Source: Bacillota bacterium
GTDB lineage: Bacteria > Bacillota > Sulfobacillia > Fermentithermobacillales > Fermentithermobacillaceae
Assembly: GCA_050260675.1 (NCBI GenBank)
Contig: JBLNCN010000011.1
Span: 745,197 to 809,196 of the forward strand
Direction: 5' to 3'
Length of the DNA: 64,000 nt
Notes under the pieces: model-generated
What the model was told of the DNA's origin: nothing
The model's input: the letters and a program-made list of their open reading frames with translations, nothing else
Databases searched by the model: none
Program-made: the position numbers and the translations under genes
Shown: piece by piece, positions 1 through 64,000 of the stretch
Layout of the letters: each line of letters starts with the position of its first letter
How positions within the stretch are numbered: position 1 is the stretch's first letter

Positions 1-1614
1 GGTTATGGTGGAGTGAAGCCTAAGTTCTCGTTCGGTTGCCGAGAGTAGGATCTCAGCTGACCGCTCAAGTTCGCCCTCCATCTGAGCGATGAATGCGAGG
101 ACCAAGTCAGCGCTATTGCGCATCCCCACGCTCTCCTCAGGAATGGCTGAGGTAGCTCGATAGTCGGAGTCGGTGAGCTTGTAGGTTCCTCCGGACAGCT
201 CCGCGATGTACTTCCGAACGAGAGCGACAAACCGCAGCATGGCCTCTGCGTCCGGATGACTCCTTCCACTCGCGGTAAGCAGTTGTTCGGCCCGGTCATA
301 TAGCCGGATGGCCTCACCGAGTCGGCCCTGGACAGTGTACCGCCATCCCTGAGAAAGGCAGAACGTGGGCCGTTCCATCGTCACTTCGGGAGGGAAGCGC
401 AGGTGGACGCCGGCATAGGTAGTAGAGGCCCACCACCCGGGCCCGTTTCGCTCCGCTATATCTGCCACTCGCGCGTAGTCCTTGGCCGCCGTCGCATGGT
501 TCACGGCTTCGAGCGCAAATCCTTGCTCCTCAAACCAACATGACGCCCTGAGGTGCAGTTCTCGCATCAGGTCAGGCTGATCCCGCTCAAGCCTTGCCCG
601 GAGCATTCGCGCCAGGAGACCGTGGTAGCGATACCAGCGCCGTTCGTCATCCATGGAGGTCAGAAAGAGGTTTGAACGCTCCAGGTGCTCCAGTATCTCT
701 TGGCTGCCGGACACGCCGGCAACGGCATCGCAAAGCGGATCGCAGAGGCGATCGAGTATCGCGGTCCGCCTCAGAAACTCCAGGATATCTGAGGGTTGCT
801 TTGTCAAAACCTCGTCTATGAAATAGTCGGCAATATGGCGGTTGTCGCCTGCGAAAGACGCGACCGCTTCCCGGCGGTCTTGGTGGCCCCTTAGGGACAG
901 CGCCGCCATCTGCAGCCCCGCGACCCATCCTTCGGTCCGTTCCTGCAGCGTCCGCACCTCGTCAAATGCCAGACCGGAACCCATCGTTCCATTGAGAAAC
1001 GCCTCGGACTCATCCAGGGAAAACCGCAGATCACCGCCGGTCAGTTCACTAAGCAGCCCTCTGCCGCGCAAGTGGCCGAGGGGAAGATCAGGTTCCGCGC
1101 GCGTAAGGATAATTACCCGCATCGCAGGCGGAAGGTGGTCCAGAAGGAACGCCATCGCCGCGTTGACCGCCTCCCCGGCCGCCAGGTGGTAGTCATCGAG
1201 GACAAGCACGAAGGGTTCCTCACTTGCCAAGATGTCATTGATGAGCTGCGTCAGGAATTGCTCGGGCGTAGGGTGCGGAACGCCCATGAAGGTGGCCAGC
1301 ATGTCCCCGGCAAACTCGGAGTTGCGACCAAGAGCGGGGACCGTCCTGAGGGCCGCTGCCACATAAGTCCAAAAACGCTGCGGCTCGCTATCCGAGGGTT
1401 CCAGAGCCAGCCAGGCGAGCGGCCACCTCCGGCCCCCCGGCGTCTCACGCCACTCGGAGAGAAGCGTTGTCTTTCCGAAACCGGCCGGGGCGATGACCAC
1501 AGTTACGGGGCGGGCCAAAGCTCCAGTAAGGGCAGCCGTGAGCCGCGGGCGGGACACCAGGCTGCTCTTGACAGGAGGAACGCGAGTCTTCGTCTGCAGA
1601 ATTTGAAATGCCAT
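1..1614 (-). CDS. LuxR/MalT-family STAND (NB-ARC-like ATPase + TPR) transcriptional regulator, N-terminal about 538 aa; C-terminus lies beyond the left window edge
   Basis: Manual translation of the minus strand from ATG at 1614 gives MAFQILQTKTRVPPVKSSLVSRPRLTAALTG..PVTVVIAPAGFGKTTLLSEW (Walker A), FVLVLDDYHL (Walker B) and GHLRGRGLLSELTGGDLRF. The frame stays open to position 1. It is absent from the ORF track because it runs off the edge. It is paralogous to the complete regulator at 50487..53114. Confidence 0.75.
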   Translation of the reverse strand, partial: MAFQILQTKTRVPPVKSSLVSRPRLTAALTGALARPVTVVIAPAGFGKTTLLSEWRETPGGRRWPLAWLALEPSDSEPQRFWTYVAAALRTVPALGRNSEFAGDMLATFMGVPHPTPEQFLTQLINDILASEEPFVLVLDDYHLAAGEAVNAAMAFLLDHLPPAMRVIILTRAEPDLPLGHLRGRGLLSELTGGDLRFSLDESEAFLNGTMGSGLAFDEVRTLQERTEGWVAGLQMAALSLRGHQDRREAVASFAGDNRHIADYFIDEVLTKQPSDILEFLRRTAILDRLCDPLCDAVAGVSGSQEILEHLERSNLFLTSMDDERRWYRYHGLLARMLRARLERDQPDLMRELHLRASCWFEEQGFALEAVNHATAAKDYARVADIAERNGPGWWASTTYAGVHLRFPPEVTMERPTFCLSQGWRYTVQGRLGEAIRLYDRAEQLLTASGRSHPDAEAMLRFVALVRKYIAELSGGTYKLTDSDYRATSAIPEESVGMRNSADLVLAFIAQMEGELERSAEILLSATERELRLHSTIT

Positions 1615-1831
1615 TCTAATCGCCCAATAAGTATTCCATAGAGACGCACGTGTACCTTCAAGAAAGGCGTTCATTATCGCAAGGCGGATCACTGTAGCCG
1701 AGGTCCAAAGTCCGAGATGCCCCGATCGGTGGACACCTTTAGCGCTTGGAACGATACTAGATGCAAGAGCAGATGCCCCCCAGTAAGAGCCCGGGACCAC
1801 TGCGGTCAGCCGTGCGGAGAGGATACAGAAC

Positions 1832-2560
1832 ATGCTTCTGAGCGACATCTTTGGGTTTGCTCTCTTCATCGGCTACTACATAGTAGTGGTTGCCGTTATC
1901 CCCATGACGGTCAGGACCTGTTTCAGGGCGCCGTTCGAGGTAGTGCGCAAGATGCATCACGTAGCGTATACCATGTCCATCTTCCCTCTCGTGAAGTTCT
2001 TCAGCTCCTGGTACGCGGCCGTGCTGGCCGCGGCTACGCTCGTCCTCATGGCCTATCCGGCACTCATTTGGGCGGAGCGTTTGCCCTTCTACAAGCGCAT
2101 ATTTGTGGAGAGGGAACCGGGCGACTTCAAGCGACAGCTGCTGATCGCTCAATCGTCTCTCGCGATCCTGATCTTCGTGTTCTGGGGTCTCTTGGGCGAA
2201 AAGTGGCAGTACGTGGCCGTAATAGGCGCCATGGCCTGGGGGTTTGGCGACGCCGCCGCAGCGCTGGTTGGAAAGGCCTTCGGCAGGCACCACGTACGGA
2301 ATAGATACGTCGAGCGGTCAAAGACGATCGAGGGCACGTTGTCCATGGTGGCTGTCACCTTGGTCGCCGTGTTCTTCACGCTCTTGGCGTATGCCGGTCA
2401 ATCCTGGTATGTGAGCCTGGCTGTCGCGGCGTTCGTCGCGCCATTGTGCTCCGTGGTCGAGTTGTTCTCCAGGCGAGGTATGGACTCCCTGACGGTACCG
2501 CTCTCGGCGGCGATTCCTGCCTTCGGCCTCCTCTACCTATTCCGGTCTCTTGGACTCTGA
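1832..2560 (+). CDS. CTP-dependent polyprenol/phytol/dolichol kinase-family (CTP_transf_1-like) polytopic membrane protein
   Basis: Hydrophobic 242 aa ORF with motif WGFGDAAAALVGKAFG...SKTIEGT, typical of the dolichol kinase / VTE5 / CdsA superfamily. Confidence 0.5.
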   Translation: MLLSDIFGFALFIGYYIVVVAVIPMTVRTCFRAPFEVVRKMHHVAYTMSIFPLVKFFSSWYAAVLAAATLVLMAYPALIWAERLPFYKRIFVEREPGDFKRQLLIAQSSLAILIFVFWGLLGEKWQYVAVIGAMAWGFGDAAAALVGKAFGRHHVRNRYVERSKTIEGTLSMVAVTLVAVFFTLLAYAGQSWYVSLAVAAFVAPLCSVVELFSRRGMDSLTVPLSAAIPAFGLLYLFRSLGL

Positions 2561-2570
2561 GGGTCGGAAG

Positions 2571-3194
2571 ATGGGATACCTTTCCCAGGAACAAGCATCC
2601 AGCCGCGAGAGAACCCTGCTTTCCGCCTTTGCCCTCAGCCTTCCCGGACCCCTCGTCACGGGGATCGCCGCCGTCTCAAGCCGCTCGGCAACGCAACTTG
2701 CCGACTTCATACGGCGGACCGCCGAACTCCTTGCCCTCGGCGTTTCCTGGTGGGTCTTCCGCAGGCTAAACAGGGGCACTACGCCAGTAGAGGACGAGCG
2801 GGCCCGCCTAGAACACCTTTCGGGGCTGTGCGTTGCGGCGGCAATGTGCTGCTCTGGGATAGCCATGCTTATCGTCTCCGCGTCGCGGCTCTCCGCCCCG
2901 AAGCCCAGCGGAAACGTAAGCCTGGGACTGGGAATCGCAATACTGGGGCTCCTCACTAACGCGTGGTTCTGGAGGCGATACTCCGCCCTAACCAAAGAAA
3001 CGTTCAACGCAGTGACTGAAGCTCAGAGGAAGCTGTACCTCGCCAAGACGTGGGTGGACCTCTGCGTGGTAATCGCCCTTACGGCCGTTGCGGCCGCTCC
3101 AAGCCACCCGGCTACCCGCTACATTGATGTAGCCGGGTCCGGGGTCGTCGCCTGCTACCTCCTGTATAGCGGATTGCGGGCGGCCAGGAAATAA
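2571..3194 (+). CDS. Polytopic membrane protein, cation-diffusion-facilitator-like TM domain only (metal-site residues not conserved)
   Basis: The track ORF 2550..3194 overlaps the previous gene, so I chose the internal Met at 2571. The segment SATQLADFIRRTAELLALG resembles CDF TM2 (LADAxHxxxD) but has H->R and D->E. There is no C-terminal cytoplasmic domain. Confidence 0.3.
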   Translation: MGYLSQEQASSRERTLLSAFALSLPGPLVTGIAAVSSRSATQLADFIRRTAELLALGVSWWVFRRLNRGTTPVEDERARLEHLSGLCVAAAMCCSGIAMLIVSASRLSAPKPSGNVSLGLGIAILGLLTNAWFWRRYSALTKETFNAVTEAQRKLYLAKTWVDLCVVIALTAVAAAPSHPATRYIDVAGSGVVACYLLYSGLRAARK

Positions 3195-3270
3195 CCATCG
3201 GCTGAAGGTCGCGGCAGGGGACCGCAGAATTCGCACTAGCGTGGAGGGATAGCCAGGGGAGGTTGGACGC

Positions 3271-3667
3271 ATGAGAATCGCTACCTACCTGCTGTTCGAC
3301 CTCCAATGCAGCGACGCGCTGGAGACCTACAGAGAAACTTTCGATGCCAAGTTGGTCTGCAAGCACCTGTTCAACGAACATATGACGAAGGACCCGCAGC
3401 TTTTGGGGAAAGGTCTTTCACGCAGAACTCAAGATCAAGGACTTCTACATCTTTATGTGCGATACCGCTTCATCCTTCGACTATGACAAGCAAGCGTACA
3501 AGATAACGGTCGAGTGCGACAGCCTTGAAGATGCGTCAAGGTACTTCGAGAGGCTCTCAAGAGGAGGACAGGTGCTCTCCCCACTGGCCAAAATGCCCTG
3601 GGGAGACACCGCCGGCCACTTGCGGGACGCTTTCGGCATCAACTGGGATATCGTCTACAGCCCGTAA
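3271..3667 (+). pseudogene. PhnB-like / VOC-fold protein (3-demethylubiquinone-9 3-methyltransferase-like domain) split by a +1 frameshift
   Basis: Frame 1 gives MRIATYLLFDLQCSDALETYRETFDAKLV...DPQLLG. Frame 2 continues GKVFHAELKIKDFYIFMCD...ITVECDSLEDASRYFERLSRGGQVLSPLAKMPWGDTAGHLRDAFGINWDIVYSP. The switch is at the TTTTGGGG run 3401-3408. Confidence 0.6.
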
Positions 3668-4154
3668 CCATATTGTTGACTCATTGAGTCTCGGATCGCA
3701 CTAGTATAGTATAGCAGGCAAAACGATCACGAATCACGGGCGTTTCTGGTATTGGGACTCGGACCGGGGTCAGAACCATGTTTCGTGCGCCAAGACTCCT
3801 CCGCTGAGGCTGGAAGAGAGGCGGTTAACTGCGCCTGGCTATGGGAAGTGGGCCATCGGCGAACGGCTGTCCTCTCTGTACAAGAAGAGGCAGAGAGTAA
3901 AGGTCGGGTCCGGCGAAAGGCAGGAGACAGACAGCAGCTGGGGACCCCGGATGTCCCCCTGAGAAAGACAGAGAAAGGAAACGCTCAATGCCGACCCTGA
4001 CCGCCTAGGATTCCTGGGCCAGCCTCGCAGCCTTGTGCTGTCCGGCGGGCTGTTTCTAAGGATTGCGAGCAGCCAGGCGGTAATCAGGAGATCCTCGGCA
4101 TACGTAGTGAGCGCCGCAGAAAGCAAAAAGGTGAACCGCTCCAGCAGCGACTCT

Positions 4155-4673
4155 TCAGTGGTCTTTGGAAACCAAGTACCACCGACTTTCGTCGTTCCTC
4201 ACTATACCAAGATTGCGCAGAGTCTGAAGAACATATCTCACCCTTCGAGGAATAGTTCCTCGATCCCCGTAGATGGCCGCAATGCGGCTGTAGAGCTGAC
4301 TAGCCTCAACTCCATTCCCTCCAACCAGAACTAGACGATTCAGGACTCCGAAGACGTCGGCAACGAAGGGTGTAGAGTCGATAAGCAACTGCAGACGAAT
4401 CTCCTGTCGCGATGAAGGTGGAAGGCTACTCATTTTCGCATAAGCGGCTGCAAGCCTCTCCTTAGGGATCAACGAGGAGGCGCCAACCATGCGTTCCAGC
4501 TGACTGACTGTCTTTCGCAGAGATGTTGCTGTTGGTATCTCCGGGGATAGGTAATCTCTTAGTGAAGCCCCTAGATCGCTGGGCCCATCAGCTTCCATGG
4601 ATCGTTCGAGAGCATAATCAATCCACTCCGGCCGTAGAGACCTGTCAAACATGATGGGGATACGCGCGTTCAA
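4155..4673 (-). CDS. Small (172 aa) hypothetical protein, last gene of the BREX-like operon; possible BrxA-like accessory factor
   Basis: TTG start at 4673 overlaps the pglZ stop (TTGA) with a GAGGTG RBS 8 nt upstream. No recognisable catalytic motif. A helix-rich VRYVLQTLRNLGIV C-terminus suggests a wHTH. Confidence 0.45.
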   Translation of the reverse strand: MNARIPIMFDRSLRPEWIDYALERSMEADGPSDLGASLRDYLSPEIPTATSLRKTVSQLERMVGASSLIPKERLAAAYAKMSSLPPSSRQEIRLQLLIDSTPFVADVFGVLNRLVLVGGNGVEASQLYSRIAAIYGDRGTIPRRVRYVLQTLRNLGIVRNDESRWYLVSKDH

Positions 4674-6364
4674 CTATGAAACACCTCTGCAACTGGTATG
4701 AGCACTTCCTCTATGCTTAGCCCGCCGTGGCAGTAGCTCTTCGAGCCCATCTCATCAAAGCTTCCGAAGTCTTGCGCAAATAGGGGCCATCGGTCTGGTG
4801 GAAAACCAGGAGGTCTGAAGGAGTAAGCCCTGTCCGAGACGAAACGTCTGCAGACTGCATCATTTTCGAAGATTCGGACCCTCTTGGATCCTTTCTCAGC
4901 TAGTTCACCGACGTGGATCCGCCCGGTGCCTTCGCACAAAGCTTCACCATGATCAGCCGTGATAAATACTCTATAGCCGTGCTTGAACGCTTCGGAGATC
5001 ATCATCTCGAAACGTGGTTTACCAGGCCACCTGCTGCAAGCTTCTCTGAAGGTTTCGGTTTCGGGATTCACACCATGGCAGTACTCATCCCATGTTGTGT
5101 CCACAATACATACTCTCCTTCGGGCAAGGGCAAAGGATTCGAGTACAGCGGACTCCTCCTTGGATGTCACACAAGCACTGCTATCGCCGTAGCGACGGGA
5201 CCAAGCCAGTCGTTCCAGTCTTTCAGTGTGCCTCTCGACTCGGTAATCGGACGGAACACGGCCCTCAAAGAACAGTCTGCGGCTGAACCATGTTGTAGTC
5301 GGAATAGCAGCAAACCCGATCTTGACGATGCATTGTGACACGATCCCCTTGGCCTCCAGATCCTCTTGCACCGCGAGCCAAGCCGGAAGTCCGAGACCAT
5401 CCATCATGAAAATCACGGCCTTACTGTCGCCAACGTCCCAGTCCACTCTATCCAAGACACCTGCTATTCGCAAAACCTCCTGGCTGGAGGAAGATAGGAT
5501 CAGGGCATAGTTCCTTATGAGCCAAGCCTGAAACGCTTTGTTGGCCTCGAGATGATCCGTGCCACTCAATCGACCCCGCAAGAGTATCCGGCAATACTCA
5601 AGTCCATAACGTGCACAATCAACTTCGGACGCCTCGGGGCCGAGATACCCTGATAAGGGTTCTTCCCTAAGGGACTCACGTCGCCCTAACTTTGTTGCCT
5701 CTCGTATCAGGATTCTCACCGGCTCAGAACAAGCAGCGGGCCAGTCGTCTGCCGTTCGCAATAATGCCGCGCGAGCGCTCGATGGATCAGTGAGTACCTC
5801 CGGCACAAGGATAATCCGCTCCAGATAGCTGCAGAGGATCTGCGCAATCTCCCTGGGAAGGCCTTCGTTCGATATTGCTAACCGGCTAAGCAGTCCCATG
5901 ACTCCATCCGCGTGACGAAGGTAGATGGGGTCAATTCCATATAGAGATCGAGAGATCAGAATCGCAGTCTCCTGGGAATCCAGGTTGTCAGGAACTCTAC
6001 TATGTAGAGAGAACAACTCTTCCCACAGCGAGATGGGTATGCCTCTGATCACTTTGGTCGAGAAACGCGGAAAAACGTCACTGATCCCAATCGACACCCA
6101 TCGATAATCGCAGAGGCGAGAGTCAACCAGGGCTCTAGTAGCGACGGGGTCTATAACTGGGAAGATGGGCTTCTCCCCATCGGGAATCTCCTTCAGCAAT
6201 CTAATGTTCTCAAGATCCAGGTCCTGAACGCTCATACCCACGCTCCTGATGGCTTCTCGGATATCTGCCAGTTCAAGGAGATCGTCGGGATCCTCACAGA
6301 AGGTGGGAATACCGGTTATTGGTGTGTCTAACTCCTGAAGGATAGCGGAAACCCACTTCTTCAT
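4670..6364 (-). CDS. pglZ: PglZ-domain protein (alkaline-phosphatase superfamily, BREX core component)
   Basis: Motifs AIPTTTWFSRRLFFEG, ITADHGEA and CHGGLSIEEVLIPV match the PglZ signature (T.T..SR, DHG, HGG.S..E..VP). I moved the start to the Met at 6364, which has a GGGGAG RBS and a 4-nt overlap-type junction with the methylase stop at 6382. Confidence 0.75.
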   Translation of the reverse strand: MKKWVSAILQELDTPITGIPTFCEDPDDLLELADIREAIRSVGMSVQDLDLENIRLLKEIPDGEKPIFPVIDPVATRALVDSRLCDYRWVSIGISDVFPRFSTKVIRGIPISLWEELFSLHSRVPDNLDSQETAILISRSLYGIDPIYLRHADGVMGLLSRLAISNEGLPREIAQILCSYLERIILVPEVLTDPSSARAALLRTADDWPAACSEPVRILIREATKLGRRESLREEPLSGYLGPEASEVDCARYGLEYCRILLRGRLSGTDHLEANKAFQAWLIRNYALILSSSSQEVLRIAGVLDRVDWDVGDSKAVIFMMDGLGLPAWLAVQEDLEAKGIVSQCIVKIGFAAIPTTTWFSRRLFFEGRVPSDYRVERHTERLERLAWSRRYGDSSACVTSKEESAVLESFALARRRVCIVDTTWDEYCHGVNPETETFREACSRWPGKPRFEMMISEAFKHGYRVFITADHGEALCEGTGRIHVGELAEKGSKRVRIFENDAVCRRFVSDRAYSFRPPGFPPDRWPLFAQDFGSFDEMGSKSYCHGGLSIEEVLIPVAEVFHS

Positions 6365-6381
6365 TGGGCTCTCCCCGATCA

Positions 6382-9027
6382 CTAGATTTCCCACTTGAAC
6401 TCCAGCTGAGTTGCGCTTGTCGAGACCATGTCCTTGGCTATGTCTGAGTACATCTGGATCTCTCGGTCTCCCTGGACTACGGTTAGTGGCAGCTTCTCAC
6501 ATACCCGGAGGACGGTCCCGAACTGCTTGGATTCCCAGCAGTACCGAAATCCCTCCAATAGTGCCTCTCGACGAAACACCTTTATCCGTCCTCGTTGGGC
6601 GACATAGCCAGAAAAAACCCTGAGCAGATTCTTGCGTCTGAGGGCATCCAGATCCCTTTCGCGGTTTGGATCTGGAAGTCTCCACCGCTCATCTTCATCC
6701 AAGATAAAGTTCTCCCTAAGGAGCGTCCTGAGTTCAAAATGCTGTTCAGATGGGTCCCAATTCCTAACTTCCTGTAAGTAGCGAGGCGTTAGTTCGCCCA
6801 AGGTGAGCGGGTACTGACTCAATTGAGAGCGGATCCACTGGATTGCACTCTTTTCGTCATGGACGAAGAGTGAGCCCTGTTCAACCTCGGAGTGAATTCG
6901 AAGGGCATCGTAGCGTGCAGCCTGTTCGTGCAGGAAATACATATCATCACGTTCCACGAACCTCTCGTCAAGCATGTGGTAGAAGTCGGGAGCAGACATT
7001 GGAACCGGGATCCCGTTCTTCAGATAGTACGCGATCATCCGATCATACAGCAAGTATCGTGTACGCTCATCGACGACCTTCAGTCGACCACTCTCTGTAG
7101 TCACACCTACTGGCATAGCGGACAGGTATTCTCGGACAAACTCAATAACCCCTGAGACCTCCTTGTGATGACTCGCGAAGGACTCGGTGAACTCCTTCCT
7201 CGGCTTGTACGCAGAAATGACCAGATCCTGATTCACGGTACCGCGACGGGTCACAGCATTGAAGGAGCGTTGACGCTTGTTCAGAGTCCGAACATCCGCA
7301 ATCATTAGACCAGCAAGTTCCAAGGCATTCTGGATGGCCATCCATACCGAGTTCTGGCTGTTGTGAAACACAATTGTCATCCAGTGACCCGGCTTGAGGA
7401 TGCGCGCACATTCTGCAAGTCCCCGTCTCATGATCTCGGAGTAAAAGTCTATCCCCTTGTTGTGAACGTAGTTGAGCACGCAGTCCTCTCGTGGGGCTGT
7501 CTTGACCTTGAGCCAGCTCTCAATAAAGGAATTGAGCTCGGCGTACTGGATTGAGTCACCAAAGGGTGGATCAGTGAATATGTAGTCAACGCTCTCCGAG
7601 GGGATGTTGTGCAAGTCGGAAATGCTCTGTGTGGATACGAAAACATCCCCGGAGATCGCTGTCCTAAGTTTGCCAACATTCTGAACCTTGCGCCGGAGCA
7701 CGTCAAAAACATTGCGTTCCAGATGGTTCGATGGCGTGTACAGGGTACCTGCGACTCCGCCTCCGCCACCGGAATACCCCTGCTTTCTGGATATGTAGTT
7801 GTTTATGGAGCTTAGGCAGAAGCGAAAGAGCCTTGTGTGCCTTCTGGAAGACAGTTCAGCCTCCCAGAGACTGGCATAGGCGAGCAACGCCCTCGGCGTG
7901 TACATTTGGCTAACGTACTGAATGCCACTACCGTTAATCAGCTTGTTCGTCTGCCGGCCCGGTGCAAAAGCATCTAGTGGGTACTTCGGAAGACTCTCCG
8001 ATCGAATCCTCTCAGCAATGACTCTAGCTTGTCCTGGTAAAGCTTCAACAAAGACTCTCTTCTTTCCTGCTTCGAGCCATTGGCCCACCAAAGCAAGTGC
8101 CGGCTCTCTAATGTAGACCCGCCGCTGAGGATCAAACACTGTCTCAAACTTGCGCTCAATCTTTGTGACCCCGGATCTACGGTTGGCGACTTTGCCGACC
8201 AAAGCCCTACAGTGGGGACACATGAAGCTGGGACCGGCTTCATTATTGCCGATAGCATCATAAAAGGAGAACTCTGAGGTACAGACAGGACACACGAAAA
8301 CGTCGGACCATAGAGCGGCTGCCACACGTCGGCCTCTATCTTCATAGAGCCAGGATAAGGTGCTCTCTACCTTATCAATGACAGACATTGCTTCATCTGC
8401 AAAGTCGTCAAGGCTATGAAGGTCTGTATAGTTACGGGCAATGAAGGTCGCTACTGGTGAAAGGTCGGAGAGGATTGCGCGTCTCTTACCCAGTCTTCCT
8501 ATCGGAACGTTTCCATCATATACCGCACCTTCTTGCGTAACTCGGTAGTGTAGCGACTCCACCGAGGCTGTGTCTCCACACAATACTGCTGCAACACCAG
8601 TCATGCCGGTACCGCAGAAGCCATCAAAGACCACATCTCCGGGATCGGTGTAATGAAGTATGTACCTCATGATGGCCTTGTGCGGAACTTTTGTATGGTA
8701 GCTGTGAACTTGGTATACGGGATCGTTTTTGCCATCGCTCACGTCTGCAGCATATTGGTCGCGAAAGGCACCTTGAGTTCGCTTACCTTGACCGTCTACC
8801 ATCTCTGCTACAAAGGGGTTTGGACATGCAGTGTACTGCGGAGGCTCGCTCAGGTCCAGTATGTTCCGTATCGAAGAAGTCTCAGGAAAGCCGCCCGCGA
8901 GCCGAGAGGACGAATCTCCCAGGATACCCTCAAGGATGGATCGGTATCCTTCACCCCTCTCGCGCTCGAAAGTGTCTACCTTTGTAGATCGTTTGGTGTC
9001 TACAAAAAGCCTACTCTGATCTTTCAT
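6382..9027 (-). CDS. N6-adenine (or N4-cytosine) DNA methyltransferase, DPPF catalytic motif, with internal Zn-ribbon insert (PglX-like role)
   Basis: Motif I VFDGFCGTGMTGVAAV lies near the N-terminus. The insert CPVCTSEFSFYDAIGNNEAGPSFMCPHC is a CxxC..CxxC ribbon. Motif IV is DYIFTDPPFGDSIQY, followed by ILKPGHWMTIVF and W-ISAYK. The start was chosen at Met 9027 (GGAGA RBS); the track start 9087 overlaps brxC by 77 nt. Confidence 0.75.
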   Translation of the reverse strand: MKDQSRLFVDTKRSTKVDTFERERGEGYRSILEGILGDSSSRLAGGFPETSSIRNILDLSEPPQYTACPNPFVAEMVDGQGKRTQGAFRDQYAADVSDGKNDPVYQVHSYHTKVPHKAIMRYILHYTDPGDVVFDGFCGTGMTGVAAVLCGDTASVESLHYRVTQEGAVYDGNVPIGRLGKRRAILSDLSPVATFIARNYTDLHSLDDFADEAMSVIDKVESTLSWLYEDRGRRVAAALWSDVFVCPVCTSEFSFYDAIGNNEAGPSFMCPHCRALVGKVANRRSGVTKIERKFETVFDPQRRVYIREPALALVGQWLEAGKKRVFVEALPGQARVIAERIRSESLPKYPLDAFAPGRQTNKLINGSGIQYVSQMYTPRALLAYASLWEAELSSRRHTRLFRFCLSSINNYISRKQGYSGGGGGVAGTLYTPSNHLERNVFDVLRRKVQNVGKLRTAISGDVFVSTQSISDLHNIPSESVDYIFTDPPFGDSIQYAELNSFIESWLKVKTAPREDCVLNYVHNKGIDFYSEIMRRGLAECARILKPGHWMTIVFHNSQNSVWMAIQNALELAGLMIADVRTLNKRQRSFNAVTRRGTVNQDLVISAYKPRKEFTESFASHHKEVSGVIEFVREYLSAMPVGVTTESGRLKVVDERTRYLLYDRMIAYYLKNGIPVPMSAPDFYHMLDERFVERDDMYFLHEQAARYDALRIHSEVEQGSLFVHDEKSAIQWIRSQLSQYPLTLGELTPRYLQEVRNWDPSEQHFELRTLLRENFILDEDERWRLPDPNRERDLDALRRKNLLRVFSGYVAQRGRIKVFRREALLEGFRYCWESKQFGTVLRVCEKLPLTVVQGDREIQMYSDIAKDMVSTSATQLEFKWEI

Positions 9028-12000
9028 CGCCAGTCTCCAGCAGGAAGCGGATGGATTCGGGGTCATCGTCACCGATAGTCTCGTCAAGCCACTTCTCGAA
9101 GAGTACTCGAAGCTCCATCACCTTGAGAGGACCACCCGATCCATGGAACAGGGCTGCGGTGAGGCTCCGGACAGATAGAGTCTTTAGCCTTAGGCCCCTT
9201 AGCAACGCATTAACGGAAGCGACAAAGCTATCATCGACCGGCTCTGGGATTTCCTCGCTGGACAGGAACTGGAGAATTACCGTCTTCTCCTCGTTTGTGA
9301 GAGCCTGCATGAGGGGGCTGTCTCTATGGTCTCTGAGTTCGGCGAGAAGCCTTGAAGTCCACTCACCAAACAAAGAATCGAGCGCTTCTTCACACTGTTG
9401 AAGAACAGCATCTGCGGGAGACTGTCCCTCATAGTTTCTGGGGTCGAACCTTGTCATAGGGTTGAGCGACGTGGGACTTCGTAGCAGTTCTTCGTCGCTA
9501 CAGCCCTGATAGATGGGTAACGACACAATCCTGCTTTCGATCTTGTCAAGTGCCGCCTTGTTTAGACCAGCTATTCGAGAAAGCTTGCTCATCTGCCTGA
9601 GCCTCTGCCCCTGCAGGAGCTGCTTTCTTCGTGTATCTCCATCTCGGGATAGGCTGTACGACCTTTCAAGGCTATGGTAGGTACGAAGAGCCGATTGCGT
9701 CGCTTTCTGAACGGACAAGCCAAGTCCGGCGAAATCCTGATTGGATGGATCTGCGTATGCCTCCCGTAGTCTTCGTTTCACAACCTGGAGGTCGTCCTGA
9801 AATGCTGGATTATCTTTGAGGATCTCCTCAAATCTGACGAGCGCCGAAAGACTACTATGGTACTGACTCAGGAATTGTAGGAGAGCTTCCAGCTGCTCTA
9901 CTCGACGCAGTAGTTCAGCCAGCTCGGCTATCTCACGCGTCTCGATGCGGAGATTGCTCATCTTGGATTTGTGATTGAGAGGAACAAGGGTCTCAAGAAT
10001 GGACTTCGCAGACTCGCAGGTCGCCACCCAGGTGTCGGCGGAAAACGATTCAGAAAAGGGGAGACCACCTTTGACTGTGGCCTCATAGTCCAGCAATCTC
10101 TCCAGAAACACTGACAGGCGACTCTGGAACTCAACCATAGCCGGGCCATACGTCGCTGAATTTGCCAATAAACCCCTATTCACCTTGAGGAGGCTGAAGA
10201 GTTTGGCCCACTTTTCCACTGGTACTGCGCTTGGACGGGATACTCGGACAACCCGGTCCCATTTTGATACTTGCCTGTACATTTCCCTCAGATTCGAGGC
10301 ATCGAACCGGGTATTACCCACACCTGTAATAATGAGATAGCCAGAAGCCACCCCTGCAGCAAGGACGACTAATAGCCACTCAGCCTCGATAGGCTCTCCT
10401 TTCATCCATACCCTACCATCCCTGCTTTCGAAGAGATCGGAGTTGTTGAGAACGTGATTCAGTTCGGGGCCACCGAGACGGACAAGAACCTTCGTTAGCC
10501 AGGGTGACCGCTCTGGTATGGCGACGGTGTCCTCGTATAGCCCCAGAGCAGAGAGAACCGCCCTTCCCATAGTCGTAGCCATACCCGTCTCACATAGTAT
10601 CTCGAGAGCTGCTTGAGCGATTTGTTCTCTTGTATTCTCACGAACCTCTATGGCGAACGAGGGGTACCCCGGATACTTTCGGTCAAAGTGGGAAGCAAAC
10701 ATTAGCTGACTCAAAGTATCAAACTTGTCTTTGAGTACGCTATTGGCTCTCGATGGCGCAAGATCCGCCAGCCACTCGCCCAAGGACCGTCTCCTACCGT
10801 CGAACCTGACCGAGAGCCACGTGTTGGCGTTCGTGTTCAGCAATGGTATGACTACTTCTAGGCGATTCCTGGCGATGCGTTCGTACGCCAAATGTTCGTC
10901 ACCCTTGCACTCCGCAGCACGTTCCTTCGCAGCAGCGTACTCTCGGACCATATCCAGGAACGTACCCTCGTCATTCTCGGCTTCAGACCCCACCTTCTCG
11001 AATCTCGATGGCGGAAAGTCCTCGAGAAACCAATATGCCTCATCGGGCTTATCGTCCCAGGATTCCTGGACACCGAGGACTCTTCGCGAGGGCACAATAA
11101 AGAGGTAGAAGTCCTTTGGAGGCTGTGCAGTTGACCTTTGCCCCGGGAAACCAAAGAACAACCAGCCGGGCCTATCCACACCTTTTTCCTTCCACACAAG
11201 GCTATACTCCCATAATCGTCCTTCTGAAATGGGTCGTACACTGTCGATCTCTAGAGCTCTGGCAAACACCTCGTTCAGATACCGTAGAAGGGTATCCTTA
11301 CGAAGCGTCCTGGCCACAGTCGCCACGTGCTGATCATAATCGACATCACGTGTTGGATCGATGAAGTACTGACCGGAAGTCTCGGAGTAGCTAAGGAACT
11401 GACCGTTAGCGGCTTCTCTAGCCTTATCGAGTAATCGCTTTGCCGCCAAGGTCAGGAAGTTTGGATCCTGAACGGGGACACTTGTCTCCCATAGAAGGCT
11501 ATTCTTGAGATCGCCTGGAGTCATGCCGACAGGTGTGTTGATGCCGTCAGTAGTCAGCCGGTTAACTGCCAACCCGTAGATGAGCCTAAGGGCGGCGCCT
11601 TCATCACGTGGGTCAAGGAATCGGCCGGCAATATGCGATCGTATTGTGACCACGTTCTGAACTACTTTGGCGATTTCTGAGTTCGCTCGCAGGCCCTGGT
11701 CCGCTTCTATATGACGCCAGTATTTGTCGGCTGTCACAAGATCGAGGTGCCCTCCATCGATCTCTCGGTCAACTAGAGACCGAGCCTCCCGAGATAGGAC
11801 TGTTAGGATCTCTCTCCGCTCCACCACAAAAACTCGCTGGAATTCCTGGAGAAACGATGGATGGGCAGGAAACAGCGATACAAATCGCTCGATCTCGGAA
11901 GGGAGCACCTCATAGAGTGGGAATAGCGGTTTGAGGACATCCCGGATTCGCTCCCTCTGTTCAGCCGTTTTCTGAAAGAGGTATCTTTCCACTAGTTCTT

Positions 12001-12778
12001 CGATTCCTTTGCCATCAATGACAAAGTCGTAGAACCTTTGCTTCACGCGATTTACTGCCGAGGCAACGTGATTGAAACGGGGATTGCTAAACAAAGACTG
12101 CTGGAGTCCTGCAACGAATCGGAATCGTGAACCATCGCAGAACTCTCCAAGGGCCTGTAGTACCGAGAGGTCAAGCACGAGGGCCTGCTCGTCTCTTGTG
12201 TCGAGGTAACCGAGCAGTTCATCTATGACAAGCAGTACGCCCATGCCGGGACAGTATGAATCAAAAGATTCCATGAAACGCATGAACTCGTATTTCACAT
12301 TTGGGACTTCGCTTTGTGTGCGGAACTGGAAGGTGAAACCTACGGAGCGAGCTAGGGCGCAGAGCTCATCGGCCACCATCTCATAGAGCGACATCATCGT
12401 TCCAGCGATCTGTAGTCGGCGAACCTTGAAATGGCCAGCGAGTAGGCGCATTTTCTCACGCCAGGACTCATCCCGAACATACTCCAGATAGCTGGCGTCC
12501 TCTGCTATGAGGGAAACGAAGCTCATTACGTGACTCTTTCCAGTGCCATAGTTACCGACAACAAATATGCCCTTACCTTCGATGCCGCGCCCGAGGTCGA
12601 GCTGAGGTATAGCGACCGACTCCAAGGCCCTGCCGAGACTCGGAGTTATGACGAAAGTCGAGATAAGCCGCTTGGCTTTGGTTCTGTTGTCTGCATCGTT
12701 TATCTTTATCACAGTCTCAATGGGGTTAAGGGTGAACAGGTCTCCGTACTTCACTAGAAAGCCACCGCCTTCAAGCAA
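9011..12778 (-). CDS. brxC: Large (1255 aa) P-loop ATPase, BrxC/PglY-like (DUF499-type) BREX component
   Basis: N-terminal NPIETVIKINDAD...GKGIFVVGNYGTGKSHVMSFVSLIAED is a Walker A motif, followed by LLVIDELLGYLD (Walker B-like). Size and position 5' of the MTase-PglZ pair fit BrxC/PglY. The family assignment comes from memory of the DUF499 N-terminus and was not checked with an HMM. Confidence 0.6.
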   Translation of the reverse strand: MLEGGGFLVKYGDLFTLNPIETVIKINDADNRTKAKRLISTFVITPSLGRALESVAIPQLDLGRGIEGKGIFVVGNYGTGKSHVMSFVSLIAEDASYLEYVRDESWREKMRLLAGHFKVRRLQIAGTMMSLYEMVADELCALARSVGFTFQFRTQSEVPNVKYEFMRFMESFDSYCPGMGVLLVIDELLGYLDTRDEQALVLDLSVLQALGEFCDGSRFRFVAGLQQSLFSNPRFNHVASAVNRVKQRFYDFVIDGKGIEELVERYLFQKTAEQRERIRDVLKPLFPLYEVLPSEIERFVSLFPAHPSFLQEFQRVFVVERREILTVLSREARSLVDREIDGGHLDLVTADKYWRHIEADQGLRANSEIAKVVQNVVTIRSHIAGRFLDPRDEGAALRLIYGLAVNRLTTDGINTPVGMTPGDLKNSLLWETSVPVQDPNFLTLAAKRLLDKAREAANGQFLSYSETSGQYFIDPTRDVDYDQHVATVARTLRKDTLLRYLNEVFARALEIDSVRPISEGRLWEYSLVWKEKGVDRPGWLFFGFPGQRSTAQPPKDFYLFIVPSRRVLGVQESWDDKPDEAYWFLEDFPPSRFEKVGSEAENDEGTFLDMVREYAAAKERAAECKGDEHLAYERIARNRLEVVIPLLNTNANTWLSVRFDGRRRSLGEWLADLAPSRANSVLKDKFDTLSQLMFASHFDRKYPGYPSFAIEVRENTREQIAQAALEILCETGMATTMGRAVLSALGLYEDTVAIPERSPWLTKVLVRLGGPELNHVLNNSDLFESRDGRVWMKGEPIEAEWLLVVLAAGVASGYLIITGVGNTRFDASNLREMYRQVSKWDRVVRVSRPSAVPVEKWAKLFSLLKVNRGLLANSATYGPAMVEFQSRLSVFLERLLDYEATVKGGLPFSESFSADTWVATCESAKSILETLVPLNHKSKMSNLRIETREIAELAELLRRVEQLEALLQFLSQYHSSLSALVRFEEILKDNPAFQDDLQVVKRRLREAYADPSNQDFAGLGLSVQKATQSALRTYHSLERSYSLSRDGDTRRKQLLQGQRLRQMSKLSRIAGLNKAALDKIESRIVSLPIYQGCSDEELLRSPTSLNPMTRFDPRNYEGQSPADAVLQQCEEALDSLFGEWTSRLLAELRDHRDSPLMQALTNEEKTVILQFLSSEEIPEPVDDSFVASVNALLRGLRLKTLSVRSLTAALFHGSGGPLKVMELRVLFEKWLDETIGDDDPESIRFLLETGDERSE

Positions 12779-12992
12779 ACTTCAGGTTCTGCCCTTACAA
12801 GGAAAGGCTTTCGTCACTAGAGGGAGACATTCCTGGTAGACGGGTCGGATGTGTATTTCAAGCAGCTCCAGGACAATCAGGGTCACCTGGATCTCTTGCT
12901 CTCTTCTCCGTCGGCCCGGGTCCAAACCGCGCGGTGGTCAGGGACTGTATTAGTCAGTCAGGCACTCAATAATGCAGCAACAAGCCAGTCCC

Positions 12993-14240
12993 CTACTTCG
13001 TGTACTGCACCCCGTCGGTATACCTGTTGCCGGGGTTCCAGAGCATGTAGGTCTCAATACCGTGCTCAAACAGGGCCTCTATCTGACCGCGTACTTCCGC
13101 AGGGCCGTACTTGATGCGCATGGAGAAGTCCTGCAGCCAGGGACGTATCTTCGACCGGAGCCCGGCGGTGCGCTCCTGAGCCTCGTCCATCGCCTTGCTG
13201 ACCACTTCTTTCGGGTGCGCCTCCGGCACTTGGAAACCGTATATGCCGGCGTTGAAGTAGTGGGACGGGTAGACCATCGGGCATATGAAGTCGACGGAGT
13301 CGGCTACCTCCTCCAGCTTCTGTCCAATGCCCATGTCGTCGACGGCGATGGTGACGAACCCGAAAATGTCGGCGCCCAGGTAGGCCCTATCGCCGATCTC
13401 CTCTGACATGTACTTCAGGAAGGCGGCTATGGCGTCACCGCGGCCGTTGAATTCCGAATGGCCCGGCATCAGCACGGAACCGCTGGTCTCCATGCCCCGC
13501 GAGTTGTCGGGGAAGCGCACGTAGTCCAGCTGTATCTCATCAAAACCCATGTCCAGCGCCCATAGTGCGACATCCCGTACGTACTCCCAGTTCTTCCTGT
13601 CGTACGGATTGAGCCATATCATACCGTCTCTGGCGCGCCAAAGGCTCCCGTCGGCGTTCCTTATCGCCCTCTCGGGCTCTGCTTTGGCGCGGTAAGGGTC
13701 CTGAAAAGCCACGATGCGGGCTATCATGTAGTAGTCCTGATCGTGAAGCACGCTCACAAGAGCGGGAAAGTGGGGGTAATGGGCTGGAAGAGCAGGCACG
13801 TTCTCCGGCGGCGTCGTGGGCACCCTGCCGGAATTGTCCTTTACGTCGATCACGAACGAGTTGAGTCCGTCATGACCCCTCACGAACTCCATGATGGACC
13901 GCATGATCGAGGGCGTCCCCGCCGAGTCCATGGTGAGGTAGACTGCCTTGGCGGTAAGGGCCTTCTCCATCGGAGCGCGCAAATCCGCGGGCGCCGGAGG
14001 TTCCATTATGATCCCGGGCGGCTCAACAGGAACCGGCTCACCACCGAGGAACAACACGGCCCACTCGCCCAGATATCCCGCGCGCCCTGCAAAAAAGGCG
14101 CTTAGGAGCGCGATCGCCGTGAGGCTGTATAGCGCGATCTTCCTCTCTCGCATCTTGCGCAGTCGGCGTAGCTCAGCAGCATCAGTAGTAGTGGCAGCAA
14201 CCTCTCGGCGATTCGCGTCCGGCATCAGTGGCTCTCCCAT
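12993..14240 (-). CDS. Putative glycoside hydrolase of the DUF4015 family with N-terminal membrane anchor
   Basis: A TM segment IALYSLTAIALLSAFFAG is followed by VYLTMDSAG...FVIDVKDNSGRV...DEIQLDYVRFPD...DFICPMVYPSHY, the characteristic DUF4015 TIM-barrel hydrolase pattern. Confidence 0.6.
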   Translation of the reverse strand: MGEPLMPDANRREVAATTTDAAELRRLRKMRERKIALYSLTAIALLSAFFAGRAGYLGEWAVLFLGGEPVPVEPPGIIMEPPAPADLRAPMEKALTAKAVYLTMDSAGTPSIMRSIMEFVRGHDGLNSFVIDVKDNSGRVPTTPPENVPALPAHYPHFPALVSVLHDQDYYMIARIVAFQDPYRAKAEPERAIRNADGSLWRARDGMIWLNPYDRKNWEYVRDVALWALDMGFDEIQLDYVRFPDNSRGMETSGSVLMPGHSEFNGRGDAIAAFLKYMSEEIGDRAYLGADIFGFVTIAVDDMGIGQKLEEVADSVDFICPMVYPSHYFNAGIYGFQVPEAHPKEVVSKAMDEAQERTAGLRSKIRPWLQDFSMRIKYGPAEVRGQIEALFEHGIETYMLWNPGNRYTDGVQYTK

Positions 14241-14380
14241 TTCTTGCCTGCTAGACGAGGCAATTACAGCTCATTTCTCTACGTGACGAGGGAATACCTC
14301 TCGCTGTTTCCACCCGAACGCAACCTGGCAGCTCTATTCTCAGAGAACATGCAACCAACATGCACTACTCCAGGCTGATG

Positions 14381-14456
14381 TGCATTCCTAACAGCACTAC
14401 TTTGGGAATGCATGAAACCTGTAAGCACTTCCCCACGAGGATGTGCTTACAGGTTT
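14381..14456. terminator. Two adjacent inverted repeats: TGCATTCC-N16-GGAATGCA and AAACCTGTAAGCAC-N14-GTGCTTACAGGTTT. Likely terminator or attenuator downstream of cheX and upstream of the DUF4015 gene
   Basis: The first has an 8-bp stem and the second a perfect 14-bp stem, at 14381-14412 and 14415-14456 in the convergent/promoter gap. No U-tract follows. Confidence 0.35.
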
Positions 14457-14522
14457 CAGTCCGGGCGTTAGCCGCAATTCTATCGGGGTCAGCCGCAGTT
14501 CTATTAAGCGTCAGCCGCGATC

Positions 14523-14996
14523 CTACTTCTTGCTGTAATACCGAAGGGCCACTGATATCTCAATGAGCCCCACCGGCAGCTCGATGGGGATGACAAGCCT
14601 TTGGATGTCCACGGTGGATATCATGACACCCTTGCCGGCGATGATGGTGGGCGGAGTGAGCTTGCAGATGTAGCCGTGCTCCTCAAGACCTGCCGCGGCC
14701 TGACCGGTGATGATGTTCCCCATTTCAGCGATGGACGACTCGGCCAGCTCGTTGAACATCGGGACCGGCTCCCCCAAAAGGGTTGCGGCAATCCCCTTGG
14801 CCGTCTTTTCTGACATGCTGTACAGCACCGTGCCCTCGGCATCACCCGCGACTCCCAGGGCCACGTTGACCTCTCCGGACGTAGCCTTGGATGACTCCAG
14901 CCGAAGCTGCCCCCTGGTTACTTCCATGCTCAGCTCCGTCTGAAGGAACTTGTACGCGGCATCCAAGAACGGGTTTACCAGACCGGCTTTGAACAT
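14523..14996 (-). CDS. cheX: Chemotaxis phosphatase CheX (CheC/CheX/FliY family)
   Basis: 157 aa, with the motif SIAEMGNIITGQAAAGL characteristic of the CheC/CheX family; terminal gene of the che operon. Confidence 0.7.
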   Translation of the reverse strand: MFKAGLVNPFLDAAYKFLQTELSMEVTRGQLRLESSKATSGEVNVALGVAGDAEGTVLYSMSEKTAKGIAATLLGEPVPMFNELAESSIAEMGNIITGQAAAGLEEHGYICKLTPPTIIAGKGVMISTVDIQRLVIPIELPVGLIEISVALRYYSKK

Positions 14997-15002
14997 CGTG
15001 AA

Positions 15003-15905
15003 TTACCTCCCGTCTCTAGTCGCCAACCGCCGGTAGAAGAACGGCTGCATCTGAACAAGACCGAACATGCCGGGGTTGAATATTGCTTCGGTGGCGCCGG
15101 TGAACAGGACGCCACCTTCTCTCAATGAGTTTGCTAGGCCAGCGATGACCTGGTTCTTGCCTTTGTCAGTGAAGTAGATCAGCACATTTCTGCACATTAC
15201 CAGGTCGAGGCCGCTCGGATACTGATCGGAAAGCAGGTTCTTGCGGCGGAAAGAGACCATTTTCCGCAGGGTCTCGTTGGCCAGGTAACCCGTCCCGTCA
15301 GGGACGAAGTACTTGACAAGGAGACTCCGCGGGATGCCCGCCACCTCTTCCTTGGTGTAGACAGCAGCCTCAGCCTTCTTGAGGCTTGGCTCGTCGATGT
15401 CGGTCCCAAGGACCGTGCTACCCACGGCGCCCGCCTCGCACAGCGTGATCGCCAGGGTGTACGCTTCCTGCCCCGCTGACGAGCCTGCACTCCAGGCCTT
15501 GATCCCTCCACCTTGGTGGATAAGAGCCGGGAGCACCTTCTCGCGAAGGACCTTCCACTGGTCCGGGTTCCTGAAGAACTCGGAAACATTGATTGTGAGG
15601 AAATCCACCAGCGCTCGCAGCTTGGCGGGGTCTCTTTGCACCGAATTCGCCAGGGATGTGAAGTCCGGCATCCCGTTACGCGACCGATAGCTCTCGAGCC
15701 GCCTGTGCATCTGCTGGCCTTTGTAGCTTTCAAGGTCTATGGACGTCAGCTTCTTGACCTTCTGGCAGAAGTGCACGTAGTCCAGACCGTAGGTACGAAT
15801 GTCGTCGCGATCGACTGTCTGACTCCTGGGCTTCTTTGCTGAGGCAGACGCCGGCAGTCCCAGCCCTGGTCCCTGCTCGAGTTGCTCGAGATCGCCGCCC
15901 ATCAT
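15003..15905 (-). CDS. cheR: Chemotaxis protein methyltransferase CheR
   Basis: FFRNPDQWKVL, IKAWSAGSSAGQEAYTLAI, VMCRNVLIYF: the SAM-dependent CheR signature. Confidence 0.9.
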   Translation of the reverse strand: MMGGDLEQLEQGPGLGLPASASAKKPRSQTVDRDDIRTYGLDYVHFCQKVKKLTSIDLESYKGQQMHRRLESYRSRNGMPDFTSLANSVQRDPAKLRALVDFLTINVSEFFRNPDQWKVLREKVLPALIHQGGGIKAWSAGSSAGQEAYTLAITLCEAGAVGSTVLGTDIDEPSLKKAEAAVYTKEEVAGIPRSLLVKYFVPDGTGYLANETLRKMVSFRRKNLLSDQYPSGLDLVMCRNVLIYFTDKGKNQVIAGLANSLREGGVLFTGATEAIFNPGMFGLVQMQPFFYRRLATRDGR

Positions 15906-16975
15906 GCTCCCTCCTCAACGTCCCTGGCGAACCGCGTGATCGCGCCTGCGATCTTGGTAAGCGGCAGGACCTTGTGGGACGCACCGAGTTCTATGCACGC
16001 TCTGGGCATTCCCCAGACCACGGACGTTGCTTCATCTTGACAGAAAACTGTAGCGCCCAAGGACCGCGCCATCTTTGCCCCCTTGGCGCCGTCAAACCCC
16101 ATGCCTGTAAGGATGACGACCAGGAGTTTGGGGCCGAAGACAGGGCCTGCGTCCATGAGAGTTACATCGACGGAAGGCCTCACGCCGTGCACAGGCTCGC
16201 TCTGATCCAAGTGGATGCAAGGGTGCTTATCGGCAACCACTCTTGCGTGCATCCCGCCTGGGGCGACCAGGATGGCTCCTCGCTTGAAGGTGTCTCCCTC
16301 GACAGCCTCGGCAACCGGCAGAGCGGCCAACCCGTTCAGCCTCACAGCCATTGAGCGGGTGAAGCCTGCCGGCATGTGCTGGACTACCAGCACGCTGCTC
16401 GGCAAATCCCTGGGCAGCTGCGTAAGCACCTCGTCCAGCGCCTGGGGGCCTCCGGTTGACGAACCGATGACGACAAGCGAGCTGGAGAGCCCGCCGCTGG
16501 CCGCCTCGCGACGTTCCGTCTGCTGCCTGGGCAGCCCCCGCCGCCTTTGCCGGAGCCTCGCCGACGCTGCAGCCAACACCTTTCTTACCAATTCGTCGGC
16601 TATGGGAGAGATATTGATGCGGCTCTCAGGCTTGGCCAGGAAGTCCACGGCGCCCAGAGACAAAGCCTCGAGGGTTGTCTCGGTCCCCTGTCCCGTGAGC
16701 GACGAGAACATCACCACCGGCACCGGCTTGTGCGCCATGATCCTGCGGAGCGCGGTCAGCCCGTCAACTCTGGGCATCTCGACGTCCATGACGATAACGT
16801 GAGGTGACAGCTCTCCGTTCATCTGCACTGCCTCAGCGCCGTCTCGCGCTTCGCCGACAATCGCAATCCTTGGGCTGGCCTCAAGCGCCCGCCGCAGGAG
16901 GTGTCTCATGAATAGCGAGTCGTCGGCGATGAGAACTCTGACGTCCCTGGCATTCTCCGGAACCTCTACTGGCAC
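15902..16975 (-). CDS. cheB: Chemotaxis response regulator protein-glutamate methylesterase CheB
   Basis: N-terminal REC domain VLIADDSLFMRHLL...IVMDVEMPRVDG plus C-terminal methylesterase IGSSTGGPQAL...HMPAGFT...GMGFDGA. Confidence 0.9.
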   Translation of the reverse strand: MPVEVPENARDVRVLIADDSLFMRHLLRRALEASPRIAIVGEARDGAEAVQMNGELSPHVIVMDVEMPRVDGLTALRRIMAHKPVPVVMFSSLTGQGTETTLEALSLGAVDFLAKPESRINISPIADELVRKVLAAASARLRQRRRGLPRQQTERREAASGGLSSSLVVIGSSTGGPQALDEVLTQLPRDLPSSVLVVQHMPAGFTRSMAVRLNGLAALPVAEAVEGDTFKRGAILVAPGGMHARVVADKHPCIHLDQSEPVHGVRPSVDVTLMDAGPVFGPKLLVVILTGMGFDGAKGAKMARSLGATVFCQDEATSVVWGMPRACIELGASHKVLPLTKIAGAITRFARDVEEGA

Positions 16976-17322
16976 TGTTTCCTCACGGCCTCCATGAGCT
17001 TTTCGGGCTGGAAGGGCTTCACCACGAAGTCCTTGGCCCCGGCTCTTATCGCCTCCAGTACCATGCTCCTCTGCCCGAGTGCCGTGACCATGATCACCTT
17101 CGCGGCCTCATCCATGGACTTGATCGCCTTCAGCGCCCCGATTCCATCGAGGACCGGCATAGTGATGTCCATAAGAACCAAGTCCGGCTGTTCGGTTTTG
17201 TAGGCCTCCACCGCCTCTGCCCCGTTGGCGGCCTCGACAACCGAGAACCCCTCTCCGGACAACAGACGTGAGGCTTTGGTTCTCATAAACATCGCGTCAT
17301 CTACCACAAGGACCTTAGCCAC
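16966..17322 (-). CDS. cheY: Chemotaxis response regulator CheY
   Basis: 118 aa single REC domain: VLVVDDAMFMR...LVLMDITMPVLDG...KDFVVKPF. Confidence 0.9.
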   Translation of the reverse strand: MAKVLVVDDAMFMRTKASRLLSGEGFSVVEAANGAEAVEAYKTEQPDLVLMDITMPVLDGIGALKAIKSMDEAAKVIMVTALGQRSMVLEAIRAGAKDFVVKPFQPEKLMEAVRKQCQ

Positions 17323-17334
17323 TCTGCACTCCTC

Positions 17335-17856
17335 CTACATATCCCTTTCAGTGCGGCCGACCGATGAGACGGTAACCCGTCCGCCGGCAACATAGAGCCT
17401 CATCGTACGGCCGTAGTCCTCCCCTACGTCCATCTTCAAGATCGTGATGCCCTGTTTCCATGCCGCTTCCTGGGCTGCCCGCACGTTAGCCGCCCCTATG
17501 TCCCCGCCGGGCCACGAGAGCGTCCGGAGCACGTGGGCGCCTCCAGCCAGGTAGCCCTTAAGACGGGGGACTTCGCACCCCGCTTCCTGCATGAGCGAGA
17601 CAAGCATCGGCACGGCGGTATCGGCATACTTGCCTGCGGACAATCCCGCGTCAGGGTCCTCCCTCTTAGCAAAGCCCGAGGGCGCCAGGCTGCCGCCGGA
17701 AGACGGCAACACAATGTGAGCCAGACCTCCGATCCTGGTCACCGGATCCCAAACCGCCAGTCCAACGCACGAGCCCAAGGAGTAAGCCACAAGGACGTCA
17801 TCCTTGCCGCCGGCTACTTTGATTTCCGATAGTCCCACCGCTATGTGATTGTGCAT
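17335..17856 (-). CDS. cheD: Chemoreceptor glutamine deamidase CheD
   Basis: LGSCVGLAVWDPVTRIGGLAHIVLP matches the CheD catalytic Cys/His region. Confidence 0.85.
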   Translation of the reverse strand: MHNHIAVGLSEIKVAGGKDDVLVAYSLGSCVGLAVWDPVTRIGGLAHIVLPSSGGSLAPSGFAKREDPDAGLSAGKYADTAVPMLVSLMQEAGCEVPRLKGYLAGGAHVLRTLSWPGGDIGAANVRAAQEAAWKQGITILKMDVGEDYGRTMRLYVAGGRVTVSSVGRTERDM

Positions 17857-18392
17857 GCCCCTATCCCGTCTCCAGCGAAGAAGTTTTGCTCCGAGCTCAC
17901 CTTGGGCAGGAACACGATCTCGAACATTGCCTTGCCCCCGGAAAGCGAGTATTGAATGTGTACGACGTATACTGCGTCAGAGAGACCGGAATAGGACAGG
18001 GCCGACCCGAGCACCGCTCCCGCCATGTCCCTTACGAGAACAGGGGGACTTGGCGAGATGGCGATACCGGCGCCATCCGCTATTGAGTTGATGAGGCAGG
18101 ACCCGACCACGTTCGCCACTTCCAGGATCAGAGAATCCGTGAGTGGCGGGATCTCGTGAGGCGCTATGCCTTCGAATACTTCGGGAGTCAGAAACGTCAC
18201 CAGCCGCTCGGCCGTGTCCGGCCTGAACAGCATGATCAGCTGCCCCTCGGCTTCGCCCTCGAACGAGCAGTAGGAAGCCAGTACAGGAGCTTCAGGGTTG
18301 CCGGCGAGGAGCGGGATCTCCCGAAGGTCCAGGAACGTCATCCTTGCCGTCGCCGTTTCCAGGTCCTTGCCCGTGTAGCTGGCCAGGGCCAA
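17841..18392 (-). CDS. cheC: CheY-P phosphatase CheC
   Basis: CheC-family repeats LILEVANVVGSCLINSIADGAGIAI; sits between cheA and cheD as in Bacillus-type operons. Confidence 0.7.
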   Translation of the reverse strand: MALASYTGKDLETATARMTFLDLREIPLLAGNPEAPVLASYCSFEGEAEGQLIMLFRPDTAERLVTFLTPEVFEGIAPHEIPPLTDSLILEVANVVGSCLINSIADGAGIAISPSPPVLVRDMAGAVLGSALSYSGLSDAVYVVHIQYSLSGGKAMFEIVFLPKVSSEQNFFAGDGIGACTIT

Positions 18393-18459
18393 CCGGGCGT
18401 TCTCGAGCCCCTTCTGCGCGTATCTTTGAAACGCTTCGTAGTCCGTCGCTCGACCCTCC

Positions 18460-20469
18460 CTAGACGACTCTGGCTACATCAAGGATGATCGCGGGGTCAC
18501 CCTGCGCCAGGATTGTGGCTCCGGCAATGCCTTTCAGCCTGGATAAGAGCCGGCCCATTTCCTTGACGACTATCTCTTCCTCACCTATGAGGTCGTCGAC
18601 TCCCAGGGCCATCGGCTGCTCGTTGTTGCGCGTGAGCAGGGCGTACTTCTCTCCATCCAGCTCCCACATACTCTCGCGGAGAGCGCCGTCCAGCGATATG
18701 AGCGGGACCACTCTTCCCCGCACGTTTATCGCGGGTTTGCCCTGAATGGTGCTCACGTCGAACCCACCCATGGAGAACACTTCCTCCACCGAAGAGGTAG
18801 GCACGGCGTACACGTCTTTACCGCATCTCACCAAGAGAGCCCGCATGATGGCCAGGGTAAGGGGCAATCTCAACGTAATCTGAGTGCCGGCTCCAAGCTT
18901 GGTCTTCACCTCGATCTGACCATTGACGCGTTCGAGGTTGGCCCTCACGACATCCATGCCGACGCCCCTGCCCGATACCTCGGTCGCTTTGTCGGCGGTT
19001 GAGAACCCGGGAAGGAATATCATCTCAACGGCTTCCTTCTCGGTCAGCTTCTGAGCTTGCTCTTCGGTGATGAGGCCCTTCTTAACCGCAGACCTCTTAA
19101 CTCTCTCTGCGTCGATGCCAGCTCCGTCGTCCTCCACCCGCACCAAGACCTGGTTCTCCTCATGCCACGCTGAGAGCTTCACATGCCCTGCCCGGGGCTT
19201 ACCTTTGGCCTGCCGCTCCTCCGGCATCTCGATGCCGTGGTCCACGGCATTGCGGAGCACATGGATGAGGGGGTCATCGATGGCCTCAAGGACCGTCCTG
19301 TCCAGCTCCGTGGACTCGCCCTCTACCTCGAATTCGATCTCTTTCCCGCAACGACCGGAAAGGTCTCTGATCATGCGCGGGAACTTGGAGAGGATGCTCT
19401 TCAGAGGGAGAAGCCTGGCCTGCATAATACCTTCCTGCAATTCCGTGCTGGTCCTCTGCAGGTGCGCTGCCAGGGAGCTGACGTCATTTCCTATGGACGA
19501 GGTCTCGCCCCGGGCCATGAGTTCCGCGGCTATCTGGGAGAGCCGGGTCCTGTCTATGACAAGCTCGCCGACCATGTTCATGAGGAAGTCAAGGAGGCCC
19601 ACGTCCACCCGGACGGTCTTGCCCAAGTCGGATCGTTTGACGATAGGCGCCTCGCCCGACTCCTTGCCGCGTGCCGTCTCAGCGACCGCCTGCCCCTTGA
19701 CCTCGTACTTCTCGATCTTCACGTCTTGGACGTCGGGGTTATTGCGGGCCACGCCCGCCACATCATCGCCGCCGTTGTCACTGATGAAGTAGACTTCAAG
19801 CACGTCTTTGACTTGATCGTTCTCTATCTGCTCCATAGAGGGGACGGAGCCCACGACCTCGGCCATCTCCTCGATATTGGTCACGATCTGAAAACATCTG
19901 ACCGACAGAAGGGGTGTGTCTGCGCCAAAGCGCACAACGGCCCGCAGGACCTGCTTTCCCTGCTGCAGGGCCGCCTGTACCTTCTTCTGAAGATCCTCAG
20001 GCAGGCTGGCTTTGGAGGACCCTCCAGGAGCCGCTCCTGGAGCGGGAGCGCCTTGCGCGTCTGTCCCGTCTCCGAGGGCCTCAATGGTGGCCGTTATCCC
20101 CGCCGGAGAAGGCGACGGGTTTCCTGCGGCCATGGCCGCACGCCACTCTTTCAGCCAGTCCAAGACCGCGAAGAGGGTGTCCATGAGCGGCTTAGTCATC
20201 TCGCGCTGCCCGGAGCGAACGCCGTCCATCAGGCTCTCCATGCGGTGAGTGACCTCGACCGCTTCCTGGAGTCCGAGCGTGGCGGCTCCACCCTTCACGG
20301 TGTGCATCACACGGAAGACTTCCTGAATGAGAGAGGCGTCCTTGGGCGCCTTCTCAAGTTCTACCAGGTTGACCTCTGTAGCCTGCAGGAGATCGGATAC
20401 CTCGGCCAGGAGGATCTCAAGGTCCTGGGCGTATTCGGATGAGTTCCCTTTGCCCTTCATCTTGCTCAC
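18460..20469 (-). CDS. cheA: Chemotaxis histidine kinase CheA
   Basis: Hpt domain FRVMHTVKGGAATLGL, HATPase DDGAGID, C-terminal CheW-like domain. Confidence 0.9.
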   Translation of the reverse strand: MSKMKGKGNSSEYAQDLEILLAEVSDLLQATEVNLVELEKAPKDASLIQEVFRVMHTVKGGAATLGLQEAVEVTHRMESLMDGVRSGQREMTKPLMDTLFAVLDWLKEWRAAMAAGNPSPSPAGITATIEALGDGTDAQGAPAPGAAPGGSSKASLPEDLQKKVQAALQQGKQVLRAVVRFGADTPLLSVRCFQIVTNIEEMAEVVGSVPSMEQIENDQVKDVLEVYFISDNGGDDVAGVARNNPDVQDVKIEKYEVKGQAVAETARGKESGEAPIVKRSDLGKTVRVDVGLLDFLMNMVGELVIDRTRLSQIAAELMARGETSSIGNDVSSLAAHLQRTSTELQEGIMQARLLPLKSILSKFPRMIRDLSGRCGKEIEFEVEGESTELDRTVLEAIDDPLIHVLRNAVDHGIEMPEERQAKGKPRAGHVKLSAWHEENQVLVRVEDDGAGIDAERVKRSAVKKGLITEEQAQKLTEKEAVEMIFLPGFSTADKATEVSGRGVGMDVVRANLERVNGQIEVKTKLGAGTQITLRLPLTLAIMRALLVRCGKDVYAVPTSSVEEVFSMGGFDVSTIQGKPAINVRGRVVPLISLDGALRESMWELDGEKYALLTRNNEQPMALGVDDLIGEEEIVVKEMGRLLSRLKGIAGATILAQGDPAIILDVARVV

Positions 20470-20981
20470 TCGACCACAGCCGCCCGAAGGTCGGCCTCCT
20501 TAAGAGTCCTCTTCTCGGCGTCTGAGATGATCCTGGTAAGGTCTAGAAGGACGATAAGATCGCCGTCAACTTTGGCGATACCGAAGATGTACTCGATTTC
20601 CGGCCCTACGATGACCGTCGCAGGTGGCTCGACCGCATCATCAGGAATGCGGAGGACTGACGATACCGAGTCAACGATAACCCCGATGCTCTCGGATCCG
20701 GCCTCTACGAGGACGATCCGCTGGTTCGGGTCTCCCATCTTTCTCTCGAAACCGAAATGCTTGCGAAGATCGAGTACCGGGATTACCCTTCCTCGAAGGT
20801 TGATGATCCCCTCAACGAAGTCCGGCGCTCGCGGGACGCTCACGATCTTCTGAATCGGGATGATCTCCCGCACTGATGCGATATCTACTCCATAGATCTC
20901 GCTCCCGAGGGTGAAGGCTACTATCTGTCTTTCCTTCCGGACCGCTGAGTCGTCGTCGAAAAGGTTCGCTTCTCTTGCCAC
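20466..20981 (-). CDS. cheW: Chemotaxis coupling protein CheW
   Basis: 171 aa, QIVAFTLGSEIYGVDIASVREI: the CheW fold signature. Confidence 0.9.
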   Translation of the reverse strand: MAREANLFDDDSAVRKERQIVAFTLGSEIYGVDIASVREIIPIQKIVSVPRAPDFVEGIINLRGRVIPVLDLRKHFGFERKMGDPNQRIVLVEAGSESIGVIVDSVSSVLRIPDDAVEPPATVIVGPEIEYIFGIAKVDGDLIVLLDLTRIISDAEKRTLKEADLRAAVVE

Positions 20982-20989
20982 AAAACATA

Positions 20990-21026
20990 CCCCCTTGCCC
21001 TTTAACTATCGAAACGGGCAAGGGGG
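20990..21026 (-). terminator. Rho-independent terminator of the M20 amidohydrolase gene
   Basis: CCCCCTTGCCC-N15-GGGCAAGGGGG, an 11-bp GC stem, followed on the minus strand by TATGTTTTG. Confidence 0.5.
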
Positions 21027-21049
21027 TAGTTAATGAGGGTAATCGGTTT

Positions 21050-22486
21050 TTAAGCCTTCTTAAACTGGGAAAGCGGGGGCTCCAGTCCCTCGGGCAAAGG
21101 GGTCTTGTAGGTATCGCCAGCGAGCCGCTCGCGGAACTCGTCCTTGGCCTTCTCCAGGATGGCCGGATCCGAGTGCAGGATGATCGCGGCCGCCGCCATT
21201 ACCTCAGCAGATCTGAGCATGCCTTTCTCCCCGAACCCATGCCCCGATGATGCTGCGATCTGCCACGAGTGTCCCGGCGACCCAATGGGCCAGCATGCGG
21301 CGGATACCTGGACAGTGGGTACAATCCAGCTCACATCGCCGACGTCGGTGGACCCGGCCATCACTTTGCCCTTATCGATGGGATCGATGACCGTGGTGTT
21401 GACCACCTGAGTGAAGAGCTCCTTGGGTGCTCCGTGGGCCTTTAGGGCCTCGATTACTTGCTTTCTATCGAGGCTCTTGGCGAGTTCTTCGGCGAACGCC
21501 AGGTCCTCCGGCGTCCAGGCAGGAGCGCCCATTTCCTTAAAGACCTCGAGGCAGAGCATAGCCAATGCGTCGTTGGGCAGGACGTCGTAGCAACCCGCCA
21601 GGAACTCGATGTCAAACGTGGTGCCGGTCATGAGCGAGGCGCCTTTGGCGACATCGACCAGGCGAGCGTAGATCTCTTCGACCTGATTGCGGTGGGGAGC
21701 GCGAACGTAGTACCAGACTTGCGCTCTTGCGGGGACCACATTGGGCTGCCCGCCGCCCTCTGTGATCACGTAATGGAGCCTGGCATCGGGAATGACGTGC
21801 TCACGCAGGTAATTCGCGCCGATGTTCATGAGCTCGACGGCATCCAGGGCTGACCGCCCGTTGTGGGGGTCTCCCGCGGCGTGGGCAGTCTTGCCGTAGA
21901 AGGTAAACTTCGCCGAGTTGACGCCGTTGGAACTGCCCAGCTGCACGGTATTGGTGGCGGCCGGGTGCCAGGTGATAGCGGCATCCAGGTCGTCGAACAC
22001 GCCGTCGCGGGCCATGAAGACCTTACCGATGAGCGTCTCCTCTGCCGGGCAGCCATAGTACCTCACGGTACCCGGGAGGTTCTGAGATTGCAGGTACCTC
22101 TTGAGGGCGATGGCTGAGCCTAACGCGGCGGCGCCCAAGAGGTTGTGCCCGCATCCGTGTCCGGGAGCTCCTGCGCAGGCCGGCTCCTTGACCGGTACTG
22201 CTTTCTGAGAGAGCCCCATGAGGGCGTCGTACTCGCCGAGGAACCCTATGACGGGACCGCCGCTGCCCCACTCTGCCACAAACGCGCTGGGCATCCCGCC
22301 CGTCCCCTGCGTCGCACGAAATCCTTCAGCTTCCAGGACCTCAATCTGATATGCAGCCGAACGGTTCTCTTGCAGGCCTACCTCAGCAAACTCCCATACC
22401 TTTCTACTCACCGAAACCAGGGTATCCGAGACGTCGCCGATGTGCTTCTTTGCTTCCATGACTGCCTTGCGCTGGTCAGCTGCCAT
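21050..22486 (-). CDS. M20-family amidohydrolase / peptidase (AbgB / hippurate-hydrolase-like)
   Basis: IGFLGEYDALMGL...HGCGHNLLGAAALGSA...GTVRYYGCPAEE. The start was trimmed to the Met at 22486 (GGGGAGGG RBS). The 105-aa Pro/Arg-rich track extension is spurious. Confidence 0.8.
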   Translation of the reverse strand: MAADQRKAVMEAKKHIGDVSDTLVSVSRKVWEFAEVGLQENRSAAYQIEVLEAEGFRATQGTGGMPSAFVAEWGSGGPVIGFLGEYDALMGLSQKAVPVKEPACAGAPGHGCGHNLLGAAALGSAIALKRYLQSQNLPGTVRYYGCPAEETLIGKVFMARDGVFDDLDAAITWHPAATNTVQLGSSNGVNSAKFTFYGKTAHAAGDPHNGRSALDAVELMNIGANYLREHVIPDARLHYVITEGGGQPNVVPARAQVWYYVRAPHRNQVEEIYARLVDVAKGASLMTGTTFDIEFLAGCYDVLPNDALAMLCLEVFKEMGAPAWTPEDLAFAEELAKSLDRKQVIEALKAHGAPKELFTQVVNTTVIDPIDKGKVMAGSTDVGDVSWIVPTVQVSAACWPIGSPGHSWQIAASSGHGFGEKGMLRSAEVMAAAAIILHSDPAILEKAKDEFRERLAGDTYKTPLPEGLEPPLSQFKKA

Positions 22487-22604
22487 AACTATCCCTCCCC
22501 ATGACGACTTGGCTCCATGCTCCTTTCGGCATGCGCCGGAACCACTCCTGCGCCCCGAGTCGTGAGCCCAATCTTCAGTCAGCGCAGGAGACGCCGCAAG
22601 CGGG

Positions 22605-24278
22605 TCAGCGCCCGGTGTAGGACGCGAAGGCGTCCCAGACCTCCGGGGTCTCGAAACCACGACGCCATGCGGCCACGCCTGCGAGACCGTAGGATTCGGC
22701 CAGTTCAAGACGTTTGGCGATGGAGGCGGCGTCTTCGACCCAGAGCTTCCAGGTATCCTGTCCGACGCTCTTTTCGGCGTACTGAAGGCCGGTCTCTTCA
22801 TCGAAGACCGGAGTCACGCCCTGCTCGCGGAGCCATTCCTGCGCGTATCGCATCCCTATTGCCTGCTGGCTGACCTTCACGCCTTCTCCTGTCCTGGACT
22901 CCTTCCACAATCGCATGTAGAAAGGCATCCCGAGCACCAGTTTTTCGGCAGGGATCTCTTCGAGCGTGAGCCTTATGATGGAGTCGACCCACGTCAGGGC
23001 AGAGTTCGGACCCGCGACCTTCGATCCTGCCGCGTACTGGTCGTACGCCATGAGCATCATGTAGTCCAGGACCTCGGCGAGCCGGGACCGCTCGTAGCAG
23101 AGGGACCAGGTCGGACTCTTTGATTTCACGGTGACGTCCATCGAGACGGTCAATCCCATCTCGTGCAGAAGCGGCGTGAGCTCTCTGACGAACTGGGTGA
23201 GGTAAGGGGCATCGTCCTGGTAGACGTTCTCGAAGTCCAGATTGATCCCGTCCAGCGAGTACATCTTGGCGTAGACAAGTATCTGAGAGATGACCTTGTC
23301 GCGGAGGTCAGAGTCACGGAGGACTGTCCGCGTCCTCTGAAGCTCAAATGAATTGGAGAACAGCGCCCAGACCTTGTATCCCCTGGAGTGGGCCCAGCTT
23401 ACGTACCTGGGGTCTGCGTAGTTCTCCACCTCGCCGGGCGTCTCACCCAACCTGAACCAGGTGGGAGACACGACGTTTAGGCCGCTCATCGGCCCGATTG
23501 AGGAGGTGTCGGGCGTGCGCCAGTCGACCTGTTCCCATACGAGGCTGACCCTGTCCCCCGAAAGGGCTGCGGGGACGTAGTCGTCAGCAGGGACAACCTC
23601 GGCAGGTTTTCTGGTGGGCTCCGAAAGGCGGCCTTTGGGCATCCATCCTGCGATGCCGTCTCTAGTCTGCACGTTCACCCACCCCCCCTTCGTCTCGAAC
23701 AACTCGACTTCGCGGCCAGGTGGGAGGACCGCAATCCTGCGTGACAGGATCGACGGCTCCACCCTCACTACCGCGTCCGACACCGAAGTCGCCACCGTGG
23801 ATTCCGCATCGGTCCGCCTGACAATGAAAGTCCCAGCCTCATCAGTTAGGATAGCCGTGACTGGGTACAGGAGCTCCAGGGCGCTTGCGGGGATGTAGGG
23901 CTCGTCGCCCTCCAGAGTAATGGGTAGCTGCAGTTCAACGGGATGTTGGTTCACGTAGGCAGTGAGTGAGTCCGTCTTCAACTTCACGACTTTGTCCTTG
24001 GTCGTAACTATGACCATGCCGTCCTCAGCGAAGGCATCGGGATCAATGACGTCCTTCACGAAGGCAAAGGGAACGTAGGCCTCATTAGCTTCGACTACCA
24101 CCGGGTAGAACTGCCTCCCCCCGCGGTAGACCAGGCGCGGGCGCGATAGCGGCGGCTTTTCCTCGTACATGAAGGAGGGAGCGGCAACTACAGCCGCAAC
24201 AACAAGCATGACCGCAAACAAAAGCGGCCAGAGCGGTGCACGCTTCGCCTTTCTTTGGGCTCTTGGTCCGTAGGACAA
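22605..24278 (-). CDS. Glycoside hydrolase family 18 (chitinase-like; spore/peptidoglycan hydrolase YdhD/YaaH-like) with N-terminal TM anchor and stalk domains
   Basis: The GH18 catalytic motif DGINLDFEN (DxxDxDxE) and MAYDQYAAGS are present. The N-terminal segment WPLLFAVMLVVAAVVAAP is a membrane anchor. Confidence 0.7.
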   Translation of the reverse strand: MSYGPRAQRKAKRAPLWPLLFAVMLVVAAVVAAPSFMYEEKPPLSRPRLVYRGGRQFYPVVVEANEAYVPFAFVKDVIDPDAFAEDGMVIVTTKDKVVKLKTDSLTAYVNQHPVELQLPITLEGDEPYIPASALELLYPVTAILTDEAGTFIVRRTDAESTVATSVSDAVVRVEPSILSRRIAVLPPGREVELFETKGGWVNVQTRDGIAGWMPKGRLSEPTRKPAEVVPADDYVPAALSGDRVSLVWEQVDWRTPDTSSIGPMSGLNVVSPTWFRLGETPGEVENYADPRYVSWAHSRGYKVWALFSNSFELQRTRTVLRDSDLRDKVISQILVYAKMYSLDGINLDFENVYQDDAPYLTQFVRELTPLLHEMGLTVSMDVTVKSKSPTWSLCYERSRLAEVLDYMMLMAYDQYAAGSKVAGPNSALTWVDSIIRLTLEEIPAEKLVLGMPFYMRLWKESRTGEGVKVSQQAIGMRYAQEWLREQGVTPVFDEETGLQYAEKSVGQDTWKLWVEDAASIAKRLELAESYGLAGVAAWRRGFETPEVWDAFASYTGR

Positions 24279-24317
24279 TAATCCAACGCCTCTCCGGTTT
24301 CACTCTCTCTACCGATG

Positions 24318-24424
24318 CTCGACGTTTTCCCGACACTCGACGTTCTTTCGATATTGGCGCTCCGCCAGTATTCGACGCAGCGCCTGTGATCGGTGTTCTG
24401 TCGACACTCAGCGTACTGTCGACA
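24318..24424. promoter_or_regulatory. Two pairs of 9-bp direct repeats in the divergent GH18 / beta-lactamase-like promoter region
   Basis: CTCGACGTT at 24318 and 24336; CTGTCGACA (palindromic core TGTCGACA) at 24398 and 24416. Both pairs are spaced 18 bp start-to-start. Confidence 0.3.
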
Positions 24425-24577
24425 TTCGGCGCCCGACGGCGCTTACGCTATCTATCGTCACTTACGGAATATCATCGCAATTGGGTCCCGATTTTGGCAA
24501 AGGCCTTTTTGTGGCAAAGGATCGCGACTCATCCATAGTGAAGAGAAGGGTGAGCACCACACAAGGAGGTCAGCATT

Positions 24578-25447
24578 GTGCAGGAAACCTCACGCGAGAT
24601 TGTATGGCGGAACATGGAGAACGAGCTCAAGGCCCTATGCGAAAGGGCAGGAGGCACGCCTGGCGAGACGGCGTCGGGCGTATGCGGATACGCGCTTTTG
24701 GACCTCTCTTCCGGCAAGCGGGCCGGCTTTCGTCAAGACATCCTGTTCGTGACCGCTAGCACCATAAAGATAGCAGTGCTCCTGGGGCTGGCTACCAGGG
24801 TCCACCGCGGCGAGCTCTCCTGGGAACAGCGTATCGCTGTCGGCACCGAGGGCAAAGTGGGAGGCTCCGGAGTGCTATCCCTCTTGCGCCATCAGGTTGA
24901 AGTCAGCCTGTGGGACCTCGCGGCCCTCATGATCTGCGTGTCGGATAACCACGCCACCAACCTTTGCATCGACTTCGCGGGGATGGATGCAGTGAACCAG
25001 TTGCTGGACGGCCTCGGCCTCCACCGCGTGAGGCTGCGCCGCAAGATGATGGACGCTGCGGCCGTGAAGCGCGGAGACGAGAACGTGGCGACTCCGGGCG
25101 AGCTCGTCGACCTCCTGGAGAAGCTCCACCGCGCCGATGGGATCCCCGCTCAGGTAGCAAATGACGTGCTCACGCTCATGGAGCTGCCCAAGAGTGGACC
25201 CTTCGCCCGCGCTCTACCCGCCTCAGTGAGGCGCGCAAACAAGACCGGCAGCCTGGACCGGGTGCAGGTCGACGCCGGGATCATCTACCTCCCGGGACTT
25301 GACTTCTGTCTTGCTGTCATGGGCAGTTTTCTGCCAAAGAGCGAGTCAGGCGCCGAAGACGCCGTTACCTCGATAGTTGCAGCGGCCTACCGGCACATGG
25401 CCCTCCTGGCCGACTGCAACGAATTGGGAAGGACGCAGATCTTCTAG
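24578..25447 (+). CDS. Class A beta-lactamase-family serine hydrolase
   Basis: SxxK (ASTIK), SDN (VSDNHATN) and KTG (NKTGS) motifs. GTG start with an AAGGAGGT RBS. Confidence 0.7.
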   Translation: MQETSREIVWRNMENELKALCERAGGTPGETASGVCGYALLDLSSGKRAGFRQDILFVTASTIKIAVLLGLATRVHRGELSWEQRIAVGTEGKVGGSGVLSLLRHQVEVSLWDLAALMICVSDNHATNLCIDFAGMDAVNQLLDGLGLHRVRLRRKMMDAAAVKRGDENVATPGELVDLLEKLHRADGIPAQVANDVLTLMELPKSGPFARALPASVRRANKTGSLDRVQVDAGIIYLPGLDFCLAVMGSFLPKSESGAEDAVTSIVAAAYRHMALLADCNELGRTQIF

Positions 25448-25478
25448 GCAAAGCCAGAGCGACAGCGGAGGCTTTGCC
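25448..25478 (+). terminator. Hairpin immediately after the beta-lactamase-like stop
   Basis: GGCAAAGCC-N13-GGCTTTGCC. A second 12-bp GC hairpin lies at about 25585-25617, next to the dipeptidase 3' end. Confidence 0.4.
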
Positions 25479-25629
25479 GCGTCGCCAGCATAGTGCGTGC
25501 GCACAGCGAGCGGAGCGAGCTGCATGCACGACAGCGGGGAACACAGCCGGCTAAAGATGAACGACAGGTGTGAGGAGGATGCTAAAGGGCGCGCGAAGAG
25601 TGGCCTCGCGCGCCCTTGCTGTTTGACTA

Positions 25630-26643
25630 TCAGCGGAAGGTTTCTTTGTACAGCCTGAGCCAGTTGCCGCCCAGGACCTTCTTTATCTCGTCTTCCTTGT
25701 ACCCCCTGCTCACGAGTTCTTCCGTGAGTCTGGGGAATTCGCTGCAATCCTTCATGACGGACCCGCTGCCGGGAGGCATTCCGTACCCGTCAAAGTCAGA
25801 CCCAAGCCCGACATGGTCAATGCCGGCAACTTTCTTGATGTGGTCTATGTGGTCGCATAGCCTGGCCAGCGATACCTTGGAGCGATCGTCGTCAACGAAA
25901 CCGGGGGCAAACACAACCCCGATGACCCCGCCCTTCTTAGCCAAAGCCTCGATTTGCTGGTCCGTCAGGTTGCGGGAAGCCGACGCGAGCGAGCGGCAGT
26001 TAGAGTGGGACGCGATGTAGGGCCTCTCCGATACTTTGTCTACGGCCCAGAAGCTTGTGTCCGAGAGATGGGAGACGTCGACCAGCATCCCGAGACGCTC
26101 CATCTCCTTGACCACGGAGATGCCGAAGTCGGTGAGTCCGGACCCGGCCGATTTCTCTCCCTGCCCGTCAGCGATGTCGTTGCGCTGGTTCCAGGTAAGC
26201 CCCATGGCCCTGACGCCGAGGCGGTAGAAGTCCCGAAGGAGCCCAAGGCTCCCTTCGATGGCCTCGCCTCCCTCGATGCTGAGCAGCGCGCAGGTGTCTC
26301 CGTTCTGCTTGGCCTTCTCGATCTCGGCAGCGGTGGTGACCATGCGAAACTCCTCGGTCTCGTCCAGAAGAGCGTAGAACGAGTCCAGCATCTCGAGGGT
26401 TCTCCGGGCAGAGCGGGTGGGCTTGTACTGGTCTTCTATGTAGAGGGCCATCACCTGGCAAGTCACGCCGCCTTCTTTGAGCCGGGGAAGATCGATGTGA
26501 CCGCCGTCGTTCCTCTCGAAGAAGTTGCGCTGGGTGGACGGCAGGCCCGGGTAGCCCAGTCCTCTGCCGGTTACCGCAAGAAGGGTGTCGCAGTGAGCGT
26601 CAATGATGATCGATTCCTTATGTATCCTCGTTGCATCGCTCAT
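25630..26643 (-). CDS. Membrane dipeptidase (peptidase family M19, renal dipeptidase-like)
   Basis: IIIDAHCDTL, HLSDTSFWAVD, GLGSDFDG: the M19 signature. GAGGAGG RBS. Confidence 0.85.
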   Translation of the reverse strand: MSDATRIHKESIIIDAHCDTLLAVTGRGLGYPGLPSTQRNFFERNDGGHIDLPRLKEGGVTCQVMALYIEDQYKPTRSARRTLEMLDSFYALLDETEEFRMVTTAAEIEKAKQNGDTCALLSIEGGEAIEGSLGLLRDFYRLGVRAMGLTWNQRNDIADGQGEKSAGSGLTDFGISVVKEMERLGMLVDVSHLSDTSFWAVDKVSERPYIASHSNCRSLASASRNLTDQQIEALAKKGGVIGVVFAPGFVDDDRSKVSLARLCDHIDHIKKVAGIDHVGLGSDFDGYGMPPGSGSVMKDCSEFPRLTEELVSRGYKEDEIKKVLGGNWLRLYKETFR

Positions 26644-26716
26644 GGTTCTAACCTCCTCTTAACAGAAAGCCAGGCCCTACAGCAAGAGGGCCTGGCATCC
26701 GCCTTGGATCCCTTGA

Positions 26717-26929
<213 letters not shown>

Positions 26930-27037
26930 TCAAGGCATTTCACAAAGGGATTATAGCATAGGAGCGCAGCGTCTTTTGTCAACAAGCACCGGCTCTTTGC
27001 GCAAAGACTTCTAGAAACGCCCCGAAAGTCCTCCATG

Positions 27038-27745
27038 CTACCTGATCTTTGCGTTCTTCAGGGCTTCCTGTACTGCCTGAATCCACTGCGTAGAGCTGGT
27101 GGTCGCCCCTGAATAGGCATCCACAGTGGCGCTATTGGCTTGGACGAACCGCTTCTCCATCTCAGCCTTGGCTTCAAGCGCTTTGGTATATGGATAGGTC
27201 GGCCAGTCCTTCAGGATGTTCTCCTTGGTGACATCGTCGAGCTTTACGGCTGTTATCTTATCGGCGGCGATCGTCACGAAGGCGATCCCATAGCCCTGTT
27301 CCCCTGCCGGTGAGCGGCCGAAGTAGGTACCATCGAAATACGTCGTCTTCACGCTCGGGGTCTTGCGGGCCTTTTCCAGGGCACGGCTTACTGCAGCCTT
27401 GTACTTCTCAGAGGAGCTGGTCGCACCTGAATAAGCGTCGACGTTGGCGTCCTGCCTCCCTATGAACCGTTTGGCCATCTCGGTGTTGGCTTCCTTAGCC
27501 TTGGGATAGGGGTATGTAGAGTAGTCTTTGGTGACGCCAAGCTCGGTTATCTCGGTGAGGGTGACGGCCGTGATCTTATCCTTCTGTACGGTAACGTCCG
27601 CCGTCGCGTAGCCGTGCTGCGAGTCAGCCTCGGAAATCCCTTTGTAAGTGCCATCGTTGAAAACCTTGGGCTTGCACCCCGCGGAACTCAGCGCCAACGC
27701 AACACATAAAGCCAAGACCGCGGGAACCAGCAAGTAGCGTTTCAT
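27038..27745 (-). CDS. Lipoprotein with two tandem FMN-binding (FMN_bind) domains
   Basis: Signal peptide plus lipobox LALSSAGC. The pattern GTY-G...YSGATxSS occurs twice. The start was trimmed to the Met at 27745 (GGAGG RBS); the track ORF extends 143 aa upstream. Confidence 0.65.
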   Translation of the reverse strand: MKRYLLVPAVLALCVALALSSAGCKPKVFNDGTYKGISEADSQHGYATADVTVQKDKITAVTLTEITELGVTKDYSTYPYPKAKEANTEMAKRFIGRQDANVDAYSGATSSSEKYKAAVSRALEKARKTPSVKTTYFDGTYFGRSPAGEQGYGIAFVTIAADKITAVKLDDVTKENILKDWPTYPYTKALEAKAEMEKRFVQANSATVDAYSGATTSSTQWIQAVQEALKNAKIR

Positions 27746-28086
27746 CAGATAACCTCCCTCCAGCGTAGTATGCCCAGGTCGGAACGCCGCGTCAAACCTC
27801 ATGATCGGGCAGGATCCGAGCCTCGGATGGGATCTGTTCGCCGAATTCCGACTCATTTTGACTGGAAAGTGCTGGATGGAGCTATCGCTCTCAGGTGACT
27901 TACAAATGCAGGTAAAGGGAGTACGCAATATAGGTACTCCTATCGTGTCGTGAGGGGTCGAACGATTCGCTCTTGTCCACAAGGGTATCCACAAGAGACC
28001 TCCCGAAGTCATCCGCCCTCTCATGTGCGTGGGGAGCGCATGAGACAGACACATGATCGCATTCGTTTCATGGGGGGTTCCTATAG

Positions 28087-28425
28087 ATGGGAGAGTGCCG
28101 GGTGGTACGCGAGAGCGTGAGAACGCTCGAGAGAGAGGGTCGGCAGTTCGTGATCCGTTACAGCTTGGCGACACACGAAACGGAAGACGGGGAACAGTGC
28201 CTCATACAAGCATCAGTCAGTGAAACAAACGCGTCGGGGGCCGACTCGACCACCGGCTACAGTGTAGAGACGTCGTTTGTTCAGCCTGAAACTGTGAAGC
28301 GCATCTTTGAGATGATAGCGGGGGCAGAGGACCCGGTATTCCCGATCCACGTGCCGGAGATCATAAGGGACCAGCTGGCGGCCATGAGCATGGTAGCTGT
28401 CACGTCCACCAAGAGCTACTTCTGA
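28087..28425 (+). CDS. Hypothetical 112-aa protein
   Basis: Only an ORF with a GGGGGG RBS in an otherwise empty gap; no motif recognised. Confidence 0.3.
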   Translation: MGECRVVRESVRTLEREGRQFVIRYSLATHETEDGEQCLIQASVSETNASGADSTTGYSVETSFVQPETVKRIFEMIAGAEDPVFPIHVPEIIRDQLAAMSMVAVTSTKSYF

Positions 28426-29042
28426 GCAGAGGGAGTCCTGGCTATCTGGGGGAGCAGCTCGGACAACTCTATGAACTCATCGGCAGCGTCCACCAGTTCG
28501 TCAGCCGCTTTAAAGTTGCATCGCTGGTAGGCGTCGGGGTGCTGCGTGGACAACACCTGTATCCTGACGCCCCTCTGCGCTACCGCCCGCACCAGCGGGA
28601 CGAAGTCCCCGTCCCCTGAGCAGAGGATGTACTTGTCACAGCGGTCAACCAAAGAGAGCATGTCGATGGCAAGTTCGAGGTCCAGATCGGCCTTTATCGT
28701 CCCGCCGGCGAACACCTTCAGCGGCTTTCGCACGACCATGTAGCCGTTCCTGTTCAGGAACCTGTGGAAAGATTGGGAACGCCTACGCCCGCTTTCCAGT
28801 TCCTCGCGGAGCGCAATCGGATCCGCGCTGTTGGATAGGCGCACGTACTGGTCAATGCTGTCGGTAGTCCATTCGCCCGTATAGTAGTAGGCCCTGATAA
28901 GGATGCTGTCCCTGGCAAGAATGTCGAGGAGCCTCACGAAGTCCACGTGTATCCCGAACGAATCGTAGGTGGCGTACTTGAAGTTCCAGCCGTCCACGAA
29001 CACGGCCAGCCTTGAAAGGGGTTTTACCACGTCACCGCTCAA
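28416..29042 (-). CDS. NYN-domain (LabA/YacP-like) putative RNase
   Basis: LAVFVDGWNF ... ILCSGDGDFVPLV ... GVRIQVLS: the NYN/PIN-like signature. Confidence 0.7.
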   Translation of the reverse strand: MSGDVVKPLSRLAVFVDGWNFKYATYDSFGIHVDFVRLLDILARDSILIRAYYYTGEWTTDSIDQYVRLSNSADPIALREELESGRRRSQSFHRFLNRNGYMVVRKPLKVFAGGTIKADLDLELAIDMLSLVDRCDKYILCSGDGDFVPLVRAVAQRGVRIQVLSTQHPDAYQRCNFKAADELVDAADEFIELSELLPQIARTPSAQK

Positions 29043-29062
29043 CCAACCAGCCCTCCAATACG

Positions 29063-29139
29063 TGGTGCGCCCGGCGCGGCTCGAACGCGCAACCTCTGGC
29101 TCCGGAGGCCAACGCTCTATCCAATTGAGCTACGGGCGC
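29063..29139 (-). tRNA. tRNA-Arg (anticodon CCG)
   Basis: The minus strand reads GCGCCCGTAGCTCAATTGGATAGAGCG TTGGC CT-CCG-GA GCCAG AGGTT GCGCGTTCGAGCCGCGC CGGGCGCACCA. The cloverleaf is complete and CCA is encoded. Confidence 0.8.
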
Positions 29140-29164
29140 ACAATCCTCGCTTCATTATATACGC

Positions 29165-29494
29165 CTAAAGCCGCCCGAACAAGATTAGCGCTCCTATCAC
29201 CACAAATCCCGCTCCTGCTACAAGCCTGATGATGTGGGCAGGCACCACTCGGTACAAGGTGTCCCCCACCAGCACTCCAATCAGCGAGGAAAGCACCAAG
29301 GCTGACGCCGATCCCAGGAAAACGCTCCACGGGGCTTTCTTTGACGAAGCGAGCATCATTGTCGAAAGCTGCGTCTTGTCGCCAAGTTCTGCGAAGAACA
29401 CGGAAACGAACGTCGAAGCAACGATTCTCCAGTCCAATTCAGCGAGCCAGGACGGCTCGTCCCTCCCCTCTACCGCGAAAGGCGTCCGCACCAA
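29165..29494 (-). CDS. UPF0016 / GDT1 (TMEM165) family single-repeat membrane protein (putative Mn2+/Ca2+:H+ transporter half-unit)
   Basis: The E-x-G-D-K-T signature (FFAELGDKTQL) is followed by 3 TM segments. Confidence 0.7.
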   Translation of the reverse strand: MVRTPFAVEGRDEPSWLAELDWRIVASTFVSVFFAELGDKTQLSTMMLASSKKAPWSVFLGSASALVLSSLIGVLVGDTLYRVVPAHIIRLVAGAGFVVIGALILFGRL

Positions 29495-29552
29495 GCCGCG
29501 GACGCTCTTTCCTCATTTCGCTGTACCCTTGCCGGGAATCCTCCCTACCGGG

Positions 29553-30887
29553 TCACCATATCCCCAGAGCTTGAGCTCTTCTATCCAACACGTCGTTCAG
29601 GGTCGGCCGGCCGATCTCCTGCAACTCGTATCTTACCCTTGTGTGAGGTTTGTCGATCCTGGCAACCTTGGTGAGATCTATGGGGGTAGCGATTACCACG
29701 GCGTCGCATTCGGTCCTGCGGATTGTCTCCTCCAGGTCCTTCACCTGTTCGTCACCGTATCCCATTGCGGGCAAGAGGGTCCCGATCCCGGGGTACTTGC
29801 GGTAAGTGGCCTCAATGCTCCTCACCGCATACGGCCTCGGGTCCACAAGGCTCTTGCAGCGATACCGCTTTGCCGCCACAACGCCCGCACCGTACTTCAT
29901 CTCGCCATGGGTGAGCGTGGGACCGTCTTCTACTACCAGCACTTTCTTGTCCGTTATGAGATCCGGATCGTCGACAAAGATGGGCGACGCCGCTTCAACC
30001 ACGTCGGCGCTCGGGTTCAGGCGCCCAATTGTCTGGCGCACGCGGTCCACGCCTTCAGGCGAGGCAGTGTCGACCTTGTTGATCACCACGATATCGGCCA
30101 TCCGCAGGTTGGTCTCGCCCGGGTGGTAGGTTTCCTCGTGGCCGGGGCGATGTGGATCCACCAGGACAATATGGATATCCGGTTTGTAGAAAGGAAGGTC
30201 GTTGTTGCCCCCGTCCCAGAGCACGATATCGGCCTCTTGCTGGACCGAGTGCAGGATCAGCTGATAGTCTACGCCGGCCCACACGACCATACCCCTATCG
30301 ATGATGGGCTCGTATTCCTCCCGCTCCTCGATGGTGCACTTGTGTTTCACGAGGTCATCGTAGCTGGCGAAGCGTTGGGCGGCCTGCTCGCCGAGGTTGC
30401 CGTAAGGCATCGGATGCCTGACCGCGCTCACCCTCTTGCCCTTCTCCTTGAGGATGTCAAGGACCCTGCGGGTTGTCTGGCTCTTCCCCACGCCAGTGCG
30501 CACCGCCGTCACTGCTATCACGGGTTTGGTCGCCTTCAGCATGGTCGTGTCCGGCCCCATGAGCACGAAGTCCGGTCCCGAAGCCATCACCATCGATGCC
30601 TTGTGCATCACATATTCGTGGGGGACGTCGCTGTACGCGAATACCACCTTGTCTATCTGGTGCTTTTTAATGAGCTCGGGAAGGTCCTCTTCAGGGTAGA
30701 TGGGAATTCCCTGCTCATAACCTCCGCCTGCCAGTTCGGGAGGGTAAAGGCGGCCGGAGATATCGGGGATCTGAGTTGCCGTGAAGAACGCAACACGATA
30801 CTCGGGATTATTGCGGAAAAAGACATTGAAGTTGTGGAAGTCTCTGCCCGCGGCCCCCATGATGGCCACGTTCCTGGGTTTGTCCAT
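29553..30887 (-). CDS. Cyclic 2,3-diphosphoglycerate synthetase-like P-loop NTPase, paralog 2 (G3E-like GxGKS + NKxD motifs)
   Basis: VAIMGAAGRDFHNFN ... AVRTGVGKSQTTRRV ... DIVLWDGGNND ... IVVINKVD. About 60% identical by eye to 33130..34452. The family name is recalled from annotation practice and not verified. Confidence 0.5.
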   Translation of the reverse strand: MDKPRNVAIMGAAGRDFHNFNVFFRNNPEYRVAFFTATQIPDISGRLYPPELAGGGYEQGIPIYPEEDLPELIKKHQIDKVVFAYSDVPHEYVMHKASMVMASGPDFVLMGPDTTMLKATKPVIAVTAVRTGVGKSQTTRRVLDILKEKGKRVSAVRHPMPYGNLGEQAAQRFASYDDLVKHKCTIEEREEYEPIIDRGMVVWAGVDYQLILHSVQQEADIVLWDGGNNDLPFYKPDIHIVLVDPHRPGHEETYHPGETNLRMADIVVINKVDTASPEGVDRVRQTIGRLNPSADVVEAASPIFVDDPDLITDKKVLVVEDGPTLTHGEMKYGAGVVAAKRYRCKSLVDPRPYAVRSIEATYRKYPGIGTLLPAMGYGDEQVKDLEETIRRTECDAVVIATPIDLTKVARIDKPHTRVRYELQEIGRPTLNDVLDRRAQALGIW

Positions 30888-30956
30888 GCGCGCATCTCCT
30901 CACTTGCCGGATGGCTTGCCGGCTTGCTGACCGGCGATCTTACCGGTCTTTGCAGG

Positions 30957-32945
30957 TTACCCTGCGATTTCAGTCTCTTCGGTCCTGGGTGTCTTGACCC
31001 AAGCCTTTGGCTCCTTGCCTATGCTCCTAAGGAGCATGGCGCTGGTATAGGGCACAGGGAACACGAACGCAGCCAGGGGCAGCATGAGGAGCCCCAGGTA
31101 GACCAGGATCTGCCCGGCTAACGAATCGGGCTTGCCTGACTCGTCCAGGTACTTGGAATACCGCTTGAACGCGTAGAGGGTAAAGCCCAAGTAGATCACT
31201 GAGAAGGCGCTGAGGACCCACTGCCCTGGAGGTGGGACGATGCTCGGGTCCAAAAGCCCCTTATAGTGCAGCCCCATGGCGATGGGCGGGACGAATGTCG
31301 CTGCCTGATAGGCAACCCACTCGACCTGTCCTTTCACCAGGAGACTCATGTGGAGCCGGTCGCGCTTGCCGGGCTCCGTGTCCTCCCAACTGGCCACCTT
31401 TTCGACCACTTGAAGGTGTCCGGTTCCCCACCGGAGCCGCTGCCGGAAAAAGGCGCGGAAGGTTGGCGGCGTCTGCTCCGACGACATGTAGGGCAGGTAC
31501 TCCGGCCATGCGTTGCAGGCGAGGTACGCTCTCGCCCCGAATTCCAGATCCTCGGTGAGGACCGAGCAATCCCAACCCCCGACCTCGTGGAGCAGGTCTT
31601 TGCTCACAAACACGTTGGTCCCGCCGACAAAGGGCAGGGTCCTAAACAGCCACGGCAGGTACCAGTCGTGGGCGATTGCCTGGTAGAGCGAGGCGATCCT
31701 GCAGAATGGGGTCATCTGGTAGAAGTTGCGGACCTGAAACACTGGTCCCTGGAGCACTCTCGAACCCTCGGGATCAAGCATCCTCCGGTATCCCACATAG
31801 AGCAGTACATCCCTGGCGGGTCTGCTCTCTGCATCGTAGAAGCCGCAGACCTCTGTGCGCGGGTCAAGGAAGGCGATACCCCAGTTTAGGGCCCGCCCCT
31901 TGGTCGAGGGCACCACTTGCCCGGTTCTGACTCCTCCCAGCTTCCCATCGAAGTCGGCGGGCACGACCACGTGCTTAACGGGAGCCGCACCCTGACGGGT
32001 CGAGATCTCGCGCGTAGCCCTCTCCAGGGCTTCCTGGGTTGTTGGGTACATCTCAGTCACGGTGCGGGCAACTGCATCGGGGAGGTCCGTCCAGGCGGAT
32101 TTGCGGACGGCCTCTGCGACTCGGCCTGCGATGAAACCCGTCATACGGGTCACGATGTCGCGGGTGAGCTCGTGGTTCGCCTGCACCGTGTGGCGGATGG
32201 TCTTGTCCAGAGTCCGCCTGCTGGTCCCATCGGAGATCTCGGCAAACGCGGCGATTACCGGCACAGCGACCGCCAGACACGCGGGGTACACCCGGCCCTG
32301 ATCAAGCGGAGAGAGCCACCCGCAGGTCCGGGACACAATGGAGAACAGCCTCTTTCTAGGCGGAGCGCCGTGGGAGCCGGCGATGGCGATGCAGATATCC
32401 CGTATCATCTTGTGCCTCTCCTGAGCGGGCAACGCGGCCAGCTCCGGCACACTGACCGAATACTTCTTTTGAAATCCCTTGGACAGGTATTCGCGGAGAG
32501 CGTACTCGGATAAGATGGAGAGCAGAACGGCTCTCACGCAGGCCTCTTGTTCTTTCGGCAGTGGCTCCCTCTGCTCGCCCCGGAGTATCGACACGGCCGC
32601 GCTCGTGATTTTGGCGCGGTCCGCCTCCGCAGATTGGATTTCCTTTTCGTCGGTGACAACGACCACTTCAAAGCGATCAGCTGGGTACTCCAGGCGGGTC
32701 AGGTGCCTCACCGTGTTCTCAATAACCAGGGACTCATTCCTGGCCGGCACCATCACGCTCACGAACGGCACGTCCCTGCCCAGCGCCCGGGCGGTCTCCT
32801 TCAGATCGCTTTGCCGGAGTGTGAGCCGCCTGTTCCAGTATTTCCTATCGCTGTAGCTCTTCCAGACAAAGAACCTGGCAAAGAGCACGAAAAAGACCAG
32901 ATAGACCGAAAAAGCAACCATGTAGATGCTCTGGGCTGTCGTCAT
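30957..32945 (-). CDS. Processive family-2 glycosyltransferase, polytopic membrane protein, with about 200-aa cytoplasmic insertion in the catalytic domain
   Basis: N-terminal TMs, then VMVPARNESLVIENTV, the DxD region FYDAESRP and QRLRWGTGHLQ (QxxRW), then C-terminal TMs. The start was chosen at Met 32945 (AAGGGAGG RBS). Confidence 0.7.
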   Translation of the reverse strand: MTTAQSIYMVAFSVYLVFFVLFARFFVWKSYSDRKYWNRRLTLRQSDLKETARALGRDVPFVSVMVPARNESLVIENTVRHLTRLEYPADRFEVVVVTDEKEIQSAEADRAKITSAAVSILRGEQREPLPKEQEACVRAVLLSILSEYALREYLSKGFQKKYSVSVPELAALPAQERHKMIRDICIAIAGSHGAPPRKRLFSIVSRTCGWLSPLDQGRVYPACLAVAVPVIAAFAEISDGTSRRTLDKTIRHTVQANHELTRDIVTRMTGFIAGRVAEAVRKSAWTDLPDAVARTVTEMYPTTQEALERATREISTRQGAAPVKHVVVPADFDGKLGGVRTGQVVPSTKGRALNWGIAFLDPRTEVCGFYDAESRPARDVLLYVGYRRMLDPEGSRVLQGPVFQVRNFYQMTPFCRIASLYQAIAHDWYLPWLFRTLPFVGGTNVFVSKDLLHEVGGWDCSVLTEDLEFGARAYLACNAWPEYLPYMSSEQTPPTFRAFFRQRLRWGTGHLQVVEKVASWEDTEPGKRDRLHMSLLVKGQVEWVAYQAATFVPPIAMGLHYKGLLDPSIVPPPGQWVLSAFSVIYLGFTLYAFKRYSKYLDESGKPDSLAGQILVYLGLLMLPLAAFVFPVPYTSAMLLRSIGKEPKAWVKTPRTEETEIAG

Positions 32946-33129
32946 CTGCAGTGAGGGCCTCCCTTGGTCTGGGCGCAACTCTACATGCCCGCCAAATAGT
33001 GTTGCGCCTTGCCAGAGAGGCTATTCGCTTGCTCACGTCGAGCCAAAGGGCCGGCTTCCGAAGACTCCGCGCCAGCCCTTCGGGCTCCTTGGTCTATCCG
33101 AACTCTTCTTCGTCTATCTGAACTGCGGT

Positions 33130-34452
33130 CTAGATAATGCCGCCTACCATTTTGATCGCGTCTTCCAGGGTCGGGGCGCCGATCTCCTGGAGCTCGTAAC
33201 GCACTCTCATTGAAGGCCTATCAACCTTCATAACCCTACGGAGGTCAATCGGAGTGGCGACGATGACCAGGTCGCACGGCACCGCAGCCACCGTCTCCTC
33301 CAATTCTTTCACCTGCTTGGGCGAGTAGCCCATTGCGGGCAAGAGGGGCCCGATGTGGGGGTACTTCTCAAAAGTGGCCGCTATGCTGCCGACGGCGTAC
33401 GGTCTGGGATCGACGAGCTCGGCCGCTCCCCACTTCCTGGCCGCCATGACTCCTGCTCCGTAGCTCATCTCACCGTGGGTCAAGGTGGGACCGTCTTCGA
33501 TGACCAGAACTCTCTTGCCGGCGATCTCCAAGGGTCTCTCAGGGAACACCGGCGACGCCGCCTCGACCACGATGGCCTTGGGGTTAACCGACCGGACGTT
33601 ATTCCTGACCAGCTCGACGTTGGCGGCTTCCGCGGTGTCGACCTTGTTGATGACGACAATGTCGGCTTGGCGCAGGTTGGCTTCCCCGGGATGGTAGCCC
33701 ACTTCGTGGCCCGGCCTATGCGGGTCAACCAGGACTATCTTGCAGTCGGAACGGTAGAAGGGAAGGTCGTTATTGCCTCCGTCCCAAAGTACTACGTCTA
33801 CTTCCTGTTCAGCCCTCTTGAGTATCTCTCCGTAATCCACGCCGGCGTAGACGATGGTCCCCCGGTCCAGATGCGGCTCGTATTCCTCCCGTTCCTCGAT
33901 GGTGCACTTGTGGTGATCGAGATCGCTGTAGTCGGCAAACCGCTGGCACGCCTGGTCGGCTAAGTTGCCGTAGGGCATCGGATGCCGGATGGCGGCAACC
34001 TTCTTGCCTGCAGCCCTCAGGATCTCGGTGACCTTGCGGGTGGTCTGGCTCTTCCCGACGCCTGTCCTCACCGCGCACACCGATATCACCGGCTTGCTGG
34101 ACCGGATGGCAGTTGCCTCGTACCCCAACATGGTGAAATTGGGGCCCGCCGCCAACACGGCCGAAGCCTTATGCATTACGTTTGCATGGCTCTGATCGCT
34201 ATAGGAGAACACGACCTCGTCAACCTTGCTCTTCGAGAGTATGTCGGGAAGGTCTTCCTCAGCGTAGATCGGGATCCCGTCGGGATACAGCTTGCCCGCC
34301 AGCTTAGCGGGGTAGGTGCGTCCTTCGATGTCCGGGATCTGGGTTGCGGTAAAGCAGACCACTTCATAGTCAGGGTTGTCCCTGTAGACCGTGTTGAAGT
34401 TGTGGAAGTCGCGGCCGGCGGCTCCCATGATTACGATCCTCTTTTTCGCCAT
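33130..34452 (-). CDS. Cyclic 2,3-diphosphoglycerate synthetase-like P-loop NTPase, paralog 1
   Basis: IVIMGAAGRDFHNFN ... AVRTGVGKSQTTRKV ... VVLWDGGNND ... IVVINKVD. Same architecture as 29553..30887. Confidence 0.5.
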   Translation of the reverse strand: MAKKRIVIMGAAGRDFHNFNTVYRDNPDYEVVCFTATQIPDIEGRTYPAKLAGKLYPDGIPIYAEEDLPDILSKSKVDEVVFSYSDQSHANVMHKASAVLAAGPNFTMLGYEATAIRSSKPVISVCAVRTGVGKSQTTRKVTEILRAAGKKVAAIRHPMPYGNLADQACQRFADYSDLDHHKCTIEEREEYEPHLDRGTIVYAGVDYGEILKRAEQEVDVVLWDGGNNDLPFYRSDCKIVLVDPHRPGHEVGYHPGEANLRQADIVVINKVDTAEAANVELVRNNVRSVNPKAIVVEAASPVFPERPLEIAGKRVLVIEDGPTLTHGEMSYGAGVMAARKWGAAELVDPRPYAVGSIAATFEKYPHIGPLLPAMGYSPKQVKELEETVAAVPCDLVIVATPIDLRRVMKVDRPSMRVRYELQEIGAPTLEDAIKMVGGII

Positions 34453-34498
34453 TAGCTGACCCTCCGGTTATCTTTGTCTGGCGCTTTAGTCCAAGTCC

Positions 34499-35428
34499 CT
34501 ACATGACCAAAGCAAGCAGCGCTTTTTGAGCATGCAGCCTGTTCTCGGCCTCATCGAAGATCACGGATCTGGGGGAGTCGGCCACCTCTGCCGTGACTTC
34601 CTCTCCGCGATGCGCCGGCAGGCAGTGCATGAATACGGTGTCCTTGCCGGTCTTCTGCATCATGACGGCGTTGACCTGATAGGGAGCGAGTTTCGCCAAG
34701 CGGACCTCTCGCTCTTTCTCCTGTCCCATGCTGGTCCAGACGTCGGTGTAGACGATGTCGATGTCCCGCAGACCGCTGTCGGCGTCGTTAGTTACAACGA
34801 TCTTGCCTCCGTGGTGCGCGGCGTCCTCTGTGGCCAGCCTGGTGATCTCCTTGTCGGGTTCGTAGCCTGGCGCGCACACCACGCGGACCTCCATGCCCAT
34901 CTTGGCCCCACCGAACATGAGGGAGTGCGCGACGTTGTTTCCGTCTCCCACGAAAGCCAGCTTGAGCCCCTTCAGATATCCGAACTTCTCCTTGATCGTG
35001 AGGAGGTCGGCCAGGATCTGGACCGGGTGAGTCAGGTCGGTAAGGCCGTTGATCACCGGGACCCTGGAGTACTTGGCCAGGTCCTCCACGTCCTTGTGGG
35101 AGAACGTGCGGATCATGATTCCGTCGCAGTAGCGGCTTATGACCTGGGCTGTGTCGGAGATGGTCTCCCCGCGGCCCAACTGCAGGTCATTAACTCCCAG
35201 GTAGAGGGCATGACCGCCGAGCTGGGTCATGGCCACTTCGAAAGACACCCGCGTCCTGGTCGAGGGTTTCGAGAAGATCATCGCCAGCGTCTTGCCCGCC
35301 AGCGGAGTAGGACGGATGCCCGCGTAGAAGTTCGACTTCATGTTCCACGCGGTGTCGACCACGGTCTCGATGTCCTCTTTGGACCAGTCGTGAAGCCAGA
35401 GAAGATGCCTGCCCTTTAAGTTCTTCAT
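34499..35428 (-). CDS. Ornithine carbamoyltransferase (anabolic vs catabolic role not decidable)
   Basis: STRTRVSFE (carbamoyl-phosphate site), HCLPAHRGEEV and DVWTSMGQE. The start was trimmed to the Met at 35428 with a perfect AAGGAGG RBS. Confidence 0.85.
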   Translation of the reverse strand: MKNLKGRHLLWLHDWSKEDIETVVDTAWNMKSNFYAGIRPTPLAGKTLAMIFSKPSTRTRVSFEVAMTQLGGHALYLGVNDLQLGRGETISDTAQVISRYCDGIMIRTFSHKDVEDLAKYSRVPVINGLTDLTHPVQILADLLTIKEKFGYLKGLKLAFVGDGNNVAHSLMFGGAKMGMEVRVVCAPGYEPDKEITRLATEDAAHHGGKIVVTNDADSGLRDIDIVYTDVWTSMGQEKEREVRLAKLAPYQVNAVMMQKTGKDTVFMHCLPAHRGEEVTAEVADSPRSVIFDEAENRLHAQKALLALVM

Positions 35429-35462
35429 TCGAATCCTCCTTTGCGTACGGCCCCTGTGCCGC

Positions 35463-36551
35463 CTACATTGCATTTGTTGCGTTTACCCAGACCTCGCCCC
35501 TCATCTCCAGCTCTCTCCCGCACTTCGGGCATGATCCGCCCTCCAAGCGGGACTCCTCCAGTTCAAGGCCCCCTCGGGCCAGAAGAAGAGTGTGGCACTC
35601 GGGGCAGAGAGTGTCAGCGTAGCCCTTCTTCCACGCGTTGCCGATGTACACATAGTGGAGGTGTTCCCTCGCGATGTCGCGCAGGCGCTCCAGCGTACCG
35701 ACAGGCGTGGCGGGAGACTCGAACTTGTAGTTGGGGAAGTACCTCGACAGGTGCAGTGGAATGGACGGTGACAGTTGGTGAAGCCACCGCGCAAGGCCGC
35801 CAACATCCTCGTCCCTGTCGTTCTCACCGGGTATGACCAGGTAGGTTACCTCGACCCAAGCCTGCTCTACAGCCTGCTCCACTGCCCTCATAACCGGTGC
35901 CAGGCGCCCTTTCACAGTCCTGCGGTAGAACTCCTCGGTCCACCCCTTCACGTCGATGTTCAGCGCGTCCACGAGTGGGAGCGCTTCCGAGAGAGCTTCA
36001 GTAGATATGTACCCGTTGGTGATAAGGACGTTGCTAAGTCCGGCCTGCTTGGCCAGGGCCGCGGTATCGAGGATGAACTCCATGAACACTGTTGGTTCAT
36101 TGTAGGTGTAGGCGATGCCTGTAACCCGCGGGTGCTTGCGCTTTTGTTCTAAGGCCAGGTCGACCACTTGGGAAGGCGTGGCCCTGTACAGATTAGGCCG
36201 CTCCTGGGATATTTGCCAGTTCTGGCAGAACAGGCACCCGAGGTTGCACCCGTAGGACCCTACCGAGAACAGGTAGCTGCCGGGGTGGAAGTGGTATAGC
36301 GGCTTCTTCTCGACGGGATCCAGAGCGAGTGAAGACAGGAGCCCGTAGTTCATGCTGTAGAGGACCCCGTCTCTCACTTCGCGGACGCCGCACACACCTG
36401 TCTTGTCAGAGAGGATGACGCAGCCGTGGGGGCACAGACGGCACCTGACGGCTCCGTCCTCCTGCTTCTCCCAGAACCGGGCCTTCCGTAGTTCCACCGC
36501 AGCGCCCCTCTCACAAATCCCCGGGCAGTAAACTACCAGCCATCGCCCCAC
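35463..36551 (-). CDS. AmmeMemoRadiSam-system radical SAM enzyme
   Basis: An N-terminal Cys cluster CRLCPHGC precedes the radical SAM motif GCNLGCLFCQNW. It sits adjacent to the MEMO1/AMMECR1 gene. Confidence 0.8.
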   Translation of the reverse strand: MGRWLVVYCPGICERGAAVELRKARFWEKQEDGAVRCRLCPHGCVILSDKTGVCGVREVRDGVLYSMNYGLLSSLALDPVEKKPLYHFHPGSYLFSVGSYGCNLGCLFCQNWQISQERPNLYRATPSQVVDLALEQKRKHPRVTGIAYTYNEPTVFMEFILDTAALAKQAGLSNVLITNGYISTEALSEALPLVDALNIDVKGWTEEFYRRTVKGRLAPVMRAVEQAVEQAWVEVTYLVIPGENDRDEDVGGLARWLHQLSPSIPLHLSRYFPNYKFESPATPVGTLERLRDIAREHLHYVYIGNAWKKGYADTLCPECHTLLLARGGLELEESRLEGGSCPKCGRELEMRGEVWVNATNAM

Positions 36552-36578
36552 AGGGAACCTCGACCGACGCGAGATACG

Positions 36579-37988
36579 TTAGTGATATCTCGTTACGGTA
36601 AACCTGCTAAGCCGGACATCCTTCTCAAACGGGCTGATGCCGGCCTTCCGTTTGGCTATGCGCACCTGCTCCTTAGCCGTGTCAACGCCGGGAAGGTCAG
36701 GCAGCAGCAAGCCTTTTCTCCCGCCCTTTTGGACAATCACGCCGTACACTTTTGGATCGAGGTCATCCTCTGACTCCACCGGTTCGCTTTCCGAGAGGAC
36801 GTCCACAGAGTAATCGAGGAACGCCAGTTCGTCTTCGCCGATCGGGTCGAACCTGGGATCTCTGGACGCGGCGCTGACCGCGTTCGACACGATTTCATCG
36901 GCCGCCCGCTCGTGTGTAGGCTCGGTGGTGCCGATGCATCCCCGGAGCATACCTTCTTTGTGGATCGAGACGAATACTCCGGCGGGCTTTGACAACTCGG
37001 GAGGCACGTCCCTTGGCGCCGGATCAACTCTGCCGGACCTCACGTGGCTTTCAACTGTCGCTCTCGCAAGCGAAACCGCGAACGTCTCGCCTTGCCGGAG
37101 CCTTGCCATCCTGTCCTCTCTCGCCTTCGCGACAACCCCCAGCCGGGACTCGCCGGTAGACTCCGGATGCAGAAGGACAACCCCGTATCCCACACCGAAC
37201 GGACCCTCGTAGGAAAGCCTTTCCCCACGAGCAGTGTAGCGGTCCAATGCACCCATCATCATCACGATGGGGCGAAGGCCGCACTCGCCGGCATCCTCCG
37301 CAAGGTCAGCCGGGAAAGTGACAGCCTCTTCGGGACGAAAACCCTGGACTATCTCCACCATCTTGGCGTCGAAGTCTTTGCCCCGTGGGTTGTACCCTGC
37401 TGGGGCATCGGGCTTCAGCCTGTGGGACAGGTCTCCTGAGGCAAGCACCGCGATGCTCCGGCCGAGACCCGCCGCAGCCCGTTCGATGACAGCCCCAAAC
37501 CTGTACAAGTCATAAAGAGGCAGGAACCCCATGTTTACAACGACCAGCCGCCCCGAGAAGCCTTTCTCCACAATGAAGTGAAGGGGAACCACCACGCCGT
37601 GGTCCAGTTCCTTCCCGACACCGTACATTTCCATCCTACGGTCGTCAAGTACCGCAAGCGGTAGATCGCGCTCTGCTTGGGCCTCCCGCTCAATTGCCGC
37701 CACCAGTTCGCGGTCGTTCTCAAGCTGCACCCTCACGCCAGAGGCGCCAAAAGCCGAGAGACTGCCGCGAAGAAGGGGTTCTGCTCGGACCGAGACAGCA
37801 TCGGAAAACGTTGGGCCGTGAGGGGTGATGACCACAAGGGTACCGGCGCCGGAACCGGCGAATGCCTGCCCCAGTCTGTTCAGCGCTTCACACGTAGCGG
37901 AGGCCTCCCTCTCCTCTCCCTTGCCTACCGCAGGCACCACTATGGGAGGGTGGGGGGACAGACCTGCGATGACAACCGCCTGTTTCAT
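36579..37988 (-). CDS. Fusion protein: MEMO1 / class-III extradiol-dioxygenase-like domain (AmmeMemoRadiSam protein B) + C-terminal AMMECR1 domain (protein A)
   Basis: N-terminal half: VVITPHGPTF ... VLASGDLSHRL ... YEGPFGVGYGVV. C-terminal half: AGVFVSIHKEGMLRGCIGT ... DPRF.P ... YGVIVQKGGRKGLLLPDLPGV, the AMMECR1 signature. Confidence 0.75.
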   Translation of the reverse strand: MKQAVVIAGLSPHPPIVVPAVGKGEEREASATCEALNRLGQAFAGSGAGTLVVITPHGPTFSDAVSVRAEPLLRGSLSAFGASGVRVQLENDRELVAAIEREAQAERDLPLAVLDDRRMEMYGVGKELDHGVVVPLHFIVEKGFSGRLVVVNMGFLPLYDLYRFGAVIERAAAGLGRSIAVLASGDLSHRLKPDAPAGYNPRGKDFDAKMVEIVQGFRPEEAVTFPADLAEDAGECGLRPIVMMMGALDRYTARGERLSYEGPFGVGYGVVLLHPESTGESRLGVVAKAREDRMARLRQGETFAVSLARATVESHVRSGRVDPAPRDVPPELSKPAGVFVSIHKEGMLRGCIGTTEPTHERAADEIVSNAVSAASRDPRFDPIGEDELAFLDYSVDVLSESEPVESEDDLDPKVYGVIVQKGGRKGLLLPDLPGVDTAKEQVRIAKRKAGISPFEKDVRLSRFTVTRYH

Positions 37989-37991
37989 GCC

Positions 37992-39062
37992 TTACTGCAC
38001 CACCTTTTGCACGAACGGAGAGGTCGCCGCCCTAAGAAGCGCGCTGTAGCCGGGGATGAACGTAAGGACGTCGCCTGTCTTGATCTTGCGCTCCGAGTCC
38101 TCGACATCGCAAATGAGGTGGTCTGATGACGCGCCGATGATGCTTACCCCGCTCTCCACGGGGCGGAGCGAGTCCGGGTCAACGTCCTGACGCCCGACGG
38201 CGAGTATAGCCCGCCTGCGCCGCCCTCTATCCTCGAACGTGAGGACCACCCCAAAGGCGTTCTGGCCTACTCGCCCAAAGGGTACAGAGGGCTTCTCCTG
38301 CACCTCGATCACTTCTGCGGCCACCCTGAACGCGTTCAGGTGACATCCTGGGACAGCCGAGCGCTCGACGGCTTCGGTGCCCAGGAGTATGCTCTCGCCT
38401 ATCCTGAGTTCGGTCACACCGTGGGGAGTCTCTCCCCTAAGGACCATAGGCATGTTGGCCGAATTGCCCCCGGATACGCGCTGAAGGGGCCGGCCAAGCG
38501 CGGCTTCTATGTTCTCTCTGACCTCAAGGAGCATCTCCATCTTCTCGCGGGTAGGGATGACCCCCCCGTAGCAGGCAAGGTTGGTCCCAATGCCGATGAG
38601 TTCCGCACCGGTAACCTGCGCCATTTCCTTGGCGATCCTGACAGCGTTCTCGGTCAAGACTCCCTCTCTCAGGTCACCCAGGTCAACCATCAGGATCACA
38701 CCGTGGCGCTTCCCCAGCCGGATCGCCGCCTCTCCCAAGAGCCGAACGGTGGCCGGATCGGAGTTGAGGCTTACATCCGCTACCTGGACCGCCTCTGCGG
38801 CGCGGGAAGGGGACGGAGCGCGGAGCAGCACGGTCTCCCCTTCGTAGCCGAGGTTGCGGAGGTTGCGCAGCGTTTCGGTCCTCGAGTCGCCGATGGCGGC
38901 TGCGCCTCCGTCGACCATAGCCTTGGCAACCGCGACGTGCCCCATCACACCTTTTGCCACGCCGACTAGGCGCATCCCCTGCCGCCCCAGGAGGCCGGAT
39001 ATGACCCGTGTGTTGTGGCGGACCTTCTCCGTATCTATATACAGCGCGGGATGGGTGATCAT
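37992..39062 (-). CDS. orr: Alanine-racemase-fold PLP enzyme, probable ornithine racemase
   Basis: GVAKGVMGHVAVAKAM ... VSGGNSANMP, in operon context with oraSE/ortAB/ord. The start was placed at Met 39062 (ATGA overlap with the upstream stop). Confidence 0.6.
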   Translation of the reverse strand: MITHPALYIDTEKVRHNTRVISGLLGRQGMRLVGVAKGVMGHVAVAKAMVDGGAAAIGDSRTETLRNLRNLGYEGETVLLRAPSPSRAAEAVQVADVSLNSDPATVRLLGEAAIRLGKRHGVILMVDLGDLREGVLTENAVRIAKEMAQVTGAELIGIGTNLACYGGVIPTREKMEMLLEVRENIEAALGRPLQRVSGGNSANMPMVLRGETPHGVTELRIGESILLGTEAVERSAVPGCHLNAFRVAAEVIEVQEKPSVPFGRVGQNAFGVVLTFEDRGRRRRAILAVGRQDVDPDSLRPVESGVSIIGASSDHLICDVEDSERKIKTGDVLTFIPGYSALLRAATSPFVQKVVQ

Positions 39063-40423
39063 CGCAACTCCAAGCTCCTTAGCAGAATCTGCCTTGCTTC
39101 GTCCGGATACTCGCGGGAAAGGACGCCGCATGAAGCCATAATATACCGTGTGTCCAGGAAGACCGCGGCATCCTTGGGATAAAGCTCCCTGCCGGGACCC
39201 TGCCCTACAAGCTCCCTGAGGGTATCTTCTCCTCCCGGAAGCTTGGTGAGCGCACCTCCCGTTCCGATCACGGTCCTCACACTGGAGAGGTCTTTGCCCA
39301 AAGCCACGGTCTGCCTGCCGGAAGGCCCGTACAGGTACTTGATCCTTCCTGCGTGGCGGCCAAATGCGGTCCTCGCCGCGTAAGCGGAGAAGTACACAAG
39401 CATCCGCACCATTTCCGGGTCCGTCGGGACGACCTGAAGCCGCCCGAGGAGCGTGCCGGGATCAAACCCCAGGTCCCGTTCGGCCTCATCTTTGACCTGC
39501 TGGTAGATGTTCGCGGCGTTGACGTGGATGCCGAGGTCTCCCTCGACAGTCCGTTTCGCCAACGGCTCGGGGCTTTCCAGGATTGACTGGATCTCGGGGC
39601 TGCCTTTCGCGACCGAGTGGACGTCGGTTGTGGCGCCGCCGATATCCAGCGCGCAGAGATCACCTAGGACCGGGTGCAGCATTTTGCAAGCTTCCATCAC
39701 CGCTCCCGGAGTGGGCATTATGGGGCCGTCCACCATGTCGCGAATCCTGTCCATGCCCGGGGCTCCGGTTATGTGCTCTTCAAAGACTTCCTGGATGACA
39801 GCCCTGGCCGGCTCCACAACAAGCTCGTCAACTCTGGGATAGACGTTGTCGACGAGGTAGACTTTGATGCCGGAGGCCTCAAGGATGCCCCGGACCTCGT
39901 CCTGGGCTGCCACGTTCCCGGCGTATATCACGGGGACCTTAAGGCCGCTTCCGGCCAGCAGCTTGGCGTTATTCACGGCCGTGTCCCGCTCGCCGTAGTC
40001 GACTCCGCCCGCCAGCATTATGATCTTGGGCCGGAGCGATGTAAGGCGGCTAAGGTCGCTCTCGGTTATGTCGCCGGCGGTGACCATGCGCACAACCGCG
40101 CCGGCACCCAGCGCCGCTTCCTTGGCCGCTCTCACGGTCATGTCATAGACGAGTCCGTGGACTGTCATCGAGAGCCCGCCGGCGGCGCTCGACGCCGCCA
40201 TCATCCGTCCCCACATCAGCTCCTCGGGAGCGCCCTGGCTCTCGGGGCTCAGCCTCCGGGACAAATCTCCCACCGCAGCGGATAGTCCTATCGTGACGTC
40301 ACCCTGCTCCACAGTTGTGAGTGACATGCCTTGCCCCAGGAGAGCGGGACTGCTCCCAAGGCTGAACGCGCTCACGACCGTGGTGGTGCTCCCTATTTCG
40401 GCGACCAAGGCATCGACTCTCAT
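39059..40423 (-). CDS. GlmL/MutL-family protein (putative B12-enzyme reactivase/accessory factor of D-ornithine aminomutase)
   Basis: Actin/Hsp70-like fold motifs DIGGATTDVHSV and IGTGGALT, located directly after oraE. The start was moved to Met 40423. Confidence 0.55.
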   Translation of the reverse strand: MRVDALVAEIGSTTTVVSAFSLGSSPALLGQGMSLTTVEQGDVTIGLSAAVGDLSRRLSPESQGAPEELMWGRMMAASSAAGGLSMTVHGLVYDMTVRAAKEAALGAGAVVRMVTAGDITESDLSRLTSLRPKIIMLAGGVDYGERDTAVNNAKLLAGSGLKVPVIYAGNVAAQDEVRGILEASGIKVYLVDNVYPRVDELVVEPARAVIQEVFEEHITGAPGMDRIRDMVDGPIMPTPGAVMEACKMLHPVLGDLCALDIGGATTDVHSVAKGSPEIQSILESPEPLAKRTVEGDLGIHVNAANIYQQVKDEAERDLGFDPGTLLGRLQVVPTDPEMVRMLVYFSAYAARTAFGRHAGRIKYLYGPSGRQTVALGKDLSSVRTVIGTGGALTKLPGGEDTLRELVGQGPGRELYPKDAAVFLDTRYIMASCGVLSREYPDEARQILLRSLELR

Positions 40424-40431
40424 GGCGGCCT

Positions 40432-42663
40432 CTAGCCGTTCCCCCTGTCTTTGGGGAGCTTGCCTTTCCCCTCTTTCCACAGTTCCTGGCGCTTCTTGCA
40501 CAGGAACGACGCGACGTGTATCCCCTTGGTGCCGCGGCCAAAACCGGCATCCAGTCCGGCCGCCACCGCCAGTTCATTTGTTACCTGGGTCCCGCCGCCG
40601 ACCAGCATGAACTGGTCCCGAACGCCTTTCTCCCTGCAGAGCATGTTCAGGCGCTCCATGTTCTTCCTGTGGATGTCGGCGTGGCTGATGATGGTGGATA
40701 TGAGGATAGCGTCGGCGTCTTCCTCGATGGCTGCGTCGACCACCTTGTCGATGGAGACTGACGTGCCCAGGTAAGTCGCCCTAATGCCAAACCCCTCGAT
40801 GCCCCCGTGTTTGATGTCGATGATCTCGCGCATCCCTACCGAGTGCTCATCCTCGCCTACAGTGGCGCATACGACCTTCATGGGGTTTTTGCGGATGTCC
40901 TCCCGTATCTCCTCGGCCGAAAGCACTTCCGGCTTCTCGGGTATTTTGAGCGAGTTCCTGTCTATGGAGAAAGGAAGCCGCGCCTTGATCTCAACCAGAG
41001 TGCCCTCGGCCGGATGAGCGATGCCTTTGTGGATGACCTCCGGCTCCAGGAGTCCGAGCTTGCGCGCCATTTCCAGAGCGGCGTACTCGGCTATCCGCTC
41101 GCTTTCGGCTATGAAGATGGTGAGGGTCAGGTATCCGTCGTTGGCCCACTGAACCTCGGGTTTTATGGCGCCGGTGGCCAGTTCCTTCGCGACCGGTGCG
41201 TACCTTCGCTCCACGTTATCCTCGGGATCGAGTTCGTCGATGAAGACTATCTTGTCGCGATCGCACAGGGTACAGCCGTCTATCAGCGCGCATGGCCGGG
41301 AGCTGTCGCCCGGCAGGTTGTTGTAGCCGAAGTGGTGGCACACGGGGGCCATGTAGTCGCCGTCGCGGGGGACGATGCTGGATGCGGCTATCCCGCCCAT
41401 TGGGTCCCTGCGTATGCCGTCGCCGTTCCTCTCGGGGTACAGTCCCGAGTCCACGAACATACCCTGCTCTACCGCCCGGAAGTACCCCATCTCCTTGACT
41501 TCCTCCAGGTACAGCACCGCGCGTTCCGCCAATTCCCGTACCTTCGCCGGGAGAGGACCGTCCTTGCGAAGCTCAACCATTTCGAGGATCCCGTCCATGC
41601 CAAGGAGGGTCTGCTTGGCGGTGTCTACAGCCGCCAGGTTGTTATAGTGCCAGGGGACATTGCGGCCTTCGTCCGGCGTGATGGTGCTCTGGACGTCGGC
41701 GGAAGTTAGCCGAGACAGCACCAAGTTCATGGTGTGAGTCACCGTGGCTTCGCGGGAGTCCGATTCAATGTACCTGGTATTCTGCTGAGCCCTGATCTTG
41801 TAGTCCGAGAACAGCCACCTTACCGCCACGGCATAGGGTAGGTCGTAGGACATGGCAGGAGCAGGCGGCGCGGTCGGCGGCACGCTGGAAAGGGCGATGT
41901 GGTCCGGGGCCATTCCGATCATCTTTGAGTACGCGCAGTTTATGGCGTGCTGCACCAAAAGCTCGGGCATCACTTTCCAGGCTTCCCTCGCCGTCGCGTT
42001 GGCGTTGTGGGCCCCGTCTATCTGCAGTATCCCGGCGTCTGCCATGATCTTCTTGGCCACGGCGGCATCCACGAAGGACCGCTCCATGTTGACGTTGCGG
42101 TAAAGCACGTTGTACTGGGGGTCTTGATGTGCGCCGTTCACGCCCTCTTCAGCGAACAGCACCGCTATCTCGGGTCCCGCCACTCCCGAAACGTAGGAAT
42201 GGAAGTTCAGGGGCCGGCCCACCTCGTCTTCGATGAGGTCGAGGGCCTTTCTGGTCGCCCTGAGCTGCTTCCTGGTGATCGGAATGCCGCCCACGCCCTC
42301 GGGAGTCCCCTCCAGAAGGCCGTCAATGTGGCTTTGGCCCGTAGTGCGGATGACCATCATGTGGTCGGCGCCGTGCCAGGCTGCCATCCTCATGCGCCTT
42401 ATGTCGTCCTCGAAACGCCCTGAGGCTATCTCGGTGGTGATCACGTAGTCGGGCTGGGGATCGAGCCCCCCGAAGTACTTGGCGGCCGGAAGGGGCACTG
42501 ACCTGTGCAAAGGAGCTGAGGTCTCCTTGTACGTGAAGGGGCCGACCTTCTGGTCCGGTATCTTCGTGCGCCAGGTCCACCCTGTCCGCCTCGGGTGGTA
42601 GTGCTCAAGGTCCTTAAGGACCTCTCCTATATCTATCTTGCGGTTGGGGTCGAGGCGCTGCAT
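40432..42663 (-). CDS. oraE: D-ornithine 4,5-aminomutase subunit E (PLP + adenosylcobalamin)
   Basis: 743 aa. Contains the C-terminal B12-binding DxHxxG (GEDEHSVG) and ...VGGG. Preceded by the small OraS partner. Confidence 0.8.
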   Translation of the reverse strand: MQRLDPNRKIDIGEVLKDLEHYHPRRTGWTWRTKIPDQKVGPFTYKETSAPLHRSVPLPAAKYFGGLDPQPDYVITTEIASGRFEDDIRRMRMAAWHGADHMMVIRTTGQSHIDGLLEGTPEGVGGIPITRKQLRATRKALDLIEDEVGRPLNFHSYVSGVAGPEIAVLFAEEGVNGAHQDPQYNVLYRNVNMERSFVDAAVAKKIMADAGILQIDGAHNANATAREAWKVMPELLVQHAINCAYSKMIGMAPDHIALSSVPPTAPPAPAMSYDLPYAVAVRWLFSDYKIRAQQNTRYIESDSREATVTHTMNLVLSRLTSADVQSTITPDEGRNVPWHYNNLAAVDTAKQTLLGMDGILEMVELRKDGPLPAKVRELAERAVLYLEEVKEMGYFRAVEQGMFVDSGLYPERNGDGIRRDPMGGIAASSIVPRDGDYMAPVCHHFGYNNLPGDSSRPCALIDGCTLCDRDKIVFIDELDPEDNVERRYAPVAKELATGAIKPEVQWANDGYLTLTIFIAESERIAEYAALEMARKLGLLEPEVIHKGIAHPAEGTLVEIKARLPFSIDRNSLKIPEKPEVLSAEEIREDIRKNPMKVVCATVGEDEHSVGMREIIDIKHGGIEGFGIRATYLGTSVSIDKVVDAAIEEDADAILISTIISHADIHRKNMERLNMLCREKGVRDQFMLVGGGTQVTNELAVAAGLDAGFGRGTKGIHVASFLCKKRQELWKEGKGKLPKDRGNG

Positions 42664-43034
42664 GCCCGCTCACCTCCGAACGAAGCCTTCAGCTCGTCCC
42701 ATCCCTTGCCGTTGGCAAGGTCGCGTCCGGCCTCGAGGTACTCTTTGCCTGTCTCTTGCGCGTACCGGAGCACAAGGTGCCCCGCTCCCTTGCCGAGGAG
42801 GCCCCGCTTCTCAGCAGCGCTGACAATGGCGGCTGCCTCCAGGCTGGAAAACCCCATGCGCAGGAGCACTGACCGCTCGATAGAAGGCGAAGTATGGTTG
42901 TATGCGAGATCGTAAAGAGGCTTCACAATATCCTCGGCCAAGCGCCAGAACCTTTCTTTCAGTTGCTCGTCAGAGAGGCCTCTTAAGTGCTCGCGCCGTT
43001 TCTCGAAATCTGATGGCCGCCCCACCGCGCTCAC
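42633..43034 (-). CDS. oraS: D-ornithine 4,5-aminomutase subunit S
   Basis: 133 aa helical protein, translationally coupled to oraE and ortB. Confidence 0.75.
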   Translation of the reverse strand: MSAVGRPSDFEKRREHLRGLSDEQLKERFWRLAEDIVKPLYDLAYNHTSPSIERSVLLRMGFSSLEAAAIVSAAEKRGLLGKGAGHLVLRYAQETGKEYLEAGRDLANGKGWDELKASFGGERACSASTPTAR

Positions 43035-44440
43035 CTCACTCTTACGCCGAGTTCCCCCAGCATCCTGGCGGTATCCGCCTCGGTCTGGGATGAGTCCTCG
43101 GCGAGGAATTTGACTTCTTCCGGACCTGCTTCCCGAAGATTGTTCTTCTCAACGGCGTTTCGGATATACGACCTTCTCATCCTCGTCAGGTCCATTTCGG
43201 TGACATGCAGCTGGTCGAACCGCTCGGGTATCACGATGGCTTTGCCCGGCACGTTGTCCTTTGGATCGCCGCGCCTGACCTCCACCCCGTTCCTGCGGGC
43301 AAAGTCCAGTTGCGCCTGAGGATGCTTGCCGGCGCCGGTGTACTCGGTCTCCTGCACCACTACTATCTCGTCATGGGGGAGTTCCCTGGCCAGGGGGATC
43401 GCTGCCGCCAGCGACGTGTTACCGGCGGGTCCTCTTTCCATGCCTTCGACGGTGGAGAGCGCCTCGGTCACATAGAAGACCTCGCCCTGGGTGACGGTGA
43501 CGTACCTATCCAGATACCTTAGGGGTCTCGCGGCGTTCCGGGGGACGTCTGTCCTGTCTGGCCAGGTGGCGAAAGGCACCCCGAAGCCGGTGTGCCCGGT
43601 GGTGAAGGATTTCCTGTTGAAGTCGTGGTCCGACGCCATATGGAGCCCCGATAGGTCTACACTGGCGCCAATGACTTTGGTGTTAAGGGCGCCCGCTCTG
43701 CGCAAGCCTCTGGCAGTGCCGGTCACGTTTCCGCCGCCTGCATGGGTGACCACCACGTACGCGGGGTCCTTGCCGTAGCGCTCGCGGACGTCCCTGACCA
43801 GCTCCCATCCCAGGGTCTCGATGCCGGCGATGCCGAACGAGCTGTACAAGGAAGCGTTGAAGTACCCGGTCTCTTCGAGGAGTTTCAAAGCGACGTAGAA
43901 CAGCTCCGGGCCGACAGTAAGCTGGATCACTTCAGCCCCGTATGCCTCGCACTTCCTGGACTTCTCGATGATCTCCGGCTGGCCGACCTGCCGGGAGTCG
44001 AACACTTCCTGGACGATGATGCATCCCAGATTGCGCATGGCAGCCTGGGACGCCACAGCCGCGCCGTAGTTGCCGCTGGTGGCCGCAAGCACTCCCGGAT
44101 AACCGGCCTTCTTAGCCTGGTAGGTCGAGATGGACGACCGCCTGTCTTTGAAGCTGCCCGAAGGGTTGGCCGCCTCGTCCTTCACCAGGATCCTGGCGCC
44201 ATACCCAGGCTTTGAAGTCATCCTGACCAGTTCGGTGATATTCTTCAGCTCCAGGAGCGGCGTGTCGCCGACGCCCACGTCCTTTTGGATCTTCCTTACT
44301 TCCTCAAAGGGATAGGCGGCCTTGGTCATCATGGCTTCGTAATCAAACGCGATGCCGCCGGTCTCGAACTCGCCGTACTCTACGCCCAAGGCCTTCCTCA
44401 TGATCTCGGCCCTGCGAGCCATAACCGCAGCGTAGGACAT
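43031..44440 (-). CDS. ortB: 2-amino-4-ketopentanoate thiolase beta subunit (PLP, Trp-synthase-beta fold)
   Basis: PLP-lysine motif SGSFKDRRS, the glycine loop HAGGGNVTG. The start was trimmed to MSYAAVMARRAEIM; the 69-aa Arg-rich track extension is spurious. Confidence 0.8.
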   Translation of the reverse strand: MSYAAVMARRAEIMRKALGVEYGEFETGGIAFDYEAMMTKAAYPFEEVRKIQKDVGVGDTPLLELKNITELVRMTSKPGYGARILVKDEAANPSGSFKDRRSSISTYQAKKAGYPGVLAATSGNYGAAVASQAAMRNLGCIIVQEVFDSRQVGQPEIIEKSRKCEAYGAEVIQLTVGPELFYVALKLLEETGYFNASLYSSFGIAGIETLGWELVRDVRERYGKDPAYVVVTHAGGGNVTGTARGLRRAGALNTKVIGASVDLSGLHMASDHDFNRKSFTTGHTGFGVPFATWPDRTDVPRNAARPLRYLDRYVTVTQGEVFYVTEALSTVEGMERGPAGNTSLAAAIPLARELPHDEIVVVQETEYTGAGKHPQAQLDFARRNGVEVRRGDPKDNVPGKAIVIPERFDQLHVTEMDLTRMRRSYIRNAVEKNNLREAGPEEVKFLAEDSSQTEADTARMLGELGVRVR

Positions 44441-44448
44441 GTCCCTAC

Positions 44449-44760
44449 TCAAACGCCCCTCCCCCTTTTCAGCATCGCCCGGAGTTCCTGGGCGATTGGG
44501 GCAAGTTCGGGCACCAAAGGCCCGTAGGTGTGGGCGTAGCCTGGGTCCAATCGCGTGAGGGTGCCGGTGACGATCCTTCCGGCTTGGGTTTCTATCTCGA
44601 CTTCCTCTCCCACCGCCGCCTCGCCGCGGGCGCGTCCCTTGATCCACGCCTCGAGAGGCACTTTGCTTGTGTCATCGGGGACGCCTGCTGCCCGCTCTCC
44701 CACAGGCAGAATCACTTGGTGTATCTCAACCAAGTCTCCCACCCTGCATCTTGCGTCCAT
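44449..44760 (-). CDS. ortA: 2-amino-4-ketopentanoate thiolase alpha subunit
   Basis: About 100 aa, immediately upstream of ortB with a 6-nt gap to ord. Confidence 0.75.
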   Translation of the reverse strand: MDARCRVGDLVEIHQVILPVGERAAGVPDDTSKVPLEAWIKGRARGEAAVGEEVEIETQAGRIVTGTLTRLDPGYAHTYGPLVPELAPIAQELRAMLKRGRGV

Positions 44761-44766
44761 CCCCGG

Positions 44767-45819
44767 TCACCTCCCCTTATCCATCCCTGTTGCCGTCCTC
44801 AAGGACGACGAGAGGATGGCCCTGGGCACCGGGAGGTCGGCCATGGTAACGAGGCCCGGCCTGGCCGCGGTAACCAGCGGGATCATGTTCACAGCCGCGG
44901 CGATGGTGCCGATGCCGCCGGGGATCTCAGGCTTTATCGATAGGTTGACAGGCGGATCGCCCTGGATAGTGATGTAGTCGCCCGTGTCCACTCCCTCGGC
45001 TTCCGGGCAGATCTGCTGCGGGTGCTCCAGGAAGATAACCTCGCGTTCGCCGGCGTAGGCCCTTGCGGTGTGCCTGCATCCGGCCACATTTCCAGGCATC
45101 ACGTGGGCGTAGCGGGTCTTTCTTTCAATGTTGGTGATGATCGGTTCCCGCTCCTCAACCACCTTGTCGATTTTCCAACCCAGAGCTTCCCCAATCATGT
45201 AGATGGACTGCTGGAAGCCGACATGGCCAACGATGTCGCCGCTCTCGATCCCCTTCTTGAACTCGTCGGGCGTTGTCCCGACGCCCTGGGTCCTCATGAC
45301 CGTGGGACCAAACGGCGCAAGGTCGTTCACTCTCTTGGCGTAGATGTGGCGGACGTCCCGGCAGATGCCCGTAAGCGAGATCACCAGCGTGTCCAGAACA
45401 AATCCGGGGTTGATGCCGGTCCCGAGCACGGTCTTCCCTGCCGCCTTAGCGAGCGCGTCCATCTTCTTCGATAGGTCGGGCTCAACCGCCCAAGGGTAAG
45501 CCATTTCCTCCGCGATGGTGACTACGTTGCATCCGTGCTCCAACGCTGAGGTGATGTGAGGGAATACATCGGTAACGAATGAGGAGGTGGCAATCACAAC
45601 TATGTCTGGTTTCGCGGCGAAAGCATCATCGAGGTTGCTGGTCACCGTCACTCCGGCCCGGCCTGCCCCCAGGAGTTCTCCGAGGTCCCTACCCACTTTG
45701 GACGCATTCTGCTCGAGAGCGGAGACGACTTTGAGTCCATCCTTCTTCAGTAGGAGTTCAGCCATCCCGCTGCCCATTGCTCCGAGGCCCCAAAGCATCA
45801 CTCTAGTTTCCGTGGGCAT
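44767..45819 (-). CDS. ord: 2,4-diaminopentanoate dehydrogenase (DapB-like NAD(P) oxidoreductase)
   Basis: Rossmann motif [12 protein letters not shown] and a DapB-like C-terminal domain. The start was placed at Met 45819, 7 nt after a GAGGTGA RBS. Confidence 0.75.
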
Positions 45820-46033
45820 CGTTTCACCTCTCTTCAAGTTTTAGGGGAACATTTTCGTTAGGAGTCTGCCCATACGGACCGCATTTCTCCTACCTTATGC
45901 ATTCTTGCATATAAAGGAAAATCCTGCTGCTGTCGGACCTAGGGTGGTGGCGGAGCTACCCCGGGCCCCCTCGGCACGTGTCAACCTCCCCATCAGCAAA
46001 ATCAGAACCCGTCGTTCTGCCCATCGATAATCC

Positions 46034-46245
46034 GGATTGGTAGCTTTCATCATCACGTCGGAGGGGATTGGTAGCTTTTATCATCACATCGTAGAGGATT
46101 GGTAGCTTTCATCGTCACGTCGAAGAGGATTTGTAGCTTCCATCATCACGCCGAAAGGGATTTGTAGCTTTTGTCATCAGGTCGAAGGGGATTGGTAGCT
46201 TTCATCATCACATCGGAATGGGATGAAGTCAGGATTGGTCTTCCT
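46034..46245. repeat. Spacer-less tandem array of a 31-bp unit, about 6.5 copies (GGATTGGTAGCTTTCATCATCACGTCGGAGG and variants)
   Basis: Read directly from the sequence. Unit starts are at 46034, 46065, 46096, 46127, 46158, 46189 plus a partial copy. The array lies in the divergent gap between ord and the GNAT gene. Confidence 0.85.
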
Positions 46246-46298
46246 CCCCGTCGATGGAACAAGAACGGTAGACTTCACCATCAAAGTAATGACAGAAT

Positions 46299-46376
46299 CA
46301 GTAGCAGTGAGTCAGTAGCAGTGGATCAGTGGCAGTGAGTCAGTGGCAGTGAGTCAGTGGCAGTGGATCAGTAGTG
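46299..46376. repeat. Tandem array of a 14-bp unit CAGTRGCAGTGRRT, about 5.5 copies, abutting the GNAT gene start
   Basis: Direct reading gives cagtagcagtgagt / cagtagcagtggat / cagtggcagtgagt x2 / cagtggcagtggat / cagtagtgattgtg. Confidence 0.8.
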
Positions 46377-46398
46377 ATTGTGCTTGGGGGGCATTTAC

Positions 46399-47271
46399 AT
46401 GGACATCAAATACACAAAAGACGGCAAGAACATCAGGCTCCGTCTCGAAGAACCGGCCGATTATCGCGTTGTGGAGGAGCTCACCCGCGAAGCGTTTTGG
46501 GGGATGAGCCGTCCCGGCTGCGATGAGCACCTATTGGTACACAAACTTCGCAAGGCCCCCGCCTTCGTGCCCGAGCTCGACTTCGTAGCCGAGGTCGACG
46601 GCAAGATCGTGGGAAACATCATGTACTCCAAGGCTAAGGTTGTCGACGATTCTGGCGCCGAGCATGAGGTGCTTACGTTCGGCCCCATCAGCGTTCTGCC
46701 GGAGTACCAGTACAAGGGCATCGGCCAGGCGCTTCTGCGGCATACCATAGCCGAAGCCAGGCGGCTCGGGTACCGGGCTATCCTGTTCTTCGGTCACCCC
46801 GACTACTACCCGCGGGTAGGATTCAGAAGAGCAAGCGAGTTCAACATCCTGACGGCAACCGGGAGGAGCTTTGATGCGTTCATGGCCATGCCTCTCTTCG
46901 ATGGCGCGCTTGACGGCATCACCGGCCGCTTCCACGAAGATCCGGTCTTCAACGACCTGGATCCAGAAGAGGTGGAGGGATTCGACAAGGGATTTCCTCC
47001 AAAGGAGAAGCCCGATCTAGTCTCAATAGACGTACTCCTGGAGCAGCTGGAGGCTCCCGCCCAGGCTGCTATCCGCGACCACGGTATTAAGGTGCTGGCC
47101 TGGTTCAACCGTTTTAGCGGTCGGGAGATCGCTTCGTGGCCGGGGATCGACGAAACGGCAATAGCCGTCATTAACAAGACGCTCCAGGAGCACGGGTTAC
47201 CATCTAAGGTGTTCCCCACAGTAAGACGTAAGGCGCCAGGAACTGCCGGGAGCTGCTGGGTTCACGACTAG
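46399..47271 (+). CDS. GNAT-family N-acetyltransferase fused to a C-terminal helix-hairpin-helix / RNAP-alpha-CTD-like domain
   Basis: GNAT core VDGKIVGNIMY...YQYKGIGQALLRHTIAEARRLGYRAILFFGH. The C-terminal segment LVSIDVLLEQLEAPAQAAIRDHGIKVLAWFNRFSGREIASWPGIDETAIAVINKTLQEHG is HhH-like. The ATG at 46399 has a GGGGGG RBS. Confidence 0.7.
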   Translation: MDIKYTKDGKNIRLRLEEPADYRVVEELTREAFWGMSRPGCDEHLLVHKLRKAPAFVPELDFVAEVDGKIVGNIMYSKAKVVDDSGAEHEVLTFGPISVLPEYQYKGIGQALLRHTIAEARRLGYRAILFFGHPDYYPRVGFRRASEFNILTATGRSFDAFMAMPLFDGALDGITGRFHEDPVFNDLDPEEVEGFDKGFPPKEKPDLVSIDVLLEQLEAPAQAAIRDHGIKVLAWFNRFSGREIASWPGIDETAIAVINKTLQEHGLPSKVFPTVRRKAPGTAGSCWVHD

Positions 47272-48002
47272 ACCTCTCCGAGACCTCCGCCGACGAACTC
47301 CCTTATGGCCTGGCGGATGCATTCCGCGAGGTCTTGCTGGTAGGAGTGGGAGCCTAAGAGCCCTTCCTCCCGCGGATTCGAGAGGAAACCCAGCTCGACG
47401 GTGGCGGATGGAACGTTCGAGTGGTTCAGGATGAAGTGCTCCAGTTTGGCCGAGGCCTCGCGAGGGGTCTCGGTCTTCTCTTTCAGCCGTGCCTGGATCA
47501 GTTCCGCCAGGCGCTTGTTCTCCTTGTTCTTCGAGGAGTTGAAGAAGGTTTGGGCGCCCCACTCCGAGGAGTCGGTGAAAGCATTGGCGTGCAGGGAAAT
47601 GACAATGGTAGCACCGGTGGACTTGATGAGCCTTATGCGTTCTTCGACGTCGTCCTTGTCGTCGGTTTGCAGGTCGTAGTCGCCGGTGCGGGAGTAAACT
47701 ACCTTGGCCCCGTCCCTCTCTAACCGCACGCCCAAGTAGAGAGCTACGTTTAGAACGACGTCCTTCTCCAAGACCTCCCGGCCGCAAGCGCCAGGATCGA
47801 TCCCTCCGTGTCCGGGATCTATGTAGACGACTTGGCCGGCGAGTGGACCGGGTTGCGCCGCAGTAGGCAGTACCATCCGCCCAGCCACCCATGCCACCGA
47901 GAACACCAGGGCGGAGATGACTACTGCCAGGATGGTCTTCTTGGAGCTGACAATAAAAAGAGGCAGGCGGCCGCGCCTACCTCTACGTCTAGCCATGTGC
48001 AT
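47268..48002 (-). CDS. cwlD: N-acetylmuramoyl-L-alanine amidase (Amidase_3), germination-type CwlD
   Basis: The Amidase_3 signature VVYIDPGHGGIDPGA...ISLHANA...ATVELGFLSNP, a signal anchor, and a position next to rpsI as in Bacillus. Confidence 0.8.
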   Translation of the reverse strand: MHMARRRGRRGRLPLFIVSSKKTILAVVISALVFSVAWVAGRMVLPTAAQPGPLAGQVVYIDPGHGGIDPGACGREVLEKDVVLNVALYLGVRLERDGAKVVYSRTGDYDLQTDDKDDVEERIRLIKSTGATIVISLHANAFTDSSEWGAQTFFNSSKNKENKRLAELIQARLKEKTETPREASAKLEHFILNHSNVPSATVELGFLSNPREEGLLGSHSYQQDLAECIRQAIREFVGGGLGEV

Positions 48003-48068
48003 CCCTCACGCAAAGACGCGAACTCACAAAAGAACAGTACTCCTGAAGAAAGCGAGTTATTCTTCCCC

Positions 48069-48479
48069 TTAACGCTTGGAGAACTGCGGAGCTTTGCGGG
48101 CCTTCTTGAGACCGTACTTGCGGCGCTCCTTCATCCGCGGGTCGCGGGTGAGGAACCCTGCCTTCTTGAGCGAGGCGCGAAGGTTCTCGTCGACCACGAC
48201 GAGCGCCCTGGCCACGCCATGCCTGCAGGCGCCGGCCTGGCCGGATAGCCCGCCGCCCTCAACGTTCACGAAGAGGTCAAACTTGCCCTCGGTCTCCGTG
48301 AGTTTGAACGGAGCGACTACAGCCTGCTCCAGGCTGGGGTTCATGAAGTAGGACGACAGGTCCTTGCCGTTCACGTCGATTTTGCCGGTACCCGGAAGGA
48401 TCCTTACCCTTGCGACAGCGTTCTTACGCCGCCCGGTCGCGAAAACTGCTTCTGACAATACTACTCTCCTCCTTGCCAC
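48069..48479 (-). CDS. rpsI: 30S ribosomal protein S9
   Basis: C-terminal [18 protein letters not shown]. Confidence 0.95.
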
Positions 48480-48883
48480 ACGGACGGCTTCTGAGCCTCG
48501 TGAGGATGGGTCCCGCCCCTGTAAACGAAGAGGCGCTTCATGATCTTTCTGGAAAGACGGTTATGAGGGAGCATGCCCTTGACCGCGGCCTCGATGACGG
48601 CCCGCGGGTTCTTCTTAAGCATGACCTCGTAGGGGACGTACTTTGCCCCGCCCGGATAACCGGAGTGGGTGAAGAAGACTTTGTCCTTGGCTTTGTTGCC
48701 CGTGAGCTTCACTTTTTCAGCGTTCAATATGATCACGCTGTCCCCCGCGTCGACGGATGGCGTGTAAGTGGGCTTCAATTTGCCACGAAGGATGCTTGAG
48801 CACAGGGATGATAGCCTTCCGAGGGGCTTCCCTTCGGCGTCGATGATCCACCACTTTCTCTCGACCTGCCCGGGTTTAGCCAT
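48461..48883 (-). CDS. rplM: 50S ribosomal protein L13
   Basis: [26 protein letters not shown]...; start trimmed to Met 48883. Confidence 0.9.
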
Positions 48884-48980
48884 GTACGACTCGGCCAACG
48901 TGAAAACCTCCTTGATGCTGCCAATGCAAGCAGTACTTATTCTAGCGGTGCACCTGGGCTGGGTCAAGAGTATCTGGTTT

Positions 48981-50375
48981 CTATCCGATTGCCTGGGAAC
49001 CCTTTACCGCATAAACATGGCGGAACTTGCCGCTCCGTGGGTCACGCTGAGGGGGCTCCGGCGCGCGGCTAATCTCGACGGACGTCAGGCCCTGCCCCGC
49101 GAGGAAGGCCTGCAGCCGCCCCTTCAGAACCGGCCAGACGAGGCCTTCGTCTCCCGCAGTCTTTGCTTCTAGTCTCACCGACAGTTCGACCGGCGATGTC
49201 TGGACCATCTGCACCCGGTAGAGACCAGGTGTCTCCTTGGCAACGGCAAACAGCGCGAGCGGCAGTACTCTGACGGCCTGGCCGTTTCCCGCTCGGAAGG
49301 AGAGGACATCGTCGGTGCGACCTTCGACCTGGATCCGGGGGAGTTTCGACCCGCACGGACAGGGCTCCGTGTTTATGGTAATCCGGTCACCGAGCTCGTA
49401 TCTGATGAACGGCTGTACGCGGTTCGCGAGGTTCGTCACGTAGCTTGTGTGGGATATCTCGCCGGGTTTCGACGGACGACCATCGACATCAACAGGCTCA
49501 ATGATCGCCCAGTCCGAATGCACGTGCATCCAACCGTGGCCGCAGTCGTAGGCTATCATGGGTATCTCCGAGCACCCATAACTGTTCCAGACCTTAACGC
49601 CGAAAGCTCCCTCGATCTCGCTTCGCACTTCATCCGACAGGTACTCGCCGCTGCTGATGATCATGGACGGTGATATGCGCAGCCTCCCGGCCCGCTTCTC
49701 GTCGGCGAGGAGTGCCAATCCGGTCGGGTAACTGGCAAGCCTTGTCGGCTGGTAATCGTTGAGCTGTCTCACAAGCTCCGAGATAGGCGTTAGGACCGAA
49801 AAGGCCTTTGACCTGCTGGCCCTAGCCGGATGCTCGCGCTCCCGGCGGGCAATCGAGGCTGCGGCGAGGAAGTGGCCGCCCGTGGCCCATACTCCCGCCG
49901 TCCGGTCCTTCAGCACCGACTTGCCGATGCCGCCGTGCTTCATCCAAACCGGCACGGTGCGAACCAGCGCGACCATCTTGACCACGGTGTCAAGCCCATC
50001 GTCATGAACGAGGATGGCGGGCACACCGGTCGAACCGGAAGTGGTGCAAACCATGTACTTGCCGGCATAGTGGATGCCCGCCAAGGACGGGTCGGACATG
50101 AACTTCTCAACGCCCTCTCTGGTGACCGCTGGGTCGGTCACCCAACGGTCGAAGTTGGCCATGAGCTCGGCTTTGGTGACTGGCGGCAACTGCGTTACAT
50201 CGGTTATGTTCTCTGGAATGTCGCGATATTTCTCGGCGTAGAAGGGGGAATTGGTGCGTGCAAAGGCCACGAGTTCCGAGAGCCGTCTACGCTGCCGCTT
50301 GGCGATCTCTTGGGGGCCGGCCTTGCTCACCCGCCACGCGTCCAGGGCAACCTTCAGGCCGCTTAGTTTCTCCAT
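48981..50375 (-). CDS. Adenylate-forming enzyme of the phenylacetate-CoA ligase / coenzyme F390 synthetase family
   Basis: AMP-binding motif TSGSTGVPA and a PaaK-like N-terminal domain. Confidence 0.7.
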   Translation of the reverse strand: MEKLSGLKVALDAWRVSKAGPQEIAKRQRRRLSELVAFARTNSPFYAEKYRDIPENITDVTQLPPVTKAELMANFDRWVTDPAVTREGVEKFMSDPSLAGIHYAGKYMVCTTSGSTGVPAILVHDDGLDTVVKMVALVRTVPVWMKHGGIGKSVLKDRTAGVWATGGHFLAAASIARREREHPARASRSKAFSVLTPISELVRQLNDYQPTRLASYPTGLALLADEKRAGRLRISPSMIISSGEYLSDEVRSEIEGAFGVKVWNSYGCSEIPMIAYDCGHGWMHVHSDWAIIEPVDVDGRPSKPGEISHTSYVTNLANRVQPFIRYELGDRITINTEPCPCGSKLPRIQVEGRTDDVLSFRAGNGQAVRVLPLALFAVAKETPGLYRVQMVQTSPVELSVRLEAKTAGDEGLVWPVLKGRLQAFLAGQGLTSVEISRAPEPPQRDPRSGKFRHVYAVKGSQAIG

Positions 50376-50486
50376 TGATCTATACCTCCATCGACTTCGG
50401 TCTCACCGGTCACTCTACAGGTGGGAGCCAGTGCGGTCGCCTATTGAAAGATAGGTTGGGAGGGTAGGTCTTGTGAGTTAGGGCTG

Positions 50487-53114
50487 TCAGTCGAGCAGGC
50501 GCATGTCCCTGGCACGCGCCACCGCCTGAGTGCGGCTTGCGGCCCCGAGTTTAGAGAGGATGTTGTGGATGTGCCACTTGGCAGTGCCTTGCGTGACAAA
50601 GAGCCGCGTCGCTATGTCCTGGTTCGATAACCCGTCCGCCATAAGCCGGAGGATCTCCAACTCGCGGTCGCTCAGCAGCCCTTGCCTGGGCTGCTGTTCT
50701 TCGCTAGTTGCCGTGGGCGATGAGAGCCGCGACCGAAGTTCCGCCGCGAACTCCCCGGAAGCCCGCGATAGTACAGGGATGATGCGACGTCCCTCATCGA
50801 GGAAGCAGCGCCGGAACCCGGTCCGCTCGGCAAACGCCAGCGCCGTCTCCAACACTTGGGTTGAAGAGGCGGCGTCGCCCATCGACCTAAGGGCGATAGC
50901 TTGGACGACTCTCACACGAGTTGCCCACCCCGGGCATGCAGCATTCTCAGCAGTCTCCAGGAGACGCTTGAGGTAGGTGACTGCCTCATCCGGTCTCTCG
51001 AGGGCTACGAGCGCTCGGCCCAGCGTGAGTTGCTCGAAGACAAGTCGCGGACTCGGAGTTGCCGTCAAATCGCCCTGGGACACCCATTCCCTCACCTCCG
51101 CCGTGTCTCCCCGAGCAAGAGCGAGATGGATCCGCGCCGCCTGAACCAAGCTAAGAAGAGGTTGGCGGGCGTGTCTGCACGCCGCCTCGGATGCCTCGTC
51201 GACACACGCAAGCGCCTGCGCGAGATTGCCCTGCGACGTCATAACTCGGGATAGGGTCACGAGGGCGTGGACCGTAGCCTCGATGTTGCCTAGCGGCCGG
51301 CAGCAGGCGACCCCATCCACGGCGTGGTGGCGGGCCTCGTCCAACCTGTCCAACTCCAGGAGGACCTCGGATAGCCAGGTGTGTCCAAGGGAGGTGACGG
51401 GAAGATGAGAGCCACCTTCTTCGGCGGCGATCTGGAGGGCGCGCTCGAAGACATCCACTGCTCGCTGCAGTTCTCCCTGAAGGGCGTGACACCGCGCGAC
51501 GTTGAAAAGCGCGGCGGCGGCCTGGAACGGGTGGTCTTCGCGCAGACTGGATTCGGCGTACGATGCAAATGATTCGGCGGCCACTCTGACGCTTCCGGCC
51601 AGCCATGACGACCAGCCAAGGGTCATTGAAGCCAGGCCCCGCGAGCGCCAATCATCCGGTAGAGCTTTGGATAAGGCTTCCCGCGCGAGCGACATAGTGC
51701 CGGAAATATCTCCCGCTTGGAGCGCCAGTGAGGCCCGTATCGCGGCGATCTCGGCTCGATGGCCGGTCTCATGCTCGTCAAGAGTCTGTTCAATCGACCT
51801 CAGTAGTTCCACTAGATCCGGAGACGACCCGGTGGAGATAACCTTGGCCCAGGCGTAGGCCAACGCAAGCGACGGCCTGGCCTGAAGCTCGCGGGCGGGC
51901 AAAGACGTGACCCAGTTCAGGAGTCCGTTAACCTCGCCATGGGAGAGCAGTTCACGGCTGATCGCCTGAAGCGCGTCCGCGGCACTGCTGAACTCGTGAG
52001 CCAAGAGCCAGTATTGGATAGCCTGCCGCTTCTCCCCGACTGCATAGGCCCAAGCGGCTGCTTTCCGGTAGATCTCGAGGACTCCGCCAGGGCGTGTCCT
52101 CTGGAGCCAACCCTTCAGGAATTCCCCAAAAAGCCAATGGTACCTGAACCACTGGCGGTCACCGTCCAGCGGAACGATGAACAGGTTTGCCCGCTCTAGC
52201 CGCTCAAGAGTCGCCTGTCCGTCTGTCCGACCCGTGACGGCGTCACAGAGTGGGCCGCAGATCCGTTCCAGGAGGCAGGTCTGCAAAAGGAACTCCTGCG
52301 TGTCCGCAGAGCAGTTCCGAAAGACTTCCTCAGCTAGGTAATCGAACAGGTAGCGATGACCACCACCAACCAGATCGGCCGCCTCGCGGAGGTCATCTGT
52401 CGCGTCCGCCGAATCCCGCAGGGCAAGGGTAGCCAACTGAAGTCCGGCAGCCCAACCCTCAGTTCGCTCTATCAGGAGACGCACTGTTCGATCGGGTAGA
52501 GTCACGCGCATGGTCTTTCGAAGGAATTGAGTTGCCTCTTCGACGTTGAAGCGTAGGTGGTCTCCACGGATTTCGATCAGTTGACCCCGAGCGCGCAGGC
52601 GTGCCAAAGGCAGCTGGGGATCGTTCTGAGACACTATAACGAGGTGCACCTGAGGCGGGACGTGCTCCACCACGAAGGCAACCAGTTGCCGGATCTCCTC
52701 GGTCTCGGCGAGATGATAGTCATCGAGCACCAGAGTAAGGTCGTGACGGAGGAGGGCCAGATCATTCACGAGCGCCATACCTACTTCGAGAGGTGACCCT
52801 CGCCCCGAAGAGTGGAGTACGCCTACGGCGTCCGCTCCGATACCAGGCTCGACCCTCTGCAGTGCCGCTGCAACGTAGGCAGTGAACTGTGCTAGCGAAC
52901 CGTCGCCGGCATCGAGGCTTACCCACGCCACGTCGCCGCGCCCGGCGCTGTACTGGGACACTGCGGTGGTCTTGCCGGATCCTGCAGCGGCACACAGAAG
53001 CGTGAGCAGGCGACCTTGGCCTTCCTGAAGGCGGGCCATGACACGTGGCCTGCTAACCCAGGCTTTGTTCGCTGAGGGGACCGTCACTTTGGTGACGGTC
53101 AGGGCAGTATGCAT
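50487..53114 (-). CDS. MalT-like LuxR-family STAND regulator (P-loop NTPase + TPR + C-terminal LuxR HTH)
   Basis: LLCAAAGSGKTT, LVLDDYH and a C-terminal LSDRELEILRLMADGLSNQDIATRLFVTQGTAKWHIHNILSKLG. Start at Met 53114 (track 53174). Confidence 0.85.
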   Translation of the reverse strand: MHTALTVTKVTVPSANKAWVSRPRVMARLQEGQGRLLTLLCAAAGSGKTTAVSQYSAGRGDVAWVSLDAGDGSLAQFTAYVAAALQRVEPGIGADAVGVLHSSGRGSPLEVGMALVNDLALLRHDLTLVLDDYHLAETEEIRQLVAFVVEHVPPQVHLVIVSQNDPQLPLARLRARGQLIEIRGDHLRFNVEEATQFLRKTMRVTLPDRTVRLLIERTEGWAAGLQLATLALRDSADATDDLREAADLVGGGHRYLFDYLAEEVFRNCSADTQEFLLQTCLLERICGPLCDAVTGRTDGQATLERLERANLFIVPLDGDRQWFRYHWLFGEFLKGWLQRTRPGGVLEIYRKAAAWAYAVGEKRQAIQYWLLAHEFSSAADALQAISRELLSHGEVNGLLNWVTSLPARELQARPSLALAYAWAKVISTGSSPDLVELLRSIEQTLDEHETGHRAEIAAIRASLALQAGDISGTMSLAREALSKALPDDWRSRGLASMTLGWSSWLAGSVRVAAESFASYAESSLREDHPFQAAAALFNVARCHALQGELQRAVDVFERALQIAAEEGGSHLPVTSLGHTWLSEVLLELDRLDEARHHAVDGVACCRPLGNIEATVHALVTLSRVMTSQGNLAQALACVDEASEAACRHARQPLLSLVQAARIHLALARGDTAEVREWVSQGDLTATPSPRLVFEQLTLGRALVALERPDEAVTYLKRLLETAENAACPGWATRVRVVQAIALRSMGDAASSTQVLETALAFAERTGFRRCFLDEGRRIIPVLSRASGEFAAELRSRLSSPTATSEEQQPRQGLLSDRELEILRLMADGLSNQDIATRLFVTQGTAKWHIHNILSKLGAASRTQAVARARDMRLLD

Positions 53115-54003
53115 TGGGCCGGATACCTCCGCGATGTTCAACGGATGCCTCCAGAGTGTAGCTGACGGCCTCAAGACACAGTCCCTTTCCGGGCGCGCAG
53201 GTGCCTATCCTGCACTCGCCGGGGTTAAGTAGGGCAGTTTTGACGGTACCGGAAGGCAGGTGGCCTCTTCCGATGTCCAGAAGCGTTCCAACCAGTAGGC
53301 GGACCATCTTGTACAGAAACCCGTCGGCCGCCACCCAGAACTCCCACAGAGCGTCCGGGTGCCCGTCGACTTCCCTCCGAACCCACTCGGCCCGGATCAC
53401 CTCGCGTACGGTTGTCGTGGCCGAAGACCCTTCCGCCCGGAACGAGAGGAAGTCGTGCTTCCCAACGATTGCCGCAGCCTCGGCCGCCAGCAGGTCGAAG
53501 TCCACGTGCCACGGGTGCCAGTGGGTGTACCTGGTCCAGAAGATGTCCTGCTCCGGCAGTCTCCACAGGCGGTAGCAGTACGTCTTTGACGCCGCATCCG
53601 ATTGCGGATCAAAATCACCTGCAACGTCCTCGGCAGGACCCAGGAGCACGTCGGTCGGCAAAAACGCCCTTATGGCCCTGGGGAGCCGCACAGCCGGCAT
53701 CGTGCTGGACGTGGTGAAAGATATGACCTGCCCGCGGGCATGCACTCCCGCGTCCGTCCGTCCGGATGCCTTCACGGTAACCGGATGGCCCAGGAGTTGC
53801 TGGAGCGCCTCTTCCAAGACAGACTGCACCGTCCGCTCACCCGGCTGGCGCTGAAACCCGGCGAAATCCGTTCCATCGTACTGCACAACTGCCTTAAGCC
53901 GCCTCCGGACCAGCCCCTTAGTCGCTGCGGCCCCGACAGTAGTCGGGGTCGTCGCCCCTGAGTGGCTGCTCGGCGAACTCCAGACCGACGGGCGACCGTC
54001 CAC
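53053..54003 (-). CDS. truA: tRNA pseudouridine(38-40) synthase TruA (start codon uncertain; track ORF probably about 30 aa too long)
   Basis: AVVQYDGTDFAGFQRQPGERTVQ ... RTDAGVHA ... YKMVR. Confidence 0.8.
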   Translation of the reverse strand: MDGRPSVWSSPSSHSGATTPTTVGAAATKGLVRRRLKAVVQYDGTDFAGFQRQPGERTVQSVLEEALQQLLGHPVTVKASGRTDAGVHARGQVISFTTSSTMPAVRLPRAIRAFLPTDVLLGPAEDVAGDFDPQSDAASKTYCYRLWRLPEQDIFWTRYTHWHPWHVDFDLLAAEAAAIVGKHDFLSFRAEGSSATTTVREVIRAEWVRREVDGHPDALWEFWVAADGFLYKMVRLLVGTLLDIGRGHLPSGTVKTALLNPGECRIGTCAPGKGLCLEAVSYTLEASVEHRGGIRPNAYCPDRHQSDGPLSEQSLG

Positions 54004-54005
54004 GG

Positions 54006-54833
54006 CTACAGCGCCTTCGGGACGACGGGCCCGAACCGGATTCTCAGGAATATCACTCCGGCCGTTATCGCGATCACCAGGACAAACGCCATATAGTCCC
54101 TGGCGTGCAGGCGGAACTGCCTCATCCTGGTCCTACCCTCTCCACCCCGGTAGCAGCGGGCCTCCATGGCCATCGCCAGGTCGTCAGCGCGGCGGAAAGC
54201 GCTGACGAACAGAGGCACAAGCAGGGGCACAAGGCTTTTTGCCCTCTTCACCATGTTTCCCGATTCGAAATCCGCGCCCCTGGCCATCTGGGCCTTCATG
54301 ATGCGCTCCGCCTCTTCCAAGAGAGTCGGGATGAAGCGAAGAGCGATGGTCATCATCATGGCCAACTCATGAGCCGGGACGCCGAGGCGCGTGAAGGGCT
54401 TCAGCAGGTCCTCCAAGCCGTCCGTCAGCTCGATTGGCGAAGTCGTCAGCGTGAGGAGCGACGTGAACATGATGAGGATGACAAGGCGGACGCCGATGAA
54501 CAGGCCCTGCACCAGCCCCGACCAGGTAGCGGTGACAGGCCCGATTTTGAACAGGGCCGGCCCCGGGGTGAGGAACAGGTGCAAAATGAGCGTGAAAGCC
54601 ATTATGAACGCGATGGGACGAAGCCCCCGGAGCAGAAGCGCCGGAGGGACTTTCGACATCGCCGCAGCGAGGAAGGCGAAGGCCCCCATCACTATGAAAG
54701 CGTAGAAGTTGTTGCCCAGGAACAGGACCACCATAAAGATGACGGCGATGGCGATCTTCGCCCGGGGGTCCATGGCGTGGACGGGCGACTCTACCGGATA
54801 GTACTGGCCCATGAGGACTCCGCTGGACATCAT
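54006..54833 (-). CDS. ecfT: Energy-coupling factor transporter transmembrane component EcfT
   Basis: CbiQ-like polytopic protein following the two ECF ATPases. Confidence 0.85.
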   Translation of the reverse strand: MMSSGVLMGQYYPVESPVHAMDPRAKIAIAVIFMVVLFLGNNFYAFIVMGAFAFLAAAMSKVPPALLLRGLRPIAFIMAFTLILHLFLTPGPALFKIGPVTATWSGLVQGLFIGVRLVILIMFTSLLTLTTSPIELTDGLEDLLKPFTRLGVPAHELAMMMTIALRFIPTLLEEAERIMKAQMARGADFESGNMVKRAKSLVPLLVPLFVSAFRRADDLAMAMEARCYRGGEGRTRMRQFRLHARDYMAFVLVIAITAGVIFLRIRFGPVVPKAL

Positions 54834-55711
54834 AAAGCCCGCTCCGCCCCCTCTGCAGTCCGCCCTTTTTGGCCCAATTCCCTCACGATCTCCCCAAATG
54901 CTTCTTCTACGTTGACGATGTCGGTGCGGACGCTAAATCCCCGCTCCCGCAACCGTTCCATTAGGGAGACCACGTCCGGCGCGCGCAGGCCCACCTCGGC
55001 GATGAACTCTGCCCTTGAGAAGATATCCCGGGGAGTGCCGTCAGCGACCAGGCGGCCCTTGTGCAGGACCAACAGCCTCTGGCACAGCCGGGCGACGTCC
55101 TCCATGTTATGAGAGACCAGGACGACAGTCATGCCAGCCCTATGCATTTCGCTGACGTAGGAAAGCAGATCGTCCCTGCCTTTGGGATCAAGTCCCGCCG
55201 CCGGCTCGTCCAGCACCAGAACGCTGGGCTTCATGGAGACCACGCCTGCTACCGCGACCCTGCGGAGCTGCCCTCCCGAGAGCTCGAAGGGCGACCTCGA
55301 GAGCATCTCGTCGGAAAGCCCGACCATCTCGGCCGCGGCCTTCACTCGCTCCCTGACCACTTCGTCGGGAAGCCCCTGGTTGCGGGGCCCGAACGCGATG
55401 TCCTCCCATACCGTCTCCTCAAACACCTGCTGCTCGGCGTACTGGAACACCAATCCGACCTTCTGCCTAAGGGAACGCAGGTTCCGCCCCTTCTCCCAGA
55501 TGTCGACGTCGTCCACCAGGACCGTGCCGGATGTGGGCTTGAGGAGCCCGTTGAAATGCTGGATCAAAGTCGACTTTCCGGACCCTGTGGGCCCGATAAG
55601 CCCGACAAACTCGCCGTCCTCTATCCGGAAACTCACGGATGAAAGGGCGGTAGATTCCGAGGTCGAGCCCCGGTTATATATGTGGGTCAGTTCCCTGACT
55701 TCAATCGGCAT
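54830..55711 (-). CDS. ecfA2: ECF transporter ATPase EcfA2
   Basis: Walker [13 protein letters not shown] signature [12 protein letters not shown], Walker B LVLDEP. Confidence 0.85.
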
Positions 55712-56544
55712 ATCTCTTCCACCAGTTCCTGAACCGATAGGGCGTCGGGAGCGACGGGGTATCCGGCGGCAACCAGCATCGCCGACAGCTTCCCCAAAGG
55801 AGGAACGTCCAGCCCGAGCGCCAGGAGCTCATCTTTGTTCTTGAACACTTCCTTGGGAGGCCCCTGCATCAGGACCTTGCCCTGGTCCATGACCACTACT
55901 CGGTCGGCATAGAGCGCCTCGTCCATATAGTGGGTTATGTGGATCACCGTAATCCCGTGCTTGCGGTTCAGATCGAGCACGGTGTGCATGACCTCTTCCC
56001 GCCCGCGCGGGTCCAGCATGGCCGTGGGCTCGTCCAGGATAATGCACCGGGGCCGCATGGCGAGCACGCCGGCAATGGCGACCCGCTGTTTCTGACCCCC
56101 TGAGAGAAGGTGGGGAGCGTGTCGCCGCATGTGGAGCATGTCCACTGAGGTAAGGGACTCCTCGACTCGTTCCCGGATCTCCGCGGGAGGGACCCCCAGG
56201 TTCTCGGGCCCGAAAGCCACGTCTTCCTCGACCACCGTAGCGACGATCTGGTTGTCCGGGTTCTGGAACACCATTCCCGCGGATCGCCTGATCTCCCAGG
56301 TGTACTTCTCGTCCTTGGTGTTCATGCCAAATACAAGCACATCCCCGGACTCCGGCAGGAGAAGGACGTTAAAATGCTTAGCCAGGGTAGATTTGCCTGA
56401 CCCGTTTGGGCCGATGACCACAAGGAACTCGCCTTGTGACACCTCTAAATCCACCCCGGCCAACGCCGTTACTGTTTCCTCTTCTCCGACCAGGTACCGG
56501 TGATAGAGCGATTTTGCCTCTAGCTTGCCGGTGTTCTGGGCCAT
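55687..56544 (-). CDS. ecfA1: ECF transporter ATPase EcfA1
   Basis: [28 protein letters not shown]. Confidence 0.85.
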
Positions 56545-56555
56545 TCCTCTTGTGC

Positions 56556-56912
56556 CTACTTCTCCGGCGCTATGAGCTCAAGTATGGCCATAGGGGCGCC
56601 GTCGCCGCGCCTCTGGGCGATGTCCAGAATACGGGTGTAGCCGCCGCTCCTGTGAGCGTACCGGGGCGCAATGGTGTCGAACAACTTCTTCACTACATCC
56701 TCTTTCATGATGTAGGCCATAGCCTGGCGCCTGGCGGCGAGAGTGTCCGTCTTGCCCAGCGTGATCATCTTCTCGGAGATGGACTGGGCCTCTTTGGCCT
56801 TGGTCAGGGTTGTCTCAATGCGCTCCCTCTCAAGAAGAGCGGTAACAAGGGAACGCAGTAGAGCGCGCCTCTGCCCCATCGGCCGGTCGAAACGCGAGTG
56901 AGCCAACTTCAT
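56556..56912 (-). CDS. rplQ: 50S ribosomal protein L17
   Basis: [22 protein letters not shown]...[12 protein letters not shown]. Confidence 0.95.
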
Positions 56913-56941
56913 TTCCCCCTAGCTTGTGGCAGCCGCCGCCC

Positions 56942-57892
56942 CTACTCTTCCTCGGGGCGGAAAGCCAGTCCCATCTCGGCCAGCTTGTTCTTGACTTCCT
57001 CAAGGGACTTCTTGCCCATGTTGCGCACTTTGGATATTTCCTCTTCGGTCTTCTGGATGAGCTCGCCGACCGTGTTGATGCCGGCGCGCTTCAGGCAGTT
57101 GAACGACCTCATGGAGAGCTCCATTTCCTCGATGGGCATCTCCAGGACCCTTTCGACCTCGGTCTTCTCGCCGGCTTCCTCCTCGCTGGCATCCTCCCTC
57201 ACCCTGGCAGAAAGGTTCTTGAACAGGGCAAAATGCTCGATAAGGATGTCGGCGGCCCTCTCCAGGGCTTCCTCGGGACGGATCGAGCCGTCGGTCCAGA
57301 TCTCCAACGAGAGGCTGTCGTAGTCAGTCCTGTGACCCACTCGAGTGGCGCTCACAGTGTAGTTGACCTTGGTTACGGGAGTGAACTTGGAGTCGATGGC
57401 GATGACGCCGATCGGCTGGTTCACGATCTTGTTGGCCTCAGCGGTCACATAGCCGCGGCCTTCCTCTATCGTAAGCTCCACGGCGAGGCGCCCGCCGGCG
57501 TCCAGGTCGGCGATGTGGACCTCAGGGTTCACGATCTCCACGTCGGGGTCGGCTACGATATCATAGCCGGTCACCTCGCCGGGACCCTCCTTCTCAATGC
57601 GGGCGACTTTGGGCCCGGGGCTGTGAAGCCTTACAACCAGCTGCTTCACATTGAGGAGGATATCGGTGACGTCCTCGCGGACGTCGGGTATGGTCGAGAA
57701 CTCGTGAAGCACTCCTTCGATGTTGAGCCTGGTCACAGCTGCTCCAGGCAACGACGAAAGGAGGACTCTCCTAAGGGAATTGCCTACCGTGACTCCGTAG
57801 CCGCCCTCGAGAGGCTCTACCACGAAGCGGCCGTACTTCCTGTCGGCGGAGATCTCTACGCACTCAACCTTAGGCTCTATGAAATTGAACAC
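56942..57892 (-). CDS. rpoA: DNA-directed RNA polymerase alpha subunit
   Basis: N-terminal dimerisation domain plus alpha-CTD LSMRSFNCLKRAGINTVGELI. Confidence 0.95.
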   Translation of the reverse strand: MFNFIEPKVECVEISADRKYGRFVVEPLEGGYGVTVGNSLRRVLLSSLPGAAVTRLNIEGVLHEFSTIPDVREDVTDILLNVKQLVVRLHSPGPKVARIEKEGPGEVTGYDIVADPDVEIVNPEVHIADLDAGGRLAVELTIEEGRGYVTAEANKIVNQPIGVIAIDSKFTPVTKVNYTVSATRVGHRTDYDSLSLEIWTDGSIRPEEALERAADILIEHFALFKNLSARVREDASEEEAGEKTEVERVLEMPIEEMELSMRSFNCLKRAGINTVGELIQKTEEEISKVRNMGKKSLEEVKNKLAEMGLAFRPEEE

Positions 57893-57932
57893 TATCTATT
57901 GGCCCCCTTCAGTGTCGCTAATTAGGGGTTCT

Positions 57933-58553
57933 CTACTTGGAGTACAGCTCGACGATGAGTCTCTCGTCGACCGGAGCGTCCACTTCGTCCCTCTCAGGCA
58001 AGCGGACGATGGTGACCTTCCAGTTCTCCGCGTCCAAAGCCATCCACTGAGGCACGTTGTGCCCTGCGAGCCCGTCGGCTATAGCCTTGAAGTAGTCAAG
58101 CTTGAGGTGGCTCGGGCGGATCTTGATCTCATCGCCCGGGCTTACCAGGAATGACGGGATATCGACCTTGCGGCCGTTGACCTCAACGTGACCATGGGTA
58201 ACGATCTGCCTCGCCTGCTTCCGGGAATGGGCGAAGCCAGCCCGGTAGACAATATTATCGAGCCTCCGCTCCAGGAGGATCATGAGGGTCTGGCCGGTGA
58301 CGCCGCGGGTTCTTACCGCCCTGGCGAAGTAGTTGCGGAACTGCCTCTCGCCGACGCCGTAGAACCTCTTTGCCTTCTGCTTCTCGCGGAGCTGGAGACC
58401 ATACTCGCTGGGCCTTCTCTGCCTTCCGTGCTGCCCGGGCGGAGTTGCTCTCTTCTCAAGGGTGCACTTGGTGAAGCACTTGTCGCCCTTGAGGTACATC
58501 TTCTGACTCTCGCGCCTGCACAACCTGCATGACGCATCGGTGTACCTAGACAT
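57933..58553 (-). CDS. rpsD: 30S ribosomal protein S4
   Basis: MSRYTDASCRLCRRE (zinc ribbon), S4 domain. Confidence 0.95.
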   Translation of the reverse strand: MSRYTDASCRLCRRESQKMYLKGDKCFTKCTLEKRATPPGQHGRQRRPSEYGLQLREKQKAKRFYGVGERQFRNYFARAVRTRGVTGQTLMILLERRLDNIVYRAGFAHSRKQARQIVTHGHVEVNGRKVDIPSFLVSPGDEIKIRPSHLKLDYFKAIADGLAGHNVPQWMALDAENWKVTIVRLPERDEVDAPVDERLIVELYSK

Positions 58554-58565
58554 TGTCTGCCTCCC

Positions 58566-58955
58566 TTATACGCGACGCCGCTTGGGCGGACGACATCCGT
58601 TGTGCGGCACAGGGGTTGTGTCCTTGATCATGGTAACCTCAAGGCCGGCCGCCTGCAGCGCGCGGATGGCCGCTTCCCTTCCGGACCCGGGACCCTTGAC
58701 CATGACCTCGACCTCACGCATACCCTGGTCGATAGCGGTCTTTGCCGCAGTCTCGGCGGCCAGCTGGGCCGCGAACGGGGTTGATTTGCGAGATCCTTTG
58801 AAGCCCTGCTTTCCGGCGGTGGACCACGAGATTACGCCGCCGGTCGCGTCGCTAATCGAGACTATGGTGTTGTTGAACGTCGACTTTATATGAGCGACGC
58901 CCTTCTCGACGACGCGTCGTTCTCTTCTCTTGGTACGTTCTCTCTTCTTAGCCAA
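58566..58955 (-). CDS. rpsK: 30S ribosomal protein S11
   Basis: [16 protein letters not shown]..., S11 signature. Confidence 0.95.
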
Positions 58956-58970
58956 GAACTAAACGCCCCC

Positions 58971-59345
58971 TTACTTCGCCTTGCGCCTGACGCCCACGGT
59001 CCGCTTGGGACCCTTGCGGGTTCGAGCGTTGGTCTGAGTCCTCTGGCCTCTGACCGGCAGCCCTCTCCTGTGACGGAGACCCCTGTAAGTCCCCAGATCA
59101 ATGAGCCTCTTGATGTTGAGCTGGACTTCCGACCGGAGATCTCCCTCGATCTTGTAGTTCTTATCAATAAACTCCCTTATCTTGGAGATCTCTTCCTCAG
59201 TCAGATCCCTCACCCTGGTGTTGGGGCTGATGCCCGTGGCCTTCAGGATATCCCCGGCCCTGGTGGGACCGATCCCGTAGATGTAAGGGAGAGCGGCCTC
59301 GATTCTCTTGTCCCTGGGTAGATCAACACCTGCTATACGAGCCAT
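58971..59345 (-). CDS. rpsM: 30S ribosomal protein S13
   Basis: [26 protein letters not shown]. Confidence 0.95.
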
Positions 59346-59360
59346 TCCTTCACCCCCGCC

Positions 59361-59474
59361 TTATCCCTGCTTCTGCTTGTGCTTCGGATTCTGGCACAGC
59401 ACCATGACCCTGCCGTGCCGCCTGATGATCCTGCACTTCTCGCATATCTTCTTGACTGAAGGCCGTACCTTCAC
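59361..59474 (-). CDS. rpmJ: 50S ribosomal protein L36 (GTG start)
   Basis: Manual translation gives (M)[36 protein letters not shown]. It is too short for the ORF track. Confidence 0.85.
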
Positions 59475-59493
59475 CGGAAACCCTCCTTGCCTT

Positions 59494-59712
59494 CTACCGT
59501 AGACGCCGGACTATTCTGCCGCGGGAGAGGTCATAAGGAGAGAGTTCAAGAAGAACCCTGTCCCCGGGCAGGATCTTGATGAAGTTGATTCGCATCCTCC
59601 CGGAGATGTGGGCGAGGACCTTGTGCCCTCCCTCGATCTCCACCCGAAACATTGCATTGGGAAGCGGCTCGACAACCCTGCCCTCAACCTCAATGCTGTC
59701 TTGCTTCGGCAT
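59494..59712 (-). CDS. infA: Translation initiation factor IF-1
   Basis: [41 protein letters not shown]; start trimmed to Met 59712. Confidence 0.9.
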
Positions 59713-59760
59713 CGTATTCCCCCTCATACACCTAACAAAGTCTCTCCAACGGTTGGCAAC

Positions 59761-60504
59761 TTATACCAACGTGAGGGGCCTGGGCCCCGTCGCGGTCACC
59801 GCCACCGTGTGCTCGAAGTGGGCCGAGAGCGACCCGTCCTTGGTAACAACCCGCAGGTTCGGGTACGAGATGACCTCGTGGCCGCCTACGTTGACCATCG
59901 GCTCAATCGCGATGACCATGCCCCGGCGAAGCACAGGGCCGGTCCCCTTGGCCCCAAAGTTGGGGACGTTGGGGTCCTCGTGCATCCTGCGGCCAACGCC
60001 GTGGCCGGCGTACTCTGTGACCACCGAGAACCCGGCCTTCCTGACCACGCTCTCGACTGCCGCCCCGATGTCTCCCAGGTGATTGCCGGGGACCGCCGCA
60101 GCGATCCCGGCATAGAGCGACTCCCTGGTCGTGTCTATGAGCAATCTCGCCGTCGCCGAGACCTTGCCCACGGGGAACGTTGCCGCGGTATCTCCCACGA
60201 ACCCCTCGAGCGTAGCGCCGACGTCGATCGAGATTATGTCGCCCTCCAGAAGCGGCCTATCGTCCGGAATGCCATGGACGACGACATCGTTCCTGGAAGC
60301 GCAAATGCTTGCGGGAAACCCCATGTAACCCTTGAACGTGGGGATAGCCCCGCACTTACGGATGAACTCCTCGGCGATGGCGTCCAGTTCCCTGGTGGTT
60401 ATGCCGGGCCTAACCATGCTGCCCAGCATAGCCAGGCAATTGCCTGCTACCTGCCCCGCCTTGGCCATAAGCTCTATTTCATTGTCAGTCTTCAAAACTA
60501 TCAT
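59761..60504 (-). CDS. map: Methionine aminopeptidase type I
   Basis: VVHGIPDDRPLLEGDIISIDVGA ... HGVGRRMHEDP. Confidence 0.9.
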   Translation of the reverse strand: MIVLKTDNEIELMAKAGQVAGNCLAMLGSMVRPGITTRELDAIAEEFIRKCGAIPTFKGYMGFPASICASRNDVVVHGIPDDRPLLEGDIISIDVGATLEGFVGDTAATFPVGKVSATARLLIDTTRESLYAGIAAAVPGNHLGDIGAAVESVVRKAGFSVVTEYAGHGVGRRMHEDPNVPNFGAKGTGPVLRRGMVIAIEPMVNVGGHEVISYPNLRVVTKDGSLSAHFEHTVAVTATGPRPLTLV

Positions 60505-60514
60505 TGGATCACTT

Positions 60515-61180
60515 TCACTTCACAAGATTGCGGGCTGCCAGCTCACCCTCGATACGCATCGCCACATCTTGAACATCGCCCTCGCCATCAACAGCGACCA
60601 CAAGCCCCTCTTGCCCGTAGTAGTCCTCGAGAGGCTGTGTTAGCCGATGGTACACCGAGAGCCGGTCCCTCACGGTCTCTTCCCGATCGTCCTTGCGGAT
60701 CACAAGCTCGCCGCCGCAGTCGTCACAGACGCCGCTTATCCTGGGAGGTTGCACCGCGAGGCTGTAAGGCCTGCCGCAAGCGCTGCAAACCCGTCTGGTC
60801 CTGGCGCGTTCCAGGATCTTCTCCTCGGGGACAACCAGGTTCAGCACCAGGTCCAGTTTCCTCCCCGATGCCGCCAGCATCTTGTCGAGCGCCTCGGCCT
60901 GTGCGAGGTTTCGCGGAAAGCCGTCCAGTACGAACCCGGTGGCCTCCGCCTCACTCATGGCCTTCTCGATGATGCGGAGCGTAGTGGCATCGTCGACGAG
61001 ATCGCCTCTGGCGAGGATCCCCTCGACCAGGAGCCCCAGTTCGGTTTTGTTCCTTATCTCCCGCCTGAAGATGTCGCCGGGAGCAATGTGGCTAAGGCCG
61101 TGCTTCTCAGCCAGAAGCTTAGCCTGAGTCCCTTTGCCCGATCCCGGAGCTCCCAGAAACAAAAGATGCAAGAACGCCAC
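60515..61180 (-). CDS. adk: Adenylate kinase (with Zn-ribbon lid CxxC..CDDC)
   Basis: GAPGSGKGTQA, lid RRVCSACGR..CDDCGGEL. Confidence 0.95.
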   Translation of the reverse strand: MAFLHLLFLGAPGSGKGTQAKLLAEKHGLSHIAPGDIFRREIRNKTELGLLVEGILARGDLVDDATTLRIIEKAMSEAEATGFVLDGFPRNLAQAEALDKMLAASGRKLDLVLNLVVPEEKILERARTRRVCSACGRPYSLAVQPPRISGVCDDCGGELVIRKDDREETVRDRLSVYHRLTQPLEDYYGQEGLVVAVDGEGDVQDVAMRIEGELAARNLVK

Positions 61181-61184
61181 CGCC

Positions 61185-62450
61185 CTATCTCATGAATCCT
61201 TGATAGTTCCTCATAACCAGCTGCGCCTCGATCTGCTTCATGGTCTCTGTCGCGACGCCGATCACGATCAAAAGCGCAGTGCCCCCCAGGGCGTGGAACC
61301 CGGGGAGTTTGGTTATCTGGATCACGAAGTTCGGCAGGACCGCGATTGCGGCCAGGAACAGAGCGCCGACCGCCGTGATCCTGGTAACTATCCTTGAAAG
61401 CGTATCAGACGTCGGCTTGCCAGGCCGGATGCCGGGGACAAAGCCGCCGTACTTTCTCATGTTGTCCGCGACCTCCAACGGATTGAAGACCATCGCGGTA
61501 TAGAAGAACGTAAACCCGAAAATGAGCAGGGCATACATGGCAGTATACCACGGCTGGCTGGCATCGAACAGCTGTCCCAGCTTTGCCGCCCAAGGCTTGT
61601 CGGAGGCGAATGCCGCTATGGTTGTCGGGAAGGACAGAAGCGACTGCGCGAAGATCACCGGGATCACGCCCGCCTGGTTGATGCGGATCGGGATGTTGGT
61701 GGCGTAGCCGCCCATCATCTTGCGACCGACAACCCGCTTGGAGTACTGGACCGGTATCCTGCGCTCGCCTTCCGTCACCCATATCACCAGAAGGATAGTG
61801 ACAAGGGAAATGACCAGGACCCCGGCCACGTTGTACCACTTGGTGAGTCCTAGCTGCACGGAAGCAACCATCTGCCCGATTTCCCTGGGCATCCCGACTA
61901 TGATGCCGGCGAAGATGAACAGCGAGATACCGTTGCCGATACCTTTCTCGGTGATGATCTCGCCCAACCACATCAGGAAAGCGGTGCCCGCCGTGAGGGT
62001 CAGCATGATCTCCACGACCAGGAACCACGATTGGGAGACAAGAGCTCCACGGGCCCTGATAGCCGCCGTCATTCCAAAAGCCTCGATTAGGCCGAAGATG
62101 ATGGTGCCATACCGGGTGTAGCCCTGGAGTTTCTTACGACCGTCCTCTTCTTTGGACATCTCTTCCCACTTGGGGATGACCATCTGCAAGAGCTGCATGA
62201 TGATCGAGCTGTTGATGTAAGGATAGATGCTCATTGCGAAGACAGAGTACGAAGAGAGCGCGCCGCCTGAGAAGAGATCCATGAAGGCAAAGAGCGTGCC
62301 TTCCGAGAACATCTCGGAGATAACCTCGGGCAGGACTCCGGGCACCGGCACTGCCACTCCAGCCCTGAAGACTATGAGCAAGCCCACGGTAATCAGGATT
62401 CTCTTCCTGAGCTCCGGGACGTGCCATGCGTTCCTCAAGGTAGCGATCAT
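61185..62450 (-). CDS. secY: Preprotein translocase subunit SecY
   Basis: 10-TM protein, GALSSYSVFAMSIYPYINSSIIMQLL. Confidence 0.95.
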   Translation of the reverse strand: MIATLRNAWHVPELRKRILITVGLLIVFRAGVAVPVPGVLPEVISEMFSEGTLFAFMDLFSGGALSSYSVFAMSIYPYINSSIIMQLLQMVIPKWEEMSKEEDGRKKLQGYTRYGTIIFGLIEAFGMTAAIRARGALVSQSWFLVVEIMLTLTAGTAFLMWLGEIITEKGIGNGISLFIFAGIIVGMPREIGQMVASVQLGLTKWYNVAGVLVISLVTILLVIWVTEGERRIPVQYSKRVVGRKMMGGYATNIPIRINQAGVIPVIFAQSLLSFPTTIAAFASDKPWAAKLGQLFDASQPWYTAMYALLIFGFTFFYTAMVFNPLEVADNMRKYGGFVPGIRPGKPTSDTLSRIVTRITAVGALFLAAIAVLPNFVIQITKLPGFHALGGTALLIVIGVATETMKQIEAQLVMRNYQGFMR

Positions 62451-62891
62451 CTATATCACCTCGGCCTTGCCGCCGGCGGCCTCTATTTTCTCCTTTGCCG
62501 TCTTGGAGAAGGCATGCGCCCTGACGGTAAGGGCCTTCTCCACATCTCCGTCTCCCAGGACCTTTACCAGCTCGGCATTCTTGCGCACCATTCCTGCCGC
62601 CTGAAGCTGCTCAGGCCCGACTTCGCTACCCGCGTCAAACGCGCCTAGATCGGAAACATTGACCAACGCGTAGAGGGTCCCGAAGTTGTTGTGGAAGCCC
62701 CGCTTGGGGAGCCTCATGGTCAGCCGCATCTGGCCTCCCTCGAAACCCGGTCCCTTGGAACCTCCGGACCTGGCCTTCTGGCCCTTGTGGCCGCGTCCGG
62801 CGGTCTTGCCGTTTCCGGACCCGATACCCTGGCCCTTCCTCTTGGCCTTCTTGACTGAACCCGGTGTAACGGGCAAGTTATGCAATTCCAT
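62451..62891 (-). CDS. rplO: 50S ribosomal protein L15
   Basis: [41 protein letters not shown]; start trimmed to Met 62891. Confidence 0.9.
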
Positions 62892-63483
62892 CGGGTGAGA
62901 CCTCTCTCTCCTGAGCCTCCTTGGGCTTCTGCGTTTTGCCCCGGAGTGCCGCCACTTCCTGAGCGCTGCGAAGTTCCTTGAGCGCCGCAATGGTGGCATA
63001 AACTACGTTGTAAGGATTGGCCGAACCCAGCGACTTCGCCAGGATGTCCTGTATGCCGGCAAGCTCCATGAGCGGCCTGACGCCGCGGCCGGCGATGACG
63101 CCTGTTCCGGGCGAGGCAGGACGGAGCATTACCATGCCCGCTCCAAACCGGCCGAGGACCTCGTGGGGGATGGTGTTGTCGTGCCTGGGCACGTCGATAA
63201 GGTTCTTCTTGGCGTCATCGATGCCTTTGCGAATGGCATCGGTGAGGTCAAGGGCCTTACCGAGACCGGCTCCGACCTTGCCGTTTCCGTTGCCCACAAC
63301 CACCAGCGCGCGGAAGCTGCGCCTGCGTCCGCCCTTGACGGTCTTCGAGACCGGTCCAACGCTGACTACTTCGTCCTTGAATTCGTCCTGAGGCTGGGCT
63401 GGACCCTCTCGCCTTTCGGTCCTGGGTCCTCTGCCGTCCCGGCCCCTGTCTCTTCTCGGCTCTACCACGAAATCACCCCGCAT
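62878..63483 (-). CDS. rpsE: 30S ribosomal protein S5 (long basic N-terminal extension and C-terminal tail)
   Basis: [33 protein letters not shown], the S5 core. Confidence 0.9.
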
Positions 63484-63484
63484 T

Positions 63485-63844
63485 TTAGAAATCCAGCCCG
63501 CCCTCTCTGGCGGCGTCAGCCAACGCCTTCACGCGTCCGTGATAGAGGTAGCCGCCTCGGTCGAACACCACTTTTTTGACTCCCTGCTCCAATGCTCTTG
63601 CCGCGACGAGCTTGCCTACTTGGACGGCAGCCGCGATATTCCCCCCGGTCTTCCCGTCTTTCTTGAAATCAGGTTCCGCGGTGGACGCGGAAACCAGCGT
63701 ACGCATTCCCGTATCGTCAATGACCTGCGCGTAGATGTGCTTCAGGCTGCGGAATACGCACAACCTGGGACGCTCCGGCGTACCGGAGACGGTCTTCCTG
63801 ACACGGAGGTGGCGCGTCTGTCTCTTTTCCTGCTTAGCTTTCAT
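63485..63844 (-). CDS. rplR: 50S ribosomal protein L18
   Basis: [31 protein letters not shown]. Confidence 0.95.
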
Positions 63845-63877
63845 AGAAGGTCAATCCTCCCTAAAGCGTGCCCGCCG

Positions 63878-64000
63878 TTACTTGGCGGCCTTGGCAACCT
63901 TGCGCCTGATCTTCTCGCCCTGGTACTTCACGCCGGAACCCTGGTAGGGCTCGGGCGGGCGGAGCCTTCTGATCTCCGCGCAGAGCTGCCCCACGACTTC
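63878..64000 (-). CDS. rplF: 50S ribosomal protein L6, C-terminal 40 aa (N-terminus beyond right edge)
   Basis: Manual translation gives ...[30 protein letters not shown]. Confidence 0.8.

Follow-up and report, generated by a model that had tools for sequence, protein, structure and literature searches.

Four minus-strand ORFs at positions 4155-12778 of the window, by which we mean the whole 64-kb stretch of DNA analyzed here, form a reduced type-3 BREX cassette in the order brxC-pglXI-pglZ-brxA rather than a system of a new kind. BrxF and the BrxHII helicase are both missing. Because the four genes are under strong purifying selection despite this loss, the cassette is probably still functional as a defense variant.

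Results

Judged against sequence models, the four proteins belong to the type-3 BREX family, PglZ as a probable, divergent member. The cassette resembles the type-3 systems of Goldfarb et al. in its best-matching models (BrxC PDLC02482, PglXI PDLC02541, NCBIfam BREX_PglZ_3, and BrxA PDLC02437) and in its gene order, BrxC-PglXI-(slot)-PglZ-BrxA. The NCBI labels for these genes read merely "DUF6079 family protein" and "DNA methyltransferase."

The large ATPase matched Pfam DUF6079 over its full length with 816 bits, and no other Pfam family. It also matched PADLOC BrxC with 850 bits (positions 1-1231 of 1231); the type-1 model NCBIfam BREX_BrxC gave only 28.6 bits, far short of its cut-off of 400. 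The earlier note had described a BrxC/PglY-like, 1255-aa Walker-A ATPase and had named a failure to match such models as a finding against it; these full-length matches confirm the description. Both Walker motifs are conserved (A, G78-S82; B, D186/E187). The GTG start agrees with the NCBI annotation and with homolog N termini, and the 1247-aa protein P0001 is 100% identical to the window BrxC. Three conserved cysteines are replaced in this protein. We considered these replacements as a sign of decay and dropped them because the entire subclade shares them, five-gene loci included.

The methylase scored 850 bits against PADLOC PglXI. Pfam N6_N4_Mtase matches it in two parts, at residues 121-169 and about 483-525, and the motifs F157xG159xG161 and D506-P-P-F509 are conserved, as are the cysteines C266/C269/C290/C293. 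As in type-3 BREX, these four cysteines form a cluster within a nested target-recognition (TRD) insert, and HTH domains follow in the C-terminal region. The published description of PglXI (N6_N4/DPPF type, internal TRD insert, 4-Cys; PMC12839542) matches this architecture. The protein had already been recognized as a DPPF N6_N4 methylase and not of the PglX type, and this is exactly the feature that marks PglXI in type-3 BREX. The NCBI annotation gives an 881-aa PglXI from ATG 9027.

PglZ appears to be a divergent type-3-like member of its family. PADLOC PglZ (PDLC02558) gave 152 bits, and the best NCBIfam match, BREX_PglZ_3, covered only the C-terminal half with 172 bits, below its cut-off of 250. 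Nevertheless, 41 of the 44 family-wide conserved residues are kept, N-terminal ones among them, including D332, T366, D436, H440, D481, H482, and H556. PglZ is thus less "clear" than in the earlier description: Pfam PglZ reached only 18.4 bits against a gathering cut-off of 25, and the assignment draws on the PADLOC and NCBIfam scores and on these residues. A sequence search of the PDB with PglZ gave nothing significant.

The profile match and the predicted fold identify the 172-aa protein as BrxA. PADLOC BrxA matched it with E=4.6e-11, and its AlphaFold2 (AF2) model (pLDDT 93) had BrxA 7ZGE as its top fold match in the PDB (probability 1.00, TM 0.64/0.57). A sequence search of the PDB with the BrxA profile found nothing significant, and the fold search alone gave BrxA there. 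The family profile of the short BrxA reaches canonical type-3 BrxA (234-260 aa) along its whole length. The earlier note had found no brxA hallmark and had named a brxA homolog among missed short ORFs as a finding that would count against its reading. The 172-aa ORF is that homolog, so "no brxA" was wrong.

Operon layout and borders

The features of the locus are listed in Table 1. The four genes are best explained as one operon. The brxA TTG start overlaps the pglZ TGA stop as TTGA, the junction between pglXI and pglZ leaves a gap of 17 nt, and a ribosome-binding site (GGGGAG, 6371-6376) precedes the pglZ ATG at 6364. The four coupled ORFs are present as first described. The hairpin downstream of brxA has an 8-bp stem with four GC pairs followed by ACCTTTTTGC, and is the probable end of the operon. 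A promoter scan of the intergenic region upstream of brxC gave nothing above background, and no sigma-70-like site was found there.

Table 1. Features of the cassette and its borders (window positions)
Feature	Position	Strand	Remarks
brxC/pglY: DUF6079-type P-loop ATPase	9011..12778	-	longest ORF 1255 aa; likely start GTG 12754 (1247 aa)
pglXI (brxXI): type-3 BREX N6-adenine methyltransferase	6382..9087	-	901 aa; likely ATG 9027 (881 aa)
pglZ: predicted short divergent type-3-like phosphodiesterase/nuclease	4670..6394	-	574 aa; probably 564 aa, ATG 6364
brxA: short BrxA-family DNA-binding protein (predicted)	4155..4673	-	172 aa; TTG start
Terminator-like hairpin and T-run	4133..4153	-	directly 3' of brxA stop; consensus match only
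Intergenic region between DUF4015 gene and brxC	12779..12992	-	GC transition and presumed promoter region

As had been reported, the cassette has a DUF4015 hydrolase gene as its upstream neighbor, and the gene on its downstream side is a broken glyoxalase/PhnB-like one. The GC content of the cassette is 52.4%, compared with ~60% in the flanks. Its borders show neither an integrase nor a transposase, and no flanking repeats, direct or inverted, were convincing; the sole tRNA lies 16 kb away.

Absence of BrxF and the helicase

An HMM search for BrxF at E<=10 on the six-frame translation of the 64-kb window gave no match, and neither did tblastn; this HMM was validated against PADLOC BrxF, and locus labels were checked against PADLOC. 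The same two approaches (HMM at E<=10 and tblastn) gave no signal for the BrxHII SNF2 helicase in the window, and the region 12779..12992 upstream of brxC holds no BrxF ORF. BrxB, BrxL, and PglX are also absent from the cassette, which contains no BREX ORFs beyond the four. The suggestion that the locus resembles a type-3 system stripped of brxF and brxHII therefore holds for the gene order and for both absences; its unnamed small protein is BrxA.

A BrxF-less clade of type-3 BREX

Canonical type-3 BREX carries BrxF, an inactive STAND protein and BrxB counterpart, upstream of brxC. Compared with canonical proteins, the window PglZ is ~100 aa shorter, owing to deletions dispersed over its N-terminal half, and BrxA is missing 70-80 aa at its C terminus. 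Each of the four proteins branches deeply and apart from the canonical ones, BrxC being ~30% identical to these. Among more than 170 related loci, the window cassette falls in a small, distinct type-3 clade, the gene contexts of which come from 12 single look-ups. The clade is characterized by shortened PglZ (~575 aa) and BrxA (~172 aa) proteins and, in most members, by an ~880-aa BrxHII helicase. BrxF is present in none of the nine clade loci with upstream sequence, compared with 131 of 140 canonical loci, whereas a helicase is present in seven of nine and 50 of 64, respectively. In the plasmid collection PLSDB, PglZ matched solely canonical BREX-3 (24-28% identity) and BrxA matched nothing, meaning that the clade is not represented there. 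In a metagenome scan with a clade-specific BrxC alignment, almost all of the matches listed were canonical type-3.

Five-gene relatives within the clade (L084/L087 Ga0209697_10000798, L167, L168, L004, and L001), with BrxC 44-54% identical to ours, share the short PglZ, the short BrxA, and the lack of BrxF. Unlike the window, they carry an ~880-aa SNF2 helicase (PADLOC BrxHI|BrxHII, 934 bits) between pglXI and pglZ. The clade loci without a helicase are the window, its nearest relative L081/L172, and Alicyclobacillus tolerans; the search for the same four-gene cassette in other genomes that the earlier note had proposed was thus successful. The sister locus (JGI 3300044799), two joined contigs (L081 and L172) of one sample with mid-pglXI not assembled, carries the four genes of the window in unchanged order, and its pglXI-stop/pglZ-start junction is that of the window. 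Homology between the window and L081 starts ~18 nt upstream of brxC and ends at the cassette borders. L081 and L167 have a small conserved ORF upstream of brxC, of 51 and 39 aa, respectively; we set it aside, as it is not conserved in the window.

The A. tolerans locus (L086; GCA_021739485.1, JAJFNK010000057.1) likewise consists of these four genes, identically ordered and without a helicase, but differs in a spacer of ~104 nt between pglXI and pglZ. Its record carries no MAG label and may offer a cultured host. Because the BrxC and PglZ trees do not robustly group it with the window, its helicase loss may be independent. We rejected a single loss, as drawn from a PglXI grouping of the two: the BrxC and PglZ trees disagree, and the grouping is unreliable because its signal comes from the TRD/MTase-C segment, which is also found in the five-gene locus L170. 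The helicase-less state arose or was kept in at least two lineages.

Purifying selection and mobility

Between the window and the sister locus, pS ranged from 0.72 to 0.81 and pN from 0.12 to 0.21 across brxC, pglXI, pglZ, and brxA; synonymous sites are saturated, and dN/dS is consequently given as < about 0.1 in all four genes. None contains a frameshift or an internal stop, and the catalytic motifs are intact. This comparison of coding sequences shows long-term purifying selection on the helicase-less form. As GC content changes from 60% to 52% and homology with the sister ends at the borders, the four-gene unit moves as a block. On this evidence, the cassette is a maintained, horizontally moved unit and not a decaying one. 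The idea of a new BREX variant stands insofar as this is a reduced type-3 sub-lineage; helicase-less loci as such had already been reported, as 23% of type-3 systems in a 2026 survey (PMC12839542).

Discussion

Our preferred explanation, to which we would give about an even chance, is that the cassette is a horizontally acquired, streamlined type-3 BREX derivative that works as a four-component defense without a helicase. It belongs to a BrxF-less type-3 sub-lineage with shortened PglZ and BrxA, within which it has lost the BrxHII SNF2 helicase as well. By analogy with type-1 BREX, BrxC, PglXI, PglZ, and BrxA would assemble as a complex, in which PglXI would N6-methylate adenines at a host-specific motif read via its nested TRD. 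The same complex would recognize and block incoming unmethylated phage DNA. PglZ, a putative metal-dependent nicking nuclease/phosphodiesterase, would be the sole effector, with BrxC as an ATP-driven scaffold or sensor and BrxA as an accessory DNA binder, and a dedicated helicase motor would play no part. PglZ has been described as a nuclease that contributes to defense (PMC12205998), and it has been proposed that a system can suffice with PglZ as its only effector (PMC12839542).

We found no experimentally characterized type-3 BREX in the searchable literature; the mechanism is modeled on type-1 BREX (BrxA, BrxB, BrxC, PglX, PglZ, and BrxL), which has been studied experimentally. The latter shares with the window the BrxC-methyltransferase-PglZ core and BrxA but differs in its PglX (N6_Mtase/Eco57I type), its BrxB, its BrxL motor, and its gene order. 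In type-1 BREX, BrxA, BrxB, BrxC, and PglZ are required for methylation (PMC9122589). It speaks against our explanation that BrxB is among them, yet its counterpart BrxF is absent here.

We consider it unlikely, though deserving of serious attention, that phage restriction was lost with the helicase and that BrxC, PglXI, PglZ, and BrxA have retained only chromosome methylation. Such a module could serve epigenetic regulation or protection against other BREX-like or methylation-sensitive elements. Type-1 restriction needs every gene, including the motor BrxL, whereas methylation survives BrxL deletion (PMC9122589), and BrxHII is considered to correspond to BrxL in function (PMC12839542). On this analogy, a system that lacks the helicase could still methylate but no longer restrict. 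Purifying selection in the four genes is equally expected here and cannot separate the two roles because at least one type-1 system depends on PglZ, BrxC, and BrxA to methylate. However, the metal-binding/catalytic residues of PglZ are fully conserved, although its nuclease activity is dispensable for type-1 methylation (PMC12205998). The low-GC island and the end of sister homology at its borders point to horizontal spread like that of a defense unit, and the occurrence of the helicase-less state in at least two lineages also argues against a loss of restriction.

It is considerably less probable that a helicase of the BrxHII type acts in trans from elsewhere in the genome, perhaps together with a BrxF-like iSTAND. 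The position of the helicase is flexible, since it lies after brxA and not between pglXI and pglZ in some canonical type-3 loci (L035, L045, L075, and L117), and the contig, at least 817 kb long, extends beyond the 64-kb window. Against this, neither gene gave a signal in these 64 kb, in 6.6 kb past the downstream end of the sister locus L172, or in A. tolerans L086, where 10 kb on the upstream side of brxC and ~1.5 kb beyond brxA were covered. In all of the more than 170 loci, BREX genes otherwise form tight clusters.

That the cassette is a decaying type-3 BREX remnant, as the earlier note had allowed, is very improbable and already largely refuted: two of six canonical genes are missing, the adjoining glyoxalase/PhnB-like gene is broken, and BrxC cysteines are replaced, but the lack of BrxF is a trait of the entire clade, the cysteine replacements are one of the subclade, and the reading frames and catalytic motifs have stayed intact at low dN/dS since the split from an already helicase-less sister.

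Our preferred four-component defense invites comparison with the DUF499-centered BREX-related (BR) and HerA/FtsK "BRC" systems (PMC12839542). These are likewise streamlined and RM-like, with a BrxC-like ATPase, and in some of them PglZ is the proposed sole effector (PMC12839542). Unlike them, the cassette has DUF6079/BrxC in place of DUF499, encodes PglXI, and lacks HerA, GNAT, TGT, and STAND.

We propose tentatively, and with more doubt than belief, that the cassette is a naturally minimal BREX, in which BrxC, PglXI, PglZ, and a short BrxA would suffice for self-methylation and phage exclusion without a BrxB/BrxF-type iSTAND or a motor (BrxL/BrxH). If true, this would contradict the recent claim of a universal BrxB-like iSTAND in BREX and would provide the simplest natural system for reconstituting BREX restriction with PglZ as the sole effector. 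Rule-based defense finders may miss such cassettes or score them as incomplete when their type-3 models call for five or six genes, and A. tolerans may be a cultured host for testing methylation and defense. The BrxF-less clade as a whole is a counter-example to the proposed universal iSTAND partner, and the kept four-gene version marks BrxC, the methylase, PglZ, and BrxA as the parts indispensable to evolution, with the BrxF/BrxB-like iSTAND and the helicase as optional.

Gene content and layout of the cassette

The four minus-strand open reading frames described in the earlier note were confirmed, and under the most plausible starts all four genes are tightly packed. The predicted PglZ N-terminus, MKKWVS, lines up with its homologs. 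A terminator-like hairpin and T-run lie 3' of the brxA stop.

Features of the cassette and its surroundings (window coordinates)
Feature	Position	Strand	Start	Remarks
brxC	9011-12778	-	likely GTG 12754	agrees with the NCBI 1247-aa product and homolog N-termini
pglXI	6382-9087	-	likely ATG 9027 (881 aa)	same as in P0121; overlaps the brxC stop
pglZ	4670-6394	-	likely ATG 6364	17 nt past the pglXI TAG; GGGGAG ribosome-binding site
brxA	4155-4673	-	TTG 4673	overlaps the pglZ TGA
BrxC CxxC...CxxC site	9452-9511	-		BrxC residues 1090-1109
PglXI insert/TRD and adjoining MTase segment	7198-8577	-		PglXI residues 171-630
Broken glyoxalase/PhnB-like gene	3271-3667	+		several short ORFs; domain match to the C-terminal 70 aa only
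Inverted repeat	14413-14458			20 nt, 95% complementary, 6-nt loop; between the DUF4015 gene and cheX

The GC content of the cassette is 52.4%, compared with ~60% in both flanks, which are ordinary chromosome: DUF4015 and CheX/CheR/CheB/CheA lie to one side, a cation-efflux gene and the broken glyoxalase/PhnB-like gene to the other. No repeats were found bounding the cassette, nor was there an integrase or a tRNA close by. Some 490 bp separate the split glyoxalase/PhnB-like gene from the island's brxA end, and insertion of the island may have broken the gene. The inverted repeat probably acts as a terminator or as a regulatory hairpin.

The 1255-aa protein gave full-length matches to Pfam DUF6079 (816 bits) and PADLOC BrxC (850 bits), and the methylase matched PADLOC PglXI (850 bits). 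Its N6_N4 signature is split, with FxGxG at residues 157-161, DPPF at 506-509, and ~300 residues between them containing four conserved cysteines, an arrangement reported for BrxXI/PglXI, the methylase of type-3 systems (PMC12839542). The 574-aa product belongs to PglZ as a divergent member. It is sub-threshold in Pfam, scores 152 bits with PADLOC, and its best NCBIfam match, BREX_PglZ_3 (172 bits), falls below cut-off; of the 44 residues with at least 90% conservation among 51 type-3 PglZ sequences it retains 41, among them the Asp/Thr/His set and several in the N-terminal part.

We identify the 172-aa protein as BrxA, so the earlier statement that brxA is absent was wrong. It matches PADLOC BrxA (E=4.6e-11), and the profile of its family reaches the canonical 234-260-aa type-3 BrxA across its entire length. 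Its confident AlphaFold2 model (pLDDT 93) has BrxA (PDB entry 7ZGE) as top match, with a probability of 1.00, TM of 0.64/0.57, 166 aligned columns, and a clear gap to all other entries.

Two further observations concern BrxC and PglXI. Most type-3 BrxC proteins carry a CxxC...CxxC motif, in which Y, N, and T take the place of three of the four cysteines in the window and a whole subclade (homologs P0002-P0012, P0017, P0025, and others); this suggests that a Zn-ribbon was lost from BrxC in this lineage, helicase-keeping loci included. The PglXI insert/TRD is 50-51% identical to those of the Alicyclobacillus tolerans locus (L086) and of locus L170, but only 25-36% to those of other loci; for the adjoining MTase segment the values are 63-70% and only 44-54%. 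The N- and C-terminal parts show no such raised identity, a pattern suggesting that the specificity module may have been swapped between loci independently of BrxC phylogeny.

Absence of BrxF and BrxHII

HMMs for BrxF and BrxHII, built from the fetched loci and validated against PADLOC, gave zero matches in a six-frame translation of the entire 64-kb window, even at E<=10, and tblastn of clade helicases and canonical BrxF proteins on the window was likewise negative. These results bear out the earlier description of a type-3 system without brxF and brxHII. No clade protein exceeds its canonical counterpart in length, indicating that BrxF was not fused into another gene.

A distinct clade among type-3 BREX loci

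Classification of the ORFs in more than 170 fetched relatives separated the window's clade from canonical type-3 BREX. BrxC identity to the window is 40-76% within the clade, whereas canonical proteins share 28-33%. BrxF lies directly upstream in 131 of 140 canonical loci, but in none of the nine clade loci with upstream sequence. BrxHII is found in 50/64 canonical loci (78%; 77% published, PMC12839542) and in 7/9 of the clade. Clade PglZ (574-585 aa, against 640-700) is shortened by a number of small deletions within the N-terminal half, with no whole domain lost; clade BrxA (171-186 aa, against 235-270) lacks the C-terminal 70-80 residues. The clade is monophyletic in trees of all four proteins and small: BrxC forms ~68 clusters at 90% identity, and a set of 1.84 billion proteins yields ~19 representatives of the short BrxA at 50% identity. 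Its SNF2 helicase (~880 aa) is placed between pglXI and pglZ.

Canonical loci vary at this slot, which may be empty or hold an OLD-like AAA_15/DUF3696 pair, or the helicase is relocated after brxA. In many, pglXI is followed by a ~640-aa AAA_15/AAA_21/DUF3696 ATPase (PADLOC NsnB/OLD/GajA-like) and a ~350-aa partner, located in the slot itself in L013, L034, L061, L071, L126, and L171 and present also in L032, L033, L037, and L057; the pair stands in for BrxHII in some loci and beside it in others. L035, L045, L075, and L117 (Bacillaceae and relatives) and L174 (E. faecium plasmid pP47-180) have pglXI directly followed by pglZ and brxA. The first four carry a longer helicase (~1075 aa) after brxA; in L174 this position is occupied by a 325-aa ORF whose 3' end is overlapped by an ISEfm1 transposase gene.

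Other insertions and neighbors were observed. In clade member L169, brxC and pglXI are separated by a HEPN-domain gene plus a 142-aa gene on the opposite strand (13770-14716). In L084/L085 (1-9771), a type-1 BREX (BrxA, BrxC, MmeI-type PglX) stands head-to-head with a five-gene type-3-like system, and between them a GATase_6 and DUF5049 gene pair occurs twice in inverted orientation (6292-7307, 8753-9771).

Helicase-less members of the clade

The helicase is absent in three clade members: the window, A. tolerans, and the window's nearest relative, represented by two contigs of a single JGI sample. L081 holds BrxC (76% identical to the window) and the N-terminal portion of PglXI; L172 holds the PglXI C terminus (77%), PglZ (64%), and BrxA (71%). 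In L172, PglXI ends in ...LEFKWEI and a stop, followed by a short spacer and PglZ beginning MKNWVS. The window has the same junction, indicating that helicase loss predates their split. Homology extends from ~18 nt upstream of brxC to the last codons of brxA (window ~4171) and the flanks have nothing in common, so the four-gene block occurs in different contexts and moved as a unit. Since the two lineages split, synonymous sites have become saturated (pS 0.72-0.81) against a pN of 0.12-0.21, which puts dN/dS below ~0.1 in each of the four genes; no internal stop interrupts any of them.

In A. tolerans, the loss may have been independent, because its pglXI-pglZ spacer (~104 nt) is unlike the window's and trees of BrxC and PglZ give no robust grouping of the two loci. 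Both sister contigs break inside pglXI (L172 1-96, L081 5799-5832), with no match to PglXI over the initial 96 nt of L172; the assembly could have been broken by strain-level differences within the TRD region, or pglXI could be disrupted in that population.

Discussion

No experimental work on a type-3 BREX system turned up in our literature search. In type-1, methylation requires PglX with BrxB, BrxC, and PglZ, and in Acinetobacter also BrxA, and the motor BrxL is needed for restriction and dispensable for methylation (PMC9122589). BrxHII is viewed as the BrxL counterpart, and PglZ alone has been proposed to suffice as effector in archetypal systems (PMC12839542). In type-1, PglZ acts as a metal-dependent nicking nuclease, with a part in defence and none in methylation (PMC12205998).

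By analogy with type-1, we see about an even chance that the cassette is a working four-component system, in which PglXI would carry out methylation and PglZ restriction. The main rival, a module that only methylates, is rather unlikely; the balance leans slightly toward defence, given that PglZ keeps its catalytic residues and that the cassette spreads horizontally as a block, although neither is decisive. That a helicase is supplied in trans seems improbable. Decay, an option raised in the earlier note, is rejected by the low dN/dS, the absence of internal stops, the junction shared with the sister, with a loss older than their split, and movement as a unit, and we regard it as very improbable.

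Helicase-less type-3 loci are already implicit in the published 77% figure. We found no prior description of a coherent clade that lacks BrxF and has a shortened PglZ and BrxA, nor earlier evidence that selection keeps a four-gene form of it. A BrxB-like iSTAND has been stated to be retained across all BREX subtypes, and the BrxF-less clade runs counter to this statement. The cassette would gain in interest should its four proteins suffice for defence.

Follow-up and report, generated by a model that had tools for sequence, protein, structure and literature searches.

AMMECR1 and Memo-family proteins, distributed from archaea to humans, are to our knowledge still without a biochemical function, and a reproducible metabolic context for them would be useful for that reason. 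The 64,000-nucleotide stretch of Bacillota DNA analysed here (the window) carries an AmmeMemoRadiSam gene pair directly behind an ornithine-degradation operon and directly before a gene for ornithine carbamoyltransferase (OTC). The question raised by this locus is whether such a neighbourhood tells us what the pair does, as an initial annotation had proposed, or where in the chromosome the pair resides. No functional study of AmmeMemoRadiSam, AMMECR1 or COG2403 was found in the literature searched, which for AMMECR1 alone covered work since 2021. We compared the window with approximately 170 related loci (designated by L numbers) obtained from genome and metagenome scans, taking the best 80 of 600 stretches in each; the fractions reported below are estimates from biased samples, and the neighbour-joining (NJ) trees carry no support values. 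The comparison confirms the observation made in the initial annotation in part, and likewise gives its interpretation partial support.

Results

Gene content and spacing of the array

Fourteen co-directional protein genes run on the minus strand, to which all features described below belong, from ord (start at 45819) to a GDT1 gene (ending at 29165). The initial annotation had given the number as 15, although its own list also contains 14 genes; every gene that it named was found in its place and on this strand, with families assigned by profile scores. Using starts that fit homologue lengths and Shine-Dalgarno sites, the gaps from ord to orr are 6, −4, −4, −31, 8 and −4 nt, the orr-fusion gap is 3 nt, as had been read before, and the gaps from the fusion gene to the GDT1 gene are 81, 34, 46, 184, 69 and 115 nt. 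Start/stop overlaps are visible in the sequence as TTGA (ortA/ortB), GTGA (ortB/oraS) and ATGA (or4/orr). In contrast, a reported 11-nt overlap of the OTC gene with the radical SAM gene is an artefact of taking the longest open reading frame, since the likely start, ATG at 35428, preceded by AAAGGAGG, leaves a gap of +34 nt and yields a protein of 309 aa, like that of L087.

Downstream of the GDT1 gene, the same strand carries a tRNA-Arg(CCG) gene (29063..29139; detected by ARAGORN and Rfam), a gene for an NYN-domain protein as the next co-directional protein gene (28416..29042; PF01936, 97 bits), an FMN-binding gene and an M19 dipeptidase gene; upstream of the array, cwlD, rpsI and rplM also lie on it. 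Shared orientation thus holds for the region as a whole and does not set the array apart.

The ornithine-degradation operon

The seven genes at the head of the array are ord, 2,4-diaminopentanoate dehydrogenase (44767..45819; NF040740, 533 bits, cut-off 400), which starts at ATG 45819 with a Shine-Dalgarno site; ortA, a thiolase subunit (44449..44760; NF040739, 111 bits, cut-off 70); ortB, the PLP-dependent thiolase subunit (43031..44452; NF040741, 835 bits, cut-off 550), starting at TTG 44452 (473 aa, as in L087) or ATG 44440; oraS, the small subunit of D-ornithine 4,5-aminomutase (42633..43034; PF16552, 163 bits); oraE, its B12/PLP large subunit (40432..42663; NF040743, 1309 bits, cut-off 800); the GlmL-related ornithine degradation gene Or-4 (39059..40423; NF040744, 616 bits, cut-off 600); and an orr-like PLP racemase gene, probably for ornithine racemase (37992..39062; PF01168, 90 bits). 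The last has an alanine-racemase fold and the conserved final place in the operon, and scores 381 bits against an NF040742 cut-off of 480.

This order and the tight spacing are canonical, and the same order was seen in most of the 80 metagenome loci (best 80 of 600). The cluster of Clostridium sticklandii and C. difficile, as Fonknechten et al. (2009) are cited for it in PMC8803604, consists of the same seven genes in identical order and with tightly coupled spacing; six of the window's genes pass the cut-offs of their models (NCBIfam equivalogs for ord, ortA, ortB, oraE and Or-4, PF16552 for oraS). The window differs from it in the divergent orr (381 vs 480 bits), in the placement of the operon after rplM-rpsI-cwlD, and in its unbroken continuation into a LigB-AMMECR1 fusion gene, a radical SAM gene, OTC and a P-loop GTPase gene. 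Under the published scheme for oxidative (Stickland-type) ornithine degradation (PMC8803604), the operon would convert L-ornithine to D-ornithine (Orr), then to 2,4-diaminopentanoate (OraSE), to 2-amino-4-oxopentanoate (Ord), and finally to acetyl-CoA and alanine (OrtAB).

About 75 nt upstream of ord lies a palindromic element, TATGCAAGAATGCATAA (45895..45911), which is conserved at the same place before ord in L087, L001, L086 and L088. The window contains no further match, and at least one match was found in 41 of 100 shuffles, which is chance level; the element is a candidate for an operator or promoter that serves the ornithine operon. Its identification as an ARG box was dropped, given that its half-site order and spacing differ from those of the ARG-box consensus.

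The LigB-AMMECR1 fusion and its radical SAM partner

The gene after orr (36579..37988) encodes a LigB/TK2203-type domain of the PCAD-Memo superfamily (PF02900, 124 bits) fused to AMMECR1 (PF01871, 151 bits). We scored it with the models that define AmmeMemoRadiSam, namely TIGR04335 (protein A), TIGR04336 (protein B) and TIGR04337 (radical SAM enzyme). The AMMECR1 part, residues 304-468, reaches 134 bits with TIGR04335 (cut-off 99). The N-terminal half, previously labelled MEMO1, gives only a partial match of 22.4 bits to TIGR04336 (AmmeMemoSam_B; cut-off 26); its Pfam family is instead LigB and its best PDB match TK2203, the PDB matches of the fusion being 5hee and 1vaj. By these profiles, the fusion corresponds to protein A of AmmeMemoRadiSam, its N-terminal half being B-like. 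We counted 7382 homologues; the invariant residues of the N-terminal domain (H13, H57, D186, H189 and C236) presumably resemble the Memo site.

The adjoining gene (35463..36497) encodes the PflA-like AmmeMemoRadiSam radical SAM enzyme (TIGR04337, 312 bits, cut-off 220), with the motif CNLGCLFC (CxxxCxxC), so that its earlier assignment as radical SAM partner holds. The window thus has adjacent A-domain and radical SAM genes that both pass curated cut-offs, but differs from the three-component system in having no separate B gene, the LigB/TK2203-type domain fused to A standing in its place. This two-gene form is common in Bacillota, and the pair is stable: the radical SAM gene lies beside the fusion gene in 56 of 70 loci (best 80 of 600). 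The Shine-Dalgarno site of the fusion gene lies inside orr, an arrangement that is kept together with the 3-nt junction in L087; in L081 the two genes overlap.

OTC and the P-loop proteins

The OTC gene (34499..35428) is of argF type, with scores of 431 bits for TIGR00658 (cut-off 281) and 443 bits for NF001986 (cut-off 306), and its product clusters with arg-operon OTCs in the NJ tree. It is followed by P-loop1 (33130..34452), a conserved 440-aa predicted GTPase whose homologues, 70-96% identical, bear the database name "cDPGS"; in the tree it is the orthologue of the single copy of relatives. P-loop2 (29553..30887) is, according to the tree, an old paralogue with 65% identity, common to the window and L087, which groups with the copies of L029 and L090.

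The initial annotation had described a cDPGS-like module. P-loop proteins are present, but their likeness to cDPGS is remote. They share a P-loop fold and similar length with cDPGS (PDB 8ORK, 9SXB) and the G3E GTPases (HypB, CobW, MeaB), and weak local matches fall around an NKxD-containing segment; GVGKS and NKVD motifs were seen by eye. The similarity is marginal: 25 bits to PDB cDPGS (E = 6e-5) over about 110 of 440 residues, and 24-26 bits to PF02492 (24 bits for P-loop1; cut-off 20.7) over profile positions 113-180 only, and no NCBIfam model passed for these proteins. On such matches, "cyclic 2,3-diphosphoglycerate synthase" is not supported as the function of the P-loop GTPase. A role as B12 chaperone for OraSE was also rejected; the gene accompanies OTC in the absence of an ornithine operon in L029, and occurs in an unrelated context in Anaerolineae (L084).

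In the arginine deiminase pathway, OTC (ArcB) and carbamate kinase (ArcC) serve citrulline and arginine catabolism. The window resembles this module in having OTC beside ornithine-consuming genes, and an AA_kinase-family gene precedes OTC in L100, L112 and L128. It differs in that no carbamate kinase was found within the 64 kb, and in that its OTC belongs to the arg-operon type and has a conserved P-loop GTPase for a neighbour. Among 33 other ornithine operons sampled (best 80 of 600), orr is followed by OTC in 8 and by a P-loop GTPase in 6, sometimes with a carbamate-kinase-like gene; both are commoner there than the pair, found in 1. A modest reading of this pattern is that, in citrulline/ornithine catabolism, OTC and carbamate kinase may have a partner not recognised so far, the 440-aa P-loop GTPase.

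A conserved hairpin and the extent of the operon

The region ord to GDT1 had been described as one operon of 16.7 kb. The genes are indeed all co-directional, with a largest gap of 184 nt; their order is kept in L087, and a scan for consensus promoters and terminators gave no site in any intergenic gap of the array, with totals at shuffle level. This includes the orr-fusion junction, at which a promoter or terminator would have separated the two gene sets; an ad hoc search for TTGnnn-N16-18-TAnnnT, covering 400 nt before the start of the fusion gene, also found nothing. Rfam (gathering threshold for the whole window; E ≤ 5 for 29000-33300) returned tRNA only, with no riboswitch in the gaps.

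However, the 184-nt gap after P-loop1 folds strongly (z = −4.3). Its first hairpin, GC-rich (33040..33095; −30.3 kcal/mol) and just 3′ of P-loop1, recurs at the same position in all five relatives (L001, L081, L086, L087 and L088); a U-rich tail follows it in L081, L086, L087 and L088 but is absent in the window, and a conserved motif, CGAATAG..GGCGCAACACTA, comes after it. The hairpin may act as a terminator or as a 3′ stabiliser, and a transcription unit may end at this point. The spacing also shifts after the fusion gene, from −31..+8 nt to 34-184 nt, the presence of GT2, P-loop2 and OTC varies among relatives, and co-directionality extends far past both ends of the array. Because of the conserved hairpin, it is doubtful that ord through GDT1 form a single polycistronic operon, and at least two transcription units are suggested.

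Beyond the hairpin lie a membrane GT2 glycosyltransferase gene with a long insert (30957..32945; PF13632, 62 bits; PF13641, 42 bits), P-loop2 and the single-repeat GDT1/UPF0016 membrane protein gene (29165..29437; PF01169, 84.5 bits; 90 aa, as in L081 and L087). GT2 follows the P-loop gene in L001, L081 and L086-L088, with the order reversed in L090. The tRNA-Arg(CCG) gene keeps its place in L001, L081 and L086-L088, and the NYN gene is conserved in relatives. The group GT2-P-loop2-GDT1, the tRNA gene and the NYN gene are probably separate units.

The chromosomal address of the pair

Upstream of the array lie the backbone genes rplM, rpsI and a cwlD-like amidase gene (47268..48967; PF00572, PF00380, PF01520). 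The same trio is upstream in L001, L029, L086-L088, L090 and L128. Among the best 80 of 600 stretches, cwlD lies at most 3 kb upstream of the pair in 10 of 67 loci and at most 10 kb upstream in 17 of 80, ecfA/T-truA-rplM-rpsI precedes the pair in 7-8 loci, and arg genes follow it in 10 of 48, about a fifth of Bacillota pair loci. L029 has the layout of the window minus the ornithine genes (ecfT-truA-rplM-rpsI-cwlD-fusion-radical SAM-OTC-P-loop). Conversely, L100 and L128 carry rplM-rpsI(-cwlD)-ornithine operon-AA_kinase-OTC-P-loop at the same rplM-rpsI site, with the pair absent. These arrangements suggest that the pair was already at its address before the ornithine genes, which makes the orr-fusion junction a weak clue to the pair's function.

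Both gene sets occur together in L001, L081, L086-L089, partly L090, L054 and L112, so that the co-occurrence called for by the earlier proposal exists. A single clade retains the entire block, with fusion identities as low as 51%, and there are two more distant cases of linkage; the pair lies between ornithine catabolism and OTC/arg genes in at least nine contigs. In L054 the fusion is 43% identical to that of the window and an arginase gene stands between orr and the fusion gene; in L112, which has AA_kinase-OTC-P-loop, it is 39% identical. Nevertheless, of 49 species representatives whose upstream flank reaches 8 kb or more (best 80 of 600), only 2 have an ornithine operon ahead of the pair and the other 47 have none beside it, and the pair-linked operons mostly occupy a single part of the fusion tree and of the OraE tree. 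Neither arg nor ornithine genes were found at the sampled Chloroflexota loci in the tblastn matrix (best 80 of 600).

Discussion

We consider it fairly probable that the pair was resident first, that the ornithine genes were inserted beside it, and that it is a positional passenger. The array would then be a mosaic on a conserved Bacillota chromosomal address. Its resident unit would be the LigB/Memo-superfamily-AMMECR1 fusion gene with the PflA-like radical SAM gene, a pair located in many Bacillota between rplM-rpsI-cwlD and arginine-biosynthesis genes. We infer that in an ancestor of the window's clade (Ca. Fermentithermobacillaceae, going by the names of the nearest P-loop homologues) the ornithine operon came to lie between cwlD and the pair, bringing with it the conserved element upstream of ord. 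The argF-type OTC and P-loop GTPase genes would form a module that accompanies ornithine operons elsewhere, often with a carbamate-kinase-like gene, and that plausibly supplies ornithine from citrulline, if OTC runs in that direction. With a 3-nt gap and its Shine-Dalgarno site inside orr, the pair has no room for its own promoter, so that transcripts from the ornithine promoter probably extend into it, with the pair as a passenger rather than a pathway component.

The initial annotation instead took the coupling as a functional lead. The juxtaposition is real, tight and conserved, but the lead is weak, because linkage is rare (2 of 49 and 1 of 33) and mostly confined to one tree region, because the pair's address occurs without the ornithine operon (L029), and because L100 and L128 keep ornithine-OTC-P-loop genes at the same site without the pair. 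We consider it unlikely that selection keeps the pair in the operon for a role in the ornithine, citrulline or arginine metabolism of Bacillota, be it the modification, maturation or repair of an enzyme of the pathway or an action on one of its metabolites. Such a role would explain the position of the pair between ornithine catabolism and OTC/arg genes in at least three divergent lineages, together with the arg-operon neighbours in about a fifth of sampled loci, and the 3-nt gap or overlap in the window, L087 and L081, the conservation of the block and the recurrences in L054 and L112 agree with it. However, adjacency to arg genes is expected from inherited synteny near the ribosomal-protein cluster, the sampled Chloroflexota loci showed neither context in the tblastn matrix, and no biochemical function of the pair was found in the literature searched. 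As for the more specific proposal of cofactor maturation for OraSE or OrtAB, nothing specific supports it, and 47 of the 49 pair loci are without an ornithine operon. A transferable block, made up of ornithine genes, pair and OTC/P-loop and passed from lineage to lineage, would account for L054, which the OraE tree puts in a separate clade, and for L112, which lies outside the core clade and L089, their fusions being only 39-43% identical to that of the window. Yet the flanks of L054 are of backbone type with an arg operon downstream, its fusion groups with those of L004 and L021, both with cwlD upstream, no mobility genes lie beside the block in the window, and fusion and OraE identities fall in parallel with those of backbone genes, leaving such transfer highly improbable.

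Some observations do not sit easily with the passenger reading. The nine or more contigs in which the pair is sandwiched, including the distant L054 and L112, are more than a single accident. Retention of the tight junction implies obligatory co-expression and counts against a passenger, and the arg adjacency could be functional and not only inherited.

Together, these comparisons suggest that the ornithine context of the AmmeMemoRadiSam pair is largely a chromosomal-position effect in one Bacillota clade, and it should therefore be given little weight. What can be used is the fixed Bacillota address rplM-rpsI-cwlD-pair-arg genes, the recurrent extension of ornithine operons by OTC, carbamate-kinase-like and P-loop GTPase genes, and the evidence against the cyclic 2,3-diphosphoglycerate synthase label on this GTPase.

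Composition and spacing of the array

The array comprises 14 protein genes on the minus strand between positions 45819 and 29165 of the window, which has a G+C content of about 60% and a GC skew that stays negative over its whole length. The products of ord, ortA, ortB, oraE and the GlmL-related Or-4 gene (or4) each score above the NCBIfam equivalog cut-off, OraS matches PF16552, and the ornithine set ends with an orr-like gene, whose product has an alanine-racemase fold and reaches 381 bits against the Orr model (cut-off 480). The pair under study comes next. Its first member (36579..37988) encodes a 469-aa fusion with AMMECR1 as the C-terminal half (TIGR04335, 134 bits) and an N-terminal half matching Pfam LigB (124 bits) and the solved TK2203 protein; the latter half reaches 22.4 bits against the AmmeMemoSam_B model, under the cut-off of 26. 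The second encodes the AmmeMemoRadiSam radical SAM enzyme (rSAM; 35463..36497, 312 bits). Ornithine carbamoyltransferase (OTC, 431 bits), the 440-aa P-loop1 (33130..34452), a membrane GT2 glycosyltransferase (30957..32945), P-loop2 (29553..30887; a 444-aa paralogue of P-loop1, 65% identity) and a single-repeat GDT1 protein complete the array. The P-loop proteins pass none of the NCBIfam models, and their resemblance to cDPGS is marginal (E = 6e-5 over about 110 residues).

Gene starts were set by Shine-Dalgarno sites, by the model position at which each match begins and by comparison with the lengths of called homologues. The resulting gaps are 6 nt from ord to ortA, −4 nt from ortA to ortB, −4 nt to oraS, −31 nt to oraE, 8 nt to or4, −4 nt to orr, 3 nt to the fusion gene, 81 nt to rSAM, 34 nt to OTC, 46 nt to P-loop1, 184 nt to GT2, 69 nt to P-loop2 and 115 nt to GDT1. 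The initial annotation was largely right about the array but needs correcting in its count of fifteen genes, a miscount of its own list of 14, and in an 11-nt OTC overlap, which was the product of a longest-ORF reading. Co-directionality is not specific to the array because the same-strand run extends beyond both ends, through cwlD, rpsI and rplM upstream and through tRNA-Arg(CCG) (29063-29139), NYN, FMN-binding protein and M19 dipeptidase genes downstream. The tRNA gene, between GDT1 and NYN, has a TATAAT-like box 12 nt upstream.

Elsewhere in the window, also on the minus strand, lie a BREX-like defence island of lower G+C (4155-12778, 52-54%; BrxA-like, PglZ, PglXI-type methyltransferase and BrxC/PglY, the last two at 850 bits each) and, downstream of peptidase genes, a chemotaxis cluster (14523-20981; CheA, CheB, CheR and small neighbours).

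Transcription signals

A consensus scan placed a promoter or terminator in none of the array's gaps, including that between orr and the fusion gene, the division which the initial annotation had singled out and where no hairpin comparable to the one described below occurs. Upstream of ord, a 17-nt palindrome, TATGCAAGAATGCATAA (45895-45911), recurs at the same place in L087, L001, L086 and L088, four of the related loci compared with the window (L-numbers), and we infer that it is part of the ornithine operon promoter or operator; its single match in the window is at chance level, at least one match being found in 41 of 100 shuffles.

Compared with shuffles, the P-loop1-GT2 gap forms a far stronger fold (z = −4.3). 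At the position of its first hairpin (33040-33095), all five relatives also have a hairpin, though with a different sequence, and in L081, L086, L087 and L088 a U-rich tract comes after it. The single 16.7-kb transcript initially proposed is doubtful because this hairpin region looks like a unit boundary. Downstream of the hairpin lie a conserved motif, CGAATAG..GGCGCAACACTA (window 32946-33039, minus; L087 14774-14934; L081 9324-9495), and another hairpin preceding GT2; this region could be a leader or promoter element and has no match in Rfam.

Conservation of the block in the clade

The same block was recovered in four loci by looking up homologues 51-69% identical in the fusion. The order in L086, L087 and L088 is truA-rplM-rpsI-cwlD-ord...orr-fusion-rSAM-OTC-P-loop-GT2-(P-loop2)-GDT1-tRNA-Arg-NYN; L081, whose organism has been widely sampled, begins at ortB and follows this order without OTC. 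The tRNA-Arg(CCG) gene holds the equivalent place in L001, L081, L086, L087 and L088. Two further cases are partial: L089 runs ord...orr-fusion-rSAM before genes on the opposite strand, and L090 (5725-9961) has ortA-ortB-or4-orr before the fusion gene but lacks ord, oraS and oraE. This reduced cluster is a decayed operon or else represents another version of the pathway; the rSAM, AA_kinase, GT2 and P-loop genes of L090 follow at a distance of 4-10 kb. Block loci and partial cases form one group in a neighbour-joining tree of the fusion (without support values), with L054 placed elsewhere; L009 falls inside this group, yet has OTC and GT2 without ornithine genes.

Within the clade, the half-size GDT1/UPF0016 protein always follows the GT2 enzyme (window 29165-32945, minus). 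Eukaryotic GDT1/TMEM165 supplies Mn2+ to glycosyltransferases, and by analogy a cation-supply role is conceivable.

Upstream, the window has rplM-rpsI-cwlD, with a plus-strand GNAT gene and two tandem-repeat arrays between cwlD and ord (46034-46224, 31 nt × 6.1 copies, 83% matches; 46298-46374, 14 nt × 5.5 copies), both between the GNAT gene and ord. The closest relative, L087, appears to lack all three, having only about 220 nt and no called gene there. In the window, the ecf/ribosomal block is separated from rplM by genes for a MalT-like LuxR regulator (895 aa) and an AMP-binding-like protein (48981-53174, minus), unlike L086-L088 and L090, where truA directly precedes rplM.

Neighbours of the pair and of orr in other genomes

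The fusion architecture is widespread (7382 matches at E<1e-10). Flanks were counted from tblastn matrices and neighbour clustering, with crude ORF calling, in the best 80 loci (10-kb flanks) of a one-genome-per-species scan, a biased sample in which the fractions are estimates: rSAM lay beside the fusion gene in 56/70 loci, a cwlD-like amidase within 3 kb upstream in 10/67 and within 10 kb in 17/80, ecfA/ecfT-truA-rplM-rpsI further upstream in 7-8, arginine-biosynthesis genes downstream in 10/48, cdaA-cdaR-glmM downstream in 4-5, and an ornithine operon upstream in 2/49 (L001 and L054). The order in L029, ecfT-truA-rplM-rpsI-cwlD-fusion-rSAM-OTC-P-loop, is the window layout minus the ornithine genes.

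Scanning metagenomes with an OraE alignment yielded a similarly biased set, the best 80 ornithine operons, and among the 33 with at least 1.5 kb after orr, OTC followed in eight, a P-loop GTPase in six and the pair in one, L112, where AA_kinase, OTC and P-loop genes come after the pair. L100 and L128 carry rplM-rpsI(-cwlD) upstream of ord and an AA_kinase-family gene before OTC, with the pair absent; in L054 an arginase separates orr from the fusion gene. The OraE neighbour-joining tree places the pair-linked operons (core clade and L089) beside L112, L100, L128 and L130, and L054 separately, while the window OTC groups with arg-operon OTCs (neither tree has support values). Some ornithine operons carry a second OTC type.

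A carbamate-kinase-like AA_kinase, OTC and a 440-aa P-loop GTPase recur directly after orr in operons not closely related to the window (L100 14641-18042; L128 15023-18692; L112 16971-20506; L120, L122, L137). The recurrence points to a module feeding ornithine from citrulline, in which the P-loop GTPase, 'cDPGS' in databases, would have an unrecognised role.

Positional or functional association

The initial annotation saw in the coupling to ornithine fermentation a functional lead for the AmmeMemoRadiSam system, and the co-occurrence in other genomes on which it made that reading depend was found in L086-L088, L081 and L089, also in L001, L054 and L112. The lead itself is weak, with the operon upstream of the fusion gene in 2/49 loci and the pair after orr in 1/33. 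We consider it somewhat probable that the pair is a positional passenger: it would long have occupied a conserved address close to the ribosomal-protein cluster and adjoining arg genes, where in one clade the ornithine-degradation operon would have been inserted between cwlD and the pair, leaving OTC and the P-loop GTPase, its commoner partners, on the pair's other side. The 3-nt gap and the Shine-Dalgarno site inside orr make expression of the pair by read-through probable.

The same junction, implying obligatory co-expression, counts against a passenger, as do the distant recurrences in L054 and L112 and the frequency of arg genes near the pair; a true link to ornithine/arginine metabolism is possible on these grounds, and we judge it unlikely. 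Our literature search gave no biochemical function for AMMECR1 or the AmmeMemoRadiSam system; Burroughs and colleagues reportedly proposed, in 2019, connections with the modification of nucleotide bases and of isoprenoids. In this arrangement a known operon, in a form specific to the lineage, is joined to an orphan system that was itself already known.

Follow-up and report, generated by a model that had tools for sequence, protein, structure and literature searches.

The window, the 64-kb stretch of DNA analysed here, carries two adjacent genes on its minus strand (Table 1). The first encodes a protein in which a LigB-like domain, a helical linker and an AMMECR1 domain follow one another, and the second, downstream, encodes a radical-SAM enzyme. 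The fused gene is an intact ORF whose translation shows a single terminal stop and no internal stops. An earlier sequence-only reading of this DNA had placed both domains in one 469-aa frame, and this is borne out, as are the motifs it had quoted, which were found at residues 52 (VVITPHGPTF), 181 (VLASGDLSHRL), 347 (MLRGCIGT) and 427 (LLLPDLPG). A stop or frameshift between the halves was looked for and is absent. The range that had been assigned to the fusion (35463–37988) covers the fused gene but also takes in the separate radical-SAM gene.

Table 1. Features of the two-gene locus, in window coordinates
Feature	Coordinates	Strand	Basis
Fused gene, 469 aa	36579..37988	(-)	LigB-like domain + helical linker + AMMECR1 domain
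N-terminal LigB-type (class III extradiol dioxygenase-like) domain, aa 10-270	37179..37961	(-)	PF02900
Inter-domain linker helix, aa 283-299	37092..37142	(-)	DSSP on AF2 model
C-terminal AMMECR1 domain, aa 305-467	36588..37076	(-)	PF01871
Spacer, 27 nt, fused gene to radical-SAM ORF as listed	36552..36578	(-)	Sequence read
AmmeMemoRadiSam radical-SAM enzyme (amrS-type), 362 aa as listed	35463..36551	(-)	TIGR04337

The identical fused protein is on record twice, as an NCBI protein from a metagenome-assembled genome and in a Logan assembly. In NCBI it carries the name 'AmmeMemoRadiSam system protein A' (TIGR04335), a name given to Bacillota proteins of about 470 aa. An AlphaFold2 (AF2) model of the whole chain has a pLDDT of 95.9 and a pTM of 0.90, the latter implying a fixed packing of the domains. 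Block-mean pLDDT in the linker region is 93–97, and two linker residues, R298 and E301, are nearly invariant: at least 90% of the sequences in an alignment of 105 homologues, each about 470 aa long, have them. The two identical records, the conserved linker and the confident AF2 model show that the junction arises neither from misassembly nor from a frameshift error.

The C-terminal half was correctly read as AMMECR1. It scores 151.3 bits against 25 on PF01871 (E 2e-44) and 133.9 bits on the protein A model TIGR04335 (cut-off 99), covering the full model (positions 3–175 of 175). The motifs R349-G-C351-I-G and D377-P-R379-F380 are invariant in the 105 homologues and are the same as the RGChG and DxRa signatures described for AMMECR1 (Balaji and Aravind 2007, PMC2034487). 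Among solved structures, this half matches PH0010 (1VAJ) and MM0484 (1ZQ7).

The downstream ORF scores 312 bits on TIGR04337 (cut-off 220), with the alignment beginning at residue 24. Judged from the sequence, its true start may be a GVG-preceded GTG 20 codons downstream of the listed one, which would widen the 27-nt spacer. The enzyme has a CX3CX2C motif at C102/C106/C109 and extra cysteine clusters at 37/40/44/54 and 316/319/341/344. Its next-best families are glycyl-radical activases, nearest PflA, YjjW and NrdG, and PflA is its sole solved relative by sequence.

Assignment of the N-terminal half is less simple. On the LigB model PF02900 it scores 124.3 bits (gathering score 26.3, E 6e-36) over model positions 4–268 of 269. 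On the protein B model TIGR04336, its score of 20.9 bits falls short of the cut-off of 26, and the match spans only profile positions 142–249 of 270; no match to Pfam Memo (PF01875) was found at E<=1. In the domain scan with the AmmeMemoRadiSam and Pfam models, the locus as a whole exceeds the cut-offs of AMMECR1/TIGR04335 and of the radical-SAM model TIGR04337, but not those of the protein B model and Pfam Memo. Some orthologues of the fused protein reach 26–41 bits on TIGR04336, some pass Pfam Memo, and stand-alone relatives score 17–42 bits. Since orthologues reach such scores, the boundary between a 'divergent B' and a 'LigB paralogue' is partly definitional. All dioxygenase equivalog models likewise fall far below their cut-offs, the HpaD model giving 33.8 bits against 316.

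Residues H13, H57, H130, D186, H189 and C236 of the N-terminal half are invariant in the 105 homologues, and E235 is present in 104 of them. H13, H57, H189 and E235 are matched by the same amino acids in HpaD (8IQ8), an Fe(II) dioxygenase that has been characterised; a 2-His-1-Glu metal triad and a catalytic His are conserved, together with the neighbouring invariant Cys. H13, H57, E235 and H189 would correspond to H12, H61, E242 and H195 of LigB. Against solved structures, the family profile found TK2203 (93 bits) and HpaD (66 bits), and no match to MEMO1 at E<=10. A Foldseek search with the AF2 model gave TM scores of 0.87 for TK2203 (5HEE), 0.70–0.79 for catalytic dioxygenases and 0.59–0.62 for MEMO1. 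With hhalign, the SGDLSH and (E)CG segments align with Memo motifs, the Cys of (E)CG pairing with the Memo-family Cys. G265, V266, G267 and Y268 are also invariant, and in the AF2 model they sit in a loop that connects two long strands. The domain occupies the B position, N-terminal to A in the fusion, and in split relatives the LigB-like gene directly precedes the AMMECR1 gene.

On the profile scores and the predicted fold, we conclude that the N-terminal half is a LigB-type dioxygenase-like domain of the same superfamily as Memo and not a true MEMO1-type 'protein B'. The domain fills the B slot as a paralogue from the same superfamily, not as an orthologue of MEMO1-type B. The description of this half as MEMO1/extradiol-dioxygenase-like stands as regards superfamily and B slot; the MEMO1-type part fails on TIGR04336, Pfam Memo, profile and fold. 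Nor is the half an unrelated dioxygenase, as the domain found in the B slot is a related one.

Counted by species genomes, at least 594 carry a gene for a relative of the fused protein, and every one of the 80 best matches is itself a fusion. Among the 150 nearest cluster representatives about 70% are fused, the remainder being split three-gene loci. Two of these (L090 and L091) have the order LigB-like, AMMECR1, radical-SAM, although in L091 the contig ends within the third gene, which has no annotation; in a third (L092) the order is radical-SAM, LigB-like, AMMECR1. Crude counts (nearest-neighbour and UPGMA/Fitch) show the split forms intermingled with the fused ones in sequence space, and conversion between the two appears to be free. 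A second fused class, of Memo type (Memo–AMMECR1), is likewise abundant. The canonical layout of three separate genes is not what the window shows; it has two genes, one of which encodes both A and the B-slot domain. The sequence-only reading had held that the parts are normally separate genes, but the survey of fusion frequency gave the opposite picture: the fused form predominates in this family, and fusion is not unusual. The fused gene is the usual form of the two-gene system in Firmicutes-type bacteria and standard for Bacillota.

A radical-SAM gene adjoins the fused gene in 71 of 80 species-genome loci (downstream in 67, upstream in 4; median gap 17 nt) and is absent from the flank in 7, some of them cut by contig ends. 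Other flanks vary among loci. Searching with an HMM of the N-terminal half and two genuine B domains revealed no second LigB- or Memo-type ORF in the 64-kb window or in 85 related loci. Hosts of the relatives are mostly strict anaerobes. In a survey of 81 loci that included the window, the recurrent neighbours were cwlD (20 loci), rplM-rpsI, ecf, truA and cdaA-cdaR-glmM, and the usual position of the module in Clostridia is rplM-rpsI-cwlD-module. In the window, a 9-kb ornithine cluster lies between cwlD (47268–48002) and the module. With cwlD and rpsI found just beyond this cluster, the ornithine/arginine genes beside the module look like a local insertion.

The architecture is a published one. 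Fusions of AMMECR1 with a 'ring-opening dioxygenase' and a neighbouring radical-SAM gene were described by Balaji and Aravind (2007, NAR 35:5658, PMC2034487), who also put forward the shared-pathway inference and a catalytic Cys. The window locus has the same architecture, radical-SAM neighbour and RGChG/DxRa site as that class and does not differ from it materially. Memo–AMMECR1 fusions annotated amrB ('AmmeMemoRadiSam system protein B'), with amrS after them, occur in Ideonella dechloratans (WP_151123310.1) and Segatella hominis (WP_218456557.1). Like the window protein, these consist of a superfamily domain followed by AMMECR1 (464–491 aa) with a radical-SAM gene downstream, and their AMMECR1 halves are 33–34% identical to that of the window. 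In contrast, their N-terminal halves are genuine Memo domains (PF01875 154–194 bits, TIGR04336 231–255 bits) to which BLASTP detected no similarity in the window N-terminal half. The profile of the Memo-type fusions found MEMO1 at 126 bits and no dioxygenase.

The nearest solved structure to the N-terminal half is TK2203 of Thermococcus kodakarensis (PDB 5HEE, Foldseek E 1.6e-21), a putative extradiol dioxygenase. The first two His, the Asp and the catalytic His of the window domain recur in it, but W, D and S stand in place of H130, E235 and C236. TK2203 is a stand-alone protein of 262 aa from a narrow, mostly Thermococcales family, and no AMMECR1 or radical-SAM neighbour of this family was seen in the one Pyrococcus-type contig examined. 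HpaD (8IQ8), aminophenol dioxygenase, DesB, LigAB (1B4U/1BOU) and DOPA dioxygenase have the same fold, with the triad and catalytic His in common. The N-terminal half differs from these catalytic class III dioxygenases in its invariant C236 (absent from HpaD), its fusion to AMMECR1, its pairing with a radical-SAM enzyme and its anaerobic hosts. Human MEMO1 (3BCZ, 7KQ8) and AMMECR1 are eukaryotic homologues of the two halves, belonging to the same superfamilies but existing as separate proteins; MEMO1 is a distant structural match to the N-terminal half (TM about 0.6, 12–14% identity). The two eukaryotic proteins are not known to have a radical-SAM partner. Literature searches on AmmeMemoRadiSam, AMMECR1 with LigB, MEMO1 with radical SAM, and TK2203 found no functional study.

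The best explanation of the locus, which we consider probable, is a self-contained two-gene AmmeMemoRadiSam module in which a LigB-type domain in the B slot, joined to AMMECR1, works with a PflA-like radical-SAM enzyme. The latter would cleave SAM to give a 5'-deoxyadenosyl radical and so start the modification of one substrate, which would be processed between the LigB-like mononuclear metal site and the Cys351 cleft of AMMECR1. This chemistry would have no need for O2, since most hosts are strict anaerobes. The substrate would most likely be a nucleotide or RNA base, or else a small metabolite, and the role a housekeeping one; adjacency to ornithine/arginine genes in the window would be incidental. 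Against this, a full extradiol-dioxygenase site points to O2 chemistry, and such chemistry is hard to reconcile with an O2-labile radical-SAM enzyme and anaerobic hosts.

If the N-terminal half were instead protein B proper (MEMO1-like, TIGR04336), the locus would simply be the canonical three-gene system with B and A fused. Such a fusion would account for the shared superfamily, the position before AMMECR1 and the radical-SAM gene, the TIGR04336 scores of orthologues, which reach or pass the cut-off, and of stand-alone relatives, which fall on both sides of it, the orthologues that pass Pfam Memo, the hhalign pairing of SGDLSH and (E)CG with Memo motifs, and a JGI label of 'protein A/protein B' on one relative. 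We nevertheless regard it as unlikely. The window domain itself matches TIGR04336 over a partial stretch and Pfam Memo not at all, while true B halves score more than 200 bits; the family profile leads to TK2203 and dioxygenases and the Memo-type profile does the reverse; and both Foldseek and BLASTP set the domain apart from Memo. At the other extreme, an ordinary O2-dependent aromatic ring-cleaving dioxygenase, fused to AMMECR1 by chance, would explain the full-length LigB match and the metal triad and catalytic His that align with HpaD. This we hold to be extremely improbable, given the equivalog scores, the mostly strictly anaerobic hosts, the lack of aromatic-catabolic neighbours in the locus survey, the invariant C236 that HpaD lacks and the radical-SAM gene that adjoins in most loci.

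Two further readings concern the partners of the fused protein. The radical-SAM enzyme could be a true protein activase that acts on the fused protein itself, giving it a glycyl (or thiyl) radical at the invariant hairpin S-Y-E-G-P-F-G-V-G-Y or at Cys351. In one form of this idea, to which we give a very small chance, as we do to the idea as a whole, the PflA-like enzyme would target the C-terminal hairpin, an invariant element of the LigB/Memo-type domain (FGVGY here; RVVGY in the Memo type), and generate a glycyl radical there. Glycyl-radical activases are indeed its nearest characterised relatives, the G265–Y268 residues are invariant in their loop between two long strands, the R-V-V-G-Y kept in Memo-type fusions resembles the RVxG[YFW] glycyl-radical motif, and human MEMO1, lacking a known radical-SAM partner, has Ser at the Gly position. 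However, the TK2203 family keeps the second Gly (PTYFGM) and shows no radical-SAM neighbour, so the Gly may be structural, which weakens the evidence for a glycyl radical; the Arg is missing from the LigB-type motif, and the fused protein has no glycyl-radical-enzyme barrel fold. Were this reading true, it would define a new, metal-containing class of glycyl-radical enzyme and give chemistry its first way into the Memo/AMMECR1 problem. Alternatively, the module could belong functionally to the ornithine/arginine catabolic operon around it, with orr upstream and ornithine carbamoyltransferase (OTCase) downstream. It shares the operon's strand, the gap between the orr stop and the fused gene's start is just 3 nt, and an OTCase gene is found downstream in 6 of the 81 surveyed loci, window included. 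Membership of this operon is nonetheless very improbable, as orr or ora stands beside the module in no other surveyed locus, the recurrent neighbours are cwlD, rplM-rpsI and the others named above, and the window's own cwlD and rpsI lie just past the cluster. A functional link of the module to the ornithine/arginine genes was rejected on synteny.

Since 2007 the literature has contained the fusion, its radical-SAM neighbourhood and the inference of a common pathway, and routine annotation already incorporates them. MEMO1 and AMMECR1 are linked to human disease and have no agreed biochemical function, the prokaryotic radical-SAM linkage being the main clue to a shared pathway, and to this the window adds no new clue. 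What the comparison brings out is that either of two distinct superfamily branches, Memo-type or LigB-type, can supply the B-slot domain, and that in strict anaerobes the LigB-type branch has retained a complete dioxygenase-like metal site. As fused and split forms appear to interconvert freely, the fused Clostridial proteins, which are confidently modelled, would be convenient single-chain subjects for biochemistry.

The 469-residue ORF encodes a LigB-type N-terminal half and an AMMECR1 (protein A) C-terminal half, next to the gene for a radical-SAM enzyme; the two genes are referred to below as the module. The sequence-only reading had placed two domains in a single frame, and this was confirmed: the ORF is uninterrupted and contains all four motifs quoted (aa 52, 181, 347 and 427), and the protein scores 133.9 bits against the NCBIfam protein A model TIGR04335 (cut-off 99). 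An identical protein is recorded in a Logan assembly and at NCBI, where it is named 'MAG: AmmeMemoRadiSam system protein A [Bacillota bacterium]'. Across 105 aligned homologues of about 470 aa, conservation of the linker residues R298 and E301 is ≥90%, and an AlphaFold2 model (mean pLDDT 95.9, pTM 0.90) contains an inter-domain helix at aa 283–299. We conclude that the fusion of the two domains is genuine.

Features of the window, with the domains of the fused protein
Feature	Position	Strand	Remarks
rplM, rpsI	48069-48967
cwlD	47268-48002
Ornithine cluster	about 37992-45837	-	ord, ortA, ortB, oraS, oraE, or-4, orr
Fused ORF	36579-37988	-	469 aa; no interruption
LigB domain PF02900	aa 10-270 of fused protein		Pfam, 124.3 bits, E 6e-36
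AMMECR1 domain PF01871	aa 305-467 of fused protein		Pfam, 151.3 bits
Hairpin SYEGPFGVGY	37185-37214	-	aa 259-268 of fused protein
Radical-SAM ORF	35463-36551	-	362 aa; 27 nt downstream of fused ORF
Cys-rich tail of radical-SAM ORF	35463-35620	-	CxxC...CxxC at 316/319/341/344, zinc-ribbon-like
OTCase ORF	34499-35473	-	324 aa, mechanical ORF
Paralogous pair	33130-34452 and 29553-30887	-	440/444 aa, 65% identical; weak CobW/HypB-type P-loop match only
Family-2 glycosyltransferase	30957-32978		673 aa; flanked by the paralogous pair
BREX-type phage-defence island	4155-12778	-	BrxA-like, 172 aa; PglZ, 574 aa; PglXI-type methyltransferase, 901 aa, 850 bits; BrxC/PglY, 1255 aa, DUF6079, 850 bits

The N-half had been taken for a MEMO1-like protein B, and this assignment does not hold. 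Against the protein B model TIGR04336, the fused protein reaches 20.9 bits (cut-off 26), over model positions 142–249 of 270 only, and Pfam Memo finds no match in it even at E<=1. Among PDB sequences, the N-half family profile matched TK2203 (5HEE, 93 bits), HpaD (8IQ8, 66 bits), aminophenol dioxygenases, DesB, DOPA dioxygenases and LigB, with no MEMO1 chain at E<=10. Foldseek searches with the model likewise ranked TK2203 first (TM 0.87, E 1.6e-21), followed by catalytic LigB-type enzymes (TM 0.70–0.79) and, below them, MEMO1 (TM 0.59–0.62, 12–14% identity). H13, H57, H130, D186, H189 and C236 are invariant in the 105-sequence alignment, and E235 is present in 104. In LigB, the counterparts of H13, H57 and E235 are presumably the triad His12/His61/Glu242, and that of H189 is the catalytic His195. 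HpaD, a characterised Fe(II) enzyme, has identical residues at the positions aligned with H13, H57, H189 and E235 but a Gly opposite C236, which hhalign pairs with the Cys conserved in Memo-type proteins. By profile matches, fold ranking and conserved residues, the N-half belongs to the LigB type and has a complete dioxygenase-like site and an extra invariant Cys. It fills the B slot as a LigB-type paralogue and is not a MEMO1-type B.

Memo-type fusions were found by tblastn of the radical-SAM protein against plasmids. In Ideonella dechloratans (464 aa) and Segatella hominis (491 aa), an 'amrB' gene precedes amrS; its N-half matches full-length Memo (154–194 bits) and TIGR04336 (231–255 bits), and its C-half is AMMECR1 (TIGR04335, 158–188 bits). 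By BLASTP, only the AMMECR1 halves of these proteins align with our fused protein (33–34% identity). The Memo-type family is large: its best 120 matches are all PF01875+PF01871, nearly all of about 440–510 aa, and its profile matched MEMO1 (126 bits) and none of the LigB-type enzymes. Since these fusions are distinct in the N-half, there are two parallel fused classes, Memo-type and LigB-type.

Protein A and B parts had been described as normally separate, a view that our survey of fusion frequency contradicts. A first protein search gave 7382 matches, the best 120 of which are all LigB+AMMECR1, nearly all of about 440–500 aa, and many are named protein A. When each species is represented by a single genome, a relative is encoded at no fewer than 594 loci; all of the best 80 are fused, and they come from Clostridia, Peptococcaceae, Lachnospiraceae, Negativicutes, Chloroflexota and others. 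For the N-half, a search of 1.84 billion cluster representatives gave 2213 matches at E<=1e-3 (561 at E<=1e-30). Among the best 150, 103–107 are fused and 40 stand alone (239–292 aa; 39 of them 263–292 aa), the latter stopping just past the conserved GPFGVGY strand. Gene context for three of the stand-alone proteins shows split systems, ordered LigB-like, AMMECR1, radical-SAM (L090); LigB-like, AMMECR1 and a third gene truncated at the contig end (L091); or radical-SAM, LigB-like, AMMECR1 (L092). Split and fused forms are interspersed: of the 40 split proteins, 28 have a fused protein as nearest neighbour. Frameshift errors may lie behind some split forms. Stand-alone forms score 17–42 bits against TIGR04336 and fused orthologues 20–41 bits; judged by these scores, the LigB-type branch straddles a very low cut-off. 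We conclude that fusion is the rule, not the exception, in the LigB-type family. In P0335 (460 aa), a close relative of the N-half, another C-terminal region with a weak DivIVA/Wag31-like match (23 bits) replaces AMMECR1.

The 362-aa ORF scores 312 bits against TIGR04337 (cut-off 220), which identifies it as the system's radical-SAM enzyme. After TIGR04337, it scores best against the families of the glycyl-radical activases YjjW, PflA and NrdG; PflA is its sole solved relative by sequence, and its own cluster motif is C102-x3-C106-x2-C109. An N-terminal Cys cluster (C37/C40/C44/C54) is also present; shorter homologues (about 275–286 aa, mostly Lachnospiraceae-type) apparently lack the C-terminal Cys tail. 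The listed GTG start (window 36491–36551) lies 20 codons upstream of the homologue and TIGR04337 starts, and translation more likely begins at the GTG of aa 21, which has GAGAGGGG before it. Of 80 genome loci, 67 have the radical-SAM gene next to the fused gene on its downstream side and four (all Chloroflexota or Dehalococcoidia) on its upstream side; the radical-SAM gene is distant in two and absent from the flank in seven. The median gap between the two genes is 17 nt. In L019, L033, L035 and L047, loci of these two groups with the gene upstream, the fused proteins are shorter (435–440 aa) and their linker is reduced; an AMMECR1-like fragment ORF (76 aa, 10756–10986) is also present in L035.

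Other neighbours vary among loci. Upstream, the recurrent ones are cwlD (20 loci), rplM-rpsI, ecfA/T and truA; downstream, they are cdaA-cdaR-glmM. Neither the surveyed flanks nor the 64-kb window contained a second LigB- or Memo-like ORF. The window order is rplM, rpsI, cwlD, a GNAT gene, the ornithine cluster, the module and OTCase. In Thermincola potens and about 20 further loci, cwlD stands immediately before the module, whereas here rplM, rpsI and cwlD lie beyond the ornithine genes; these genes therefore look inserted at a conserved cwlD–module junction. The cluster is a complete-looking oxidative ornithine degradation set, with a GlmL-like or-4 product. OTCase neighbours the module in only six loci, this window included. 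Its ORF overlaps the radical-SAM stop by 11 nt; with the ATG near 35428 as start, which has AAAGGAGG before it, the product has 309 aa, as in the Logan contig, and a 34-nt gap is left.

Balaji and Aravind 2007 (PMC2034487) described fusions of AMMECR1 to a dioxygenase and the radical-SAM neighbour, and from these inferred that the proteins act in one pathway, with a catalytic Cys and possibly in RNA base modification. For 'Memo-Ammecr1 systems', Kaur et al. 2020 refer to Burroughs et al. 2019. Literature searches found no functional study. The fusion itself was previously described. The observation made from sequence stands, and its interpretation is partly supported: a LigB/AMMECR1 fusion beside the radical-SAM gene is retained, a MEMO1-type B and a fusion as exception are not.

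The hairpin does not vary among LigB-type proteins. In Memo-type fusions the position reads RVVGY, resembling the glycyl-radical motif RVxG[YFW], whereas human MEMO1 has SSVSY and TK2203 retains the second Gly alone. One could speculate that the radical-SAM enzyme is a protein activase acting on the invariant hairpin Gly; this reading is weakened by the TK2203 family, in which the Gly is retained without a radical-SAM neighbour. In the mechanism we propose, the module would instead be an enzyme set of two proteins and three domains, in which the radical-SAM enzyme would initiate radical chemistry on one substrate, which that enzyme would share with the metal site and with the Cys cleft of AMMECR1. 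This chemistry would probably proceed without O2, and the role of the module is probably housekeeping.

Follow-up and report, generated by a model that had tools for sequence, protein, structure and literature searches.

The locus described here raises the question of what a tandem array of 31-bp units is doing in the spacer between two divergent genes, and whether it serves either of them. The array lies in the window, a stretch of 64,000 nucleotides from an uncultured Bacillota lineage; relatives of the window carry the name Candidatus Fermentithermobacillus. On one side of the array is ord, the first gene of an ornithine fermentation cluster that continues, judging from Pfam content, with ortA, ortB, oraS, oraE, a MutL-like gene and orr (racemase). 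On the other side is a gene for a GNAT acetyltransferase, whose product matches an NCBI record at 100%. The intergenic region measures 576 bp and holds, besides the 31-bp array, a second array of 14-bp units. The features of the locus are the following:

44767-45822, minus strand: ord, 2,4-diaminopentanoate dehydrogenase (100% match to the NCBI protein of that name).
45838-45929, minus strand: the sole part of the intergenic region that all five species have conserved (MAFFT alignment of five intergenic regions).
45972-46033, no strand: older, diverged flank with a 31-bp period (repeat family D3, lag-31 autocorrelation).
46034-46219, no strand: six full 31-bp units, head-to-tail, without indels (Tandem Repeats Finder, TRF, and reading in register).
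46220-46231, no strand: 12-nt insertion GGGATGAAGTCA, which ends the register after unit 6 (register reading).
46232-46293, no strand: two degenerate units (sliding identity to the consensus).
46295-46374, no strand: second tandem array, 5.5 copies of the 14-bp (7+7) unit TCAGTRGCAGTGRR (TRF, register).
46399-47271, plus strand: GNAT acetyltransferase (YhbS-like), 290 aa, with an alpha-CTD-like C-terminal domain (Pfam, NCBIfam, profile).

TRF placed the array at 46034-46224, with a period of 31, 6.1 copies, 83% matches, 0% indels and a score of 254. The unit consensus is GGATTGGTAGCTTTCATCATCACGTCGAAGG, from which each of the six full units departs by 1-4 substitutions. Compared in pairs, the units agree at 23-28 of 31 positions (74-90%); all six are distinct, the divergence among them is 17%, and the array as a whole has taken about 20 substitutions yet not a single indel. 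Of the 11 variable columns, ten are in positions 14-31 of the unit, and there is hardly any variation in its first 13 nt (GGATTKGTAGCTT); this clustering of variation toward the 3'-end, a block defined post hoc, is not statistically compelling. Matches to the unit or to its 13-nt core numbered 5-6 in the actual sequence and 0 in 100 shuffles, which excludes a chance origin of the array. The original prediction had described a spacer-less tandem array between divergent ord and GNAT with no ORF across it, and both statements were borne out, the former by TRF and the gene positions and the latter by the finding that the overlapping ORFs are 35-55 aa long. Its count of about 6.5 copies holds for the six full units, but the supposed half copy (46220-46245) is the 12-nt insertion followed by a degenerate unit; similarly, the 2-5 substitutions per copy that it gave have to be lowered to the range above, although the 3'-end bias that it pointed out is real.

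Past unit 6, the spacing of the peaks of identity to the consensus shifts from 31 to 38/43. The degenerate unit at 46232-46262 (GGATTGGTCTTCC...) agrees with the consensus at 14 of 31 positions and the one at about 46262-46292 (..ACGGTAGACTTCACCATCA..) at 18 of 31, the random expectation being 7.8 +/- 2.4. The latter unit is kept in two of the relatives described below (L159 and L151), and L151 aligns to positions 46256-46301 of the window at 83%. Its sequence also includes TAGACT-N18-CAGAAT, which could at best be a weak promoter-like site; no consensus sigma-70 promoter turned up when 45700-46500 was scanned. On the left side, the 94 bp next to the array, taken alone, gave their highest autocorrelation at lag 31 (z 3.4), and the two units that can be read there have 17 of 31 positions in common. 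The motifs GTCAACCTCCCCATC and GTCGTTCTGCCCATC of this flank are 31 bp apart and similar to GTCTTCCTCCCCGTC at 46238, and repeat family D3 is common to the two flanks of the array.

No additional copies of the unit or of its core were found in the 64-kb window. JGI metagenomes (241 million records) were scanned for two cores 26-36 bp apart, and the 32 matches obtained were unrelated tandem repeats with a chance 11-mer; searches of viral contigs, plasmids and phages brought up no related array either. Genome contigs were scanned with GATTNGTAGCTTNNNTCNTCA, and among the matches listed there were unrelated single occurrences and none with at least two units; this pattern has 16 specified bases, for which we estimate about 280 chance matches, and it is too loose to judge dispersal in this genome. 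The array region contained 0 inverted repeats and its folding was no better than that of shuffles on either strand (z +0.95 and +1.36). A dispersed REP/MITE element was rejected on the lack of copies elsewhere in the 64 kb and of related arrays in the metagenome, viral, plasmid and phage data, the lack of inverted repeats and the positive folding z-scores, in agreement with the original prediction. The remark in that prediction that the unit has the size of a CRISPR repeat proved to be a coincidence. The 31-bp unit length is all that the array has in common with CRISPR: the units, being as long as the period, abut without spacers, the repeat is not palindromic and forms no hairpin, and Rfam, with E values up to 10 allowed, matched no CRISPR-DR to the array. 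Cas domains were absent among the domains of the genes examined within about 10 kb on either side, which were those of the ord cluster, GNAT, an amidase, ribosomal proteins, an LAL regulator and an ECF transporter. A literature search returned nothing relevant.

Orthologous loci were gathered through Ord and GNAT homologues, and showed the following at the junction:

L153: Ord 79%, GNAT 81%; divergent ord/GNAT kept; six 30-bp units of another sequence.
L159 = L160 = L161 (three identical assemblies): Ord 86%, GNAT 83%; 5-7 degenerate 31-bp units.
L157: Ord 79%; about four degenerate 31-bp units, starting GARGACTGRC.
L151 = L152 (two assemblies): Ord 89%, the closest relative; both GNAT and the array absent.

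The array of L153 is made up of two blocks of three units (GATTACCACCCGGGGACGG...), the blocks forming a 100-bp higher-order duplication. Its flanks match those of the window, with ..GTTCCATC..GGAGG (also ..TGTTCCATC..GGAGG) on one side and GATGGAACA on the other, so that the two arrays are positional orthologues; the unit sequences of these two species are merely about 50% alike. The in-register 31-bp units of L159 agree with the window consensus at 16, 22 and 19 of 31 positions, ahead of them stand two weaker units, which at 13 and 14 are each close to chance, and two more lie beyond a 21-bp step. The top autocorrelation lag was 31 in the window (z 10.5), in L159 (3.4) and in L157 (3.7), and 30 in L153 (7.9). 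Copy number across species is 0 in L151/L152, about 4 in L157, 5-7 in L159-161, 6 in L153 and 6+2 in the window. Within species, the intergenic region was identical in the few assemblies at hand, two for the window species and three for the sister species.

The L151/L152 lineage is without about 294 bp that include the entire array, and the 326 bp of the window between the aligned blocks correspond there to 32 bp; both flanks and the ord-proximal block (93%) are retained. Loss of GNAT and the array in this lineage is the simplest history, because more distant species have both, and under it the two would have gone by two separate deletions. The array was present in all four of the species with GNAT at the ord junction and absent in the one without GNAT. 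Where GNAT orthologues lie away from ord (L162, L163 and L164-173), no 31-bp array was found, so that the GNAT gene is not generally accompanied by one.

The least variable block of the unit is homologous in the window and L153 (GGATTGGTAGC and GGGTGGTAATC, respectively), and a related core (GGTCAGTCTTC, GGTTGCCTTCC and GGTAGACTTCACC, the last being the conserved flank) recurs in L157 and L159. Apart from a loose core common to the arrays (GGTAG-CTTyC / GGTGGTAAT / GGTCAGTCTTC), the array region could not be aligned. These similarities give hints that a putative binding core of the unit may be under constraint. The period of 30-31 bp, which is about three helical turns, is broken by the 21-bp step in L159 and by a 41-bp unit in L153.

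The block beside ord (45838-45929) is identical to L151 at 86 of 92 positions (93%). It includes a 16-bp palindrome (TATGCAAGAATGCATA, 45896-45911) that is unique in the window, and a hairpin, TAGGAG-N22-CTCCTA, whose arms are invariant and whose loop is variable; no covariation was seen in this hairpin, all its pairs being invariant across the compared species and hence uninformative. The block is likely to be the promoter, operator or leader of ord, and the palindrome is possibly, as a guess, an ArgR-like operator. A regulon search of the 64 kb found no further sites for the palindrome or for the 13-nt core of the array unit; a second half-unit motif gave a few matches within genes, which were taken as chance. 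Because ord has its conserved control region in the 90 bp beside it, the array does not serve as its operator, and the best reading of these comparisons is that it would be dispensable for ord expression. In L155 and L158 (Ord 76-77%), ord is preceded by a perfect TGGCAC-N5-TTGCT and by a divergent gene for a sigma-54 enhancer-binding protein. When L155:1640-1940 and L158:560-920 were compared with positions 45823-46033 of the window, no sigma-54 promoter was present at ord in the window, and the window clade is also without the enhancer-binding protein gene. Control of the ord operon has thus turned over, since the sigma-54 system of L155 and L158 is missing from the window clade.

The account that we prefer, and to which we give slightly over half of our confidence, is that the ord/GNAT spacer is filled by an old intergenic minisatellite (VNTR) restricted to this lineage, and that the array is the part of it in which homogenisation is most recent. 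In the ancestor of the clade, a segment of about 31 bp would have been duplicated in tandem, and slipped-strand mispairing together with unequal recombination would have expanded, contracted and re-homogenised the repeats in each lineage (concerted evolution), so that the units now differ between species in sequence and in number; from one lineage the array would have been removed entirely. Such a history is proposed because the units are more alike within than between genomes and because copy number differs by species. The array consists of imperfect head-to-tail copies of 31 bp in non-coding DNA, and their number varies between related genomes, as expected of a VNTR.

Intergenic VNTRs are the loci of MLVA typing, for example the mycobacterial MIRU-type repeats of 40-100 bp. 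Like bacterial VNTRs, the array has spacer-less, imperfect, head-to-tail units of tens of bp in an intergenic position, varies between lineages, and bears the marks of duplication and concerted evolution, including the higher-order duplication of L153. Unlike them, it is a single locus and not a dispersed family, no polymorphism has so far been seen within species (n=2 and 3 assemblies), and its periodicity has outlasted the divergence of its units at one orthologous junction.

Under the minisatellite account, any action of the array would be exerted at the DNA level. With a unit of about three helical turns, the gain or loss of units would alter promoter-region distance and not rotational phase, and this preservation of phase may be the reason why a period of 30-31 bp has been tolerated. 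A regulatory effect, if there is one, would most likely be modest, species-specific and directed toward the GNAT side, and most likely the array has no essential or conserved regulatory role. It would then be an intergenic minisatellite whose period and position outlived its sequence across species, a small and clean example of the concerted evolution of bacterial non-coding repeats that could serve as a strain-typing marker.

Some observations count against the minisatellite. Useless DNA tends to be deleted from bacterial genomes, yet the array persists in four species, the most distant of them at 79% Ord identity, and about six copies have been kept or expanded independently in two of them. 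The least variable block of the unit is homologous in the window and L153, with a related core in L157 and L159; the array and GNAT are present or absent together, which could mean functional coupling; and the substitutions of the window array came without an indel. Most of these observations would also fit a multi-site binding platform (an operator/UAS, iteron-like), in which a core of about GGTAG-CTTyC would be recognised by an oligomerising regulator on one face of the helix. The platform would control the GNAT promoter and possibly divergent ord, and the co-evolution of sites and protein would explain the species-specific units. We consider this alternative possible but doubtful. Besides the shared sub-block and related core, the absence of indels in the six window units and the loss of the array along with GNAT in L151, it is favoured by the 30-31-bp period in four species, by the position between divergent genes, by a neighbouring GNAT with an alpha-CTD-like and potentially DNA-binding domain, and by a MalT/LAL-type oligomerising regulator encoded 4 kb off, in this genome only. 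However, no classical transcription-factor gene is adjacent, the 64 kb contain no extra core sites, GNAT orthologues in other contexts have no array, L153 and the window differ by 2 nt in the spacing of the partly conserved blocks TGGTA and ATCnCGTC, and the step in L159 breaks the period. The statistics of the core are also weak (a block chosen post hoc, few independent units, and a higher-order duplicate in L153). The multi-site operator or iteron array that was originally suggested stays unproven and is weakened: the weak core and the three-turn period speak for it, but unit sequence varies by species, with about 50% likeness, and the truly conserved block is elsewhere.

Known arrays of iteron, operator or centromere type include plasmid iterons, MalT boxes and sopC of the F plasmid, with 12 copies of 43 bp. 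The array is like them in having direct repeats near an integral number of helical turns, a place in a regulatory intergenic region, and units with a core and a variable remainder. Unlike iterons, it has neither an adjacent gene for a cognate binding protein nor a replicon or partition context, its core is weakly conserved between orthologues, and the closest relative does without it.

A more specific form of the binding hypothesis, which we judge unlikely, is that the array is a chromosomal, iteron-like docking platform with 6-8 same-face sites, spaced by three helical turns, for the cooperative binding of a co-evolving regulator, possibly GNAT itself through its alpha-CTD-like domain, and that it replaced sigma-54 control. 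If this were true, the acetyltransferase would be tethered to the platform, or the platform would govern how active the divergent GNAT and ord promoters are. In a profile of 21 homologues, the C-terminal 75 or so residues of GNAT (window 46984-47214) matched the RpoA CTDs of many species with E values of 0.03-1.4, and NCBIfam PRK07758 matched residues 213-268 (E 2e-5). Searches for GNAT homologues gave 1714 matches below 1e-30, and the GNAT/alpha-CTD-like fusion family is apparently large and uncharacterised. Were the units binding sites, regulation of the ornithine-fermentation operon and its neighbour would have passed from a sigma-54 activator to a new form of control, and a DNA-associated role would be indicated for this family.

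We think it very unlikely that the array is, as the original prediction had also proposed, a contingency element of variable copy number, in which slippage would switch or tune the expression of ord or GNAT within populations. It is indeed a tandem repeat in a promoter region, with copy numbers that differ between species. Classical contingency loci have perfect units of 1-9 bp, located inside ORFs or between the -35 and -10 regions; unlike these, the array has far longer and imperfect units, lies outside ORFs and -35/-10 spacers, and has the same copy number, in an identical intergenic region, in the two and three assemblies of the same species. Slippage would be strongly lowered in units of 31 bp that are 17% diverged.

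Transcription of the array, whether within a minus-strand leader of ord or as a plus-strand sRNA or GNAT 5' UTR, would turn it into a repeated RNA binding site or sponge, which we hold to be highly improbable. A weak terminator-like hairpin is found on the minus strand just past the array (46019-46003), although the number of terminators is not above chance. The plus-strand units contain GGA/GGAGG motifs, and each minus-strand unit contains GUGAUGAUGA, which causes sub-threshold C/D-box-like Rfam matches; these snoRNA look-alikes appeared in permissive mode only (E about 1-10) and were rejected, and at the gathering score Rfam placed no family on the array and one tRNA elsewhere in the window. 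Neither GUGAUGAUGA nor the GGA/GGAGG motifs occur in the units of L153 and L157, and the array is missing in L151 while the ord leader is intact. A cis-regulatory RNA or sRNA was rejected for its lack of structure above shuffles, of a family match and of a unit sequence kept across species.

Finally, there is next to no chance that the array arose by repeat expansion or collapse during assembly, to which a MAG with its error-prone repeats might be open, because all six units are distinct, the k-mer-based Logan assembly L001 (SRR24035587) is 100% identical to the window across the entire intergenic region, and 30-31-bp orthologous arrays occur in four other assemblies from three other species, as befits the old array of the original prediction.

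The junction between the amidase gene and ord is variable: it has no insert in L151, holds GNAT in the window and L159, and holds GNAT and AbiE in L153, where an AbiEii-like gene and a small ORF lie between amidase and GNAT (L153:2786-3671), in that locus only. In the GNAT orthologues of L153 (about 4553) and L157 (about 530), a CTG stands where the window has ATG, 7 nt past a GGGGG Shine-Dalgarno; as neither orthologue has a canonical start in frame, they may use a non-canonical start codon or be weakly translated. Further along, an AMP-binding-like gene (48981-50375) and the gene for the MalT/LAL-type regulator (AAA, TPR_MalT and LuxR HTH; 50487-53174) are inserted between truA and rplM of the window (48981-53174), and truA and rplM are adjacent in L151, L153 and L159, without this two-gene insert.

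The 14-bp array stops 25 bp before the ATG of GNAT and is probably within the GNAT 5' UTR. At the same place, L159 has about three diverged units (CAGCGRCGCTGGAT) and L151 about one. A third intergenic tandem repeat, with three copies of 22 bp (GTCAGCCGCAATTCTAT...), was observed at 14462-14525, between a CheX-like and a DUF4015 gene. The presence of two further intergenic arrays in 64 kb suggests that this genome is prone to tandem duplication in its spacers.
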